A stretch of DNA of 32,698 bases from positions 1-32,698 of the forward strand of contig CAVGIZ010000001.1 of NCBI GenBank assembly GCA_963629255.1, read 5' to 3'. Positions within the stretch are counted from its first letter, which is position 1, and each line of letters begins with the position of its first letter. The stretch comes from Anaerovoracaceae bacterium. Its GTDB lineage: Bacteria; Verrucomicrobiota; Kiritimatiellia; RFP12; UBA1067. A program made the translations under genes and the position numbers. This document shows, one piece after another, positions 1 through 32,698 of this stretch. The notes below the pieces were generated by a model. That model had not been told where the DNA came from. It did not search any database and saw only the letters and a list, made by a program, of their open reading frames with translations.

Positions 1-5
1 CCGCG

Positions 6-464
6 TCAAAAACCGCGGACGAATTTGGGACTGACGATGCGGCCGTTCGCATCGCGAAATGTGGTGCGACCTTGTTTATCCACTACGGAAGTGCCTGTTG
101 GACGACCATGTTTATCGCGATACATCGTCTTGCCAGACTTGTCAGTCACCGAAGATGCCGTTGGATGGCCTTGAGGGTCACGATAAATAATGCGATTGCG
201 CTTTTTATCCTGTTCACCAAAACCAATCGTCTGACCTTGCGGATTGCGAAACGTGGTCTTGCCATATTGGTCCAGCTTGGAGGTTCCAATTATGCGGCCA
301 TGCGAATCGCGATAGGTAATCGTTGGAATCGGCTTCGGTTGTGGTTGTGGCGGAGGCGTCTGAACTTTCTTTTGTTGCGGAGGTGGCGGCGGCTCTGGAG
401 CTGGGACAGTATTCCCCACGAGTGGCAAAATAACTGCCGCGGCGATCGCAAAATATTTATTCAT
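6..464 (-). CDS. Small secreted repeat protein (signal peptide, Pro-rich linker, five ~21-aa YD/RHS-like repeats)
   Basis: 152-aa ORF. Hydrophobic N-terminus MNKYFAIAAAVILPLVG. Linker PAPEPPPPPQQKKVQTPPPQPQPKP. Repeats T-x-[YF]-R-[DN]-x-x-G-[RQH]-x-x-G-x-x-x-x-D-x-x-G-[KR]. GGAGAG lies 6 nt upstream of ATG 464. Confidence 0.6.
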   Translation of the reverse strand: MNKYFAIAAAVILPLVGNTVPAPEPPPPPQQKKVQTPPPQPQPKPIPTITYRDSHGRIIGTSKLDQYGKTTFRNPQGQTIGFGEQDKKRNRIIYRDPQGHPTASSVTDKSGKTMYRDKHGRPTGTSVVDKQGRTTFRDANGRIVSPKFVRGF

Positions 465-486
465 GGCGTCTCTCCTTTAGTGGCAA

Positions 487-1764
487 TTAGAGGTTCGTAA
501 AATCAAGCGTGGCAAAATAATCGTCAAGCGTTTCGGCGCGGCGGATTTCCTTCACCTCGCCATTCGACTCCAACAAAAGTTCCGCGCTGCGAAGCTTGCC
601 ATTGTATTGAAAGCCCATAGAATGTCCATGCGCCCCCGCGTCACAAATGACAACAAGATCGCCCGATTCCAAAACTGGCAGCACACGCTGAATCGCGAAC
701 TTGTCATTGTTTTCGCACAAGGAGCCCGTCACATCATAGACGCTTGTTTCGCCCGAATTTTCCTTACCAGGTACGACAATCTCATGATACGCCCCATACA
801 TCGCTGGACGCATCAAGTTGGACATGCACGCGTCCAGCCCCGCGTAGAGGCGGTACGTATTCTTGATATGCAAGACACGCGCGACCAAGTAGCCATAAGG
901 CCCCGTGATGCAGCGCCCGCATTCCATAAAGAGCTTGATGGACTTGAGGCCGCGGCCTTCAATCAATTCGTCGTAGGCCTTCTCAATCCCCTTCCCGACA
1001 GTCTCAAGGCTCATCGCCTCTTGGTCGGGACGATACGGAATGCCAATTCCGCCGCCGATGTTGACAAATTCAAACGTGATACCCAGCTTCTCCGTGAGCT
1101 CGCCGACAAGCTCGAACAGCATGCGCGCCGTATCGATGATGTAATCGGCACTCAGCTCATTGGAAGCGACCATCGTATGCAATCCAAAGCGCGTCACGCC
1201 GGCTTCTTTCATGCGTGCATAACAATCAAAAAGTTGCTCGCGCGTCATGCCATACTTCGCTTCCTCCGGCTTGCCAATAATCGCATTGCCGCCCTTCAAA
1301 GGTCCTGGATTATATCGGCAGCAGAAGACATGCTCCGCGGCACTTTTCGACATCGGCCGCACACGCAATTCCTCAATCGTCTCACACACCGAATCCCAAT
1401 GCGTGATGTCGTCGAGGTTGATGATGGCCCCGAGTTCCCACGCCTTGCGAAATTCTGCCGCGGGCGTATCGTTCGACGTGAACATAATCGCCTCGCCCAC
1501 GTTGCCAACCTTTTCCGCCAGCACAAGTTCCGCCATCGACGAACAATCGCTCCCAAAATCAAACTCTTGAAGGAGTTTCATCAGGTGCGGATTCGGTGTC
1601 GCCTTGACCGCGAAATATTCGCGAAAGCCCTTGTTCCACGCGAAGGCCTTCCTCAGACGCTTCGCGTTTTCACGGATGGCCCGCGCGTCATAAATATGAA
1701 ACGGCGTCGGCCAACGCGCGGCGATTTCTTCCAGCTTAGCCTTATCAAACGGCAATTCTCTCAT
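487..1764 (-). CDS. lysA: PLP-dependent decarboxylase, Orn/DAP/Arg decarboxylase family 2 (probable diaminopimelate decarboxylase)
   Basis: 425 aa from ATG 1764, with GAGG 9 nt upstream. The ORF-track TTG at 1779 is 5 codons longer. Motifs: YFAVKATPN (PLP lysine context), IGGGIGIPY, SLCENND. It starts a few nt downstream of the thrS stop. Confidence 0.7.
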   Translation of the reverse strand: MRELPFDKAKLEEIAARWPTPFHIYDARAIRENAKRLRKAFAWNKGFREYFAVKATPNPHLMKLLQEFDFGSDCSSMAELVLAEKVGNVGEAIMFTSNDTPAAEFRKAWELGAIINLDDITHWDSVCETIEELRVRPMSKSAAEHVFCCRYNPGPLKGGNAIIGKPEEAKYGMTREQLFDCYARMKEAGVTRFGLHTMVASNELSADYIIDTARMLFELVGELTEKLGITFEFVNIGGGIGIPYRPDQEAMSLETVGKGIEKAYDELIEGRGLKSIKLFMECGRCITGPYGYLVARVLHIKNTYRLYAGLDACMSNLMRPAMYGAYHEIVVPGKENSGETSVYDVTGSLCENNDKFAIQRVLPVLESGDLVVICDAGAHGHSMGFQYNGKLRSAELLLESNGEVKEIRRAETLDDYFATLDFTNL

Positions 1765-1785
1765 GCGAGAAAACCTCAATTGGGA

Positions 1786-3519
1786 TTAGAGCTCGGCCTT
1801 GAGCTTGGCGAGGAACGTGTCCACCGTCATCGCGCCCAAATCGCCATCCGAACGCGACCGCACACTGATCGTGCCCGCCGCCTCATCGCGCGGACCAACC
1901 ACAATCTGGTACGGCACCTTCTGCAAGGTCGCCTCACGAATCTTCGCGCCCAGCTTCTCCGCCGAGACATCAACGTCTACGCGGAAATCTGCCGCGCGCA
2001 ACGCCGCCTGCACCTTCTTCGCGTAGTCCATTGCCTTGTCCGAAATCGGCAGAATGCGCACCTGTTCCGGCGCAAGCCACAGCGGAAACGCGCCCGCGTA
2101 GTGTTCAATCAAAATGCCAAAGAAGCGTTCAATCGAACCCAGCAACGCGCGGTGCACCATGTACGGCTGATGCTCCTTGCCATCGTCGCCAATGTACGTC
2201 AAGTTGAAGCGCTCCGGCAAGTTGAAGTCAAACTGCACGGTGCCGAGCTGCCACGGCCGCCCCAGCGCATCCTTGATCTTCATATCAATCTTCGGACCAT
2301 AAAACGCGCCGCCGCCTTCATCGACCTCATACGTCATGCCTTCCTGCTCAAGCGCATCACGCAACGATTGCGTTGCCTGTTCCCAACGCGCGGGGTCGCC
2401 CACCGCCTTCGCAGGCTTCGTCGAAAGGTACGCCTGAATGTCGTGGAAGCCAAACTTCCCCAGCATCTTGCGTGCAAACTCAACCGTGTCCTTGATCTCC
2501 TGGACAATCTGTTCTGGCGTGCAGAAAATGTGCGCATCGTCCTGAGTAAACCCACGCACACGGAAAAGCCCATGCCGCACGCCATCCTTCTCATAACGAT
2601 ACACCGTGCCAAGCTCCGCGAGACGCATCGGCAAATCACGATAGCTACGCTTCTTGAACTGATAAATCTGAATGTGGAACGGGCAGTTCATCGGCTTGAC
2701 GTAATATTCTTCAATGTACGCGTCATTGCCCGACCCTTCCTGCACCTTCATGCACGGGAACATCCCTTCCTTGTAGAAGCCCAAATGCCCCGACGTCTGC
2801 CACAAAATACTGCGCCCCACATGCGGCGTGTACACAATCTCGTAGCCCGCCTCATAATGTTTCCGCCGCCAATACTCCTCAATCGCCACACGAATACGCG
2901 CACCCTTCGGCAACCAGTGCGCCAAGCCCGGCCCCACCTGCTCCGTGATCGTGAAGAGCTCCAACTGCTTGCCCAAGACGCGGTGGTCACGCTTCTTCGC
3001 TTCTTCCTCGCGCGCAATCATCTCATCGAGCGCCGCCTGGTCCTTCGCGACAATCCCATACACGCGCTGCAACATCTTATTCTTCTCATCGCCGCGGTAG
3101 TACGACCCGGCGAGCCGCGTCAACTTCACGACTCCAATCTGCGCCGAATGCTCCACATGTGGCCCGCGGCACATCTCCACGTAATCACCCACCGTGTACG
3201 TCGAAATATCTTCCCCTTCCGGAATATCCGCCAAGCGCTCCAGCTTGTACTTCTGCCCCGCGAGCATCTTCGCACATTCCTCGCGCGACACCACCTTCTT
3301 CACGAACGGCTCATCCAACGCAATCAGCCGCGCAATCTCCTTCTCAATCTTCGGAAAATCCTCTGGCGTCAACCGATGGGGCAAATCAAAATCATAGTAA
3401 AACCCATCGTCCGTCGCAGGCCCAATATCGACCTGTACGTCGTCAAACAAACCCTGAATGGCACGCGCCATCAGGTGCGCGGCACTGTGACGCCGCATCG
3501 CATCTGTAATCTCAGCCAT
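1786..3519 (-). CDS. thrS: Threonine--tRNA ligase (short form starting at the editing domain, no TGS domain)
   Basis: 577 aa. N-terminus RRHSAAHLMARAI...GPATDDGFYYDFDL aligns with E. coli ThrRS from about residue 66. Class II motifs: YRDLPMRLAELGTVYRYE, FRVRGFTQDDAHIF, GGGAFYGPKID. AAGGAG lies 5 nt upstream of the ATG. Confidence 0.95.
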   Translation of the reverse strand: MAEITDAMRRHSAAHLMARAIQGLFDDVQVDIGPATDDGFYYDFDLPHRLTPEDFPKIEKEIARLIALDEPFVKKVVSREECAKMLAGQKYKLERLADIPEGEDISTYTVGDYVEMCRGPHVEHSAQIGVVKLTRLAGSYYRGDEKNKMLQRVYGIVAKDQAALDEMIAREEEAKKRDHRVLGKQLELFTITEQVGPGLAHWLPKGARIRVAIEEYWRRKHYEAGYEIVYTPHVGRSILWQTSGHLGFYKEGMFPCMKVQEGSGNDAYIEEYYVKPMNCPFHIQIYQFKKRSYRDLPMRLAELGTVYRYEKDGVRHGLFRVRGFTQDDAHIFCTPEQIVQEIKDTVEFARKMLGKFGFHDIQAYLSTKPAKAVGDPARWEQATQSLRDALEQEGMTYEVDEGGGAFYGPKIDMKIKDALGRPWQLGTVQFDFNLPERFNLTYIGDDGKEHQPYMVHRALLGSIERFFGILIEHYAGAFPLWLAPEQVRILPISDKAMDYAKKVQAALRAADFRVDVDVSAEKLGAKIREATLQKVPYQIVVGPRDEAAGTISVRSRSDGDLGAMTVDTFLAKLKAEL

Positions 3520-3540
3520 AATAGCTCCTTAAACAGCTGT

Positions 3541-3557
3541 ATATTATACCATATTTC
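3541..3557 (-). promoter_or_regulatory. Extended -10 promoter word (AAATATGGTATAATAT on minus strand) for thrS
   Basis: Reverse complement of atattataccatattt. The TATAAT (3548..3543) lies 23 nt upstream of thrS ATG 3519. The same 14-mer occurs at 7 other loci. Confidence 0.65.
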
Positions 3558-3632
3558 TGCCCAAATTGGTAGTAGGTATTTTTCACCCCAAAAATCTGCC
3601 GCGAAAAACACTTCCCCCTTCCATTGCGCCGC

Positions 3633-3649
3633 AAAATATGGTATAATAT
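3633..3649 (+). promoter_or_regulatory. Extended -10 promoter word AAAATATGGTATAATAT for uvrB
   Basis: TGGTATAAT with TATAAT at 3642-3647. The uvrB ATG at 3660 is only 12 nt downstream. Confidence 0.65.
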
Positions 3650-3659
3650 GCGCCACGTT

Positions 3660-5639
3660 ATGGATAGTCCATTCAAACTTCATTCGGCTTTCAAACCGAC
3701 AGGCGACCAACCAGAAGCCATTGCCAAGCTTTGCGAGGGCTTGCGGCGGGGCGATGATCGTCTTGTCTTGCAAGGCGTGACAGGCTCGGGCAAAACCTTC
3801 ACGATGGCCAACCTCATTGCCGCGTGGGGTCGGCCCACTTTAATCCTGTCCCATAACAAAACACTCGCCGCGCAGCTTTTCGCCGAGCTCAAGGAATTCT
3901 TCCCCCAAAATGCGGTTGAGTATTTCATCTCGTATTACGATTACTACCAGCCCGAGGCCTACATCCCGCAGACCGATACCTACATTGAAAAGGACGCCTC
4001 GATCAATGAAGAAATTGAACGCTATCGCCTGGCCGCCACCAACGCGCTCATTGCCCGCAAGGATGTCATCGTTGTTTCATCCGTCAGCTGCATTTATGGC
4101 TTGGGCGAATCGACGGAGTATCGCGATTTGGCGGTCGGCTTCAAGCGCGGCGAAAATGTCTCGCGCTCAAACCTCATCGCGCGCTTCGTGGAAGCCCAAT
4201 ATACGCGCAACGATTACGCCTTCACGCCTGGCACCTTCCGCGTCCGCGGCGACATTCTCGATGTCTTTCCCGCCTACGAAACGGAGGCAATTCGCATTGA
4301 ATTCTTTGGCGACGAAATTGATTCCATTCGCACGCTCGACCCGCTCACGGGCAAATGTGACGCGTCCCTTCCCGCGGCAGTTGTCACACCCGCCAAGCAA
4401 TTCGTTCTCGGCAAAGACAAATTTGAAGCGGCCTTCGCACGCATTGAAGCAGAGCTACAGGACCGCCTCAAATACTTCGAATCAAAAGGCAAACTCCTCG
4501 AAGCCCAACGCCTACGCGAGCGCACCGAATACGATATCGAAATGATGCGCGAGCTTGGCTATTGCAACGGCATTGAAAACTATTCGCGCCCCCTCACAGG
4601 CCGCGCCCCCGGCTCGCCGCCCGAATGCTTGCTCGACTATTTCCCGCCCGACTTTCTAACAATCATCGATGAATCACACGTCACGCTTCCGCAAGTACGC
4701 GCGATGTACAATGGCGACCAAGCCCGCAAAGGCCAACTCGTCGAATATGGCTTTCGCCTCCCGAGTGCCAAGGACAATCGCCCGCTCACGTTTGATGAAT
4801 TCAATTCCAAGGTCCATCAGATTGTGTATTGCTCGGCAACGCCGGGCGTCTACGAATGTGAGCAAGCCAAAACGTTCGCGGAGCAAGTCATTCGTCCAAC
4901 AGGTCTCCTCGATCCTGAAATTGAAATTCGTCCACTCAAGAATCAGATCGACGATTTGATTGAGGAGATTCATAAAACTGCCGCGGCGCATGACCGCGTC
5001 TTTGTGACGACTCTCACCAAAAAGAGCGCGGAAGATTTGACCAGCTACCTCCACGAAACGGGCATCCGCGTCGAATACTTGCATTCAGGCATCGACGCCA
5101 TCGAGCGCGTCCAAATCTTGCAACGTTTGCGCAAAGGCGAGTTCGATGTCCTCGTCGGCATCAATCTTCTCCGCGAAGGCTTGGATCTTCCTGAAGTCGC
5201 GCTCGTCGCAATCCTCGATGCGGATAAAGAAGGCTTCTTGCGTTCAACGACCTCGCTCGTGCAAACCGCTGGCCGCACCGCTCGCCACATCCATGGCCGC
5301 GTCATCCTTTATGCCGACCACGAGACCGACGCCATTCGCGACCTCCTGCGCATCACAAAGGCCCACCGCAAAAAGCAAATGACCTACAACAAGGTCCACA
5401 ACATCACACCGCACTCCGTCAAGCGCGCCATCAATGAATCCTCTTACGTCTTCCGCTCAACCGATAAAACTGCCGCGCACGCGGCAAATCTGCCGCGACC
5501 CGATGAAATGGACCCAAATGAACTCTTGGCTGAATTGACGCGCGATATGCTCGAAGCCGCCGACGCCCTTGAATTCGAACGTGCCGCTTATTTGCGCGAC
5601 CAAATCAAGGCTTTGAAGAAGAAGACGAAGAAAGCTTAA
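3660..5639 (+). CDS. uvrB: Excinuclease ABC subunit B
   Basis: 659 aa. MDSPFKLHSAFKPTGDQPEAI matches the E. coli UvrB N-terminus. Walker A GVTGSGKT. C-terminal UVR motif ALEFERAAYLRDQI. The ORF-track start at 3624 lies upstream of the -10 box. Confidence 0.95.
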   Translation: MDSPFKLHSAFKPTGDQPEAIAKLCEGLRRGDDRLVLQGVTGSGKTFTMANLIAAWGRPTLILSHNKTLAAQLFAELKEFFPQNAVEYFISYYDYYQPEAYIPQTDTYIEKDASINEEIERYRLAATNALIARKDVIVVSSVSCIYGLGESTEYRDLAVGFKRGENVSRSNLIARFVEAQYTRNDYAFTPGTFRVRGDILDVFPAYETEAIRIEFFGDEIDSIRTLDPLTGKCDASLPAAVVTPAKQFVLGKDKFEAAFARIEAELQDRLKYFESKGKLLEAQRLRERTEYDIEMMRELGYCNGIENYSRPLTGRAPGSPPECLLDYFPPDFLTIIDESHVTLPQVRAMYNGDQARKGQLVEYGFRLPSAKDNRPLTFDEFNSKVHQIVYCSATPGVYECEQAKTFAEQVIRPTGLLDPEIEIRPLKNQIDDLIEEIHKTAAAHDRVFVTTLTKKSAEDLTSYLHETGIRVEYLHSGIDAIERVQILQRLRKGEFDVLVGINLLREGLDLPEVALVAILDADKEGFLRSTTSLVQTAGRTARHIHGRVILYADHETDAIRDLLRITKAHRKKQMTYNKVHNITPHSVKRAINESSYVFRSTDKTAAHAANLPRPDEMDPNELLAELTRDMLEAADALEFERAAYLRDQIKALKKKTKKA

Positions 5640-6471
5640 TCGCGGGCGCCTTGATAAACGCAATCAGTGCCGCCTCCAAATCAGCATCCGCCACGCCCGT
5701 CCCCTTCTCTTTTCCCGCGCACCGCACATCCTCGCGGCACTTTTCCAATTGCGCCTTGAGCGCGGCAAATTTCGTTTGCCGCTTCTTCTCAATCTCCGCA
5801 AATTCTGCCGCGCGCGCGTCCAATTCCTTCAAGCGCGTGTCCGTTTCCTTCTGTTCCGCCGCGCACCACTCTTGCGCCACTTGAAGCGAATTAAACGAAA
5901 GATTTTCAGCCTTCCGATTCCATCCCCACAAGCGGCCCTTCGTCAAGTTCGTGCACACCAGCGTCACAGGATAATTCGTCACCGCGCCAATCGCCTGATA
6001 GATGCGCATCAGCTCATTTGTATCATGCGTGAAAATAGTCTGGTCATTTGAAAGTGCCGCGGAAAACCTCTTGTATTCGCGATTGAATTCTTTCTCTTCT
6101 TTCGCCACTGCATCCACGCACTCATCCAGCAACACGTCCCAAACATCAAGATACCCGCGCAAATCTTTGCCGCGTGCTTCCTCCGTCCATTCCCACGGGA
6201 GAACAACGTTCGAATGTGCCGTGAGCCACGCGTAAATTTCGCTGGCGCGTTCCTTGTCGCGCGGCGTCCATTTCGCAAGTGGCGTCTTCAAAATGGCCCG
6301 TTCCCAATCGTCCGTGATGCGATCGAGAATCTGCTCCAACCGCGGCACTTCTGCCGCGGACCGAGCGGGTGGCGCCTCATAAAAAAAGACCCGATACACA
6401 AGCGGCAAAACCATCATCACAAGAACGGAGATGATCAAGACTCGCATGAGTTCGCGTCGCTCTTTTCTCAT
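5605..6471 (-). CDS. Hypothetical single-pass membrane protein with C-terminal coiled-coil-like region
   Basis: 288 aa. AAGGAGAACGGAG lies directly upstream of ATG 6471. TM segment LMRVLIISVLVMMVLPLVY. No family recognised. It lies 33 nt downstream of the aconitase stop. Its 3' end overlaps the uvrB 3' end by 35 nt (convergent). Confidence 0.6.
   Translation of the reverse strand: MRKERRELMRVLIISVLVMMVLPLVYRVFFYEAPPARSAAEVPRLEQILDRITDDWERAILKTPLAKWTPRDKERASEIYAWLTAHSNVVLPWEWTEEARGKDLRGYLDVWDVLLDECVDAVAKEEKEFNREYKRFSAALSNDQTIFTHDTNELMRIYQAIGAVTNYPVTLVCTNLTKGRLWGWNRKAENLSFNSLQVAQEWCAAEQKETDTRLKELDARAAEFAEIEKKRQTKFAALKAQLEKCREDVRCAGKEKGTGVADADLEAALIAFIKAPAIKLSSSSSSKP
6340..6359. repeat. 20-nt hairpin word CCGCGGCA-CTTC-TGCCGCGG (copy 1)
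   Basis: Identical to 14621-14640. 8-bp arms with a 4-nt loop, built from an inverted pair of the abundant TGCCGCG word. Confidence 0.9.
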
Positions 6472-6504
6472 CTCCGTTCTCCTTATTTGGCCGTGCCGCT
6501 TCGC

Positions 6505-8430
6505 TTACAGCGAGGCGAGCAAGCCGCCCGACAAAATCAAATGCTTCTCGCGCGCCGACAAATTCGTTTGAACCGTGAACGACCCCTTCGGGCCCTTCAC
6601 GACCAGCTTGCCATCGCCTTCAACCGCCGCGCGAATGCCCTTCATTTCAAGCTTATCGCCCGCGGCCAATTTGTCGTAGTCCTTCGGATTCGTAAACACA
6701 AACGGCACAATGCCAAAGTTGATCAAGTTCGCACGGTGAATGCGTTCAATCGACTTGGCAATCACCGCCTTCACGCCCAAGTACATCGGGCACAACGCCG
6801 CATGCTCACGCGACGAACCCTGACCATAACTCTCTCCCGCCACAATGACGTTCGAAAGCCCCTTCTCGACATTCGCCAAGCACCGATCATGAAACGTCTT
6901 GTCGCACGGCTCAAACACATACTTCGAATACTCCGGCACATTCGACCGGAACTTCAGCCGCGCCCCCGCCGGCATAATGTGGTCCGTCGTAATCTTGTCC
7001 CCCACGCGAATCGCCACAATCCCCGCAACATCCTTTGCAAGCGCCACGCCTTTCGGCACCATCGCAATGTTCGGCCCGCGCACAATCTTCGTCCCCTTCA
7101 CGCCCTTGCGCGCCGTCCCGCGATACAAGAACATCGCATCATCAATCGGGAACTTCTTCGGCGCCGCCACAGCCGCCGTCCCCTTGCACACCGTCACCAC
7201 ACCCGTCAACGCCGATGCCGCGGCCGTCTCCGGCGAAACCAAATACACCTGCGCCGACTTCGTCCCCGTGCGCCCTTCAAAATTGCGATTGTTCGTCCGC
7301 AAACTCACCGCATTCGTCGCCGGGCTCATGTGCGCCCCAATGCAGAACCCACACGCATTCTCCAAAATGCGGCACCCAGCCTGAATCAAAATCCCAAGCG
7401 ATCCATCCGCCGCCAGCATATTCACAACCTGCCGCGACCCGCACGCAATCCCAACTTCCACCTCATCCGCAACATGCTTGCCCTTCAAAATCTGCGCCAC
7501 CGTGCGAATGTCACGATACGACGAATTCGTGCACGAGCCAATCATAATCTGATTGACCTTCTTGCCCGCAATCGACTTCACCGTAATCACATTCCCAGGA
7601 CTATGCGGCGCCGCGGCCATCGGCTCCAACTTGCTCAAATCAATCTCGAACGAATCGTCATATTCCGACCCCGCATCCGCGACAATCTCCACCCAATCTT
7701 TGCCGCGCCCCTGCGCCGTCAAAAACTGCTTCGTCACCTTGTCCGATGGAAACACGCTCGTCGTCACCCCAAGCTCCGCACCCATGTTCGTAATGGTCGC
7801 ACGCGACGGCACATCCAAACTCGCCACAGCCGGCCCGCAATACTCAAAAATCCAACCAACGTTCCCCTTCGTGCCAAACTTCTCCAGCACCTTCAAAATA
7901 ATGTCCTTCGCGCTCACGCCCTTCTTGAGCTTGCCCTTCAAGAAAATCGCGCGCACCTTCGGCGTCGGAATGTGAAACGCCCCGCCCGCCATCGCAACGG
8001 CAATATCAATCCCGCCCGCACCAATCGCAATCTGCCCAATGCCACCACCCGTCGGCGTGTGCGAATCGGACCCCAATAGCGTTGTCCCTGGCTTGCCAAA
8101 CCGCTCCAAATGCAACTGATGACAAATCCCATTCCCCGCCTTCGAATAAATGATGCCATACTTCTTCGCAATCGACGCAAGGAAGTCATGATCGTCCGCA
8201 TTCTCAAACCCAATCTGCACCGTGTTATGATCCACATAGCTCACGGCCAAATCATTCTTGATGTGCGCAACGCCCATCGATTCAAATTGCAAATACGCCA
8301 TCGTTCCTGTCGCATCCTGCGTCAGAGTCTGGTCAATACGAATACCAAGTTCAGAATCCTTCGCCGGATCACCCTCAACGAGGTGCGCGGCCAAGATCTT
8401 TTCAACGACGTTCTTAGGCTGTTTCTTCAT
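6505..8430 (-). CDS. Aconitate hydratase (about 640-aa aconitase-family enzyme with fused swivel domain)
   Basis: 641 aa from ATG 8430 (MKKQPKNVVEKILAAHL). Motifs: GSDSHT, IGSCTNSS, ENACGFCIG, ESYGQGSSREHAA. The 84-codon N-terminal extension in the ORF track runs through the promoter word. Confidence 0.85.
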   Translation of the reverse strand: MKKQPKNVVEKILAAHLVEGDPAKDSELGIRIDQTLTQDATGTMAYLQFESMGVAHIKNDLAVSYVDHNTVQIGFENADDHDFLASIAKKYGIIYSKAGNGICHQLHLERFGKPGTTLLGSDSHTPTGGGIGQIAIGAGGIDIAVAMAGGAFHIPTPKVRAIFLKGKLKKGVSAKDIILKVLEKFGTKGNVGWIFEYCGPAVASLDVPSRATITNMGAELGVTTSVFPSDKVTKQFLTAQGRGKDWVEIVADAGSEYDDSFEIDLSKLEPMAAAPHSPGNVITVKSIAGKKVNQIMIGSCTNSSYRDIRTVAQILKGKHVADEVEVGIACGSRQVVNMLAADGSLGILIQAGCRILENACGFCIGAHMSPATNAVSLRTNNRNFEGRTGTKSAQVYLVSPETAAASALTGVVTVCKGTAAVAAPKKFPIDDAMFLYRGTARKGVKGTKIVRGPNIAMVPKGVALAKDVAGIVAIRVGDKITTDHIMPAGARLKFRSNVPEYSKYVFEPCDKTFHDRCLANVEKGLSNVIVAGESYGQGSSREHAALCPMYLGVKAVIAKSIERIHRANLINFGIVPFVFTNPKDYDKLAAGDKLEMKGIRAAVEGDGKLVVKGPKGSFTVQTNLSAREKHLILSGGLLASL

Positions 8431-8437
8431 AGGCCGT

Positions 8438-8453
8438 ATATTATACCATATTT
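8438..8453 (-). promoter_or_regulatory. Extended -10 promoter word for the aconitase gene (leaderless geometry)
   Basis: The minus strand reads AAATATGGTATAATAT. TATAAT (8445..8440) is separated from ATG 8430 by 9 nt. TTGAAT lies 17 nt upstream of the -10. Confidence 0.65.
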
Positions 8454-8504
8454 CCGCCCCGCATTCAACCCCCCAAATCTCCTTTCCCCAAAGACATTGG
8501 TAAT

Positions 8505-8520
8505 CGCGTAAGCAACCTAA
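8505..8520. repeat. 16-mer CGCGTAAGCAACCTAA (copy 1 of 2)
   Basis: Identical 16-mer at 32678-32693, in the same orientation. Confidence 0.9.
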
Positions 8521-8588
8521 AGAAACCCACCTAAATGCGTCCATCGTTGCTTCCGCCCCAAAAGCCCCATCCAACCTTCGCGGGGGAA

Positions 8589-8608
8589 CGGGGGGCGCCG
8601 CCCCCCGT
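8589..8608. repeat. 20-nt GC hairpin CGGGGGGC-GCC-GCCCCCCG(T) (copy 1 of 2)
   Basis: Identical 20-mer at 32621-32640. GGGGGGC/GCCCCCC arms with a 3-nt loop. Confidence 0.9.
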
Positions 8609-8675
8609 AACCTTGGGTCGCACCCGCCATCGGCGCGGCAGTTTTTCTCCCCACGCAAAACCCTCGCACCCACCC

Positions 8676-8701
8676 AATCCACTTTTCATGAAAAGTGGAT
8701 T
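8676..8701. repeat. Perfect 26-bp palindrome AATCCACTTTTCATGAAAAGTGGATT
   Basis: All 13 base pairs checked position by position. Intergenic, about 230 nt from the aconitase -10 and about 280 nt from the sORF/Na-Pi -10. Confidence 0.95.
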
Positions 8702-8973
8702 GATACACTTTTTCAGATTCAACAATTTCATTTCGTCTTCCTCCAATAAATTCATTCAATGCTCAGACTCATTATCATCCTCGCACCCTCAAGCCCAAAG
8801 TGCCACGGCAATGTGTCTCTTATCATAAAACGGGATAACCGCGGCACTTTTTAGCTGGTTACAGCATTTGATCTTTGACAATTGAATATTTTTGATACGC
8901 GGGAAGAAGCCGCGGAGAGAAAAGTTGCATTCTAACAGAATCCTAACAATTCTCTCATATTCGCCTCACACAG

Positions 8974-8987
8974 ATATGAGATAATAT
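8974..8987 (+). promoter_or_regulatory. Variant promoter word ATATGAGATAATAT for the sORF/Na-Pi transporter operon
   Basis: 12 of 14 matches to the ATATGGTATAATAT word. -10 GATAAT at 8980-8985, about 33 nt upstream of ATG 9019. Confidence 0.45.
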
Positions 8988-9018
8988 GAGCGTCTTGAAA
9001 TAAAAAGGAGAACTGTAA

Positions 9019-9147
9019 ATGAAAGACATAGAAGCTGAAGTTGGTAAAGGCGGCGCTTACAAGCGTGCGGTCCTCATCAAGCTCGCGATTGCCGCAGTGA
9101 CAATCGTGTTGCTGTTCGTCCTCAATTGGGATGGAGGAAACCTCTGA
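9019..9147 (+). CDS. 42-aa small membrane protein (upstream sORF, translationally coupled)
   Basis: My translation: MKDIEAEVGKGGAYKRAVLIKLAIAAVTIVLLFVLNWDGGNL. GGAG (9007-9010) lies 8 nt upstream of the ATG. One TM helix. Stop TGA overlaps the next ATG (TGATG). Too short for the ORF track. Confidence 0.5.
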   Translation: MKDIEAEVGKGGAYKRAVLIKLAIAAVTIVLLFVLNWDGGNL

Positions 9148-10829
9148 TGACGGCGAATATGCAGTTGTTTGCGACCGTCTTTGGCGGGCTCGCAATATTC
9201 CTCTATGGTATGACGTTGATGTCGGACGGGCTTCGCGAGACGGCGGGCGAACGCATGAAGGCCATTCTCGGCTACATGACGCGCAACCGTTTCTTCGCGA
9301 TTTTGGCTGGCGCCATTATTACGGGCTTGATTCAGTCGTCCTCGGCGACGACGGTGATGACGGTTGGTTTTGTCAATGCGGGGCTTCTTTCGCTGACGCA
9401 GGCGATTGGCGTCGTGTTTGGCGCGAACATTGGTACGACCGTGACGGGCCAGCTCGTTTCCTTCAACTTGAGTGACATTGCCCTTCCCGCGGTTGCGGTG
9501 GGTGTGATTGGGTTGATGTTCTCGAAGAAGGTTGTGACGCGCGGCGCGTGGCGAACGGTCCTTGGGTTCGGCTTTCTCTTCTTTGGCATGAACATGATGA
9601 CGAACGAATTGAAAGTGCTTGCAGAAATGCCACGCTTCATTGCGTTCTTCTCATCCTTTGATTGCACGCCTGTGAATGGCCGCTTGCCGTTTGGTTCGGT
9701 TCTTGGCGCGATTGCGGTTGGCACGGCTTGCACGATGATTGTGCAAAGTTCGTCCGCGACAATTGGCATTACGATTGCGCTGGCGACGACGGGCGTCATT
9801 GGTGTGTGGACAGCCATTCCGATTGTCCTGGGCGACAATATTGGCACAACCATCACCGCGGCACTTGCCTCGATTGGCGCCAACGCGAACGCGCGCCGCA
9901 CGGCCCTCGCGCACGCCCTCTTCAACTTGATTGGCACTTGCCTCGTCGTCCTCAGCTTCACAATCGTGACGACTGACCGCGATGGAATTGCCGCGCCGGT
10001 TTTCTTCCACCTTGTTGAAATGTGCACAGAAGGCCGTGGACTGATGGGCGAAAATCCGGGCCGCTACGTCGCCATGGCGCACTCCATCTTCAACGTGACA
10101 AACGTGATTGTGCTTTCGGCGTTCATCCCGCTCTTGGCGCGCCTCTGCGAAAAAATCATTCCAGAGCGCCGTCGTTCAAAGTCCTTGAACATGCTTGAAC
10201 CCCGCCTCCTCGCGGCGCCCGACCTCGCAATTTCTGCCGCGGTCCGTGCTCTGTCCGATATGACCCGCCGCGCCACGACGCTTGTGAATGTGGCCGTCAA
10301 ATCGGGCCTGGGCGACGCGGCCGTTTCCGATGAGTCGCTTCATACGGCAGAAGATGAAGTCGACCGCCAACAGCTTTCTATTCGCGATTACCTCATCTCA
10401 ATTTCGCAACGCAAGCTGAGTGAAAATGCCGCGCGCGCCTTGCCCGAAATCGTCCACTGCATCAATGATGCCGAACGTATTTCCGACCTCGCGCTCATTC
10501 TCTCGCGCCGCACCGCTAAGGGCCGCAATGACCTGACGCATGACGACCGCGAACTCCTCCGCGACATTCTTCATTCAATCCGCCACCTCTCGCGCTCGAC
10601 CCTCGCGGCGCTGAAAGGCGATTTGAAAGCGGCCGAATTGGCCAAGACGCAAGAGCAAGAAGTTGTGGATCAAATCCGCAAAGTCAATGCACGTAGCGCG
10701 GCAAATCTTCATACAAAAGAAGCAGACGCCAAAGCGGATGGCTTCATTCTTGTGGGCGTCCTCGCATTGATTCGCGACATCGCCCGACATTTGGGGAACA
10801 TCGCCTCGCGCGCGCCCCAAATCATCTAA
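9147..10829 (+). CDS. Na/Pi-cotransporter family protein with C-terminal PhoU-like domain
   Basis: 560 aa from ATG 9147, with GGAGG 10 nt upstream. Duplicated motifs: LIQSSSATTVMTVGF and QSSSATIGITIAL. Helical, charged C-terminal domain. Confidence 0.8.
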   Translation: MTANMQLFATVFGGLAIFLYGMTLMSDGLRETAGERMKAILGYMTRNRFFAILAGAIITGLIQSSSATTVMTVGFVNAGLLSLTQAIGVVFGANIGTTVTGQLVSFNLSDIALPAVAVGVIGLMFSKKVVTRGAWRTVLGFGFLFFGMNMMTNELKVLAEMPRFIAFFSSFDCTPVNGRLPFGSVLGAIAVGTACTMIVQSSSATIGITIALATTGVIGVWTAIPIVLGDNIGTTITAALASIGANANARRTALAHALFNLIGTCLVVLSFTIVTTDRDGIAAPVFFHLVEMCTEGRGLMGENPGRYVAMAHSIFNVTNVIVLSAFIPLLARLCEKIIPERRRSKSLNMLEPRLLAAPDLAISAAVRALSDMTRRATTLVNVAVKSGLGDAAVSDESLHTAEDEVDRQQLSIRDYLISISQRKLSENAARALPEIVHCINDAERISDLALILSRRTAKGRNDLTHDDRELLRDILHSIRHLSRSTLAALKGDLKAAELAKTQEQEVVDQIRKVNARSAANLHTKEADAKADGFILVGVLALIRDIARHLGNIASRAPQII

Positions 10830-10839
10830 CCCTCTCCTT

Positions 10840-10867
10840 CCCCCGTGTCGAGTGACCGGGGGTTTTT
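10840..10867 (+). terminator. Intrinsic terminator after the Na/Pi transporter gene
   Basis: CCCCCG(10840-45)/CGGGGG(10857-62) plus inner GTC/GAC pairs, followed by TTTTT at 10863-10867. It lies 11 nt after the stop. Confidence 0.75.
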
Positions 10868-10903
10868 CCTCCCTTATTTTACTGGGTTGCGCAACGCCGC
10901 AGA

Positions 10904-10917
10904 TTATGGTATAATAT
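10904..10917 (+). promoter_or_regulatory. Extended -10 promoter word TTATGGTATAATAT for the rdgB-HAD gene (leaderless geometry)
   Basis: TATAAT at 10910-10915. ATG 10923 follows after only 7 nt. Confidence 0.65.
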
Positions 10918-10922
10918 ACGCT

Positions 10923-12101
10923 ATGAAACTTTTTATCGCGACGCATAACGCACACAAGGTGCGTGAGATTTCTCAAATCCTCCCAGAGGACTTTGAGGTC
11001 ATTGCCGATGATCCACAAGGCGTGGATGAAAATGCACCGACCTTTGCTGGCAACGCGCTCATCAAGGTGCGCGCCATCGCCGCGCGGCATCCAGGCGCTT
11101 GGTGCATGGCGGATGATTCAGGTATTGAAGTTGTCGCGCTCCACGGCGCACCTGGCGTCCACAGCGCACGCTACGCGGGCGAGGAATGTTCCACCCCCGC
11201 CAACAACGCTCTCCTCCTCAAGAACCTCACAGGCGTCCAAGACCGCCGCGCAAACTTCACGTGCGCCATCGCTCTCATCGACCCAGAAGGCCGCGAGCAC
11301 CTCGCGCTCGGCCGCTGCTACGGCCACATCGCTGAATCCCCCTCCGGTGCCGCGGGCTTTGGCTACGACCCACTCTTTATCCCTGATGGCGAAACGCGTT
11401 CCTTCGGAGAACTTTCTGCCGCGGGAAAAAATGCCATCTCCCATCGCGCCAAGGCCCTCGAGCAAGCCCGGCAAATCTGCCGCGGTGAACATCGTCCCGT
11501 CAAAGGCGTCGTCTTCGATTTCGGCGGCGTCATGACCACCTCCGTCATGCCAGACCGCCTCAAACCCATCATGGCCTCCCTCGGCATTCCCTGGGACGTC
11601 CTCGTGCGCGGCTTCAAGAAGTACCGCAACTTGCACGATGGCGGCTTCCTCACACTCGCTGAAATGTACGCCAAAATCTGGGCAGACGAAGGCATCACCG
11701 TCTCTTCAACCGACCTCCAGCGCATCGTCGAAGTCGATCGTTCCAGCTGGCTCTATCGCAATGAACGCACGCTCGAATGGATGAAGGCCCTCCGCGCGGA
11801 CGGCTATCGCATCGGCATCCTCACCAACATGTCGAACGAATTCGCGCCGCTCTTCCGCAAGTACTTTGGCGACTACATCGCGCAAGCCTCAGCCCTCGTC
11901 ATTTCAGGCGAAGAAAAGCTCTACAAACCGCAACGCGAAATCTACGACCTCGCCCAATCGCGCATGGAACTCCCCGCCGCTGATCTCGTCTTCATCGACG
12001 ATACCCAAACAAACATCGACGCGGCCACAAACGCAGGCTGGCGCGGCATTCGCTTCGAATCAACCGACCAAGCCACACGCGCCTTCGCGTCCCTCACCTA
12101 A
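10923..12101 (+). CDS. rdgB: Fusion protein: RdgB/HAM1 non-canonical purine NTP pyrophosphatase (N) + HAD-superfamily hydrolase (C)
   Basis: 392 aa. N-domain motifs: FIATHNAHKVREI and GFGYDPLFIP. C-domain motifs: VVFDFGGVM (HAD motif I variant) and FIDDTQTNIDAA (motif IV). Confidence 0.8.
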   Translation: MKLFIATHNAHKVREISQILPEDFEVIADDPQGVDENAPTFAGNALIKVRAIAARHPGAWCMADDSGIEVVALHGAPGVHSARYAGEECSTPANNALLLKNLTGVQDRRANFTCAIALIDPEGREHLALGRCYGHIAESPSGAAGFGYDPLFIPDGETRSFGELSAAGKNAISHRAKALEQARQICRGEHRPVKGVVFDFGGVMTTSVMPDRLKPIMASLGIPWDVLVRGFKKYRNLHDGGFLTLAEMYAKIWADEGITVSSTDLQRIVEVDRSSWLYRNERTLEWMKALRADGYRIGILTNMSNEFAPLFRKYFGDYIAQASALVISGEEKLYKPQREIYDLAQSRMELPAADLVFIDDTQTNIDAATNAGWRGIRFESTDQATRAFASLT

Positions 12102-12938
12102 TCAAAAACAAGCGCGGCAAAAAATCCCGCTCGGGCACGCCAACGCGTCGCCCTCCAGCAACATTTCGCCCGCCTCCAACGTCGCCTTCGGGAACAACTG
12201 CCCCAAGATATTCTTCGCCACAATCGGCGAAAGCCCTGGCGTGTGCGACGAGAACAAAACAAACAACGGCCGCGCCGAAAGCAAATCCTTCACCAGCCCC
12301 AACGTCTCCTTCAAATCCCGCTCAATCTTATACATCTCGCCACCCGCCCCACGACCAAACGTCGGCGGGTCCAAAATAATCGCATCATACTGATGACCGC
12401 GGCGAATCTCACGCTTCATAAACTTGTGCGCATCATCCACAATCCACCGAATCGGATGCCCCCCAAGCCCATTCAACGCCGCATTATCACGCGCCCAATC
12501 CACCATCCCACGCGACGCATCCAAATGGCACACCTCCGCGCCCCCCAACGCCGCCGCCATCGTCGACCCACCCGAATACGCAAACAAATTCAACGCGCTC
12601 ACATGCCCTTCCGCGGCACTTCTCTTCTGCACCGTCTCACGAATCCACTTCCATTGCGCCCGCTGCTCCGGAAAAATCCCCAAATGCCCGAAGTCCGTTC
12701 CGCCCAATTTAAACTTAATCCCCGCCGTCTCAATCTGCCATTCCTTCGGCAAGTTCGTCCGCCCATGCCAATGGTTCCCATCCTCACGATCAAACGATGC
12801 ATCCGCCGCGCTCCAATCCGCCGCGCCCAACGTCGGCCGCCACAACGCCTGCGAACACGGCCGCGCCAACACATAACGCCCAAACCGCTCCAACTTGCGC
12901 CCATCACCCGAATCCAACAGTTGATACTCGTCATTCAT
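12102..12938 (-). CDS. Class I SAM-dependent methyltransferase (RlmI/PF10672-like, no PUA domain)
   Basis: 278 aa. Motifs: LNLFAYSGGSTMAAA and YDAIILDPPTFGRG. 4-nt ATGA overlap with the upstream solute-binding protein gene. Confidence 0.75.
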   Translation of the reverse strand: MNDEYQLLDSGDGRKLERFGRYVLARPCSQALWRPTLGAADWSAADASFDREDGNHWHGRTNLPKEWQIETAGIKFKLGGTDFGHLGIFPEQRAQWKWIRETVQKRSAAEGHVSALNLFAYSGGSTMAAALGGAEVCHLDASRGMVDWARDNAALNGLGGHPIRWIVDDAHKFMKREIRRGHQYDAIILDPPTFGRGAGGEMYKIERDLKETLGLVKDLLSARPLFVLFSSHTPGLSPIVAKNILGQLFPKATLEAGEMLLEGDALACPSGIFCRACF

Positions 12939-14695
12939 TTTCTCTGTACCTCCTCATCAAAATTCACGCGCTCCGGCACATTCGGCAAGCACGTTCTCTT
13001 CGCCCTCGCCTCCTTCAATTCCGCCGCGCGATCCTCGTCATACCACCAATACGTCAACACCGCCTCCTCACCCGAAAAACGATCCAGGCACGTCGGCGGC
13101 ATCCCAAACTTGTTCCAATAAATCAGCCTCGTCTCATCCACATGCCACAACAACGCATACGGCACCTCCGCCGCAAGATGCGCATCAATCTCACGATACG
13201 CCTCATTCCTCGTTGCCATATCGGGCATCGTCTTTTCCCGCCGAATCAATTCATCCACCGCGGCACTTTTAAATCCCGTAATGTTGTTCGACCCCTTCCG
13301 CTCCGCCTCGCTTGAAAGCCACATCGCCTCCGGCTCCTTAATCGTCCCCGCGCCCCACGCCGCCCACGTCATATCAAAATTGAACCCATCCATATCCCGC
13401 ATCCACCCCGCAAAATCCTTCCGCACAATCGCCATCCGTATCCCACACGCCCTGAGCGCATGATCAAACAGCGCCAAGAACTTATCCTCCGTCGACGACC
13501 GCGACAAAAACGTAAAGCTAAACACCTTCCCATCCTTCTCCAAAACCCCCTCCGCATTCCGACTAAACCCCGCCTGCGCCAACAACTCCTGCGCCGCCCC
13601 CACATCATACCGCCACAACTCATTCGTACACACATGCTCCCCATCATACAAATCCGTGAAATACGACCTCAACAAAAAATACGCATTCGACATCATCGTC
13701 CGATTCATCGTCTCGCGATCAATCAACATCGCCATCGCCTTCCGCACCCGCACATCATCAAACGGAAACCGCCGCGTATTCATCGCAAATCCCTGAAACC
13801 CAATCGGCGCATGATTCCTCACCCGCCTCTTCAAAAGCCAATTCTTCTCAAACTTCTCCCCATACGTCTCCTGCGCCATAATCCGCGCCGTATACACCGG
13901 ATACACATCAATCGCCTGCGCCTTCAACGCCTCAAACGCATTCTCATTGTCAATGTAATACCTCAAAATAATCCGATCAAAATTATACACATTCCGATAC
14001 GCCTCAAATCCGCCGCGCCACCACGCCCCTTGCCGCCTCCATTCCGCCTCAACCTGCTCCTCTACCCGCGCCAATTCATACGGACCCGACACCACCTCGC
14101 CCACAAAATCAAGCCGATTGAAATCCTTCCCTTCCAAACGATGCCGCGGCAAAATCGGAAATCCCCCCAGCGTAATCAAGTCCCGCCAATTCCGCTCCGC
14201 CTCGCCCTTCTTACGAAACACAACCTTCTCACCATCCACCACCGGCGACTCAAACCCGCCCAACATCACCTTCCAAACCCCCGTATCATTCTTCGCATCC
14301 ATCACCACATCAAACGTCCACTTCACATCCTCCGCCGTCACCCTCTCCCCGTCCGACCATCTCGCACGCTCATCCATCTCAAACACAAACTCTCGCCCAT
14401 CCTCCGACACCTCCCACGCCTTCGCCAGCCCCGGCATCACATCCATCGTCATCGGGTCCATCCCGAGCATCGATTCATACATCAATTCAAACGTCATCCG
14501 CGTGTAAACATTGTTGTCGGTATATCCATTCTGACTCTTCGGCGGCACCGAATTCAATCGTATCGTCCCACCCTTCTTCGCATTCTTCCCCGCCAATGGA
14601 TTCACACGCAAAGCCAAGTCCCGCGGCACTTCTGCCGCGGTCAATACGCTCCCCAACAAAAGGAGAACACAAACCCAATATCCTCGCCTGGTCAT
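12935..14695 (-). CDS. ABC-transporter substrate-binding protein, family 5 (peptide/oligosaccharide type), orphan
   Basis: 586 aa from ATG 14695 (MTRRGYWVCVLLLLGSVLTAAE signal peptide). SBP_bac_5-like sequence: MPGLAKAWEVSEDGREFVFEMDERARWSDGERVTAEDV. The ORF-track ATG at 14704 abuts the -10 box. No permease or ATPase genes are nearby. Confidence 0.8.
   Translation of the reverse strand: MTRRGYWVCVLLLLGSVLTAAEVPRDLALRVNPLAGKNAKKGGTIRLNSVPPKSQNGYTDNNVYTRMTFELMYESMLGMDPMTMDVMPGLAKAWEVSEDGREFVFEMDERARWSDGERVTAEDVKWTFDVVMDAKNDTGVWKVMLGGFESPVVDGEKVVFRKKGEAERNWRDLITLGGFPILPRHRLEGKDFNRLDFVGEVVSGPYELARVEEQVEAEWRRQGAWWRGGFEAYRNVYNFDRIILRYYIDNENAFEALKAQAIDVYPVYTARIMAQETYGEKFEKNWLLKRRVRNHAPIGFQGFAMNTRRFPFDDVRVRKAMAMLIDRETMNRTMMSNAYFLLRSYFTDLYDGEHVCTNELWRYDVGAAQELLAQAGFSRNAEGVLEKDGKVFSFTFLSRSSTEDKFLALFDHALRACGIRMAIVRKDFAGWMRDMDGFNFDMTWAAWGAGTIKEPEAMWLSSEAERKGSNNITGFKSAAVDELIRREKTMPDMATRNEAYREIDAHLAAEVPYALLWHVDETRLIYWNKFGMPPTCLDRFSGEEAVLTYWWYDEDRAAELKEARAKRTCLPNVPERVNFDEEVQRK
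14621..14640. repeat. 20-nt hairpin word CCGCGGCA-CTTC-TGCCGCGG (copy 2)
   Basis: Identical to 6340-6359. Confidence 0.9.
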
Positions 14696-14702
14696 CAACC
14701 AC

Positions 14703-14716
14703 ATATTATACCATAT
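14703..14716 (-). promoter_or_regulatory. Extended -10 promoter word for the solute-binding protein gene (leaderless geometry)
   Basis: The minus strand reads ATATGGTATAATAT. TATAAT (14710..14705) is separated from ATG 14695 by 9 nt. Confidence 0.65.
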
Positions 14717-14774
14717 CTACCCTCCAAACGCAAGTAGGTTTCCTCAAAAAAAGGGACTTTATTTCTCTCTCTAA

Positions 14775-14788
14775 ATATGGTATAATAT
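14775..14788 (+). promoter_or_regulatory. Extended -10 promoter word ATATGGTATAATAT for metK
   Basis: TATAAT at 14781-14786, 42 nt upstream of ATG 14829. Divergent from the promoter at 14703-14716. Confidence 0.65.
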
Positions 14789-14828
14789 ACCCTGTTTCTA
14801 GACAAAGAGTTTTTGTGAGCATTAAGTT

Positions 14829-16007
14829 ATGAATCAGAGCTACATCTTTTCATCGGAGTCCGTCTCCGAAGGCCATCCTGATAAGGTCGCAGACCAAATC
14901 TCGGACGCCATCCTCGACGCGTGCCTCAAGGCCGACCGCTCCGCGCACGTCGCCTGCGAAACCATGGTCGGCCCCGATGTCGTCTTCAACCTCGGCGAAA
15001 TCACTTGCCGCGGCTTCGACAAAATCAACACCGAACACATCGCACGCAAAATCGCCCAAAAGGTCGGCTACGACCGCCCCGAAGAACACTTCAGCTTCGA
15101 TACCTTCGCGTACCATTCCTACTTGCATGGCCAATCCCCTGACATCGCCCGCGGCGTCAATCGCCGCACCGCCGCCAAACAAGGCGCAGGCGACCAAGGC
15201 ATGATGTTCGGCTACGCCACAAATGAGACGCCCGAATTCCTTCCCGCGCCCATCCTCTACGCGCACAAGCTCCTCAAGCACTTCGCGTCCTTGCGCCATT
15301 CAGGCGAACTCCCTTGGCTCCGACCCGATTCCAAAAGCCAACTCTCCATCGTCTATGAAAATGGACGCCCCGTTCGCCTCGACACACTCGTCCTCTCCCA
15401 TCAAACAACGGAAGAAGGCGCCTCCAAAAAACATTATGCCGAGCTCGAACAAATCTGCCGCGACTTCCTCGCCGGCACAAAGCTCCTCACCAACAAAACG
15501 CGCTTCCTCATCAATCCAACAGGTAAGTTCGTCGTCGGCGGCCCTTGCGGCGATTCAGGCCTCACAGGTCGCAAAATCATCGTCGATACCTACGGCGGGT
15601 TTGCCGCGCATGGCGGCGGCGCATTCTCAGGTAAGGACCCTTCTAAGGTGGACCGCTCGGCCGCGTACTACACGCGCTATGCCGCGAAAAACATCGTCGC
15701 TTCTGGCCTCGCCGAACGTTGCCAAATCGAAGTCGCCTACGCCATCGGCGTCGATAAACCCGTCAGCTTCTGCGTGAACACCTTCGGCACCGCGGCACAA
15801 AATGTCACCGAGGCCAAACTCGAAAAAATGCTCCTCTCGGGCAAAATCTTCGACTTCCGCCCCTACGCGATTACGGAGGACTTACACCTCCTCAATCCGC
15901 GCGGCTGGTGCTATCAAGACACCGTCAACTACGGCCACTTCGGGCGCGATATCTTCCCATGGGAAAAACTCAATCGGGTCAAAGCCTTGAAGGCGTGGTT
16001 CAAGTAG
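14829..16007 (+). CDS. metK: S-adenosylmethionine synthase
   Basis: 392 aa. Motifs: SESVSEGHPDKVADQISDAILDA, GAGDQGMMFGYA, GGGAFSGKDPSKVDRSAAY. Confidence 0.95.
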   Translation: MNQSYIFSSESVSEGHPDKVADQISDAILDACLKADRSAHVACETMVGPDVVFNLGEITCRGFDKINTEHIARKIAQKVGYDRPEEHFSFDTFAYHSYLHGQSPDIARGVNRRTAAKQGAGDQGMMFGYATNETPEFLPAPILYAHKLLKHFASLRHSGELPWLRPDSKSQLSIVYENGRPVRLDTLVLSHQTTEEGASKKHYAELEQICRDFLAGTKLLTNKTRFLINPTGKFVVGGPCGDSGLTGRKIIVDTYGGFAAHGGGAFSGKDPSKVDRSAAYYTRYAAKNIVASGLAERCQIEVAYAIGVDKPVSFCVNTFGTAAQNVTEAKLEKMLLSGKIFDFRPYAITEDLHLLNPRGWCYQDTVNYGHFGRDIFPWEKLNRVKALKAWFK

Positions 16008-17041
16008 AACACCTCTACATCCACTTCCCCTTCTGCCGCCGCAAATGCACCTATTGCGCCCTGCATTCGCGCGCCGGCACATCCCAAGATGAACGCGACG
16101 CCTACGTCCGTTCCCTCGCCGCGGCACTTCCCTCCTTCAGCCTCTCCCGCCCACTCAAAACCATCTACTTCGGCGGCGGCTCCCCAGCCCTCTGCAACCT
16201 CTCACCACTCCTCTCCTCCCTCCAAAACTACCTCTCGCCCTCAACCGAATTCACCGTCGAACTCCACCCACTCGACGTCACCCCCAACCTCCTCCAAACC
16301 CTATCCGCACAAGGCGTCAACCGCATCTCCATGGGCGTCCAATCCCTCGACGACGACATCCTCTCTCAAATGGGTCGCGGCTATACTTTCTCTTTCGCGG
16401 AGCGCGCCTTCTCCCTCGTCCGGCAACACGTCGAGAACGCGGGCATCGACCTCATCGTCGGCTACCCAGGCGAAACCGCGGCACTTCTCCCTCGCCACGC
16501 TCGCCTCGCCAACTGGGGCCTCACCCACTGCTCCGTCTACTCCCTCATCCTCGAACCCAAATCCATCCTCTCAAACCTCATCGCCCGCGGCAAATCTCCC
16601 GCGCCTCCCGATGACGACACCACCCTCAACCGTATCGCCATCCTCTCCAAATTCCTTCACGAAATCGGCCTCAACCGCTACGAAATCTCCTCCTACGCCC
16701 GCGAAGGATTTGCCGCGAAGCATAACCTCGCCGTCTGGCGCGGCGAAAATTATCTCGGCCTCGGCGACGGCGCTCATGGCCGCATCGGCCTCAAACGCAC
16801 CCAAAACCTCGCCACCCCTCACGCACATATCGAAGAAGTCTCTCCCGACTTCGACCTAAAAGAACGCACCCTCTTCCGCCTTCGTACCACCGATGGACTC
16901 GACACCGCCCTTCATCCCGAATGGAAAAACGCCCTGGACGATGCCGTCCAAACAGGTCTCCTCACATGCGAAGGCTCCATCTACCGCCTCACCTCCCGCG
17001 GCACCGAAGTCTGCGATTCAATCCTTTCGACCCTCATCTAA
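15959..17041 (+). CDS. hemW: Radical SAM heme chaperone HemW / oxygen-independent coproporphyrinogen oxidase-like protein
   Basis: LYIHFPFCRRKCTYC (CxxxCxxC). HemN-like C-terminal domain. The start is ambiguous: ATG 15959 overlaps metK by 49 nt, GTG 15995 by 13 nt. Neither has a good SD. Confidence 0.8.
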   Translation: MGKTQSGQSLEGVVQVEHLYIHFPFCRRKCTYCALHSRAGTSQDERDAYVRSLAAALPSFSLSRPLKTIYFGGGSPALCNLSPLLSSLQNYLSPSTEFTVELHPLDVTPNLLQTLSAQGVNRISMGVQSLDDDILSQMGRGYTFSFAERAFSLVRQHVENAGIDLIVGYPGETAALLPRHARLANWGLTHCSVYSLILEPKSILSNLIARGKSPAPPDDDTTLNRIAILSKFLHEIGLNRYEISSYAREGFAAKHNLAVWRGENYLGLGDGAHGRIGLKRTQNLATPHAHIEEVSPDFDLKERTLFRLRTTDGLDTALHPEWKNALDDAVQTGLLTCEGSIYRLTSRGTEVCDSILSTLI

Positions 17042-17111
17042 TCCCCCTCAGCTGAGGAATTCCTCCTCCTCCATTAGGAACGTTCACCCAAATACACCAT
17101 AACTTTTATAT

Positions 17112-17268
17112 CTACACCCGGTGCAGCTCATGTCTCCACCCGGTGCAGCTTGTGTCTACACCCGGTGCAACTCGTGTCTACACCCGGTCCAGACATGAGT
17201 TACACCCGGTGCAGACATGAGTTACACCCGGTCCAGATATGAGTTACACCCGGTGCAGCACCAAATTT
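17112..17268. repeat. Seven 22-bp tandem repeats (CACCCGGTGCAG + 10 nt) that also form a ~148-nt imperfect palindrome
   Basis: The CACCCGGT core starts at 17115, 17137, 17159, 17181, 17203, 17225 and 17247, an exact 22-nt period. The variable part of units 1-3 (CTCATGTCT-like) is the reverse complement of that in units 4-6 (AGACATGAG). The symmetry centre is at 17185. Confidence 0.9.
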
Positions 17269-17341
17269 CCCCCCTGGAAAACCTAAACTTCCTTCCTGGA
17301 CACCCCAAACGTCCTCCCCTGCCGCACAAAAAGTGCCGCGG

Positions 17342-17470
17342 TCAAGTGGTTTTCTTCTCTTGCTTCTCAGCTTTTTCCGCGGCAGATTTCTTTATCTGCT
17401 CAAGTATCTCGTGGAAGCGTTTCAGCTCGGCTTCGCGCCCGCCGCGGCGTTCATAATCTCCGTCCGCCAT
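17342..17470 (-). CDS. 42-aa highly charged helical sORF downstream of the glycosyltransferase
   Basis: My translation: MADGDYERRGGREAELKRFHEILEQIKKSAAEKAEKQEKKTT. ATG lies 7 nt after the GT2 stop. GAGGCGGAG is immediately upstream. Below the ORF-track size limit. Confidence 0.35.
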   Translation of the reverse strand: MADGDYERRGGREAELKRFHEILEQIKKSAAEKAEKQEKKTT

Positions 17471-17477
17471 CTCCGCC

Positions 17478-18308
17478 TCACTTCTTTCGATTCTTCAAAT
17501 AGACAAATCCCACCAGCACCCGCTCGCACATCACGCCAACAAACAAAATCGGATGACGCAAAATCTTCCGCCACTTCCCCTTCTCAATAAACACGCCCAA
17601 GTAGCGATAATAAAGCGAGAACTGCTTCTTCACCGCGGGATGATTCGGCCACTTCGCCTGATACGCCGCCATCGAATGCGAATAGTACGCCTTCTTCTCA
17701 AGCACGCGCTTCAACGTCAGCTGGCGTTCATTGTGAATCAAATGATGTTCCAGCACTTCACACTTCACCCCCAACGCCAAGATACGAATATCAAGTTCCC
17801 AATCTTCCGGACCCGCAATCAAGTTCTCATCGTACCCGCCCGTCTTCTCCAACACATCCTTCCGAAAAAGACGCAACGCATCAATGCACGTCCCGTTATA
17901 GAAACTCCGCTCAAAGTTCCGCGCCCGAACCCGAAACCCCGTCCCCGTCCGCACTTCAGGAATCCAATACGCCGCCGTCTTCGCCTCAAACCCCGCGGCA
18001 GTTTTTCCCAGAATCTCCTCCACCGTCTCAGGCGGAATAATCATATCCGCATCAATAATCATCGCCCACGGCGCATGCCCCTTCTGCCAACCCAAATTGC
18101 GTTGCGCGCTCCGCTCCGGACCCTTGTCAAAAACTGCCGCGCCCAACTCCGCGGCAATCTTCTTCGTCTCATCCGTGGACGCATTATCAACGACAATGAC
18201 TTCAACCTTCCCTTGTTCACGCACCGCATCAAAAGAATGAATGCAGGCGGCAATATTTGCCGCCTCATTCTTCGTCGTGATGACCACGGTCAGTTGAAGT
18301 CCCGCCAT
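17478..18308 (-). CDS. Family 2 glycosyltransferase
   Basis: 276 aa from ATG 18308 (the ORF-track GTG at 18323 is the alternative). Motifs: VVITTKNEAANI, VVDNASTDET, IIDADM (DxD). Confidence 0.8.
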   Translation of the reverse strand: MAGLQLTVVITTKNEAANIAACIHSFDAVREQGKVEVIVVDNASTDETKKIAAELGAAVFDKGPERSAQRNLGWQKGHAPWAMIIDADMIIPPETVEEILGKTAAGFEAKTAAYWIPEVRTGTGFRVRARNFERSFYNGTCIDALRLFRKDVLEKTGGYDENLIAGPEDWELDIRILALGVKCEVLEHHLIHNERQLTLKRVLEKKAYYSHSMAAYQAKWPNHPAVKKQFSLYYRYLGVFIEKGKWRKILRHPILFVGVMCERVLVGFVYLKNRKK

Positions 18309-18310
18309 CG

Positions 18311-20194
18311 TTAGACTTGCCACTCCTCGACCTTCGCCGTCTGTTCAACTGGCTTGTCGTAGATGTGCTTTTCATCTGGTGGCGGCGCCTTCGGTTCAAG
18401 CGCATGCTCAAACTTCGGCAACTCCCGCTCTGGATAATCGCCTTTCAAATACGCCGTCGCACCCGTCGCCGTGTGGGCCGTCACCGCACCCGTAAGTGCC
18501 GCGGCTGCCGCACGCTCCTCATCCGTCACCGCCTCACGCGCATCCACCGTCGCACGCGCCTCCGAATCCACGCCTTGCAACTTTGTGCCACGCGGCGGAA
18601 GTTCCTTCAAAAGCGGATCATCGTCCTGAATCATCGTGCACTTGAGCGGCTCCTTGATGTATTCCTCAATCTCCGGAATCGCAAACGATTCATCCTCATC
18701 CGCAAAGCTAATCGCAATGCCCGTATGCCCCGCGCGACCCGTCCGCCCAATACGATGGACGTAATCTTCCGCCTCGTATGGGAAGTCAAAGTTGATGACG
18801 TATTCAATGTCGTCAACATGAATGCCGCGGCCCGCCACATCCGTCGCCACAACAATCTTGATCTGCCCATCGCGAAACGCATCCAGCACCATCAAACGCT
18901 TGTTCTGATTCACATCGCCCGACAACATCTCAACGCTAATGCCGCGCACCTTCAGCGATTCATACACATCTTCCGTCGTCGACTTCCGATTGCAAAACAC
19001 AATCGTCCGCGCATCTGGATGAAGCGCAATATGGTTGAAGAGTACCTTGAACTTATCCTGCGAGCGTACAATGTAAACGACCTGCCGCACCGTATCCGTT
19101 GCGTTCGTCTCCGTCGCAACTTCCGCCTTGTACGGCTCCTCCATCCATTGCATCGCAAGCTTCATCACCGTCTCGTTCAGCGTCGCCGAATACAGCATCG
19201 TCGCACGCTTTTCCTTCGGCGGCAAGCGCGACATAATCCGCCGCACATCTGGGATAAAGCCCATATCGAGCATCCGGTCCGCTTCATCAATCACAAGCGT
19301 ATCCACATGCTCCAAATCTATGACGCGCGACTTCACAAAATCGAGCAACCGCCCCGGCGTCGCCACCAGCAAATCCACCGGCGCATCGAGCACCTCGCGC
19401 TTCTGGCGGTCATAATCCATCCCACCATAAATCGCAAGCGACCTCAAAGCGCAATACTTACCAATCGCATCCGCATCCTTGCAAATCTGAATCACTAATT
19501 CGCGCGTCGGCGCAATTACCAAGGCCCGCGGCGTCCCGCCCGTCTTCGCACGGCTCTCCGGCGTCCGCAAATACCGCGTCAAAATCGCAACCAAAAACGC
19601 CGCGGTCTTGCCCGACCCCGTCTGCGCCTTGCCCGCAATGTTCTTCCCCGCCAGCGCCTGCTCCAGCGACAACGCCTGAATCTCCGTACAATACTTGAAA
19701 CCCAAGTCCGCAATGCCATGCATCACTTCGCTCGGCAAATCAAAATCGTGAAAACGCTTCTTACCTTCCAATGGCTCCACCGCAAACGACGCTGGATCCC
19801 ACGCCTCATGCGCCGCCTTCCGCGCCGCCAATTCTGCCGCGCTAATAACACCACCTGGACGCATCTCGTTCGCCGCCGTGTTCACCCTCTCAGGCCCACG
19901 CCGACCACCATTCCGCCGCACCGCACCACTATCCCGCCGCGGACGATTCCCCGCGCCTTGATTCGGCCTGCCATCCTTACGCACAGGCCGCGACGCAGGC
20001 GCACCACCAGCTCCGCCCTTCCCGCGCGGCTGTTCCTTGCGCCCACCATTCCGACCGCCGTTCCCAGAACGCGCCGGTCCCTTCTGTCCTCTCCCCTGAT
20101 TCTTTCCGCCGCGGTCCTTCCCACGCGCAGGTGCCTTCTTCGACTTCCCGCCCGTAAAAACTGCCGCGATCTTCTTCAAAAATCCAAATGCCAT
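18311..20194 (-). CDS. DEAD-box ATP-dependent RNA helicase with Arg/Gly/Lys-rich N-terminal extension
   Basis: 627 aa from ATG 20194 (MAFGFLKKIA). Motifs: AQTGSGKT, VIDEADRMLDMGF, YSATL, HRIGRTGRAG. The first ~130 aa are R/G/K/N/P-rich and low in complexity. Confidence 0.85.
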   Translation of the reverse strand: MAFGFLKKIAAVFTGGKSKKAPARGKDRGGKNQGRGQKGPARSGNGGRNGGRKEQPRGKGGAGGAPASRPVRKDGRPNQGAGNRPRRDSGAVRRNGGRRGPERVNTAANEMRPGGVISAAELAARKAAHEAWDPASFAVEPLEGKKRFHDFDLPSEVMHGIADLGFKYCTEIQALSLEQALAGKNIAGKAQTGSGKTAAFLVAILTRYLRTPESRAKTGGTPRALVIAPTRELVIQICKDADAIGKYCALRSLAIYGGMDYDRQKREVLDAPVDLLVATPGRLLDFVKSRVIDLEHVDTLVIDEADRMLDMGFIPDVRRIMSRLPPKEKRATMLYSATLNETVMKLAMQWMEEPYKAEVATETNATDTVRQVVYIVRSQDKFKVLFNHIALHPDARTIVFCNRKSTTEDVYESLKVRGISVEMLSGDVNQNKRLMVLDAFRDGQIKIVVATDVAGRGIHVDDIEYVINFDFPYEAEDYVHRIGRTGRAGHTGIAISFADEDESFAIPEIEEYIKEPLKCTMIQDDDPLLKELPPRGTKLQGVDSEARATVDAREAVTDEERAAAAALTGAVTAHTATGATAYLKGDYPERELPKFEHALEPKAPPPDEKHIYDKPVEQTAKVEEWQV

Positions 20195-20328
20195 ACTACT
20201 GTCCCAACCTTCGAGAACATAAATAATAACACAAACCTTCGGACCAGGAACCCAATGCCCCAGCGGTCGCGAAGGTAAACCAACATCCCCCACGCCCAGC
20301 CAACGCCAGGCGTGAGAGTGTCCCACGA

Positions 20329-20727
20329 TTAACGCTTCGAGAACTGGAAGCGCTTACGGGCACCAGGCTGACCTGGTTTCTTACGCTCTTTCATGCGGCT
20401 GTCACGCGTCATGCACCCGGCCTTCTTCAAAGCCGCACGCGTCGTCTCATCCGCCTCAACAAGCGCTCGCGCCAAACCGTGACGAATCGCACCAGCCTGA
20501 CCCGAAATACCGCCGCCCTTGGCGAACACCACAACGTCAACCTTCGTCATGTCGTAGCCGCTGATCGCAACCGGTTGCTTCAAGTAATCACGCAACGCCT
20601 CGGACTGAATGTAATCCTCAAGCGCCACACGGTTCACCGTCCACACACCCTTGCCTTCCATCAACGTCACACGCGCCGTCGCCGTCTTCCGACGACCCGT
20701 ACCTGCAGAAATTGCCTTCTTTGCCAT
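20329..20727 (-). CDS. rpsI: 30S ribosomal protein S9
   Basis: 132 aa. Motif GGGISGQAGAIRHGLARAL, C-terminal ...RKRFQFSKR. AGGAGG upstream. Confidence 0.95.
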   Translation of the reverse strand: MAKKAISAGTGRRKTATARVTLMEGKGVWTVNRVALEDYIQSEALRDYLKQPVAISGYDMTKVDVVVFAKGGGISGQAGAIRHGLARALVEADETTRAALKKAGCMTRDSRMKERKKPGQPGARKRFQFSKR

Positions 20728-20741
20728 TTCTAAAATCCTCC

Positions 20742-21173
20742 TTAGAGCTTGATTTCAATCGGCTTCTGCGCCGCGTGAGTATGTTCAGCACCCGCAAACA
20801 CTTTCAGACGCGTCATCATCTTACGCGCAATGTTGTTCTTCGGGAGCATCCCCCAAACCGCTTCCTTAATCATACGGTCAGGATGTTTCGCACGCATCTC
20901 AGCCGCCGTGAAACGCTTCAAACCGTCACGGAAACCGCTGTAACGCTGATATTCCTTCTGCTCTTCCTTCTTGCCCGTGAGCTTAACTTTCGCCGCATTC
21001 GTCACAATCACGAACGCACCAGCATCCACCGACGGATCAAACGTCGGCAAATCCTTCGCACGGAGTTTGTTTGCCACAACGACAGCAAGCCGACCAAGCG
21101 GCTTCTCCGTCGCATCAATGATGTACCACGAGCGATTATCACCCGGGTTCGGAGCACGATAGCTCTTCTGCAT
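20742..21173 (-). CDS. rplM: 50S ribosomal protein L13
   Basis: 143 aa from ATG 21173. MQKSYRAPNPGDNRSWYIIDATEKPLGRLA aligns with the E. coli L13 N-terminus [29 protein letters not shown]. The ORF-track GTG at 21248 would add 25 Lys-rich residues. Confidence 0.9.
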   Translation of the reverse strand: MQKSYRAPNPGDNRSWYIIDATEKPLGRLAVVVANKLRAKDLPTFDPSVDAGAFVIVTNAAKVKLTGKKEEQKEYQRYSGFRDGLKRFTAAEMRAKHPDRMIKEAVWGMLPKNNIARKMMTRLKVFAGAEHTHAAQKPIEIKL

Positions 21174-21304
21174 CTTCTTTTGTTCCTTTTTACTTTCGGA
21201 TTTGTGCCCCTTATCCAGGGTTTTGTCCGCATTACCCGCCACCAGCACCTTTGCCAGCCCGCGAGGGAAACCGGTTTATAGCCCCGATCTCGCACAACGA
21301 GCGC

Positions 21305-21318
21305 ATATTATACCATAT
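21305..21318 (-). promoter_or_regulatory. Extended -10 promoter word for rplM-rpsI
   Basis: The minus strand reads ATATGGTATAATAT. TATAAT at 21312..21307. The leader to ATG 21173 is about 127 nt. Confidence 0.6.
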
Positions 21319-21389
21319 TTCCGTCCATCGCGCAACCCCCTTTTTTCAAAAATTTCAGCCAAATCCCCCGCCCCACCATCAACCCTTGG

Positions 21390-21989
21390 TTAGAAGGCTT
21401 CGTAAAGGTACGCATGGTAGGTGGTCTTGAGCGTAACCATGCGACGGATGGCGCGATTCAAGGTCGCACAATAGAGATTCTTGAAGCGAACCTTGTCGAG
21501 CGGCCATTCAAGTCCAGTCGAGGTCATGCGCGTCTTTGGGTTGGGCGCAAAAATAGAAAGTGCCGCGCCAAGAGGCATTTTGAATCGATTCACTTTGTTC
21601 GGTTCTACGACATGGAAGAATCCAAAGTCCGTCAAAATGGGAATACCGAATTCAAGTGCGCGGAAAATATTGCCAATTGTATGATCTTCGCGTTTGCCAG
21701 TCGCGCCCAAAATCAAAAGATTCGACCACCCTTTCTTCTGGCACACGCGAATCGCCTTCTCGAGATCATTCGTTTCTTGTTCGGGAATGTGGACGACCGC
21801 GGCAAAAGTGCCGCGCAGGGAATCGCAATCGCCGACGGTGAGAGTGGGGTCACGGCGGAATTCTTTACGATAGGCATCCGCGGCAGAATCGCAACAGACA
21901 ACGCGCTTCGCCGCAGCCAATGTTGTATAGACCTTTGTGCCCTTCTTCGGGAAGTCGCCCGCGGCCAAAATAATCGTCGGCGCACGCAT
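21390..21989 (-). CDS. Thiamine pyrophosphokinase
   Basis: 199 aa from ATG 21989, which overlaps the CPBP stop by 1 nt (TAATG). Sequence features: IILAAGDFP, VCCDSAADAY, GDCDS, LILGATGKREDH. Confidence 0.75.
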   Translation of the reverse strand: MRAPTIILAAGDFPKKGTKVYTTLAAAKRVVCCDSAADAYRKEFRRDPTLTVGDCDSLRGTFAAVVHIPEQETNDLEKAIRVCQKKGWSNLLILGATGKREDHTIGNIFRALEFGIPILTDFGFFHVVEPNKVNRFKMPLGAALSIFAPNPKTRMTSTGLEWPLDKVRFKNLYCATLNRAIRRMVTLKTTYHAYLYEAF

Positions 21990-22663
21990 TACCAAAAGCC
22001 CCAATTGCCCGTGTAAATGACGTAAAGCCCAAGCAGGAGATTCGTCACGACGTGGGCCAAAATTGCCGCGGAAAGGCCTTTGCGAATCGCGAGGAAGTTG
22101 TAGGCGGCGCCGGCCAAAATTGCGACCAGAAGGCGATCATGTTCAAGCGCGAAGAGACCCGTTGTCCAAAGGAATGCGGAGAGGTCGAAGGTGCTGAGCG
22201 GTGTCGCGGTCCAGTCGCGCGAAATAAGGCGACGATACAGGAAGGAGCGGAAGAAAAGTTCCTCTGTGGGCGCGATGATAAAGGCGCTGCCAACGAGGCG
22301 GAAGAGCGTCAAGGGCCAACCGCAAAAGTAAGGATCATACGGTGATGAATCCGCGGCACTTTCCGCTCCACCAATCACGAGATAGCGGCGATAGAATTCG
22401 AATTGTTCGGGCGCGACCCAAACGAGACAAACGCCCAGACCAACGAGCATGCCCCAAAGGAAAGTCGAGTACCACTTCATATTGGAACGTGCATCAATGG
22501 CCTTTGGAGAAAGGCGTGGATAAAGAATGAAGAGCGCGACAAACGTCACGAACGTGCGCACAGCATACGACACGGCCGAGGTCGGCAAGGCGAACATCAG
22601 GACCATCCAAAGGAGGTACGGCGCGGTCGCGGCAAATGTATCGAGGCGAATGAACTTCTTCAT
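21989..22663 (-). CDS. CPBP-family intramembrane glutamic endopeptidase (CAAX protease/Abi family)
   Basis: 224 aa, polytopic. Motifs: EELFFRSFLYRR, FALEH, HVVTN. ATGA overlap with the upstream PHP gene. Confidence 0.8.
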   Translation of the reverse strand: MKKFIRLDTFAATAPYLLWMVLMFALPTSAVSYAVRTFVTFVALFILYPRLSPKAIDARSNMKWYSTFLWGMLVGLGVCLVWVAPEQFEFYRRYLVIGGAESAADSSPYDPYFCGWPLTLFRLVGSAFIIAPTEELFFRSFLYRRLISRDWTATPLSTFDLSAFLWTTGLFALEHDRLLVAILAGAAYNFLAIRKGLSAAILAHVVTNLLLGLYVIYTGNWGFW

Positions 22664-23457
22664 AATTGGATTGTGTCGAAGGCGAATGTGAGGGCCGCGG
22701 CAGAATGTGCGTCCGATGAAAGGATGAGTGGGATCGTGGGGAAATCACGACGAATCAGCTCGCGCAAATGTGCCGCGGGATAGGCATCCGTCGTCCAGCC
22801 GCGTGCCATGCCGCCTGTGTTGACTTCAAGAATTTTGTTGGTCGCGGCGAGTGTTTCCAATGTCGCGCGAACTTCATTCAAGTACCACGGTGCCGTCTCA
22901 TCAAAGTAGGGATGCTTCTCATTGAACTTTCGCACGAGGTCGAGATGCCCGAGAATATTGAAGTCGCACGTTTGAATCATCGCACGAATCTCACGAAAGT
23001 AATCCGTGATAAATGCGCGTGCATCGCCTTTATAATGGGCCTCAAGCCCGCTCTTCAATTCTTCGGGCGAGGCATCCACATGCACCCACGCGCCATCGGG
23101 CGCAACGACTTCATGCACAGAACCAATGATGTAATCAACGCCATACTTTCCATAGACGGCCGTGCTGGGCTCCGACGCGCCGGGAATGTAGTCCCCTTCC
23201 ACGCCAACGAGAATGCTAATCTGGTCTTGATACTTCGCTTGAAGGGTCCGCAATTCGTCGATATACCGCGGCAGTTTTTCCGTCGTCAGAACCCAGTCAA
23301 TGTCGTTATACGGAAGCATCGCATGCGACGAAAAGCCGAGCGTGGTAAGGCCTTGCGCAAGGGCCGCTTGAATCATCTCTTCGGGCGTCGACTTCCCATC
23401 GCACCACGTTGAGTGCGTATGCAAATTGAAGCGTCCGAAGATGTTGGCAAGATTCAT
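22660..23457 (-). CDS. PHP-family histidinol-phosphatase-like hydrolase (HisJ family)
   Basis: 265 aa from ATG 23457 (MNLANIFGRFNLHTHSTWCDG). Motifs: GFSSH, GSVHEV, LGHLDL, SSDAH. ATGA overlap with the hydF stop. The ORF-track extension to 23604 lies inside hydF. Confidence 0.8.
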   Translation of the reverse strand: MNLANIFGRFNLHTHSTWCDGKSTPEEMIQAALAQGLTTLGFSSHAMLPYNDIDWVLTTEKLPRYIDELRTLQAKYQDQISILVGVEGDYIPGASEPSTAVYGKYGVDYIIGSVHEVVAPDGAWVHVDASPEELKSGLEAHYKGDARAFITDYFREIRAMIQTCDFNILGHLDLVRKFNEKHPYFDETAPWYLNEVRATLETLAATNKILEVNTGGMARGWTTDAYPAAHLRELIRRDFPTIPLILSSDAHSAAALTFAFDTIQL

Positions 23458-24587
23458 AGTTTGACGATGCACGAGCCAGGTTGGACTTCGATTCCATTCA
23501 GCGTCGCGAGCACCATTCCATAATTGACGATGGGTACGCCCGCTTCGCGGCAAAGCACAATGCGGCGTTGGACTTCGCGCCGCGTCAGCATACACCCGCC
23601 GCATTGAACGACGAGATTGAACGGCCGGCCATCGGGCGCTATGAGAGGGAATGAAGTGCCACTTGTGGGCGTAAGTGCCAAATCGCTCGTCCCCGAAAGT
23701 TTGGCAAGTGCCTTAGGAATTTGCACCATGCCAATATCCTTGCATTGGCGATGATGTGTGCAACCTTCCGCAATCAATACGCGGTCGCCCGAGCGCAACT
23801 TCTTGAGCGCGGCAATTCCTTTTTCGTATTCAGCGAGGTCACCTTTTTGCCGCGCAAACAAAATGGAAAAGGACGTCAGCGGCGTCGTGGGCGAAATCGC
23901 AAGCATCGTCTTTCGCACCGCACCGAACGCTTGCGAATCGGTAACCACAAGCGCGGCAGTTTTGGGGTCGGCCGCCTCCAGCGTATTGGGTTGGCACACC
24001 GTGCAAAACGCGCCCAAGTCAAGGCACTCGCGAATCACTTGTTGTTGCGGTAAAATAAGGCGTCCCTTCGGTGCAGACGAATCAATTGGGCAAACACAAA
24101 TGACGCGATCAAGTGCTTTGACAAGACCGTCCAAAAGCGGTGGCGGCGTCTCGGTCAATTGCAACGCGGCAATGCGTTGTTTCAAGTCCGCGGCACTTTC
24201 TCCGCGGTGAAAGTTGAGTACCGTCGCCTTGCGTGCGCGGCATTCTTCTTCAAATGTTTGATGTGCCTTGGAATCGTCCACGAGCCCCGATGAAACCCAA
24301 ACGGCGACATCCGTCGTTGCCAAAACATCGAGCGTTTTCTTGACGCGCTCTTTGCCAAGCTCGCCCACGTCATCAAGTCCCGCCGTATCCGTAATCAAGC
24401 ACGGCCCGAGTGGAAGGATTTCCATCGCCTTGGAAACGGGGTCGGTCGTCGTGCCCGCAACATCGCTCACAATGGCGAGTTGCTGGCCTGTAAAGGCGTT
24501 GACGAGCGTGGATTTGCCCGCGTTGCGCAAACCAAAAAAGGCAATGTGAATGCGATTGCCGCGCGGCGTTTCATTGAGTTCAGCCAT
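23454..24587 (-). CDS. hydF: [FeFe]-hydrogenase maturation GTPase HydF
   Basis: 377 aa. GTPase motifs: GLRNAGKSTLVNA, VSDVAGTTTDPV, DTAGLDD. C-terminal cluster ligands: EGCTHH ... QCGGC. Confidence 0.75.
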   Translation of the reverse strand: MAELNETPRGNRIHIAFFGLRNAGKSTLVNAFTGQQLAIVSDVAGTTTDPVSKAMEILPLGPCLITDTAGLDDVGELGKERVKKTLDVLATTDVAVWVSSGLVDDSKAHQTFEEECRARKATVLNFHRGESAADLKQRIAALQLTETPPPLLDGLVKALDRVICVCPIDSSAPKGRLILPQQQVIRECLDLGAFCTVCQPNTLEAADPKTAALVVTDSQAFGAVRKTMLAISPTTPLTSFSILFARQKGDLAEYEKGIAALKKLRSGDRVLIAEGCTHHRQCKDIGMVQIPKALAKLSGTSDLALTPTSGTSFPLIAPDGRPFNLVVQCGGCMLTRREVQRRIVLCREAGVPIVNYGMVLATLNGIEVQPGSCIVKL

Positions 24588-25155
24588 TCGTTACACTCCA
24601 TCCATTATACGTGTTCATCGCTTTGTCGGGTCCTTGCGTCAAAATCAATTCCGCCGCGTGCACGGCTTCAGCCACAACGACGTCCATCGTCTTGCGCGTC
24701 GCAGGGTCAAACTTCCCTAAGACATGCGCTACGACATCCGACTTATCTTTGCCGACGCCCAATTTGAGGCGCGTGAACGCCGTCGTGCCAAGCGCCGAAA
24801 TGATGTTGCGAATTCCATTATGCCCGCCGCACGAGCCCGTCTTACGAATGCGCATGCGTCCAACTGGCAAATCAATGTCGTCTTGAATGACGAGCAAATC
24901 TGCCGCGGTCGCGTTGTTGTACTTGACGAGCGGCGCAACCGAATTACCCGAAAGATTCATGTAGGTTTGGGGCTTGGCGAGAATAACGGATTGCCCAGCA
25001 AAAGTGCCGCGCGCCATCAAGCACGAGCATTGTTTCTTTTCTTGCCAAGTCGCGCCCATCGCCGCGGCAATCGCATCCACCGCCTCGAAACCAATCGAGT
25101 GCGGAGTATTCTCATACTGCGCACCCGGATTGCCTAAACCAACGATGACTTTCAT
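24580..25155 (-). CDS. pth: Peptidyl-tRNA hydrolase
   Basis: 191 aa. Motifs: MKVIVGLGNPG, TPHSIGF, GGHNGIRNI. Confidence 0.95.
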   Translation of the reverse strand: MKVIVGLGNPGAQYENTPHSIGFEAVDAIAAAMGATWQEKKQCSCLMARGTFAGQSVILAKPQTYMNLSGNSVAPLVKYNNATAADLLVIQDDIDLPVGRMRIRKTGSCGGHNGIRNIISALGTTAFTRLKLGVGKDKSDVVAHVLGKFDPATRKTMDVVVAEAVHAAELILTQGPDKAMNTYNGWSVTNG

Positions 25156-25167
25156 CGCGTTCAGTCG

Positions 25168-26133
25168 TTATTCGTGGTTGAACAAGTCGTTGATCGATTC
25201 GTTCATATGTGTCCGCTTAATGGCCTCGCCAATCAGCGGCGCGACAGAAAGTTGCGTCAACTTGAACGGCAACTGCGCTGGATCAAAGCCCGCACGAAGC
25301 GGAATCGAATCTGTCACCACAAGCTCGTCAAGCTGCGTCTCGTGCGTCAAGCGATCAACGCCCTTCTCGGTGAGCGGGAAGTGCGAAACAAACGCGTGCA
25401 CGCTCTTCGCGCCATTATCGCGGCACATCTTCGCGGCCGCGCTCAACGTGCCACCCGTCGCCGTCATATCATCAACCATAATGACATCACAATCCTTCAC
25501 ATCACCAACGACGCTGAACGCATCCACCGTCGCATCGCCCGTACGCTGCTTCGCCACAATCGCGAGCCCGCACCCAAGCTTGCGGCTATACCCATACGCC
25601 GTCTTCGCCCCACCCGTATCCGGCGACACCACAACTGGCTTGGCCCAGTGCTGATCGCGAATGTACTTCAAAATCACCGGCTCCGCCTTCAGGTGATCCA
25701 GCGGAATATCAAAAAAGCCCTGAATCTGGTTCGCGTGCAAATCCATCGTCAACACGCGATTCGCGCCCGCCGTCTGCAACAAGTTCGCAATGAGCCGCGC
25801 CGTAATCGGCACCCGCGGCTGATCCTTGCGGTCCTGACGCGCATACCCATAGTACGGCAACACCGCCGTAATGCGCGCCGCCGACCCACGCTTCAAGGCG
25901 TCCATAATCACGAACAATTCCATGTACGCCTCATTCGGATTCGGCGAGCCCGACTGAATCACAAACACATCCTTGCCACGCACTGGATCAATAATCTGGC
26001 AAAACGTTTCGCCATCCGGGAAGTGCTTGATATCAATCTTGTTGAGTGGCTTGCCGAGGTAGTTCGCCACCTTTTCTGCGAGCGCGAGATTGGCCGTGCC
26101 CGAAAATACCATGAAGTCTTTGGAGTCTTCCAT
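25168..26133 (-). CDS. prs: Ribose-phosphate pyrophosphokinase
   Basis: 321 aa. Motifs: YYGYARQDRK, VVSPDTGGAKTA, VDDMTATGGTL. Confidence 0.95.
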   Translation of the reverse strand: MEDSKDFMVFSGTANLALAEKVANYLGKPLNKIDIKHFPDGETFCQIIDPVRGKDVFVIQSGSPNPNEAYMELFVIMDALKRGSAARITAVLPYYGYARQDRKDQPRVPITARLIANLLQTAGANRVLTMDLHANQIQGFFDIPLDHLKAEPVILKYIRDQHWAKPVVVSPDTGGAKTAYGYSRKLGCGLAIVAKQRTGDATVDAFSVVGDVKDCDVIMVDDMTATGGTLSAAAKMCRDNGAKSVHAFVSHFPLTEKGVDRLTHETQLDELVVTDSIPLRAGFDPAQLPFKLTQLSVAPLIGEAIKRTHMNESINDLFNHE

Positions 26134-26153
26134 GTTAGCCTTTCTGTTAGTAA

Positions 26154-27008
26154 TTATAAATCAAATTGTGGTTTTTCTTCTTCTTGAATACCTTCTGGAT
26201 GCGTCTTTTCCCACGCCGCGCGCACCTTCAAAAAACACCAGCCCGTCAACGGCACCGTCAAAATATACCCCACACCAATCACGCCCAACGTAATCCAAAA
26301 GTTCGTCACGAGGAGCGCCACCAACAACAACAGCCCCGCCATCGTCGGCAGCAAATAACTCTTCGAAATATGCACCGCCTTCAAGGAGATCGTCGGCAGG
26401 CGCGACGCCATCAACGACCCCACAAACACAAGCATGAAAATCCCCGTCCACGGATTCTGCAAAAATGCCGCGAACGCAGGAGAAATGCCGCGCGCATCTA
26501 GCGCAAGCGACAAAATCGCGGGCGTCAACACCATCCAACATCCACCCGGCGCCGGCACACCCGTAAAGAAATGCTTCCAATACGGCAACGCCGGCTGTTC
26601 CAACATCGTATTGAACCGCGCCAACCGAAAACAATCACACATCGCATAATAAAGTGCACACCCCAGCACAATCCGTATCAGCGGCTGCGGCACAACCGTC
26701 CCATCCGCCAACACATGCGCCGGCCCACCCGTCATCCAAAAATACATAAACATCGCCGGCGCCACACCAAAGTTCACAAAGTCGGCGAGCGAATCCAACT
26801 CCGCCCCCAACTTCGAACTCGCGTTCAACAACCTCGCCACGCGTCCATCAATCCCGTCACAAATACACGCCACCAAAAGCGCCCACAACGCCGGCATGAA
26901 ACGCCCTTCGCTCGAAAACGAAATCGACGTAATCCCCGCACACGCCGCCATCGACGTAATCAAATTCGGCACAATCGCCCGCAATGGAATCTGTTGTTCT
27001 TCGCTCAT
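26154..27008 (-). CDS. pssA: CDP-diacylglycerol--serine O-phosphatidyltransferase
   Basis: 284 aa. CDP-alcohol phosphatidyltransferase motif DGIDGRVARLLNASSKLGAELDSLAD. Polytopic. ATGA overlap with the psd stop. Confidence 0.85.
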   Translation of the reverse strand: MSEEQQIPLRAIVPNLITSMAACAGITSISFSSEGRFMPALWALLVACICDGIDGRVARLLNASSKLGAELDSLADFVNFGVAPAMFMYFWMTGGPAHVLADGTVVPQPLIRIVLGCALYYAMCDCFRLARFNTMLEQPALPYWKHFFTGVPAPGGCWMVLTPAILSLALDARGISPAFAAFLQNPWTGIFMLVFVGSLMASRLPTISLKAVHISKSYLLPTMAGLLLLVALLVTNFWITLGVIGVGYILTVPLTGWCFLKVRAAWEKTHPEGIQEEEKPQFDL

Positions 27009-27706
27009 GATAAATGTCCGAGTACCGTCTCGCCCGCGACCATCACCTGGCCAATCCGCACGCTCGGCACCACGCCCTCCGGTAAATACACATCGAGCCG
27101 CGATCCAAACCGAATCAGTCCAAACCGCTCCGCCGCCTTCAAATGCGCACCCTCCTCAACCTGCGGCACAATCCGCCGCGCCACCAACCCCGCAATCTGC
27201 GTCACGCCATACTCCTGCCCATTCTCCGCCTTAATAAGGTAGTTGCATCTCTCATTCTCTTTCGACGCCTTATCCAGCGACGCATTGAAAAACTTCCCCG
27301 CGGCAATATACTCCTTGCGCACCACCGTCCCCGCCGTCGGCAGACGATTCACATGCACATTGAACACACTCATAAACACAGACACCCGCCAATGCTTCTT
27401 CCCGTCCGCCAACCCATCCGGCAACTCTTCCTCACTAATCAAACAAATACGCCCATCCGCCGGAGACAAAATCGCCTTCTCATCTTCCGGCGGATAACGT
27501 TCAGGATCACGGAAAAACAAAAATACCCCATAAGCCAGCAAAAACAGCGGCAGCGACAAAACGCTTGCCCACGGACAAAACGCCCCCGCCGCCACACTGT
27601 ACACAATCGCAATCACAAGCGCAATCATCCCAAACTTCACACCCTCACGATTGATGTGCGGGAATAAATACGCGCTGTTCGAAAAATCTGGCTTCTGTTC
27701 GTTCAT
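27005..27706 (-). CDS. psd: Phosphatidylserine decarboxylase proenzyme (short Asd-type)
   Basis: 233 aa from ATG 27706 (MNEQKPDFSNSAYLF). N-terminal TM segments. FGSR self-cleavage context IRFGSRLDVYLP. The ORF-track extension to 27880 overlaps infC. Confidence 0.8.
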   Translation of the reverse strand: MNEQKPDFSNSAYLFPHINREGVKFGMIALVIAIVYSVAAGAFCPWASVLSLPLFLLAYGVFLFFRDPERYPPEDEKAILSPADGRICLISEEELPDGLADGKKHWRVSVFMSVFNVHVNRLPTAGTVVRKEYIAAGKFFNASLDKASKENERCNYLIKAENGQEYGVTQIAGLVARRIVPQVEEGAHLKAAERFGLIRFGSRLDVYLPEGVVPSVRIGQVMVAGETVLGHLS

Positions 27707-27714
27707 GTCTTCTC

Positions 27715-28320
27715 TTACGAAATCGTAATCTTGTTGCCGTTCGCGTCCTCGCCCGAACCCTTCGATTCTGGCGCCTCGCTCTTTTCCTTCGGCTGACCAC
27801 CCTTCGCGTTCTTCCGCGGCGGCCCAATCAACGCACCCAAAATGCGCCCAAGCGTCTTCGGCGCCTGCTCCACAAAGCACTCGCCTTCCAACGCCTCCAA
27901 CACGCGATTGATCACATCTTCGCCCAACTCACGGTGCGCATTCTCGCGCCCTCGATATTGAAGCGTCAACTTGACCTTGCTCCCGTCCGCCAAAAAACCA
28001 CGGATCTGCTTCAACTTGTAGTCGAAGTCATTCGTATCGGTCCCAGGATGGAATTTGATTTCCTTCACCTTCTGGACCTTCTGCGACTTCCGCGCTTGCT
28101 TGGCCTTGATGGACTCTTCGTACTTGAACTTTCCGTAGTCCATAATTTTGCAGACAGGCGGTGTGGCATTTGGCGTGATTTCCACCAAATCCAAGCCCTG
28201 CTGATCGGCCATGCGCTGCGCTTCGCGCGTCGACATAACGCCAATCATTTTACCCGTAGCATCCAGTACGCGAACCTGCGGAACGCGTATCTTATAATTT
28301 ACACGTGTGAACTGTGCGAT
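27715..28320 (-). CDS. infC: Translation initiation factor IF-3, probable non-canonical AUC start
   Basis: The conserved N-domain RVNYKIRVPQVRVLDATGKMIGV lies upstream of the first ATG (28248). The frame opens after TAA at 28335-28333. ATC at 28320 is preceded by GAGGTG with 4-nt spacing. Further motifs: LDLVEITPNATPPVCKIMDYGKF. There is a ~35-aa K/E/G-rich C-terminal tail. Confidence 0.8.
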   Translation of the reverse strand: MAQFTRVNYKIRVPQVRVLDATGKMIGVMSTREAQRMADQQGLDLVEITPNATPPVCKIMDYGKFKYEESIKAKQARKSQKVQKVKEIKFHPGTDTNDFDYKLKQIRGFLADGSKVKLTLQYRGRENAHRELGEDVINRVLEALEGECFVEQAPKTLGRILGALIGPPRKNAKGGQPKEKSEAPESKGSGEDANGNKITIS

Positions 28321-28362
28321 AACCCACCTCGTTTATAATCGATTTATGGTTAGTGATGCCGT

Positions 28363-28376
28363 ATATTATACCATAT
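28363..28376 (-). promoter_or_regulatory. Extended -10 promoter word for the infC operon
   Basis: The minus strand reads ATATGGTATAATAT. TATAAT (28370..28365) lies 44 nt upstream of ATC 28320. Confidence 0.65.
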
Positions 28377-28446
28377 TTCGGACCCAAAAATCAAGTGGAA
28401 AGTTTGAAAATCTTTTCAAACCACTTCCACCCCTCTCTCTCCACGA

Positions 28447-28484
28447 GAGAAGAAAAGGAGGCGCGGCACTTCTGCCGCGCTTCC
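28447..28484 (-). terminator. Intrinsic terminator of dnaK-groES-groEL, built from an inverted pair of the TGCCGCG word
   Basis: GCGCGGCA(28461-68)-CTTC-TGCCGCGC(28473-80), extendable to about 12 bp (GGAG/TTCC with one G.U). The minus-strand RNA continues TTTTCTTCTCT. It lies 30 nt after the groEL stop. Confidence 0.8.
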
Positions 28485-28514
28485 TTTCGCCCTTGATTTG
28501 AAGGCCACGCATGA

Positions 28515-30146
28515 TTACATCATACCGCCCATATCCGGTGCGCCATGTCCGCCACAGCCGCAGGACTCCTTCTTCTCAGGAATGTCCGTGACCATGCAAT
28601 CGGTCGTCAAGAGCAACCCTGCAATGGACGCCGCGTTCTGCAACGCCGAGCGCGTCACCTTCGCCGGATCCACAACGCCTGCCTTCAGCAAGTCGCCATA
28701 TTCGCCCGTACGAACGTTGTAACCATTCGTGCCAGTCGCCTTCTTGACGTTCGCAATGACGAGCGCCGCTTCCTGACCCGCATTATTGACGAGCTTGCGC
28801 AAAGGCGCCTCAATCGCGCGTTCAATGATCTTCGCGCCAACGAGCTCATCGCCCTCCAACTTGAGCGCGTCAATCGCCTTCTGCGCACGCAAATACGCCA
28901 CGCCGCCGCCCGGCACAATGCCTTCTTCAACAGCCGCACGCGTCGCATGCAACGCATCATCCACGCGATCCTTCTTCTCCTTCATCGCCGCTTCCGTCGC
29001 CGCGCCGACCTTGATCAACGCCACGCCGCCCGCGAGCTTCGCCAAACGCTCCTGCAGTTTCTCGCGATCGTAATCAGACGTCGTCTCCTCAATCTGCTTC
29101 TTGATGACCGCAACACGCGCATCGATGTCCGCCTTCTTGCCAAGACCCTCGACAATCGTCGTGTTGTCCTTATCGACAACAACCTTCTTCGCGCGACCAA
29201 GATCCGTCAGCTGAACATTCTCAAGCTTGATGCCGAGGTCCTCGCTGATCAGCTTGCCGCCCGTCAAAATCGCGATATCCTCAAGAATCGCTTTCCGACG
29301 ATCACCAAAGCCCGGCGCCTTCACCGCGCACACCTGGAATGTGCCGCGCAACTTGTTCACGACGAGCGTCGCGAGCGCTTCACCTTCAACGTCCTCCGCA
29401 ATGATCATCAGCGGACGCCCCGTCTTCGCCACAGCCTGCAAAAGCGGCAACATGTCCTGCAAGTTCGAAATCTTCTTCTCAAACAAAAGAATGAGCGGAT
29501 TCTCCAACTCGCATTCCATATCCTCAGGGCTCGTCACGAAATACGGCGACAAATAACCCTTATCGAACTGCATGCCTTCAACAACATCCAGCGTCGATTC
29601 CAGCGTCTTCGCCTCTTCAACCGTGATCGTCCCTTCCTTGCCAACCTTGTCCATCGCGTCAGAAATCATCTTACCGATTTCCGTATCGCCATTCGCAGAA
29701 ATGGTCGCGACCTGCGCAATTTCATCCGCGCTCTTGACCTTCTTTGCCTGCTTCGCGATCGACTCCGTCACCGCCGCCGTCGCCTTGTCAATGCCCGCCT
29801 TCAGCGCCATCGCATTCGCGCCAGCCGTCAAGTTCTTCAAGCCCTCGCGATAAATCGCCTCAGCCAAAAGTGTCGCGGTCGTCGTACCATCGCCCGCAAC
29901 GTCATTCGTCTTCGAAGCGACTTCCTTAACCATCTGCGCACCCATGTTCTCAAACGGATCCGGAAGCTCAATCTCCTTCGCAACCGTCACACCGTCCTTC
30001 GTAATCTGCGGCGACCCAAACTTCTTGTCCAGAATCACATTGCGACCAGACGGCCCCAACGTCGACGTCACCGCCGCCGACAACTTCTCAATGCCCGCCA
30101 AAATTTTCTGCCGCGCATCTGCGTCAAACTTAATCTGCTTTGCCAT
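28515..30146 (-). CDS. groL: Chaperonin GroEL
   Basis: 543 aa. Motifs: [23 protein letters not shown]-terminal ...GAPDMGGMM. Confidence 0.97.
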
Positions 30147-30164
30147 ATTCTTTCTTCCTTTCTT

Positions 30165-30452
30165 TTACTTGTCCAACACGCCCAGAAGGTCCTCTTCACG
30201 GACGAGCTGCAACTTCTTGCCATCAAGCTTAATTTCCGTCCCACCGTACTTCGGCAGGAGCACCGTGTCGCCAGCCTTGACATCGAACGCAATCTCCTTG
30301 CCATCCTTGTCCAGCTTCTTGCCAACGGCAATCACCTTACCCTGCATCGGCTTTTCCTTGGCCGAGTCAGGAATAATAATCCCGCCCACGGTCTGTTCCT
30401 TTTCTTCAACGGGCTCAACGAGCACGCGATCACCCAACGGTCTAATCTTCAT
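30165..30452 (-). CDS. groS: Co-chaperonin GroES
   Basis: 95 aa. [44 protein letters not shown]. Confidence 0.97.
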
Positions 30453-30491
30453 TATTTGTTACTCCTTTTCTTTCTTACGAAATTGTTCTTG

Positions 30492-32456
30492 TTATTTCAT
30501 TGTAAAGTCAGCATCGACGACGTCATCGCCATCCTTCTTGTTGCCGCCATTCGCCGCGCCACCATTCGGCGGCGGCGTCCCCGCACCAGCCGCACCCGCG
30601 CCCGGGTTCGCACCCGCGCCCGGGTTCGCACCCGCCGCGCCAGTAGCCCCGGCCGCACCCGCCGAATACATCTCCTGCGCCACAGGTTCCATCGCCTTCA
30701 TCAGCGCCTCCTGCTTCGCCTTGATGGACTCAATCGGTGCCGCCGGCGTCTTCGCCAGCTCCTCCTTCAACGCCTTCAACGCCGCCTCAACCGGCGCCTT
30801 CTTCTCCGCGGCAATCTTATCCCCCGCATCCTTCAGCGTCTTCTCGACCTGGAAGGCCAAGCCATCCGCCTTGTTGCGTTCCTCAACTTCCGCATGACGC
30901 TTCTCATCTTCCGCCGCGTGCGCTTCCGCATCACGACGCATCTTCTCAATCTCTTCCTTGGACAAACCGCCCGCGGCAGTAATCGTAATCTTCTGCTCCT
31001 TCTGCGTCCCAAGATCCTTCGCCGACACATTCAAAATGCCATTCGCATCAATATCGAACGTCACCTCAATCTGCGGCACGCCCCGCGGCGCCGGCGGAAT
31101 CCCATCCAGGTTGAAATTGCCCAAGCTCTTGTTATCACGCGCCATCTTACGATCGCCCTGGAAAATCGCAATCGTCACCGCCGGCTGATTATCCGCCGCC
31201 GTCGAAAACACCTGCGACTTCTTCGTCGGAATCGTCGTGTTGCGCTCAATCAAAGGCGTCATCACACCACCAAGCGTCTCAATCCCGAGCGTCAACGGCG
31301 TCACATCGAGGAGCAACACATCCTTCACTTCGCCCTTCAAAATGCCGCCCTGAATCGCCGCGCCCATCGCAACCACCTCATCCGGGTTCACACCCTTGTG
31401 CGGTTCCTTGCCAAACAAGCTCTTCGCCTTCTCCTGAATAAGCGGCATACGCGTCTGACCACCCACCAAGACAACCTCATCAACCGAACTCAAGTCCGCA
31501 TCCTGCATGCACTTCCGGCACGGCTCGCTCGTCCGATTCACCAAGTCCATCGTCAGCGTCTCCAATTTCGAACGCGTCAAAGACGTCGTCAAATGCTTCG
31601 GACCCGTCGCATCCGCCGTGATGAACGGCAAATTGATGTCATAGCTCGTCGCGCTCGACAACGCGCACTTCGCCTTCTCCGCTTCCTCTTTCAAACGCTG
31701 CAACGCCATCATATCGTTGCCCAAGTCAATCCCCTGCTGCGCCTTGAAGTCCTCGATCATCCACTTCATGATCGCCTGGTCAAGGTCATCGCCACCCAAA
31801 TGCGTATCACCATTCGTCGCCTTCACCTCGAAAACGCCATCGCCAATATCAAGAATCGAAATATCAAACGTGCCGCCACCAAAGTCGTACACCGCAATCT
31901 TCTCGTTTTTCTTCTTGTCGAGTCCATACGCCAAGCTCGCCGCCGTCGGTTCATTCACAATACGCTTCACGTCTAGCCCGGCAATCTTGCCCGCATCCTT
32001 CGTCGCCTGACGCTGCTGGTCGTTGAAGTACGCCGGAACCGTAATCACCGCTTCCGTAATCTTCTCACCCAAAAACGCCTCCGCATCTTCCTTCAACTTC
32101 CGCAACACCATCGCGGAAATCTCCTGCGCCGTGTAAACCTTATCGTTCACCTTCACCGCAGCATCCCCATTCGGCGCCGCCACCACCTCGTACGGAACCA
32201 TCTTAATCTCGTCCGTCATCTCATCAAACCGACGCCCAATGAAACGCTTAATCGAGTAAATCGTCGACTTCGGATTCGTCACCGCCTGACGCTTCGCAGC
32301 CTGACCCACCAAAATCTCACCCGTCTTTGTAAATGCAACAATCGACGGAGTCGTCCGCGCGCCTTCCTTATTAGGAATCACCGTCGCCTCTCCGCCTTCC
32401 ATAACAGCCATACAGCTGTTTGTCGTGCCCAAGTCAATACCAAGTACCTTTGCCAT
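30492..32456 (-). CDS. dnaK: Molecular chaperone DnaK
   Basis: 654 aa from ATG 32456 ([18 protein letters not shown]). Motifs: [24 protein letters not shown]. The 50-codon N-terminal extension in the ORF track (GQ-rich) is an artefact of the upstream GTGGGAC repeats. Confidence 0.97.
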
Positions 32457-32506
32457 ATCTATATTCTCTACTTTCTGCCACCCACCATGAGTGACACCCA
32501 ATACCC

Positions 32507-32522
32507 AGCACAACCCATGCCA
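32507..32522 (-). promoter_or_regulatory. Candidate sigma54-type -24/-12 promoter upstream of dnaK
   Basis: The minus strand reads TGGCATGGGTTGTGCT, against the consensus TGGCACG-N4-TTGCW. GG and GC are at the canonical 12-nt offset. The GC lies about 50 nt upstream of ATG 32456. Confidence 0.35.
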
Positions 32523-32565
32523 AGGCCCAAAAACCGCCGCGCTCAGCCCAAATCTGTGCCAAAGA

Positions 32566-32606
32566 GTCCCACTTTGTCCCATCCCCCCCTGTCCCACTTG
32601 TCCCAC
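32566..32606 (-). promoter_or_regulatory. Two tandem pairs of heptad direct repeats (GTGGGAC-AA-GTGGGAC ... ATGGGAC-AAA-GTGGGAC) upstream of dnaK
   Basis: The plus strand carries GTCCCA at 32566, 32576, 32591 and 32600. This hexamer is otherwise not enriched in the window. The repeats lie 45-85 nt upstream of the sigma54-like element. Confidence 0.5.
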
Positions 32607-32620
32607 CTTAGCTCACGGCG

Positions 32621-32640
32621 CGGGGGGCGCCGCCCCCCGT
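32621..32640. repeat. 20-nt GC hairpin (copy 2 of 2)
   Basis: Identical to 8589-8608. Confidence 0.9.
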
Positions 32641-32677
32641 TGTCATTGTTTCCACCCCGCCCAGGGCCCCTTCCTCG

Positions 32678-32693
32678 CGCGTAAGCAACCTAA
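32678..32693. repeat. 16-mer CGCGTAAGCAACCTAA (copy 2 of 2)
   Basis: Identical to 8505-8520. The window ends 5 nt later. Confidence 0.9.
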
Positions 32694-32698
32694 CCAAA

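Follow-up and report, generated by a model that had tools for sequence, protein, structure and literature searches.

What accounts for a seven-letter word, TGCCGCG, that recurs roughly once per 350 bases on both strands of a 32.7-kb housekeeping contig (hereafter the window, meaning the whole stretch of DNA analysed) from the metagenome-assembled genome (MAG) of an uncultured member of the Kiritimatiellia? We found 93 exact copies between positions 435 and 30978 (48 on the plus strand and 45 on the minus strand), with a mean spacing of 332 bp and the consensus A-A-A-W-B-TGCCGCG-S. The same strand counts had been given in the initial annotation, and all 28 of its 28 listed coordinates proved correct. 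The copies are listed below with strand, flank (five bases before the core / one base after) and location.

435..441 (+), ataac/g, hyp152 antisense
1336..1342 (-), aaaag/g, lysA-like sense
1456..1462 (+), aattc/g, lysA-like antisense
1990..1996 (+), aaatc/c, thrS antisense
3165..3171 (-), agatg/g, thrS sense
3478..3484 (-), cacag/c, thrS sense
3597..3603 (+), aaatc/a, intergenic thrS/uvrB
3818..3824 (+), ctcat/t, uvrB sense, at clade-specific K/R->A change (LIAKW->LIAAW)
4373..4379 (-), acaac/g, uvrB antisense, universally conserved Ala-Ala (PAAVV), 5/5 genomes
4979..4985 (+), aaaac/g, uvrB sense (KTAAA), 5/5 genomes
5471..5477 (+), aaaac/c, uvrB sense, hypervariable linker, private to window
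5480..5486 (-), agatt/t, uvrB antisense, private to window
5491..5497 (+), aaatc/a, uvrB sense (LPR frame), 5/5 genomes
5733..5739 (-), aaaag/a, hyp288 sense, 5/5 genomes
5761..5767 (-), aaatt/c, hyp288 sense
5806..5812 (+), aattc/c, hyp288 antisense, 5/5 genomes
6055..6061 (+), gaaag/g, hyp288 antisense
6168..6174 (+), atctt/t, hyp288 antisense
6341..6347 (-), agaag/g, hyp288 sense, hairpin pair, left arm
6352..6358 (+), acttc/g, hyp288 antisense, right arm, window-private (relatives TGCTGCG)
7216..7222 (+), gccga/g, acn antisense
7430..7436 (+), caacc/a, acn antisense
7701..7707 (+), atctt/c, acn antisense, 5/5 genomes
8634..8640 (-), aaaac/c, intergenic, upstream of acn
8840..8846 (-), aaaag/g, intergenic
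9857..9863 (-), gcaag/g, NaPi antisense
9989..9995 (+), ggaat/c, NaPi sense
10235..10241 (+), atttc/g, NaPi sense
10427..10433 (+), gaaaa/c, NaPi sense
10697..10703 (-), agatt/c, NaPi antisense
11083..11089 (-), ctgga/c, Ham1-HAD antisense
11348..11354 (+), tccgg/g, Ham1-HAD sense
11417..11423 (+), ctttc/g, Ham1-HAD sense
11478..11484 (+), aaatc/g, Ham1-HAD sense
12042..12048 (-), gcgaa/c, Ham1-HAD antisense
12113..12119 (-), ttttt/c, MTase sense
12612..12618 (-), agaag/g, MTase sense
13259..13265 (-), aaaag/g, SBP5 sense
14142..14148 (+), aacga/g, SBP5 antisense, overlaps copy 14145 (TGCCGCGGCA)
14145..14151 (-), gattt/g, SBP5 sense, palindromic overlapping pair with 14142
14622..14628 (-), agaag/g, SBP5 sense, hairpin pair, left arm
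14633..14639 (+), acttc/g, SBP5 antisense, hairpin pair, right arm
15006..15012 (+), tcact/g, metK sense
15456..15462 (+), aaatc/a, metK sense
15602..15608 (+), gggtt/c, metK sense
15680..15686 (+), cgcta/a, metK sense
15791..15797 (-), ttttg/g, metK antisense
16120..16126 (-), ggaag/g, rSAM antisense
16477..16483 (-), agaag/g, rSAM antisense
16586..16592 (-), agatt/g, rSAM antisense
16711..16717 (+), ggatt/a, rSAM sense
16997..17003 (-), ttcgg/g, rSAM antisense
17334..17340 (+), aaaag/g, intergenic rSAM/GT2, convergent pair with 17378
17378..17384 (-), aaatc/g, intergenic, pair partner of 17334
17994..18000 (-), aaaac/g, GT2 sense
18135..18141 (+), aaaac/c, GT2 antisense, +/- pair with 18150
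18150..18156 (-), aagat/g, GT2 sense
18497..18503 (+), gtaag/g, DEAD antisense
18823..18829 (+), atgaa/g, DEAD antisense
18940..18946 (+), gctaa/c, DEAD antisense
19835..19841 (+), aattc/c, DEAD antisense
20162..20168 (+), aaaac/a, DEAD antisense
21561..21567 (+), gaaag/c, TPK antisense
21798..21804 (-), acttt/g, TPK sense, hairpin pair, left arm
21809..21815 (+), aaaag/c, TPK antisense, hairpin pair, right arm
21879..21885 (-), gattc/g, TPK sense
22064..22070 (+), aaaat/g, CAAX antisense
22352..22358 (-), gaaag/g, CAAX sense
22628..22634 (-), acatt/a, CAAX sense
22696..22702 (-), cattc/g, hisJ-like PHP sense
22771..22777 (+), aaatg/g, hisJ-like PHP antisense
23267..23273 (-), aaaac/g, hisJ-like PHP sense
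23546..23552 (-), tgctt/a, PHP/hydF overlap region, sense
23808..23814 (-), ggaat/c, hydF sense
23848..23854 (+), ctttt/c, hydF antisense
23952..23958 (-), aaaac/c, hydF sense
24165..24171 (-), cgcat/t, hydF sense
24189..24195 (-), gaaag/g, hydF sense
24236..24242 (-), aagaa/c, hydF sense
24557..24563 (+), gcgat/c, hydF antisense
24901..24907 (+), aaatc/g, pth antisense
25005..25011 (+), aaaag/c, pth antisense
25063..25069 (-), gcgat/g, pth sense
25419..25425 (-), agatg/a, prs sense
26466..26472 (+), aaaaa/a, pssA antisense
26486..26492 (+), agaaa/c, pssA antisense
27299..27305 (-), tatat/g, psd sense
28462..28468 (-), agaag/c, intergenic groEL/infC, terminator hairpin arm
28473..28479 (+), acttc/c, intergenic, terminator hairpin arm
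29342..29348 (+), gaatg/c, groEL antisense
30109..30115 (+), ttttc/c, groEL antisense
30807..30813 (-), aagat/g, dnaK sense
30972..30978 (-), attac/g, dnaK sense

The abundance of the word was compared with four null models. Zero-order composition predicted 6.6 copies, dinucleotide-preserving shuffles 15.2 (sd 4.1, maximum 24), codon permutation 17.1, and a synonymous-codon shuffle, in which each protein and the codon usage of each gene were kept, 24.9 (sd 3.3, z = 20.6). The 5–10 copies expected in the initial annotation therefore agree with the zero-order model, which is the weakest, and not with the other three. Against the codon-aware null, the enrichment was 3.7-fold, the largest deviation of all 7-mers in the window, and the 14 outliers ranked just below it (14/14) were all sub-words of AAAWN-TGCCGCG-S. 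As had been proposed, codon usage is insufficient to account for the word, and its hyper-abundance exceeds any coding explanation. The over-representation was graded by the mismatch load of the motif (3.73, 1.17, 1.00 and 0.97).

The extended motif has 13 letters and is asymmetric. A occurred at positions -5, -4, and -3 in 56, 45, and 54 of the 93 copies, respectively; position -2 was A or T in 86, position -1 was mostly non-A (A in only 11), and position +8 was G or C in 77, which bears out the A/T run and the 3' G or C described at the outset. The A at -3 was retained despite G+C-rich codon third positions (GCG makes up 66% of Ala codons). The flank score of the exact core was 2.59, compared with 1.14 at random positions and 0.3–2.0 around one-mismatch cores; the A-rich flank thus belongs specifically to the exact core. 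These features bear on a second explanation raised in the initial annotation, a HIP1-like palindromic word tied to a CCGCGG methylase. The palindrome CCGCGG does lie within 47 of the 93 copies, about half, as had been noted; however, the other half lack it, what is conserved is TGCCGCG, which is asymmetric, and no enrichment of CCGCGG was seen away from the motif (21 copies versus about 15 expected). The methylase explanation is weakened on these grounds, and we disfavour it.

No strand skew of the word was found in the window (48:45), as first reported, and the strand asymmetry of the window itself is constant and replication-like. In other DNA of the clade, the split was 25:36 (61 copies in approximately 24 kb), and no polarity of the motif relative to replication or transcription was found; a polar Chi/KOPS-like reading fails on this point. 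A reading of the motif as a REP element also fails. The 87 coding copies (46 sense, 41 antisense) occupied all reading frames on coding and template strands, as had been claimed, but unevenly, since two Ala-Ala frames held 52 of them. Seven of the 93 copies were intergenic, and the intergenic and coding densities were equal (3.01 and 2.83 per kb), without intergenic enrichment.

Within genes, the motif distorts Ala-Ala codon pairs: GCC-GCG occurred 43 times in the window against 16.5 expected, and GCG-GCA 26 times against 10.3. At equal Ala content, UvrB showed more Ala-Ala (11.6 versus 8.3 ± 1.7), K-x-A-A (2.7 versus 0.39), and [LMV]PR (1.0 versus 0.04), whereas no such peptide shift was found in the DEAD helicase. 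The uvrB copies lie at a conserved Ala-Ala, a clade-specific K/R->A change, and a hypervariable linker. The motif avoids the most constrained genes, ribosomal and chaperone: in the window, rpsI, rplM, and infC had zero copies and groEL, dnaK, and prs about 1 per kb, compared with 5–8 per kb in hyp288, hydF, TPK, and pth.

Pairs of minus- and plus-strand copies spaced exactly 11 nt apart occurred five times, whereas simple arithmetic predicts approximately 0.07. Two arrangements of neighbouring copies resemble terminators.

28461..28480 (-), intrinsic-terminator-like hairpin: inverted motif pair 3' of groEL, GCGCGGCA-GAAG-TGCCGCGC followed by CUCCUUUUCU
5470..5497 (-), triple motif cluster in the uvrB 3' linker; the minus strand carries UUGCCGCGUGCGCGGCAG + UUUUAU

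The hairpin 3' of groEL, where the initial annotation had placed an inverted pair in a terminator, has 8 pairs (7 GC) and a T-rich tail, with a folding energy of -28.5 kcal/mol (z = -4.9), and is convincingly predicted to be a strong terminator. The uvrB element sits 118 nt 3' of the hyp288 stop codon on the minus strand and is possibly a terminator of hyp288. The intergenic copies at 17334 and 17378 are predicted to be able to pair into a stem with a long loop (-17.7 kcal/mol, z = -2.4).

The enrichment extends beyond the window. The window genome was compared with five further genomes of 86–91% nucleotide identity, and the full motif was the top word in all five, at densities of 1.8–3.1 per kb across the six. 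Its logo was reproduced independently from the 61 copies in clade DNA non-homologous to the window. All six of the six genomes with UvrB identity of about 97% or higher carried it, and the motif and its flank were absent from relatives at ≤85% UvrB or ≤86% DEAD identity. The range of the motif is thus narrow and "dialect-like", a clade of about genus rank within the uncultured Kiritimatiellia (PVC group). When conservation was scored copy by copy across five genomes, individual sites turned over, every genome having private gains, and well-flanked copies were kept in 4–5 of the five. Site conservation was barely higher than in controls (2.95 versus 2.62–2.67, n = 21), a value that fits drive and weak selection alike and does not discriminate between them. 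Among the clade genomes, identity falls into mosaic blocks and many splits are incompatible with one another, which indicates homologous exchange, although the mosaicism could partly reflect chimeric MAG assembly and processes other than transformation could account for the recombination. The clade also shows extreme GC skew; because this occurs in the same clade as the motif, an unusual mutation or repair regime is a possible contributor to its abundance.

We consider that the motif may serve in DNA uptake or self-recognition as a DUS/USS-type signal specific to its lineage, with a probability of roughly 0.45; of the explanations considered, this appears to be the best fit to every sequence-level test that was run. 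Such sequences are the means of self-DNA recognition in Neisseria and Haemophilus. The parallel drawn in the initial annotation stands for the high density, the asymmetric core with an A-rich flank, the genic copies, and the inverted pairs, one of them a putative terminator. To these are added the lack of replication or transcription polarity, intragenic copies that distort codon pairs and peptides while avoiding the most constrained genes (co-evolution with the proteome has been described for USS/DUS), the graded over-representation of mismatched forms, and the restriction to one narrow lineage whose members show signs of recombination. The parallel does not extend to intergenic enrichment: 34.5–65% of DUS/USS fall in ORFs, which amounts to intergenic enrichment given typical coding fractions. 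Its density, in contrast, counts in favour of the parallel: the 1,471 uptake sequences of H. influenzae and the 1,892 of N. meningitidis correspond to about 0.8 per kb at their genome sizes, against 1.8–3.1 per kb for the motif.

Under an uptake mechanism, a receptor of the transformation machinery, for which a minor type IV pilin or another DNA-binding protein of the cell surface or periplasm is a candidate by analogy, would bind double-stranded DNA carrying the consensus in either orientation. Motif-bearing fragments would be preferentially imported and then recombined into the chromosome, and mutations that create or improve a copy would therefore be over-transmitted. Graded over-representation by mismatch load is the expectation under such molecular drive. 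Copies would build up where protein function tolerates them, gain being offset by decay through mutation and by purifying selection, and inverted pairs may have been secondarily recruited as transcription terminators. Here, we infer DNA uptake, its sequence bias, the identity of the receptor, and transformation as the cause of the recombination. In the literature searched, we found no report of natural transformation or uptake sequences in the Kiritimatiellota; if confirmed, the motif would be the first uptake-type signal outside the Proteobacteria.

The 93 copies of TGCCGCG in the window, 48 on the forward strand and 45 on the reverse strand, were confirmed at every coordinate listed in the initial annotation. 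Base composition predicts 6.6 copies, dinucleotide-preserving shuffles predict 15.2 ± 4.1 (maximum, 24), the permutation of codons within genes predicts 17.1, and a synonymous-codon shuffle, in which every protein and each gene's codon usage were held, predicts 24.9 ± 3.3. Against this codon-preserving shuffle, the observed/expected ratio was 3.7 (z = 20.6); the hyper-abundance first estimated from base composition persisted, and 3.7-fold is the fair figure for it. When all 7-mers of the window were scored on the same codon-aware null, TGCCGCG was the top outlier and the next 14 were overlapping pieces of one extended motif (the outliers included AAGTGCC, AGTGCCG, TTGCCGC, AAAACTG, GCAAATC, AACTGCC, and AAAGTGC), indicating that the window has one anomalous word family. 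A literature search on the raw word returned primers only.

Caution over null models was needed because unrelated 7-mers in other fetched genomes reached zero-order z scores of 20–30. TCCTCGA/TCGAGGA was 13–22-fold over the zero-order expectation in four loci from Acidobacteriota and Chloroflexia MAGs (L042, L030, L070, and L076), with 45 copies of TCCTCGA versus 2.0 expected in the 21.8 kb of L042, an excess that is probably codon- or peptide-driven. Enrichment over a zero-order expectation alone is weak evidence. Meanwhile, a Victivallaceae MAG contig (L016, JAZRGW010000030.1, 21.8 kb) contained CCGGAAA(A) 39 times versus 2.6 expected (16 forward, 23 reverse), with eight copies of GGAAATTTCC and little extended flank, and may represent another PVC lineage with a hyper-abundant word of its own.

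The consensus in the window is the asymmetric A-A-A-W-B-TGCCGCG-S. A occupies positions −5, −4, and −3 in 56, 45, and 54 of the 93 copies, respectively; 86 copies have A or T at −2, only 11 have A at −1, and at +8 there are 47 with G, 30 with C, 12 with A, and 4 with T. The commonest 10-mer is AAGTGCCGCG (19 copies), and motif-bearing DNA is written out as AAAAGTGCCGCGG. The A-rich flank is specific to the exact core, scoring 2.59 versus 1.14 at random positions and 0.3–2.0 beside one-mismatch cores.

The enrichment reaches beyond the window. The word was also found in five further assemblies (GCA_963648195.1, GCA_963645785.1, GCA_963615135.1, GCA_963613115.1, and GCA_963651665.1), which were reached through UvrB homologues at about 97% identity or more. 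These assemblies share 86–91% nucleotide identity with the window in the common uvrB-hyp288-acn block, where hyp288 is the ORF between the two named genes, and outside this block their gene neighborhoods differ from that of the window. TGCCGCG ranked first or within the first few 7-mers in all five, at 1.8–3.1 per kb, and about 24 kb without homology to the window held 61 copies (25 forward, 36 reverse) with the same logo. The word is genome- and clade-wide and phylogenetically very narrow: it occurs in genomes whose UvrB identity is about 97% or more and is missing at 85%. Its conservation in relatives, raised as a check in the initial annotation, thus covers the six genomes of this clade and does not extend to the nine relatives examined: the motif was absent from seven loci with ≤85% UvrB or 72–86% DEAD-box helicase identity (L324, L325, L326, L329, L330, L331, and L333) and from two GTDB Kiritimatiellia loci (L002 and L003). 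No sister dialect or intermediate of the word was found in the neighboring lineages, including L324 and L333. The locus L329 (ERZ27263845 k119_154126, 13.2 kb) was considered as an intermediate and rejected; it has 27 cores versus 3.8 expected, yet these lack the A-rich flank. None of the 27 is followed by G, so L329 contains no TGCCGCGG, which hints that its lineage avoids CCGCGG, possibly through a SacII-type restriction system.

NCBI labels the UvrB homologues "Kiritimatiellae bacterium". In a one-genome-per-species scan of GTDB, the closest DnaK came from a Kiritimatiellia MAG at 78% identity, and the word occurred in none of the relatives from that scan (≤78% identity). A viral scan with CGCGGCA-N4-TGCCGCG yielded single chance matches among those listed and no viral contig dense in the word. 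In a metagenome scan with the exact 18-mer hairpin, the long matches among those listed were GC-rich background, with ≤1.5 copies per kb and no GC skew.

Without a function, the word would be a compositional artefact, produced in a GC-rich, strongly skewed genome by its codon usage, its Ala-Ala dipeptides, and mutation that depends on context. Consistent with such an origin, 52 of the 87 coding copies lie in the two Ala-Ala frames, GCG makes up 66% of the Ala codons in the window, other 7-mers elsewhere reach zero-order z scores of 20–30 (as in L042), and the bare core is 7-fold over the zero-order expectation in L329, where it is flankless. However, the excess remains after a shuffle that preserves both proteins and codon usage, the word and its reverse complement are equally enriched despite the strand asymmetry of these genomes, and relatives that resemble the clade in GC content and proteins do not have the word. 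All six frames contain copies, as does intergenic DNA, in line with the initial annotation; the flank is the same in each setting and accompanies only the exact core. We therefore regard a purely compositional origin as very improbable.

Copies were present both in genes and between genes, as first noted, and no intergenic enrichment was seen: the density was 2.83 per kb in coding and 3.01 per kb in intergenic DNA, with 7 of the 93 copies in the 7.1% of the window that is intergenic. The word has left a mark on codon-pair choice. The codon pairs GCC-GCG (43 versus 16.5 expected) and GCG-GCA (26 versus 10.3 expected) are 2.5–2.6-fold over expectation. In UvrB, compared at equal alanine content, Ala-Ala averages 11.6 in the clade versus 8.3 ± 1.7 in 110 relatives (1.4-fold), K-x-A-A, encoded by AAA-WNT-GCC-GCG, 2.7 versus 0.39 (7-fold), and [LMV]PR 1.0 versus 0.04; no peptide shift was found in the DEAD-box helicase. 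Of six copies in uvrB, one lies at a universally conserved Ala-Ala, another at a clade-specific Lys/Arg-to-Ala replacement of a conserved residue, and the remainder in variable segments, including a linker. Density also varies among genes, from zero in rpsI, rplM, and infC and about 1 per kb in groEL, dnaK, prs, and psd to 5–8 per kb in hyp288, hydF, TPK, and pth. The highest gene density is that of hyp288 (5605–6471, reverse strand), with 7 copies or 8 per kb. This conserved ORF of 287–288 aa lies between uvrB and acn in all clade genomes and had no match in Pfam, NCBIfam, or PADLOC. In the literature on the uptake signals of Pasteurellaceae (USS) and Neisseria (DUS), motif-encoded peptides are doubled and the sites lie in poorly conserved genes and positions; the peptide and placement patterns seen here are the ones described for USS and DUS.

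The strand asymmetry of the clade is extreme, with a GC skew of −0.19 to −0.32 in the window and the five other clade loci (L322, L323, L327, L328, and L332). On the coding strand, the GC3 skew is +0.3 to +0.8 for reverse-strand genes and −0.4 to −0.8 for forward-strand genes; because its sign switches with the gene strand, the asymmetry is tied to the DNA strand and is replication-like rather than transcriptional, and by GC3 skew the window as a whole has a single polarity of this kind. Furthermore, the G-rich strand carries 21 of the 27 genes in the window. In relatives with protein identity of about 80%, the absolute GC skew is about 0.05 or less, and L324, with 85% UvrB identity, has a skew of −0.12 on a 4.5-kb contig. 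The extreme skew is confined to exactly the clade that bears the word. Within the window, GC and GC3 skew essentially vanish (−0.2 to +0.1) in the segment 21390–25155, which comprises genes for TPK, a CAAX protease, a hisJ-like PHP phosphatase, hydF, and pth, and neighboring DNA is skewed; in this segment the word reaches its highest density, 4–7 per kb. It is possible that this segment is a recent inversion or an import from a conspecific.

On this polarized background, the lack of strand bias first reported for the word was upheld, both in the window (48:45) and in other clade DNA (25:36). Nor does the word favor either direction of transcription: 46 copies are sense and 41 antisense. An unskewed word on a polarized strand removes polar signals of the Chi/KOPS type as well as functions at the RNA level. 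A polar word of this type was rejected for want of co-orientation with replication, and an RNA-level motif because sense and antisense copies are about equal and no Rfam match was found. The word resembles Chi, KOPS, FtsK-orienting, and other architecture-imparting words in being an over-represented oligomer of 7–8 nt in the core chromosome; Chi and KOPS are defined by co-orientation with replication, of which the word has none. There is a slim chance that it is instead a non-polar "self" mark read by a recombination, repair, or defence nuclease, which would act like Chi, but in both orientations, by attenuating the degradation of the cell's own DNA and promoting RecA loading. Its over-representation in core housekeeping DNA, its lineage specificity, and the evidence for recombination in the clade would suit such a mark. 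Known Chi sites are 5–8 nt long without extended flanks, co-oriented with replication, and far less dense for such a word size, with roughly one site per several kb in E. coli; a 13-nt logo at 2.8 per kb is far above that density, and the even splits on strongly polarized strands also argue against a Chi-like mark.

CCGCGG was contained in 47 of the 93 copies, in agreement with the proportion of about half given initially. This supported one part of the suggestion that a CCGCGG-specific methylase underlies the word, whereas the asymmetry of the unit and the unenriched free palindrome did not. The window has 67 CCGCGG sites, 46 of them within the motif and 21 free, the latter versus about 15 expected (zero-order); because the free sites are near expectation, the palindrome is not the selected unit. 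As a by-product of methylation or repair, the word would be regenerated continually, for example by a very-short-patch-type mismatch endonuclease paired with a C5-methyltransferase whose site is CCGCGG or one that overlaps it, or by some other biased repair or gene conversion. The CpG-deamination products TGCTGCG and TGCCGTG stand at about 0.5 of the codon-aware expectation, the mutational regime of the clade is unusual in its extreme GC skew, and L329, with its 27 cores and no TGCCGCGG, hints at CCGCGG-specific systems in the group. Against this, two other deamination products are not depleted (TGCCACG, 0.92; TGCCGCA, 1.08), an asymmetric 13-nt unit with a degenerate A-rich flank is unlike short repair contexts, and DNA methyltransferase, Vsr, and restriction genes were all absent from the window and the clade loci read. 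The sole methyltransferase gene in the window is rRNA-methyltransferase-like and was rejected as a link to the word. We consider an origin through methylation or repair improbable.

On the codon-aware null, over-representation was 3.73 for exact cores and 1.17, 1.00, and 0.97 for cores with one, two, and three mismatches, respectively. The one-mismatch excess is modest; positions 1 and 3 tolerate mismatches, and the central C4/G5 do not. A graded excess of mismatched forms is the expectation under molecular drive. Across five aligned genomes, occupancy of 21 site-columns was bimodal, with 10 columns occupied in 4–5 genomes and 11 in 1–2, and its mean was 2.95 versus 2.62–2.67 for control 7-mers, a comparison of low power. 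In pairwise comparisons, the window shared 8 of 16 and 8 of 13 of its sites, versus 46% and 36.5% of all 7-mers. Well-flanked sites persisted in 8 of 13 cases and poorly flanked sites in 2 of 8, a difference that was not significant.

These data bear on the possibility that the word resembles HIP1, the hyper-abundant cyanobacterial word GCGATCGC, and is the binding site of an abundant DNA-organizing protein or a structural chromosome element with no role in uptake. HIP1 remains without an explained function after decades and has been linked in discussion to methyltransferases, biased repair, and nucleoid structure. Both words are short, lineage-restricted, and many-fold over-represented, and both are spread in proportion over coding and non-coding sequence. 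Around half of the sites of the word persist in 4–5 of the five genomes, and an A-tract beside a GC core could plausibly form a protein-binding or bending site. HIP1, however, is palindromic and has cognate orphan methyltransferases; its sites show clear conservation from genome to genome, with a periodicity of 10–90 kb. No palindromic unit of this kind was found here, the TGCCGCG core being asymmetric; the conservation of its sites is marginally above control, with near-neutral turnover, and where HIP1 spans a phylum, this word is limited to a very narrow clade. Spacing within the window was indistinguishable from random (CV of 0.95 versus 0.98 ± 0.10), and no evenness was seen. A HIP1-like role is therefore unlikely, in our estimation.

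The five aligned genomes are mosaic. L328 is 99–100% identical to L323 over the first ~600 alignment columns and 97–100% identical to L327 and L332 thereafter, and informative sites back many incompatible splits (window 3628–8454 versus L323, L327, L328, and L332). These blocks appear to indicate either homologous exchange through interspecies recombination or chimeric MAG assembly. In uvrB, the change of nearest relative in L328 occurs near motif copies at alignment columns 731 and 746.

Most copies stand alone. Five reverse/forward pairs have start-to-start distances of exactly 11 nt (CGCGGCA-NWWN-TGCCGCG), versus ~0.07 expected from the densities. The inverted pair previously attributed to a terminator was recovered downstream of groEL, where an 8-bp GC stem is followed by CUCCUUUUCU; the predicted hairpin (−28.5 kcal/mol, z = −4.9) and its U-tail make a convincing case for a putative intrinsic terminator. 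A second inverted pair may terminate hyp288, and the other three are intragenic without U-tails and are not terminators. That the word exists for the sake of such pairs, as a REP-like hairpin or terminator element, is suggested by their fixed spacing and by the strength of the groEL terminator. Only ~10 of the 93 copies form such pairs, however, 86 lie within genes, some along and some against the direction of transcription, three of the five pairs are intragenic and lack a U-tail, and no Rfam match was found. Termination thus stands only as a secondary use of some pairs, and a REP-like primary role is extremely unlikely. REP/BIME-type elements proper, which are confined to intergenic DNA, were rejected on the same placement of 86 of the 93 copies in genes.

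The window is a complete NCBI contig of 32,698 bp and consists of housekeeping chromosome, with lysA-like, thrS, uvrB, acn, Na/Pi transporter, Ham1-HAD, metK, and radical-SAM genes, a DEAD-box helicase gene, and rpsI, rplM, hydF, pth, prs, pssA, psd, infC, groEL, and dnaK. No tRNA or Rfam-family RNA was found in it. Features other than the word were as follows.

3541–3551, reverse strand, exact copy of TGGTATAATAT
3639–3649, forward strand, exact copy of TGGTATAATAT
8438–8448, reverse strand, exact copy of TGGTATAATAT
10907–10917, forward strand, exact copy of TGGTATAATAT
14703–14713, reverse strand, exact copy of TGGTATAATAT
14778–14788, forward strand, exact copy of TGGTATAATAT
21305–21315, reverse strand, exact copy of TGGTATAATAT
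28363–28373, reverse strand, exact copy of TGGTATAATAT
17111–17259, tandem array of 6.8 copies of the 22-nt unit TCTACACCCGGTGCAGCTCATG
607–3780, forward strand, long ORF of 1057 aa antisense to lysA-thrS
28545–31976, forward strand, long ORF of 1143 aa antisense to groEL-dnaK

The eight exact copies of TGGTATAATAT, versus 0.07 expected, usually occur as TA-TGGTATAATAT and lie just upstream of, and facing, thrS, uvrB, acn, Ham1-HAD, SBP5, metK, rplM-rpsI, and infC. From this placement, TGGTATAATAT is a putative invariant extended −10 promoter box. Its distance to the likely start codon is only about 8–20 nt for uvrB, acn, Ham1-HAD, and SBP5, implying leaderless or near-leaderless mRNAs for these genes. 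Pieces of TGGTATAATAT were also enriched in L326, an 81% relative. The tandem array is located in intergenic DNA between the convergent radical-SAM and GT2 genes, and the variable half of its later units is reverse-complemented (ACATGAGT versus ACTCATGT). Among the fetched loci, only L001, which is the window's own sequence from another sample, contained the array; this region is covered by no other clade locus. The 1143-aa ORF matched the Pfam family NAD-GH (PF10712), which was presumably built from ORFs antisense to dnaK, and both long ORFs are read as shadow ORFs favored by strand composition, not as genes.

Among the possible explanations, we rank first an uptake or self-recognition signal similar to DUS and USS, to which we assign a probability of roughly 45%. 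It is placed first because, among known hyper-abundant words, only uptake sequences combine all the traits observed: a dense, asymmetric, flanked consensus that is non-polar, intragenic with proteome co-evolution, paired in terminators, graded in its mismatches, and lineage-specific. The parallel to DUS and USS drawn in the initial annotation was borne out for density, asymmetry, intragenic copies, and the terminator pair; intergenic enrichment, a further feature of DUS and USS, is absent. No competence machinery or DNA receptor genes were found in the ~80 kb of clade DNA comprising the window and the five other loci.

The USS of Pasteurellaceae (core AAGTGCGGT in H. influenzae, with AT-rich flanks) likewise has an asymmetric, GC-containing core beside A/T-rich positions and occurs in both orientations, about two thirds of it inside ORFs. 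It also shares raised motif-encoded peptides, a preference for poorly conserved genes and positions, and a graded mismatch excess; the AAGTGC that AAGTGCCGCG has in common with the USS core is probably a coincidence. Unlike USS, the word belongs to the PVC group rather than Gammaproteobacteria, has another core, has an A-rich flank on the 5′ side only, is about 3-fold denser, has no intergenic enrichment, and is known from sequence alone. The DUS of Neisseriaceae (e.g., AT-GCCGTCTGAA) and its dialects share a density of the thousands-per-genome type, both orientations, and inverted terminator pairs, and DUS variants track phylogeny just as the word is narrow and clade-specific. However, 92% of the copies of the word are coding, in proportion to coding DNA, versus 34.5% of DUS in N. 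meningitidis, and the reported share of USS and DUS outside ORFs is 35–65%. DUS has lineage dialects, whereas the word has no related dialect in neighboring lineages. The DUS receptor is ComP (PMC4906244), for which the word has no known counterpart.

Uptake sequences have been described only from Neisseriaceae and Pasteurellaceae in the literature searched. We tentatively propose, at somewhat less than even odds, that an uptake or self-recognition signal arose independently and recently in an uncultured gut- or anoxic-type genus of Kiritimatiellia, with a receptor unrelated to ComP and alongside extreme replication-strand asymmetry. To judge by the literature searched, this word, the taxon bearing it, and so recent an origin have not been described before; in kind, the word belongs as a variant to an established class.

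Only two proteobacterial families are known to take up DNA in a sequence-specific manner. Here, a dense 13-nt word is limited to a very young clade of a poorly known phylum, with motif-free close relatives available for comparison. Its co-occurrence with extreme GC skew in exactly the same clade deserves attention, and the word could help in practice to bin these MAGs and to spot foreign DNA in them. If the word is not an uptake signal, it would be a second hyper-abundant word without a known function, beside HIP1, and its asymmetry, unlike that of HIP1, would constrain the possible explanations. If it is one, it would be the first uptake sequence outside Proteobacteria and would bring sequence-biased transformation into the PVC group, predict a new receptor, and make the molecular-drive model testable on a recent origin; because that origin is so recent, the clade would offer a natural experiment on the birth of such signals and their spread through the proteome.

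Follow-up and report, generated by a model that had tools for sequence, protein, structure and literature searches.

Genomic setting of the array

What lies at this locus? The window, i.e., the whole 32,698-nt stretch of DNA that was analysed, derives from an uncultured bacterium of gut or sediment type in the class Kiritimatiellae of the PVC superphylum; an uptake-sequence-like motif is also very dense in this clade. As the first-pass annotation of this DNA had correctly stated, hemW on the forward strand and the GT2 gene on the reverse strand are separated by a gap of 436 nt (stop codons at 17041 and 17478). A conserved 42-aa sORF accounts for 129 nt of it, leaving 300 nt (17042-17341) that are truly non-coding. 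Within these lies an array of seven 22-bp units that, together with its flanking elements (Table 1), is the subject of this report.

Table 1. Coordinates of the array and of its neighbouring features in the window
Feature	Position	Strand	Description
hemW-like radical-SAM gene, 360-aa form	15959-17041	+	Left neighbour of the array in the window allele
Left conserved block, TTCACCCAAATACACCATAACTTTTATATC	17083-17112		Two additional TNNACC half-sites; last ~10 nt form 'spacer 0', mirroring the right block
Array	17113-17258		Cores T-NN-ACC-C-GGT-NN-A-R; 8-nt spacers in mirrored orientation about 17185
Cores of the array (each first position is also the start of a unit)	17113-17126, 17135-17148, 17157-17170, 17179-17192, 17201-17214, 17223-17236, 17245-17258
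Right conserved block, CACCAAATTTCCCCCC	17259-17274		'Spacer 7' plus C-run; conserved in alleles A-D
Second, direct 22-nt repeat, CCTGGAAAACCYAAACGTCCTT	17273-17316		Belongs to the ~255-bp module; copy number not fixed
Abundant 13-mer CCGCGGCACTTTT, two inverted copies	17319-17389	17329-17341 on -, 17377-17389 on +	Hairpin with flanking A/T runs at the sORF stop codon
42-aa sORF (MADGDYERRGGREAELKRFHEILEQIKKSAAEKAEKQEKKTT)	17342-17470	-	Terminal gene of the rplM-rpsI-DEAD helicase-GT2 operon; invariably adjacent to the array

In all five alleles compared below, the array sits immediately beyond the 3′ end of the sORF. Could the encoded protein be its binding partner? We rejected this candidate: alleles A and B encode the identical protein despite their differing cores, no Pfam family matches it, and the sORF occurs without an array in the loci L067 and L068-L074. 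Other relatives encode versions that are 81-98% identical, and the differences from L001 are mainly synonymous. The sORF is probably context rather than a functional partner. Pfam scans of 26 ORFs in the window returned housekeeping genes only, with no rep, parA, parB, parR, recombinase, integrase, RAYT, transposase or cas gene among them.

hemW shows no linkage to the array across the other alleles. To the left of the array, alleles A, B and C have hemW, B′ has an unrelated gene and D a β-lactamase-domain gene, and relatives with a hemW that is 80-81% identical have a different gene downstream of it. The region is a rearrangement hot spot: strains that share 91-98% identity in GT2 have, between them, four different genes to the left of the array. 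On the opposite side, the inverted 13-mer pair contains a terminator-like match on the forward strand (17335-17350), and the same arrangement is found in L067 and L068, both of which lack the array. This hairpin is likely a terminator, perhaps a bidirectional one, and probably delimits the module on its right.

Anatomy of the array

Each unit consists of a 14-nt core, TACACCCGGTGCAG, and an 8-nt spacer, and Tandem Repeats Finder reports 6.8 copies with a period of 22. When CACCCGGTGCAG was searched for with at most one mismatch, the window yielded seven matches against 0.10 expected, and none of 100 shuffles gave seven. Spacers 1-3 (CTCATGTC, CTTGTGTC and CTCGTGTC) have their reverse complements, shifted by one base, in spacers 4-6 (ACATGAGT, ACATGAGT and ATATGAGT); the halves of the array are hence mirrored and form an imperfect palindrome of ~150 nt, centred on position 17185 within core 4 (17179-17191). 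Symmetric pairing of the window allele gives 56 Watson-Crick and 6 G·T pairs out of 75 (83%), with C·C at every core centre.

Much of this had been anticipated. The first-pass annotation described seven exact-period 22-bp units (the core matches at exactly the positions it listed), a quasi-palindromic core, mirror symmetry about 17185, ~80 percent pairing and mismatches recurring at the repeat centres, and each of these descriptions holds. It was also right that the array contains neither a convincing ORF nor a T-tract. We rejected coding potential, for the period is no multiple of three and the sole ORF (17217-17456, forward strand) is interrupted by TAG in other alleles. An AT-rich patch is confined to ~15 nt at 17098-17112, and there is no second copy of the array within the 32.7-kb window.

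Conservation and variation among alleles

The array-bearing set comprises 11 sequences, namely the window and ten fetched loci, two of which are one Logan contig; six sequences are distinct and represent five independent alleles (A, B, B′, C and D). The set covers the window, L001, L005 (same contig as L008), L006, L007, L009, L010, L066, L075 and L076, and its carriers include GCA_963615135.1, GCA_963651665.1 and GCA_963613115.1. All 11 sequences have exactly seven units, which refutes the earlier suggestion of a variable-number repeat; the units match one to one across the five alleles, and their alignment contains no spacer indel.

Variation is distributed very unevenly. At the positions T..ACC..GGT..A, none of 56 columns varies (42 cores, 5 alleles), compared with 26/28 at core positions ±4 and 5, 14/14 at the core centre and 28/48 in the spacers. 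The centre changes in concert within each array, being C, G or TA and setting the period to 22 or 23, and the resulting core types are CACC-C-GGTG, CACC-TA-GGTG, GACC-TA-GGTC and GACC-G-GGTG. Changes also reach across the palindrome: both sides have changed in 15 of 81 mirror pairs and 80.5% of cells pair, a level reached by none of 500 shuffles, with slid controls giving 0-2. The left block is kept in every allele despite differing sequence farther left, and its ATTT pairs with AAAT of the right block in six of six sequences (pairs 51/216 and 52/215).

Between alleles A and B, the array is 62-86% identical as compared to ~96% for genes, indicating that it evolves faster than its flanks. Alleles C and D were discarded as a measure of rate: their operons are 98-100% identical and their arrays 56-70%, a contrast attributable to recent recombination, with an identity break inside the sORF and differing far neighbours. 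A further peculiarity concerns CTAG, the rarest tetranucleotide of the window (3 observed, 118 expected). Despite this scarcity, alleles B′ and C hold seven CCTAGG in 160 bp, which points to sequence-specific retention.

The module as a whole is polymorphic for presence and absence. L068-L074 have the neighbours of allele D and both terminators but lack the entire ~255-bp module, as does L067, so that it is dispensable in these close relatives. Of the absence or lack of conservation in relatives that the first-pass annotation had raised as a sign against function, the former is therefore real, but wherever the module is present it is strongly constrained.

Might the array then be a self-homogenising palindromic satellite without a host function? 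A short tandem array would have undergone inverted duplication and come to rest where two terminators enclose a zone without transcription; it would persist and evolve via slippage, template switching and gene conversion, and may derive from, or move like, a REP/BIME- or MITE-type element. The clean absence of the module from relatives, its position between convergent 3′ ends and its rapid evolution would suit such an origin, the concerted centre changes and arm-to-arm double changes fit templated mutation, and the clade has further 22-bp tandem arrays in intergenic regions. Yet if homogenisation were acting alone, lineages would be expected to drift apart in the shared core, whereas invariant columns here stand beside near-saturated ones. 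The number of units is fixed and the spacers are free of indels, unlike the adjoining direct repeat (two copies in the window, ~3 in L001, one in L066), and the flanking blocks are kept across alleles with different neighbours. Moreover, neither terminal inverted repeats nor a target-site duplication mark the module boundaries, and the window holds no second copy, transposase or RAYT-like gene. We consider a functionless satellite unlikely.

Transcription and folding

The array is predicted to fold into a hairpin in all alleles. For the window, the predicted free energies are -83.2 kcal/mol for RNA of the forward strand (z = -10.2), -98.2 kcal/mol for RNA of the reverse strand (z = -10.4) and -35.6 kcal/mol for DNA (z = -5.5). 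Along the lines of the structured RNA or bidirectional terminator put forward in the first-pass annotation, read-through from metK-hemW (forward) or from the rplM operon (reverse) could produce an imperfect hairpin of ~70 bp with a role in transcript termination or stability, or one that is processed as double-stranded RNA. The stability on both strands and the both-sided changes in mirror pairs would be in line with this, as would the fact that alleles A, B and C have no clear terminator between hemW and the array.

The transcriptional context argues against it. The promoter motif of the lineage, exact TGGTATAAT, occurs eight times in the window, each time upstream of an operon, with no occurrence between 14778 and 21307; we rejected an own promoter, as the motif is absent from the module of every allele and a sigma-70 scan found none. 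A scan for intrinsic terminators detected no terminator-like site in 17083-17320, such hairpins lying outside the array (17319-17389 in the window; in L075, one precedes the module), and there is no U-tract. The reverse-strand operon has a terminator-like hairpin of its own ahead of these repeats. The forward-strand gene upstream in allele D has a clear stem and T-run before the module, which is thus bracketed and insulated by the terminators of both neighbours, and in B′ the gene to the left is oriented away from it; consequently, the context of transcription is not conserved.

The pattern of substitutions is equally hard to reconcile with an RNA helix. A helix would permit compensated changes at ACC/GGT, of which the 42 cores contain none, while paired neighbours often break pairing. 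Nor do the conserved bases correspond to those on which a helix would depend. All core centres of allele A carry C·C or G·G mismatches, the minimum-free-energy register shifts by one unit in allele D, and neither strand shows an excess of G·U over A·C beyond what the strong GC skew predicts. Rfam at gathering thresholds returned no match in the window; at a relaxed E-value limit of 10, the region 16950-17550 matched only microRNA-precursor hairpin models, all sub-threshold (24 bits as compared to thresholds of 90-95). The terminator or structured-RNA proposal is weakened by these results, and we judge it distinctly unlikely; what stands of it is the covariation between the arms, which is real and probably reflects some hairpin or cruciform involvement, be it functional or mutational.

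Such a hairpin need not be RNA. A single-stranded or cruciform DNA hairpin could be the functional form, rebuilding double-stranded ACC/GGT sites for a recombinase, HUH enzyme, priming or replication protein, much like integron attC sites, rolling-circle single-strand origins or REP/RAYT substrates. This would join the two strongest signals, the invariant short motifs and the arm-to-arm covariation, and is compatible with the predicted DNA fold and with the frequent rearrangement of the locus. On the other hand, the window contains no recombinase, integrase, Rep or RAYT gene and no cassette-like array, the register of the fold is not kept in allele D, and we know of no element of these classes with seven internal periodic cores. 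We hold this to be quite improbable.

Comparison with known elements and similar sequences

Seven repeats at 22-bp phasing are the classical layout of iterons—the R6K gamma origin has seven of 22 bp—and repeated sites in both orientations occur in some plasmid centromeres. Likenesses extend to ParR-parC, omega/ParG heptad arrays and the EBV oriP family of repeats, all of them tandem protein-binding repeats about two helical turns apart, some with around seven copies, some mixing direct and inverted orientations, and with specificities that can diverge between relatives. In contrast to these, the array is chromosomal and lies amid housekeeping genes. Its seven units have a period of 22-23 bp, but with palindromic cores and mirrored spacers they are not simple direct repeats. 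We rejected an iteron origin, there being no rep gene in the window, no AT-rich unwinding element and no DnaA boxes (DnaA-box-like 9-mers come no closer than 13983 and 18429; with at most one mismatch, no DnaA box lies between 13991 and 18429, and no cluster was seen). An oriC, dif or Ter trap was dismissed for want of a GC-skew switch, the skew being negative throughout the window (-0.1 to -0.45; -0.33 just left and -0.30 just right of the array), and a ParABS centromere because the one match to parS (TGTTNCACGTGAAACA), at 15996, has three mismatches, which is chance level, and the window has no par genes. BLAST against 72,556 plasmids and 50,697 phages found no similarity. A replication origin, terminus or canonical parS centromere is thereby largely refuted and, in our estimation, hardly credible. 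Hence, of the 'iteron or centromere-like protein-binding array' of the first-pass annotation, both labels fail, whereas the notion of a protein-binding array fits the comparative data best.

The extragenic REP/BIME, REPIN and ERIC families also come to mind, as imperfect palindromes that often lie between convergent genes, form clusters of alternating units, are species-specific and may be present or absent at orthologous sites. These families have tens to hundreds of scattered copies, whereas the window and the fetched related loci (~125 kb) held a single, distantly similar array with ACC-NN-GGT cores at the same 22-bp phase, located upstream of metK in L002 and L003. Unlike REP/BIME, the present array has strictly seven units that are orthologous across strains, with no RAYT gene seen in the window. 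A MITE or Tn7/Mu-like mini-element was excluded by comparing the filled (L075) with the empty (L068) site, whose boundaries lack terminal inverted repeats, TGT...ACA termini and target-site duplications. A CRISPR array was likewise rejected: the cores measure 14 nt (vs repeats of at least 23 nt), the spacers are 8-9 nt long and mutually related, and there are no cas genes.

As a single site, the full core motif is absent from the ~125 kb of Kiritimatiellae sequence that were fetched, partly redundant loci included, save for chance-level coding matches (L075/L076 and the distant L013), so we discarded a single-site regulon. Scanning a collection of genome contigs, evidently not including the genome of the window, for the allele A pattern gave seven single matches in unrelated phyla, consistent with chance, and scanning metagenome contigs for SACCTAGGTS-N13-SACCTAGGTS gave 42 loci, none orthologous, consisting of unrelated direct 23-bp arrays of iteron-like appearance. 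Viral scans yielded nothing related to the array, and our literature search turned up no account of repeats like these from Kiritimatiellae.

Discussion

What, then, might the array do? Among its closest counterparts are the operators of phage repressors, 14-17-bp palindromes whose centres lie ~22-24 bp apart so that adjacent dimers can touch; the lambda OR operators, for instance, are 17 bp long and spaced 23-24 bp, and iterons are spaced at 22 bp. The 13-14-bp palindromes and 22-23-bp centre spacing of the array match such cooperative operator arrays, and like lambda OR/OL and the phage 434 operators it combines palindromic sites, short spacers and, per half-site, a few conserved bases among varying ones. 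It differs from them in having seven sites rather than three, a position away from any promoter, no adjacent repressor gene, spacers that are mirror-symmetric about the central site, and a half-site spacing that varies by 1 bp. The reading that we favour, tentatively and from sequence comparison, is a phased array of operator-like sites for a putative DNA-binding protein, homogenised by template switching between the arms of the palindrome.

According to this model, the array would be a DNA-level element made of seven dyad-symmetric sites, T-NN-ACC-(N1-2)-GGT-NN-A, with centres 22-23 bp (~two helical turns) apart. A putative sequence-specific protein, in the simplest form a dimer, or else two monomers, that recognises TNNACC half-sites, would sit on adjacent sites and assemble into a single higher-order nucleoprotein complex at a transcriptionally quiet spot between two operon ends. 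Selection would fix the bases that are read (T, ACC, GGT and A) and the core-to-core distance, leaving the unread ones (core ±4 and 5, core centre, most spacer positions) to drift. Conserved contact bases, free variation elsewhere and fixed spacing are what would be expected of a phased operator-like array, and this is the pattern that the alleles display. The array upstream of metK in L002 and L003, at the same phase, lends further support, as do the lack of a promoter in the module and the CCTAGG kept by alleles B′ and C. The complex may serve titration or anchoring, have a centromere-like function, or act as a roadblock or insulator.

Homogenisation would come on top of this selection. Because each core is approximately both a copy and a reverse complement of all others, template switching during replication, or short-patch conversion within the quasi-palindrome, could spread small changes among the units and between the arms, and would in this way account for the concerted centre changes (TA, C, G) and for the double changes in the arms. 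Quasi-palindrome template switching is an established origin of complex, templated mutations (Lovett laboratory; PMC7202029), and such hot spots resemble the array in that templated changes make the arms more alike, which would explain the TA-to-C changes and the arm double changes. They represent a mutational process, not an element, and leave the fixed ACC/GGT and the fixed unit number unexplained.

Several observations sit less comfortably with an array of protein-binding sites. The half-site spacing within the core differs by 1 bp between alleles, and the step from period 22 to 23 shifts the helical phase by ~34 degrees per unit, which is awkward for a rigid dimer or for rigid cooperativity. 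Mirrored spacers are not needed for binding to the cores, yet pair-specific double changes preserve the mirror, so that either the assumption of template switching or a real hairpin function has to be invoked. Nor does the array lie at a promoter. Furthermore, the window contains no candidate for the binding protein, the sORF does not co-vary with the cores, single core sites in the ~125 kb of related sequence do not exceed chance level, and close relatives dispense with the module.

More speculatively, and with a low likelihood in our view, the array could be a chromosomal nucleoprotein element of a new kind: a cruciform-capable landing pad of exactly seven sites, the non-contact bases of which are homogenised in each strain and lend it a lineage-specific 'flavour'. 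It may then be centromere-like or anchoring, or act as a locus of strain identity or as a recombination barrier.

Whatever its function, the locus presents an unusually clean natural case of concerted short-patch evolution in a quasi-palindrome, one that also keeps CCTAGG against a ~40-fold genome-wide depletion of CTAG, and it offers a handle on template-switch mutagenesis in nature. If a protein does bind, this would be a compact and strongly selected chromosomal array of sites without an adjacent partner gene, and a so far unrecognised system of DNA binding, with a part in anchoring, titration, segregation or insulation, would be indicated.

Seven fixed units and mirrored arms

What kind of element is the sevenfold repeat between hemW and the sORF, a 42-aa reading frame beside a GT2 glycosyltransferase gene? 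It consists of seven 22-bp units arranged head-to-tail, each made up of a 14-nt core and an 8-nt spacer. The window's cores read TACACCCGGTGCAG, with variants TCC.., ..GCAA and ..TCCAG, and the 12-mer that the first-pass annotation had seen seven times returns seven matches at <=1 mismatch (0.1 expected). Spacers 4-6 (ACATGAGT, ACATGAGT, ATATGAGT) are, with a one-base offset, the reverse complements of spacers 1-3 (CTCATGTC, CTTGTGTC, CTCGTGTC), which makes the array an imperfect palindrome about core 4, with 56 Watson-Crick and 6 G.T among the 75 mirror pairs of the window allele. Stable hairpins are predicted for RNA of the + strand (-83 kcal/mol, z = -10.2 versus shuffles) and of the - strand (-98 kcal/mol, z = -10.4) as well as for DNA (-35.6 kcal/mol, z = -5.5). 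The repeat and the symmetry originally noted are both borne out. A direct 22-nt repeat, CCTGGAAAACCYAAACGTCCTT, adjoins the array; its copy number varies (2 in the window, ~3 in L001, 1 in L066), whereas that of the main array does not.

Coordinates of the array and of other features in the window and in loci of relatives
Feature	Position (strand)	Remark
Seven-unit array	17113-17258	centre at 17185
Direct repeat CCTGGAAAACCYAAACGTCCTT	17273-17316	
Inverted 13-mer pair	17329-17341, 17377-17389	hairpin at sORF stop codon
sORF	17342-17470 (-)	
Promoter TGGTATAAT	3543-3551 (-), 3639-3647 (+), 8440-8448 (-), 10907-10915 (+), 14705-14713 (-), 28365-28373 (-)	upstream of operon starts
Promoter TGGTATAAT, flanking array	14778-14786 (+)	upstream of operon start, metK-hemW
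Promoter TGGTATAAT, flanking array	21307-21315 (-)	upstream of operon start, rplM...sORF
CTAG	14798, 26498, 31973	only occurrences in window
13-mer CCGCGGCACTTTT, examples	1335-1347, 8839-8851, 13258-13270, 17329-17341	
18-bp tandem repeat CGCACCCGCGCCCGGGTT	30591-30635	2.5 perfect copies (100% match), 3' part of dnaK ORF
Array upstream of metK	L002:290-369, L003:769-848	GCA_963651665.1, GCA_963615395.1
22-bp tandem array	L004:10512-10632	5.5 units of GGCAGAWTTTTTTTCCAATGGC

Contigs of relatives, sought through their encoded hemW, GT2 or sORF, supplied four further alleles, making five independent ones from which alignment A1 was built. Every allele has exactly seven units, which refutes the variable-number repeat proposed on first reading. 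The units align one to one (spacer 2, for instance, is CTTGTGTC or CTTATGTC in all), and the sORF protein of allele B is identical to that of A. Since the distance from sORF to array is constant while the other neighbour changes, the element belongs with the end of the sORF operon, not with hemW. Strains with 91-98% identical GT2 genes have, between them, four different left neighbours.

Alleles of the array
Allele	Locus	Core	Period (bp)	Core centres	Left neighbour
A	window, L005 (same contig as L008)	TACACC-C-GGTGCAG	22	C x7	hemW
B	L006, L007, L009, L010	TACACC-TA-GGTGTAA; ACC-C-GGT in unit 6	23	TA x6, C x1	hemW
B'	L066	CCTAGG in 7/7 cores	23	TA x7	unrelated outward-pointing gene
C	L001 (GCA_963615135.1)	TTGACC-TA-GGTCAAA, some TACACC half-sites	23	TA x7	hemW
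D, D'	L075, L076 (GCA_963651665.1, GCA_963613115.1)	units 1-5 TAGACC-G-GGTGCAA; units 6-7 ..ACC-C-GGT..	22	G x5, C x2 (D)	convergent beta-lactamase-domain gene (D)

The array is absent from L067, where GT2 is 95% identical at the amino-acid level and the sORF is present, from L068-L074 (sORF 81% identical), and from more distant Kiritimatiellae, with GT2 ~70% identical and no sORF. L068 has both neighbours and both terminator hairpins in common with allele D and lacks precisely the ~255-bp module that contains the array, so that the module counts as a discrete indel; neither terminal inverted repeats nor a target duplication mark its boundaries. Between alleles C and D (L001 versus L075), identity is 98-100% through DEAD-GT2 into the 5' portion of the sORF, then 56-84% from its 3' portion through the array, and the two differ in their far neighbours, which suggests a recombination breakpoint at the module edge.

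Conservation of the cores and covariation of the arms

Counting variable columns among alleles A, B, B', C and D, we find none in the 56 that make up the T, ACC, GGT and A of the seven cores, as compared to 26 of 28 at core positions +-4,5, all 14 at the core centre and 28 of 48 in the spacers. Such invariance, together with the fixed seven units and with flanks kept across alleles that have different neighbours (a 30-nt left and a 16-nt right block), argues against a self-homogenising satellite without function. That explanation draws support from the indel polymorphism, from where the array lies and how fast it evolves, and from the clade's other 22-bp arrays; we consider it rather unlikely. 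The spacers carry substitutions and not a single indel, and the core centre is either a single base (C or G) or TA; from GGT to the next ACC the distance is thus strictly fixed, whereas across the core it varies. Within each array the centres change in concert. Seven independent origins of so complex a change as TA to C are improbable, which implies short-patch copying between units.

When symmetric pairing is imposed on A1, standard pairs fill 80.5% of cells, and both sides have changed in 15 of 81 pairs, a count matched by 0 of 500 shuffles and contrasting with 0-2 for partner-slid controls, although the 5 lineages make a small sample, and relatedness inflates such counts. Six of these pairs lie in the spacers, each specific to one spacer pair—for example C-G to G-C between spacers 1 and 6 in allele D only, or A-T to T-A between spacers 3 and 4—and the arms therefore stay complementary. 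A long hairpin is predicted for all alleles, with the best register of allele D shifted by one unit; mismatches show no G.U bias on either strand beyond that predicted from GC skew. Template switching or short-patch conversion, which PMC7202029 gives as well documented at quasi-palindromes, could account for both the concerted centre changes and the double changes in the arms.

Genomic context

The window is ordinary chromosome and, going by the source names of hemW homologues, belongs to an uncultured member of the class Kiritimatiellae. To the left of the array, Pfam identifies, in order, a PLP-dependent decarboxylase, thrS, uvrB, aconitase, a Na/Pi transporter and Ham1/HAD, then, toward the array, a methyltransferase, a solute-binding protein, metK and hemW; to the right follow the sORF, GT2, a DEAD-box helicase, rpsI and rplM and, beyond, thiamin pyrophosphokinase through groEL and dnaK. 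Pfam hits include no mobile-element, partition, replication or regulator gene in the window. GC skew stays between -0.1 and -0.45 throughout, whatever the gene orientation, the + strand being C-rich all along, and this strongly negative skew without a switch excludes an origin or terminus. An iteron origin, oriC, terminus or parS is extremely improbable, tests of membership having come out negative.

The extended -10 element TGGTATAAT, with 8 exact copies in the window (1.9 expected even allowing 1 mismatch), gives the lineage a highly uniform promoter signal; it also precedes genes in L003, L004 and L067. Between the two promoters flanking the array no exact copy is found. The sORF itself, which is highly charged and closes the rplM-rpsI-DEAD-GT2 operon, has no Pfam match and only 8 homologous clusters among 5.8 billion proteins, its differences from relatives being mostly synonymous. 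The hairpin at its stop codon, with A and T runs alongside, looks like a terminator. Could the array likewise act as a structured RNA or terminator? The stable predicted fold and the arm covariation would fit, but the lack of a promoter, of a U-tract and of any Rfam match, a transcription context that varies between alleles, and conservation of the wrong kind make this unlikely.

The 13-mer CCGCGGCACTTTT (reverse complement AAAAGTGCCGCGG) that forms this hairpin is abundant: 42 copies in the window at <=2 mismatches (1.7 expected), about equally on both strands, genic and intergenic, with inverted, terminator-like pairs at gene ends. Its 8-mer core CGCGGCAS occurs 1.7-2.3 times per kb in the window, L001, L004, L007, L068, L075 and L076, and 0-0.2 times in more distant Kiritimatiellae and unrelated loci. 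In density and behaviour the 13-mer resembles DNA uptake sequences, whose Haemophilus core is AAGTGCGGT; a narrow literature search on DNA uptake sequences in Verrucomicrobia turned up nothing relevant.

No tetranucleotide is rarer in the window than CTAG (3 observed versus 118 expected by composition, ~40-fold under-represented, and 9.8 by a second-order model); ACTA, CCTA, CTAT and TAGC are depleted too. It is equally rare in relatives outside the array, and yet the B' and C arrays hold seven CCTAGG within 160 bp, those of A and D none. Two explanations, which may both hold, are that B and C kept the sequence for a reason and that A and D purged it.

Other arrays

Upstream of metK, L002 and L003 carry a second array, which the otherwise collinear L004 lacks; it comprises four direct 22-bp units (CACC-TG-GGTA plus STTTGNRAAAAG; cores ACCAGGGT, ACCTGGGT, ACCTAGGT, ACCTGGGT). 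A rough calculation (22 positions x 2 centre lengths / 4^6) puts the chance occurrence of ACC-N(1-2)-GGT at ~1/100 unrelated 22-bp repeats, and the ACC-NN-GGT and 22-bp phase common to both arrays are therefore suggestive of a common putative recogniser, though the outer T/A positions differ. L004 carries a further array, built on the abundant CCGCGGCAG motif, and intergenic arrays of 22-bp period seem recurrent in the clade.

Farther afield, genome contigs scanned with the allele A pattern gave only single, chance-consistent matches in unrelated taxa, and metagenome contigs scanned with a CCTAGG-type pattern gave 42 direct arrays, all unrelated. Some of these metagenomic arrays, with a 23-bp period and ACCTAGGT cores (L036, L040, L051, L058, L062, and L024, L045, L065), look iteron-like; in one example, five copies of GGTTTGATCAATATCACCTAGGT lie beside conserved hairpin-like flanks. 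Nothing related came from scans of viral sequences or from BLAST searches of plasmids and phages, and we found no description of such repeats in Kiritimatiellae in the literature.

A putative binding-site array

Because ACC and GGT lack even compensated changes, the conservation pattern is of the kind that sequence-specific recognition, not a helix, would leave; paired positions beside them vary, often breaking the pairing. We tentatively read the array, at somewhat under even confidence, as phased, operator-like putative protein-binding sites acting as DNA. Fixed site number and spacing, the 13-14-bp dyad symmetry, phasing at ~2 helical turns, the want of a promoter and the terminator insulation in allele D all fit. 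Its weak points are that there is no candidate protein, that the core centre is flexible by 1 bp, that the mirrored spacers go unexplained and that the module is dispensable in close relatives. Alternatively, a recombinase or replication protein might use the array as single-stranded DNA or as a cruciform, a reading that would unite both signals; with no gene for either nearby, we deem it quite improbable. For the putative complex on a binding-site array, titration, anchoring, a centromere-like role or a roadblock may be considered. Close in form to operator, iteron and centromere arrays and to REP/BIME clusters, the array is a member of none of these that could be tested. The element is real, strongly constrained, lineage-restricted and non-coding.

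Follow-up and report, generated by a model that had tools for sequence, protein, structure and literature searches.

The repeated heptads upstream of dnaK-groES-groEL in the stretch of DNA analyzed here (the window; 32,698 nt) probably form an array of half-sites that acts as the upstream activator sequence of a sigma-54 promoter driving these three genes. In textbook heat-shock control, chaperone genes are governed by a sigma-70-family factor (sigma-32) or by one of the repressors HrcA, CtsR and HspR. Sigma-54 RNA polymerase binds the −24/−12 element of its promoters as a closed complex and cannot open the DNA unaided; such promoters are silent without an activator. If our reading of the dnaK locus is correct, expression of the operon would involve several steps. 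First, sigma-54 RNA polymerase would occupy the box at 32522-32507 as a closed complex. Second, an AAA+ ATPase enhancer-binding protein would bind the heptads, which span ~−59 to −109 from the predicted start, and would contact the polymerase on the same face of the helix. Third, the use of ATP by this activator would open the dnaK promoter. A common activator for the dnaK operon, clpB and hsp20 would tie these genes into a proteostasis regulon, presumably a heat-shock regulon, and this sigma-54 regulon would take the place of HrcA/CIRCE and sigma-32. We infer the binding of an activator, the activation of the promoter, its heat inducibility and the identity of the activator from sequence.

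The heptad array and its promoter

The array, the promoter and the genes downstream are as follows:

32606-32600, 32597-32591 and 32572-32566, minus strand: GTGGGAC heptads
32582-32576, minus strand: ATGGGAC heptad
32599..32605, minus strand: half-site 1, TGGGACA, at ~−109 to −103 from the predicted start; 10.9 bits
32590..32596, minus strand: half-site 2, TGGGACA, at ~−100 to −94; the same 9-bp-register pair is found at clpB (C152)
32575..32581, minus strand: half-site 3, TGGGACA, at ~−85 to −79; at an identical promoter distance in the sister genome L112
32565..32571, minus strand: half-site 4, TGGGACT, shared by two overlapping degenerate palindromes
32555..32561, minus strand: fifth heptad, TGGCACA, a right half-site (TGTCNCR) with one mismatch, in the promoter-proximal site
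32522-32507, minus strand: predicted sigma-54 promoter TGGCATGGGTTGTGCT, with GG at −25/−24 and GC at −13/−12
32476..32496, minus strand: predicted transcription start (~32496) and 5′-terminal leader hairpin
30492..32456, minus strand: dnaK coding sequence, with its ATG at 32456-32454
30165..30452, minus strand: groES, 39 bp after dnaK
28515..30146, minus strand: groEL, at the end of the presumed operon

Read on the minus strand from 32608 to 32555, the array is aG-GTGGGAC-AA-GTGGGAC-AGGGGGG-ATGGGAC-AAA-GTGGGAC-TCTT-TGGCACA. The first-pass annotation had quoted these letters exactly, and the four heptads that it described upstream of dnaK lie where it placed them. Four copies of TGGGAC inside 41 bp are well above the chance expectation. 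The functional unit lies one base over from GTGGGAC: TGGGACA is a perfect left half-site (YGNGACA) of a motif found in related genomes (see below), and the half-sites of the dnaK array score 9.7–10.9 bits against a half-site matrix built from those relatives. The fifth heptad, TGGCACA, had been left uncounted; it is kept at clpB (as TGGCACG) and in L112 (as TGGCACA).

Half-site 4 is the right half of a palindrome centered 51 bp, and the left half of one centered 41 bp, upstream of the −24 box. The two 17-mers that cover it, TGGGACAAAGTGGGACT and TGGGACTCTTTGGCACA, score 7.1 bits and 8.7 bits, respectively. The best 17-mers in the window are TGGGACT-CTT-TGGCACA, centered 41 bp upstream of the box, and TGGGACA-AAG-TGGGACT, centered 51 bp upstream, i.e., at the phased positions that are used in relatives. 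Partial dyad symmetry is seen here only in the promoter-proximal site, TGGGACT-CTT-TGGCACA; the two distal heptads have the same orientation, in a 9-bp register, and lack a dyad partner. Full 17-mer scores at this dnaK gene (7–9 bits) are far lower than those in relatives (15–23 bits).

The sigma-54 box TGGCATGGGTTGTGCT begins 43 bp downstream of the last heptad, ends 50 bp before the dnaK ATG, and scores 19.9 bits against the promoter matrix. Its GG and GC are spaced by exactly 10 bp, as such promoters require; the surrounding context is TGGCAC-N5-TTGCW, and the distance to the gene is suitable. The first-pass annotation had listed this box separately and had not linked it to the heptads. The dnaK start position was deduced from the −12 element. 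The leader hairpin is conserved among 12 members of the genus, with compensatory changes in three of its five pairs. The true dnaK start codon is the ATG at 32456 and not the GTG that opens the longest ORF. A search of the 39-bp gap between dnaK and groES for a promoter-like element found none. An extra sigma-70 promoter may lie beyond the end of the contig. Basal expression of dnaK and groEL is needed, and a strictly activator-dependent promoter is not an obvious source of it, a point that counts against our reading.

The hexamer TGGGAC/GTCCCA had been described as rare in the window, a description that does not hold: there are 16 copies where 13.7 are expected (for GTGGGAC, 6 copies where 3.3 are expected). 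Two copies in the leader of a DEAD-box helicase gene had been reported at 20205-20210 and 20314-20319 and linked to the array. Their real positions are 20201-20206 and 20320-20325. They are single hexamers, 119 bp apart, with neither a sigma-54 box nor a palindrome nearby, and for that reason we rejected the helicase leader as a member of the regulon; the copies look like chance occurrences.

Related promoters in the same genome and in relatives

The 2.2-Mb assembly (G000) contains three clusters of at least three same-strand TGGGAC hexamers spaced by no more than 30 bp: the dnaK array (four copies), C152:314-342 (three copies), and an unrelated ATGGGACG triplet on C47. Chaperone genes lie downstream of two of the three, dnaK and, on C152, clpB. 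On C152, the order is GTGGGAC-AG-GTGGGAC-AAGGGGA-GTGGGAC-TTTC-TGGCAC, then 28 bp, then TGGCATGGATTGTGCT, then clpB. The clpB box TGGCATGGATTGTGCT is nearly identical to the dnaK box TGGCATGGGTTGTGCT, and the clpB 17-mer TGGGACT-TTC-TGGCACG is centered 41 bp upstream of the −24 box. At hsp20 (C60), a palindromic copy, GTGACTTTTTGTCGC, lies 32 bp upstream of TGGCACGGTGTATGCT. The chaperone promoters of this genome share an upstream site: the array at dnaK and clpB, and the palindrome at hsp20.

Searching the genome with a position matrix derived from the dnaK promoters of relatives gave ~15 intergenic sites that are credible as sigma-54 promoters. They include a nitrogen-assimilation group (gdhA, type III glnN, gltB, PII, carB and hisC), a promoter at a pilin gene that adjoins one of the activators, and promoters at three chaperone loci, dnaK-groES-groEL, clpB and hsp20. 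The word CGCGGCA/TGCCGCG, which stands beside many sigma-54 promoters, was dropped as a shared element.

A scan of sequence collections found a dnaK leader and promoter nearly identical to those of the window in the sister genome L112 (CAVIVB010000015.1). The L112 array reads TGGGACAG-TGGGACAGA-TGGGACAGGAGGTAGC-TGGGACAAAG-TGTGACATGT-TGGCACA; its three proximal heptads are at promoter distances identical to those in the window, and its flanks have diverged. A divergent upstream gene as the target of the heptads was rejected in L112, where the neighboring gene upstream points in the same direction as dnaK and stops ~175 bp short of the array. The informative matches of the scans are L112 and perhaps L220.

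These comparisons bear on whether the heptads have any function. Slippage or a repeat element could have left them as a by-product with no regulatory role, their proximity to the promoter being accidental; a G-run does stand between the two heptad pairs, and most of the scan matches are unrelated TGGGACA repeat families from many other phyla and from metagenomes. The account is nevertheless highly improbable, given that two of the three clusters in the genome precede chaperone genes at an equal distance from near-identical sigma-54 boxes, that the proximal sites are conserved in position in the sister species despite the diverged flanks, and that every heptad perfectly matches one half of a motif derived independently from the related genomes.

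That motif comes from genomes of the same order. We fetched the dnaK upstream regions of 28 such genomes, 15 from the same genus and 13 from other families. A strong −24/−12 box lies 45–120 bp before the dnaK ATG in 26 of the 28, and in members of the genus the box mostly begins 64–66 bp before the ATG. At clpB and hsp20, nearly every member of the genus has such a box, as do many of the other families. Conservation of the heptad upstream of dnaK orthologs had been proposed as a check on its role. The exact GTGGGAC is not conserved in these regions; a related inverted repeat is. GACA-N3-TGTC occurs 28 times in 51 promoter regions from the genus, against 0.1 in shuffled sequences, and 7 times in 22 promoter regions from other families. 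The consensus of these instances is YGNGACA-WWW-TGTCNCR. The flanking G at −7/+7 is conserved in 70 of 72 half-sites, though absent from the search pattern.

Of 73 related sigma-54 chaperone promoters scored with a 17-bp matrix, 51 have one or more sites of at least 14 bits. In these promoters the element is the inverted repeat GNGACA-N3-TGTCNC, positioned between −55 and −135 from the start site and helically phased with the promoter. Measured from the −24 box, site centers lie ~29–30, 40, 50, 61, 83, 95 and 106 bp upstream, with a best-fitting phasing period of ~11 bp (Rayleigh p ~1e-14, a value inflated by the kinship of the sequences). Upstream activator sequences typically look like this, with conserved, repeated and phased sites 55–135 bp upstream of a sigma-54 start. 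TGTSACA, the consensus heptad, is nearly palindromic, meaning that its direct and inverted forms differ by only a few bases; this offers a plausible route from ancestral dyads to a direct-repeat array. It is plausible that in this species and its sister the enhancer has drifted to same-orientation half-sites in a 9–10-bp register.

The heptads had been interpreted as the operator of an undescribed chaperone or stress regulator, by analogy with direct-repeat heat-shock operators such as the CtsR box. Binding sites for the regulator of a chaperone or stress regulon are indeed the most likely interpretation; an operator for a repressor is not, and the resemblance to CtsR operators gives way to the inverted repeat that is phased upstream of sigma-54 promoters in most of the related promoters counted above. 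Like the array, the CtsR operator of Firmicutes places heptad repeats in front of stress and chaperone genes. The CtsR box itself (A/GGTCAAA-N3-A/GGTCAAA) is bound by a repressor and overlaps a promoter of the sigma-70 type. The element described here has an unrelated sequence, lies upstream of a sigma-54 promoter and is an inverted repeat in relatives.

Another reading is that the heptads bind a separate, non-AAA+ regulator (a heat-labile repressor, an anti-activator or an architectural protein) that modulates looping or blocks the activator, the activator itself binding elsewhere or acting from solution. Activators that act from solution exist, namely chlamydial CtcC and Helicobacter FlgR. 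Besides the analogy with direct-repeat operators, two features of the array speak for a separate regulator, and both also count against an enhancer. The 9–10-bp direct repeats in G000 and L112 are closer to the sites of winged-helix response regulators than to a Fis-type dyad, and direct distal repeats fit a simple dimeric Fis-type HTH poorly; the sites are also rather near the promoter, with centers from ~−55. Against this, all three activators in the genome have an HTH_8 DNA-binding domain, and in dozens of genomes the three gene classes have no conserved upstream element in common except the palindrome, leaving no other candidate enhancer. No second conserved motif was seen in these upstream regions. 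Moreover, a sigma-54 promoter stays off unless an activator is at work, which makes a repressor unnecessary. We therefore consider a separate regulator improbable and treat the heptads as putative activator sites.

Candidate activators

The genome encodes sigma-54 itself (rpoN, on C111, with a PF04552 match) and three AAA+ activators, each with a strong match to the sigma-54 interaction domain PF00158 and with HTH_8. These proteins, and the kinase next to one of them, are as follows:

C87: REC-AAA+-HTH protein adjoining the sigma-54-driven pilin gene
C91:4586-5941: REC-AAA+-HTH response regulator of the NtrC type (C91a)
C91:5938-6999: cytoplasmic PAS histidine kinase, just upstream of the C91a regulator
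C91:179-1696: GAF-AAA+-HTH protein, NifA-like

We give somewhat better than even chances to the PAS-kinase/response-regulator pair on C91 as the source of the chaperone activator, an assignment that draws on comparison of gene content and motifs between genomes. At this locus, the PAS histidine kinase is followed by the regulator and then by a Ser/Thr kinase. The operon consists of hisC, AMP-ligase, kinase and regulator, with a sigma-54 promoter in front. The pair is syntenic across the order, and an activator of the C91a type is present in all genomes examined, being the only activator detected in six. In two of the genomes that have only the C91a type, G002 and G024, intergenic sigma-54 promoters are found solely at hsp20, clpB and one lipoprotein gene, whose promoter also carries GAGACATTTTGTCGC, and none of these intergenic promoters belongs to a nitrogen gene. 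The recognition region of C91a, LGISRRTLHRKL, is invariant except in G034, and the chaperone promoters of G034 have TGGCAC-type repeats in place of GACA-N3-TGTC. The best NCBIfam match of C91a is AtoC, below the family cut-off.

Within G000 itself, elimination first favored the GAF protein. One of the other activators adjoins a pilin gene with its own sigma-54 promoter, and the motif upstream of the C91a operon in G000 resembles that of carB (the nitrogen/amino-acid class), not the heptads. This shared motif suggests that C91a is an autoregulated, NtrC-like nitrogen regulator, in which case the GAF protein would be left for the chaperone genes; in principle, temperature or a stress ligand could be the signal for a GAF domain. 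Comparison across genomes reversed this choice. Full-length orthologs of the GAF protein are absent from the near-complete genomes G029 (99%), G034 (98%), and G038 and G039 (92%), all of which keep sigma-54 chaperone promoters, some with the palindrome as well. G002 and G024 also lack the GAF protein, yet they have the palindrome and sigma-54 boxes at clpB and hsp20. The best family match of the GAF protein is NifA (439 bits, below the cut-off), and its presence tracks that of a sigma-54-driven glnN paralog: 15 genomes have both, 5 have neither, 1 has only glnN-A, and 5 have only the GAF protein. An enhancer that is read by the GAF protein (C91:179-1696) is thus unlikely, and the C91 kinase-regulator pair is our preferred candidate.

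Several observations weigh against C91a. The case for it is circumstantial, the assembly is only 88% complete, and the L1 loop of C91a has GAFTDA in place of GAFTGA. The GAF protein also has GAFTDA, and the third activator has GAFTGA; the F-T pair is intact.

Heat-shock control across the phylum

The first-pass annotation had reported no CIRCE or HAIR element upstream of dnaK, and both absences extend to the whole genome. CIRCE (TTAGCACTC-N9-GAGTGCTAA) has no match even with four mismatches allowed, and HAIR (CTTGAGT-N7-ACTCAAG) has no exact match; the seven HAIR matches with up to two mismatches include none at chaperone genes. One exact match to a loose CtsR-box pattern was found in the genome, not at a stress gene. 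Judged by operator sequence, the locus belongs to neither the CtsR nor the HspR/HAIR class. In the assembly, which is 88% complete, PF01628 (hrcA) has no match, and no rpoH reaches the family cut-off: TIGR02392 finds only two large sigma-70-type proteins, at 125–135 bits against a cut-off of 323. Both genes are likely absent from the species, and the locus probably falls outside the HrcA/CIRCE and sigma-32 (RpoH) systems.

To place these results in the phylum, we sampled 60 high-quality genomes; 40 dnaK upstream regions were fetched, 39 of them of usable length. CIRCE is absent from all 39, and hrcA is present in only 1 of 61 phylum genomes, the sole carrier being G034, the genome with the divergent activator. 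A dnaK box of at least 14 bits is found in 12 of 14 regions from other families (within the family/order/class) and in 16 of 25 regions from other classes of the phylum. Several further genomes have a weaker box at a fixed position 11–12 nt before the ATG, from which a leaderless mRNA would result. TGTGACA, TGAGACA or TGGCACA heptads occur upstream in this sample, some as direct repeats (e.g., GTGAGACAAGGTGAGACA in G097). Most likely, a sigma-54 chaperone design spans the phylum in place of the textbook controls.

Sigma-54 control of chaperone genes has precedents in other groups, and in this respect the regulator envisaged in the first-pass annotation is not as undescribed as had been suggested: such regulons have been mapped in one lineage (PMC9723704) and predicted in others (PMC12316311). 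In Flavobacterium psychrophilum, transcription-start profiling mapped sigma-54 promoters (motif SM4) before groESL, dnaK, grpE-dnaJ, htpG, lon and clpB, with no activator assigned to them (Guerin et al. 2021, PMC9723704). As in the genome described here, core chaperone genes lie behind −24/−12 promoters, and there are about three enhancer-binding proteins per genome. Unlike F. psychrophilum, which belongs to the Bacteroidota, the present lineage belongs to the Kiritimatiellia, in the PVC group; whereas the F. psychrophilum work gives no enhancer motif, we propose a motif, its phasing and a candidate two-component activator. In Bacteroides, grpE/groES are sigma-54-dependent, as cited in PMC12316311. 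That source, a 2025 in silico survey in PLoS One, reports an enrichment of chaperone COGs among predicted sigma-54 targets for two phyla only, Bacteroidota and Planctomycetota, the targets being GroEL, GroES, IbpA, GrpE, DnaJ, DnaK and ATP-dependent proteases; in the sections drawn on here, Verrucomicrobiota figure for motility only. The survey contains no analysis of upstream activator sites. Our literature search turned up nothing published on sigma-54 control of chaperones in Verrucomicrobiota or Kiritimatiellia.

Two other systems resemble the proposed activator. In Myxococcus xanthus, lonD, a heat-shock gene, is a direct target of the HsfB/HsfA phosphorelay (Ueki and Inouye 2002, as summarized in PMC9109919). 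Going by that summary, this system, like the one proposed here, combines a histidine kinase, an NtrC-like sigma-54 activator, upstream sites and a heat-shock gene. HsfB, however, is a hybrid kinase, and the M. xanthus targets comprise a single protease gene together with genes for secondary metabolites and pili, whereas those proposed here are the core set of dnaK-groESL, clpB and hsp20. The hrcA-grpE-dnaK operon of Chlamydia is served by two promoters in tandem, one for sigma-66 and one for sigma-54, and the chlamydial sigma-54 two-component system is AtoS/AtoC (PMC8762339). Chlamydia shares with the present lineage its membership of the PVC group and a sigma-54 promoter on the dnaK operon, and it has a single PAS-kinase/NtrC-type pair; unlike here, it keeps HrcA/CIRCE and the sigma-66 promoter. 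The chlamydial activator is not known to have a DNA-binding domain and would hence have no enhancer sites.

Taken further, our reading would have a single orthologous pair, a PAS kinase and an NtrC/AtoC-type activator that reads GNGACA-N3-TGTCNC, as the master chaperone regulator of Kiritimatiellia and much of Verrucomicrobiota. We offer this only as a tentative possibility, together with its corollaries that the pair has replaced HrcA and sigma-32 and is the free-living counterpart of chlamydial AtoS/AtoC (CtcB/CtcC). If it is true, the activator would, in the species studied here, assemble on same-orientation half-sites one helical turn apart.

The dnaK locus would be a case of a third design for heat-shock control, with essential chaperones placed behind a promoter that is silent until an ATP-driven activator fires. 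Sigma-54 chaperone regulons were already known from Flavobacterium and predicted in Planctomycetota; new here are an explicit enhancer motif, its helical phasing, two candidate activators and a lineage-specific direct-repeat form. The design most likely spans a phylum in which 60 of the 61 sampled genomes lack hrcA. It is testable in cultivable relatives (Kiritimatiella, Akkermansia and Victivallis), where the questions are which sensor responds to proteotoxic stress and how basal chaperone expression is achieved. It also provides a rule for annotating chaperone promoters in gut and sediment MAGs of the group.

Enhancer-binding proteins and the nitrogen regulon

In the genome containing the window (G000), nitrogen and amino-acid assimilation constitutes a second sigma-54 regulon, comprising gdhA, type III glnN, gltB, PII, carB and the hisC operon. 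Upstream motifs in this regulon are of two types, TGTAAA/TTTACA and TTACGGCTGGT.

Sites of the second sigma-54 regulon in G000
C9:20242
C44:5505
C70:5126
C14:10788
C125, reverse complement 1578
C91, reverse complement 225

Across the genus, the sigma-54-driven glnN paralog co-occurs with the NifA-like GAF activator. This protein (C91:179-1696) and the REC-AAA+-HTH response regulator (C91:4586-5941), both candidate activators of the chaperone promoters, carry GAFTDA as the sigma-54-contacting loop. The ortholog in the relative G015 also has GAFTDA, and the loop in other orthologs reads GAFTGA, GSFTGA or GTFTGG.

Among 61 sampled genomes of the phylum, hrcA is present in one, G034. The same genome encodes just one enhancer-binding protein, whose HTH (LGIPLRTLYRRL) is divergent, and its dnaK and clpB are both preceded by repeats of the TGGCAC type. 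Sigma-54-like boxes in G034 far exceed the control count for that genome.

Coordinates in G034
C108:474-1133
C58:31479-32813

TGGGACA arrays and palindromes at other loci

Collection scans (loci L091-L254) identified unrelated repeat families with TGGGACA arrays in soil metagenomes, Pyrinomonadaceae, Rikenellaceae, Bacteroidales and Xenorhabdus; these families of other taxa may be mobile-element ends. A recurring example consists of TGGGACAGTTGGGACATCCGGATTGGGACAA followed by GTCATTGTCCGTTTCATCA. On one metagenome contig (L220:1-140), about eight TGGGACAGG/TGGGATA repeats are followed directly by a strong sigma-54 box (TGGCATGAATTTTGCT), with small, non-chaperone ORFs downstream.

Within G000, the palindrome AAAGGTGCCACCTTTT occurs four times upstream of two sigma-54 promoters (C24:3100-3325 and C34:6280-6501), behind which lie very small ORFs. 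The third TGGGAC cluster of this genome (C47:1720-1758) has three copies of ATGGGACG, spaced by 18 and 14 bp.

Sequences flanking the dnaK promoter

The part of the window upstream of the heptads contains the GC hairpin GGGGGGCGGCGCCCCCC as well as the word TTGCTTACGCGCG, at 32621-32640 and 32670-32690; the word is similar to TTACGCGCGTAA repeats located 5' of gltB. In the sister-genome locus L112, read as the reverse complement, GCGAAGTTATGGTCAT occurs twice in tandem, about 60 to 20 bp upstream of the heptad array, and its core is similar to the housekeeping −10 word of the genome (ATATGGTATAAT). The pair may serve as a tandem sigma-70 promoter for basal dnaK expression. The window counterpart of this region lies past the contig end.

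At the 5' end of the dnaK leader, a hairpin (window 32476-32496, minus strand) is positioned exactly at the predicted transcription start and is followed by a purine-rich ribosome-binding stretch. The hairpin is retained across the genus, with compensatory changes in three of five pairs, and may function as a 5'-end stabilizer or as a thermosensor.

Two families of the phylum have 11–12 nt between the end of the sigma-54 box and the dnaK ATG downstream of it.

dnaK upstream regions with the box 11–12 nt from the ATG
L316, L317, L319, L318, L330, L334 (genomes G048, G091, G097, G051, G062, G082)

With this spacing, the predicted transcription start would fall on the ATG itself, meaning that the dnaK mRNA of these families would be leaderless.
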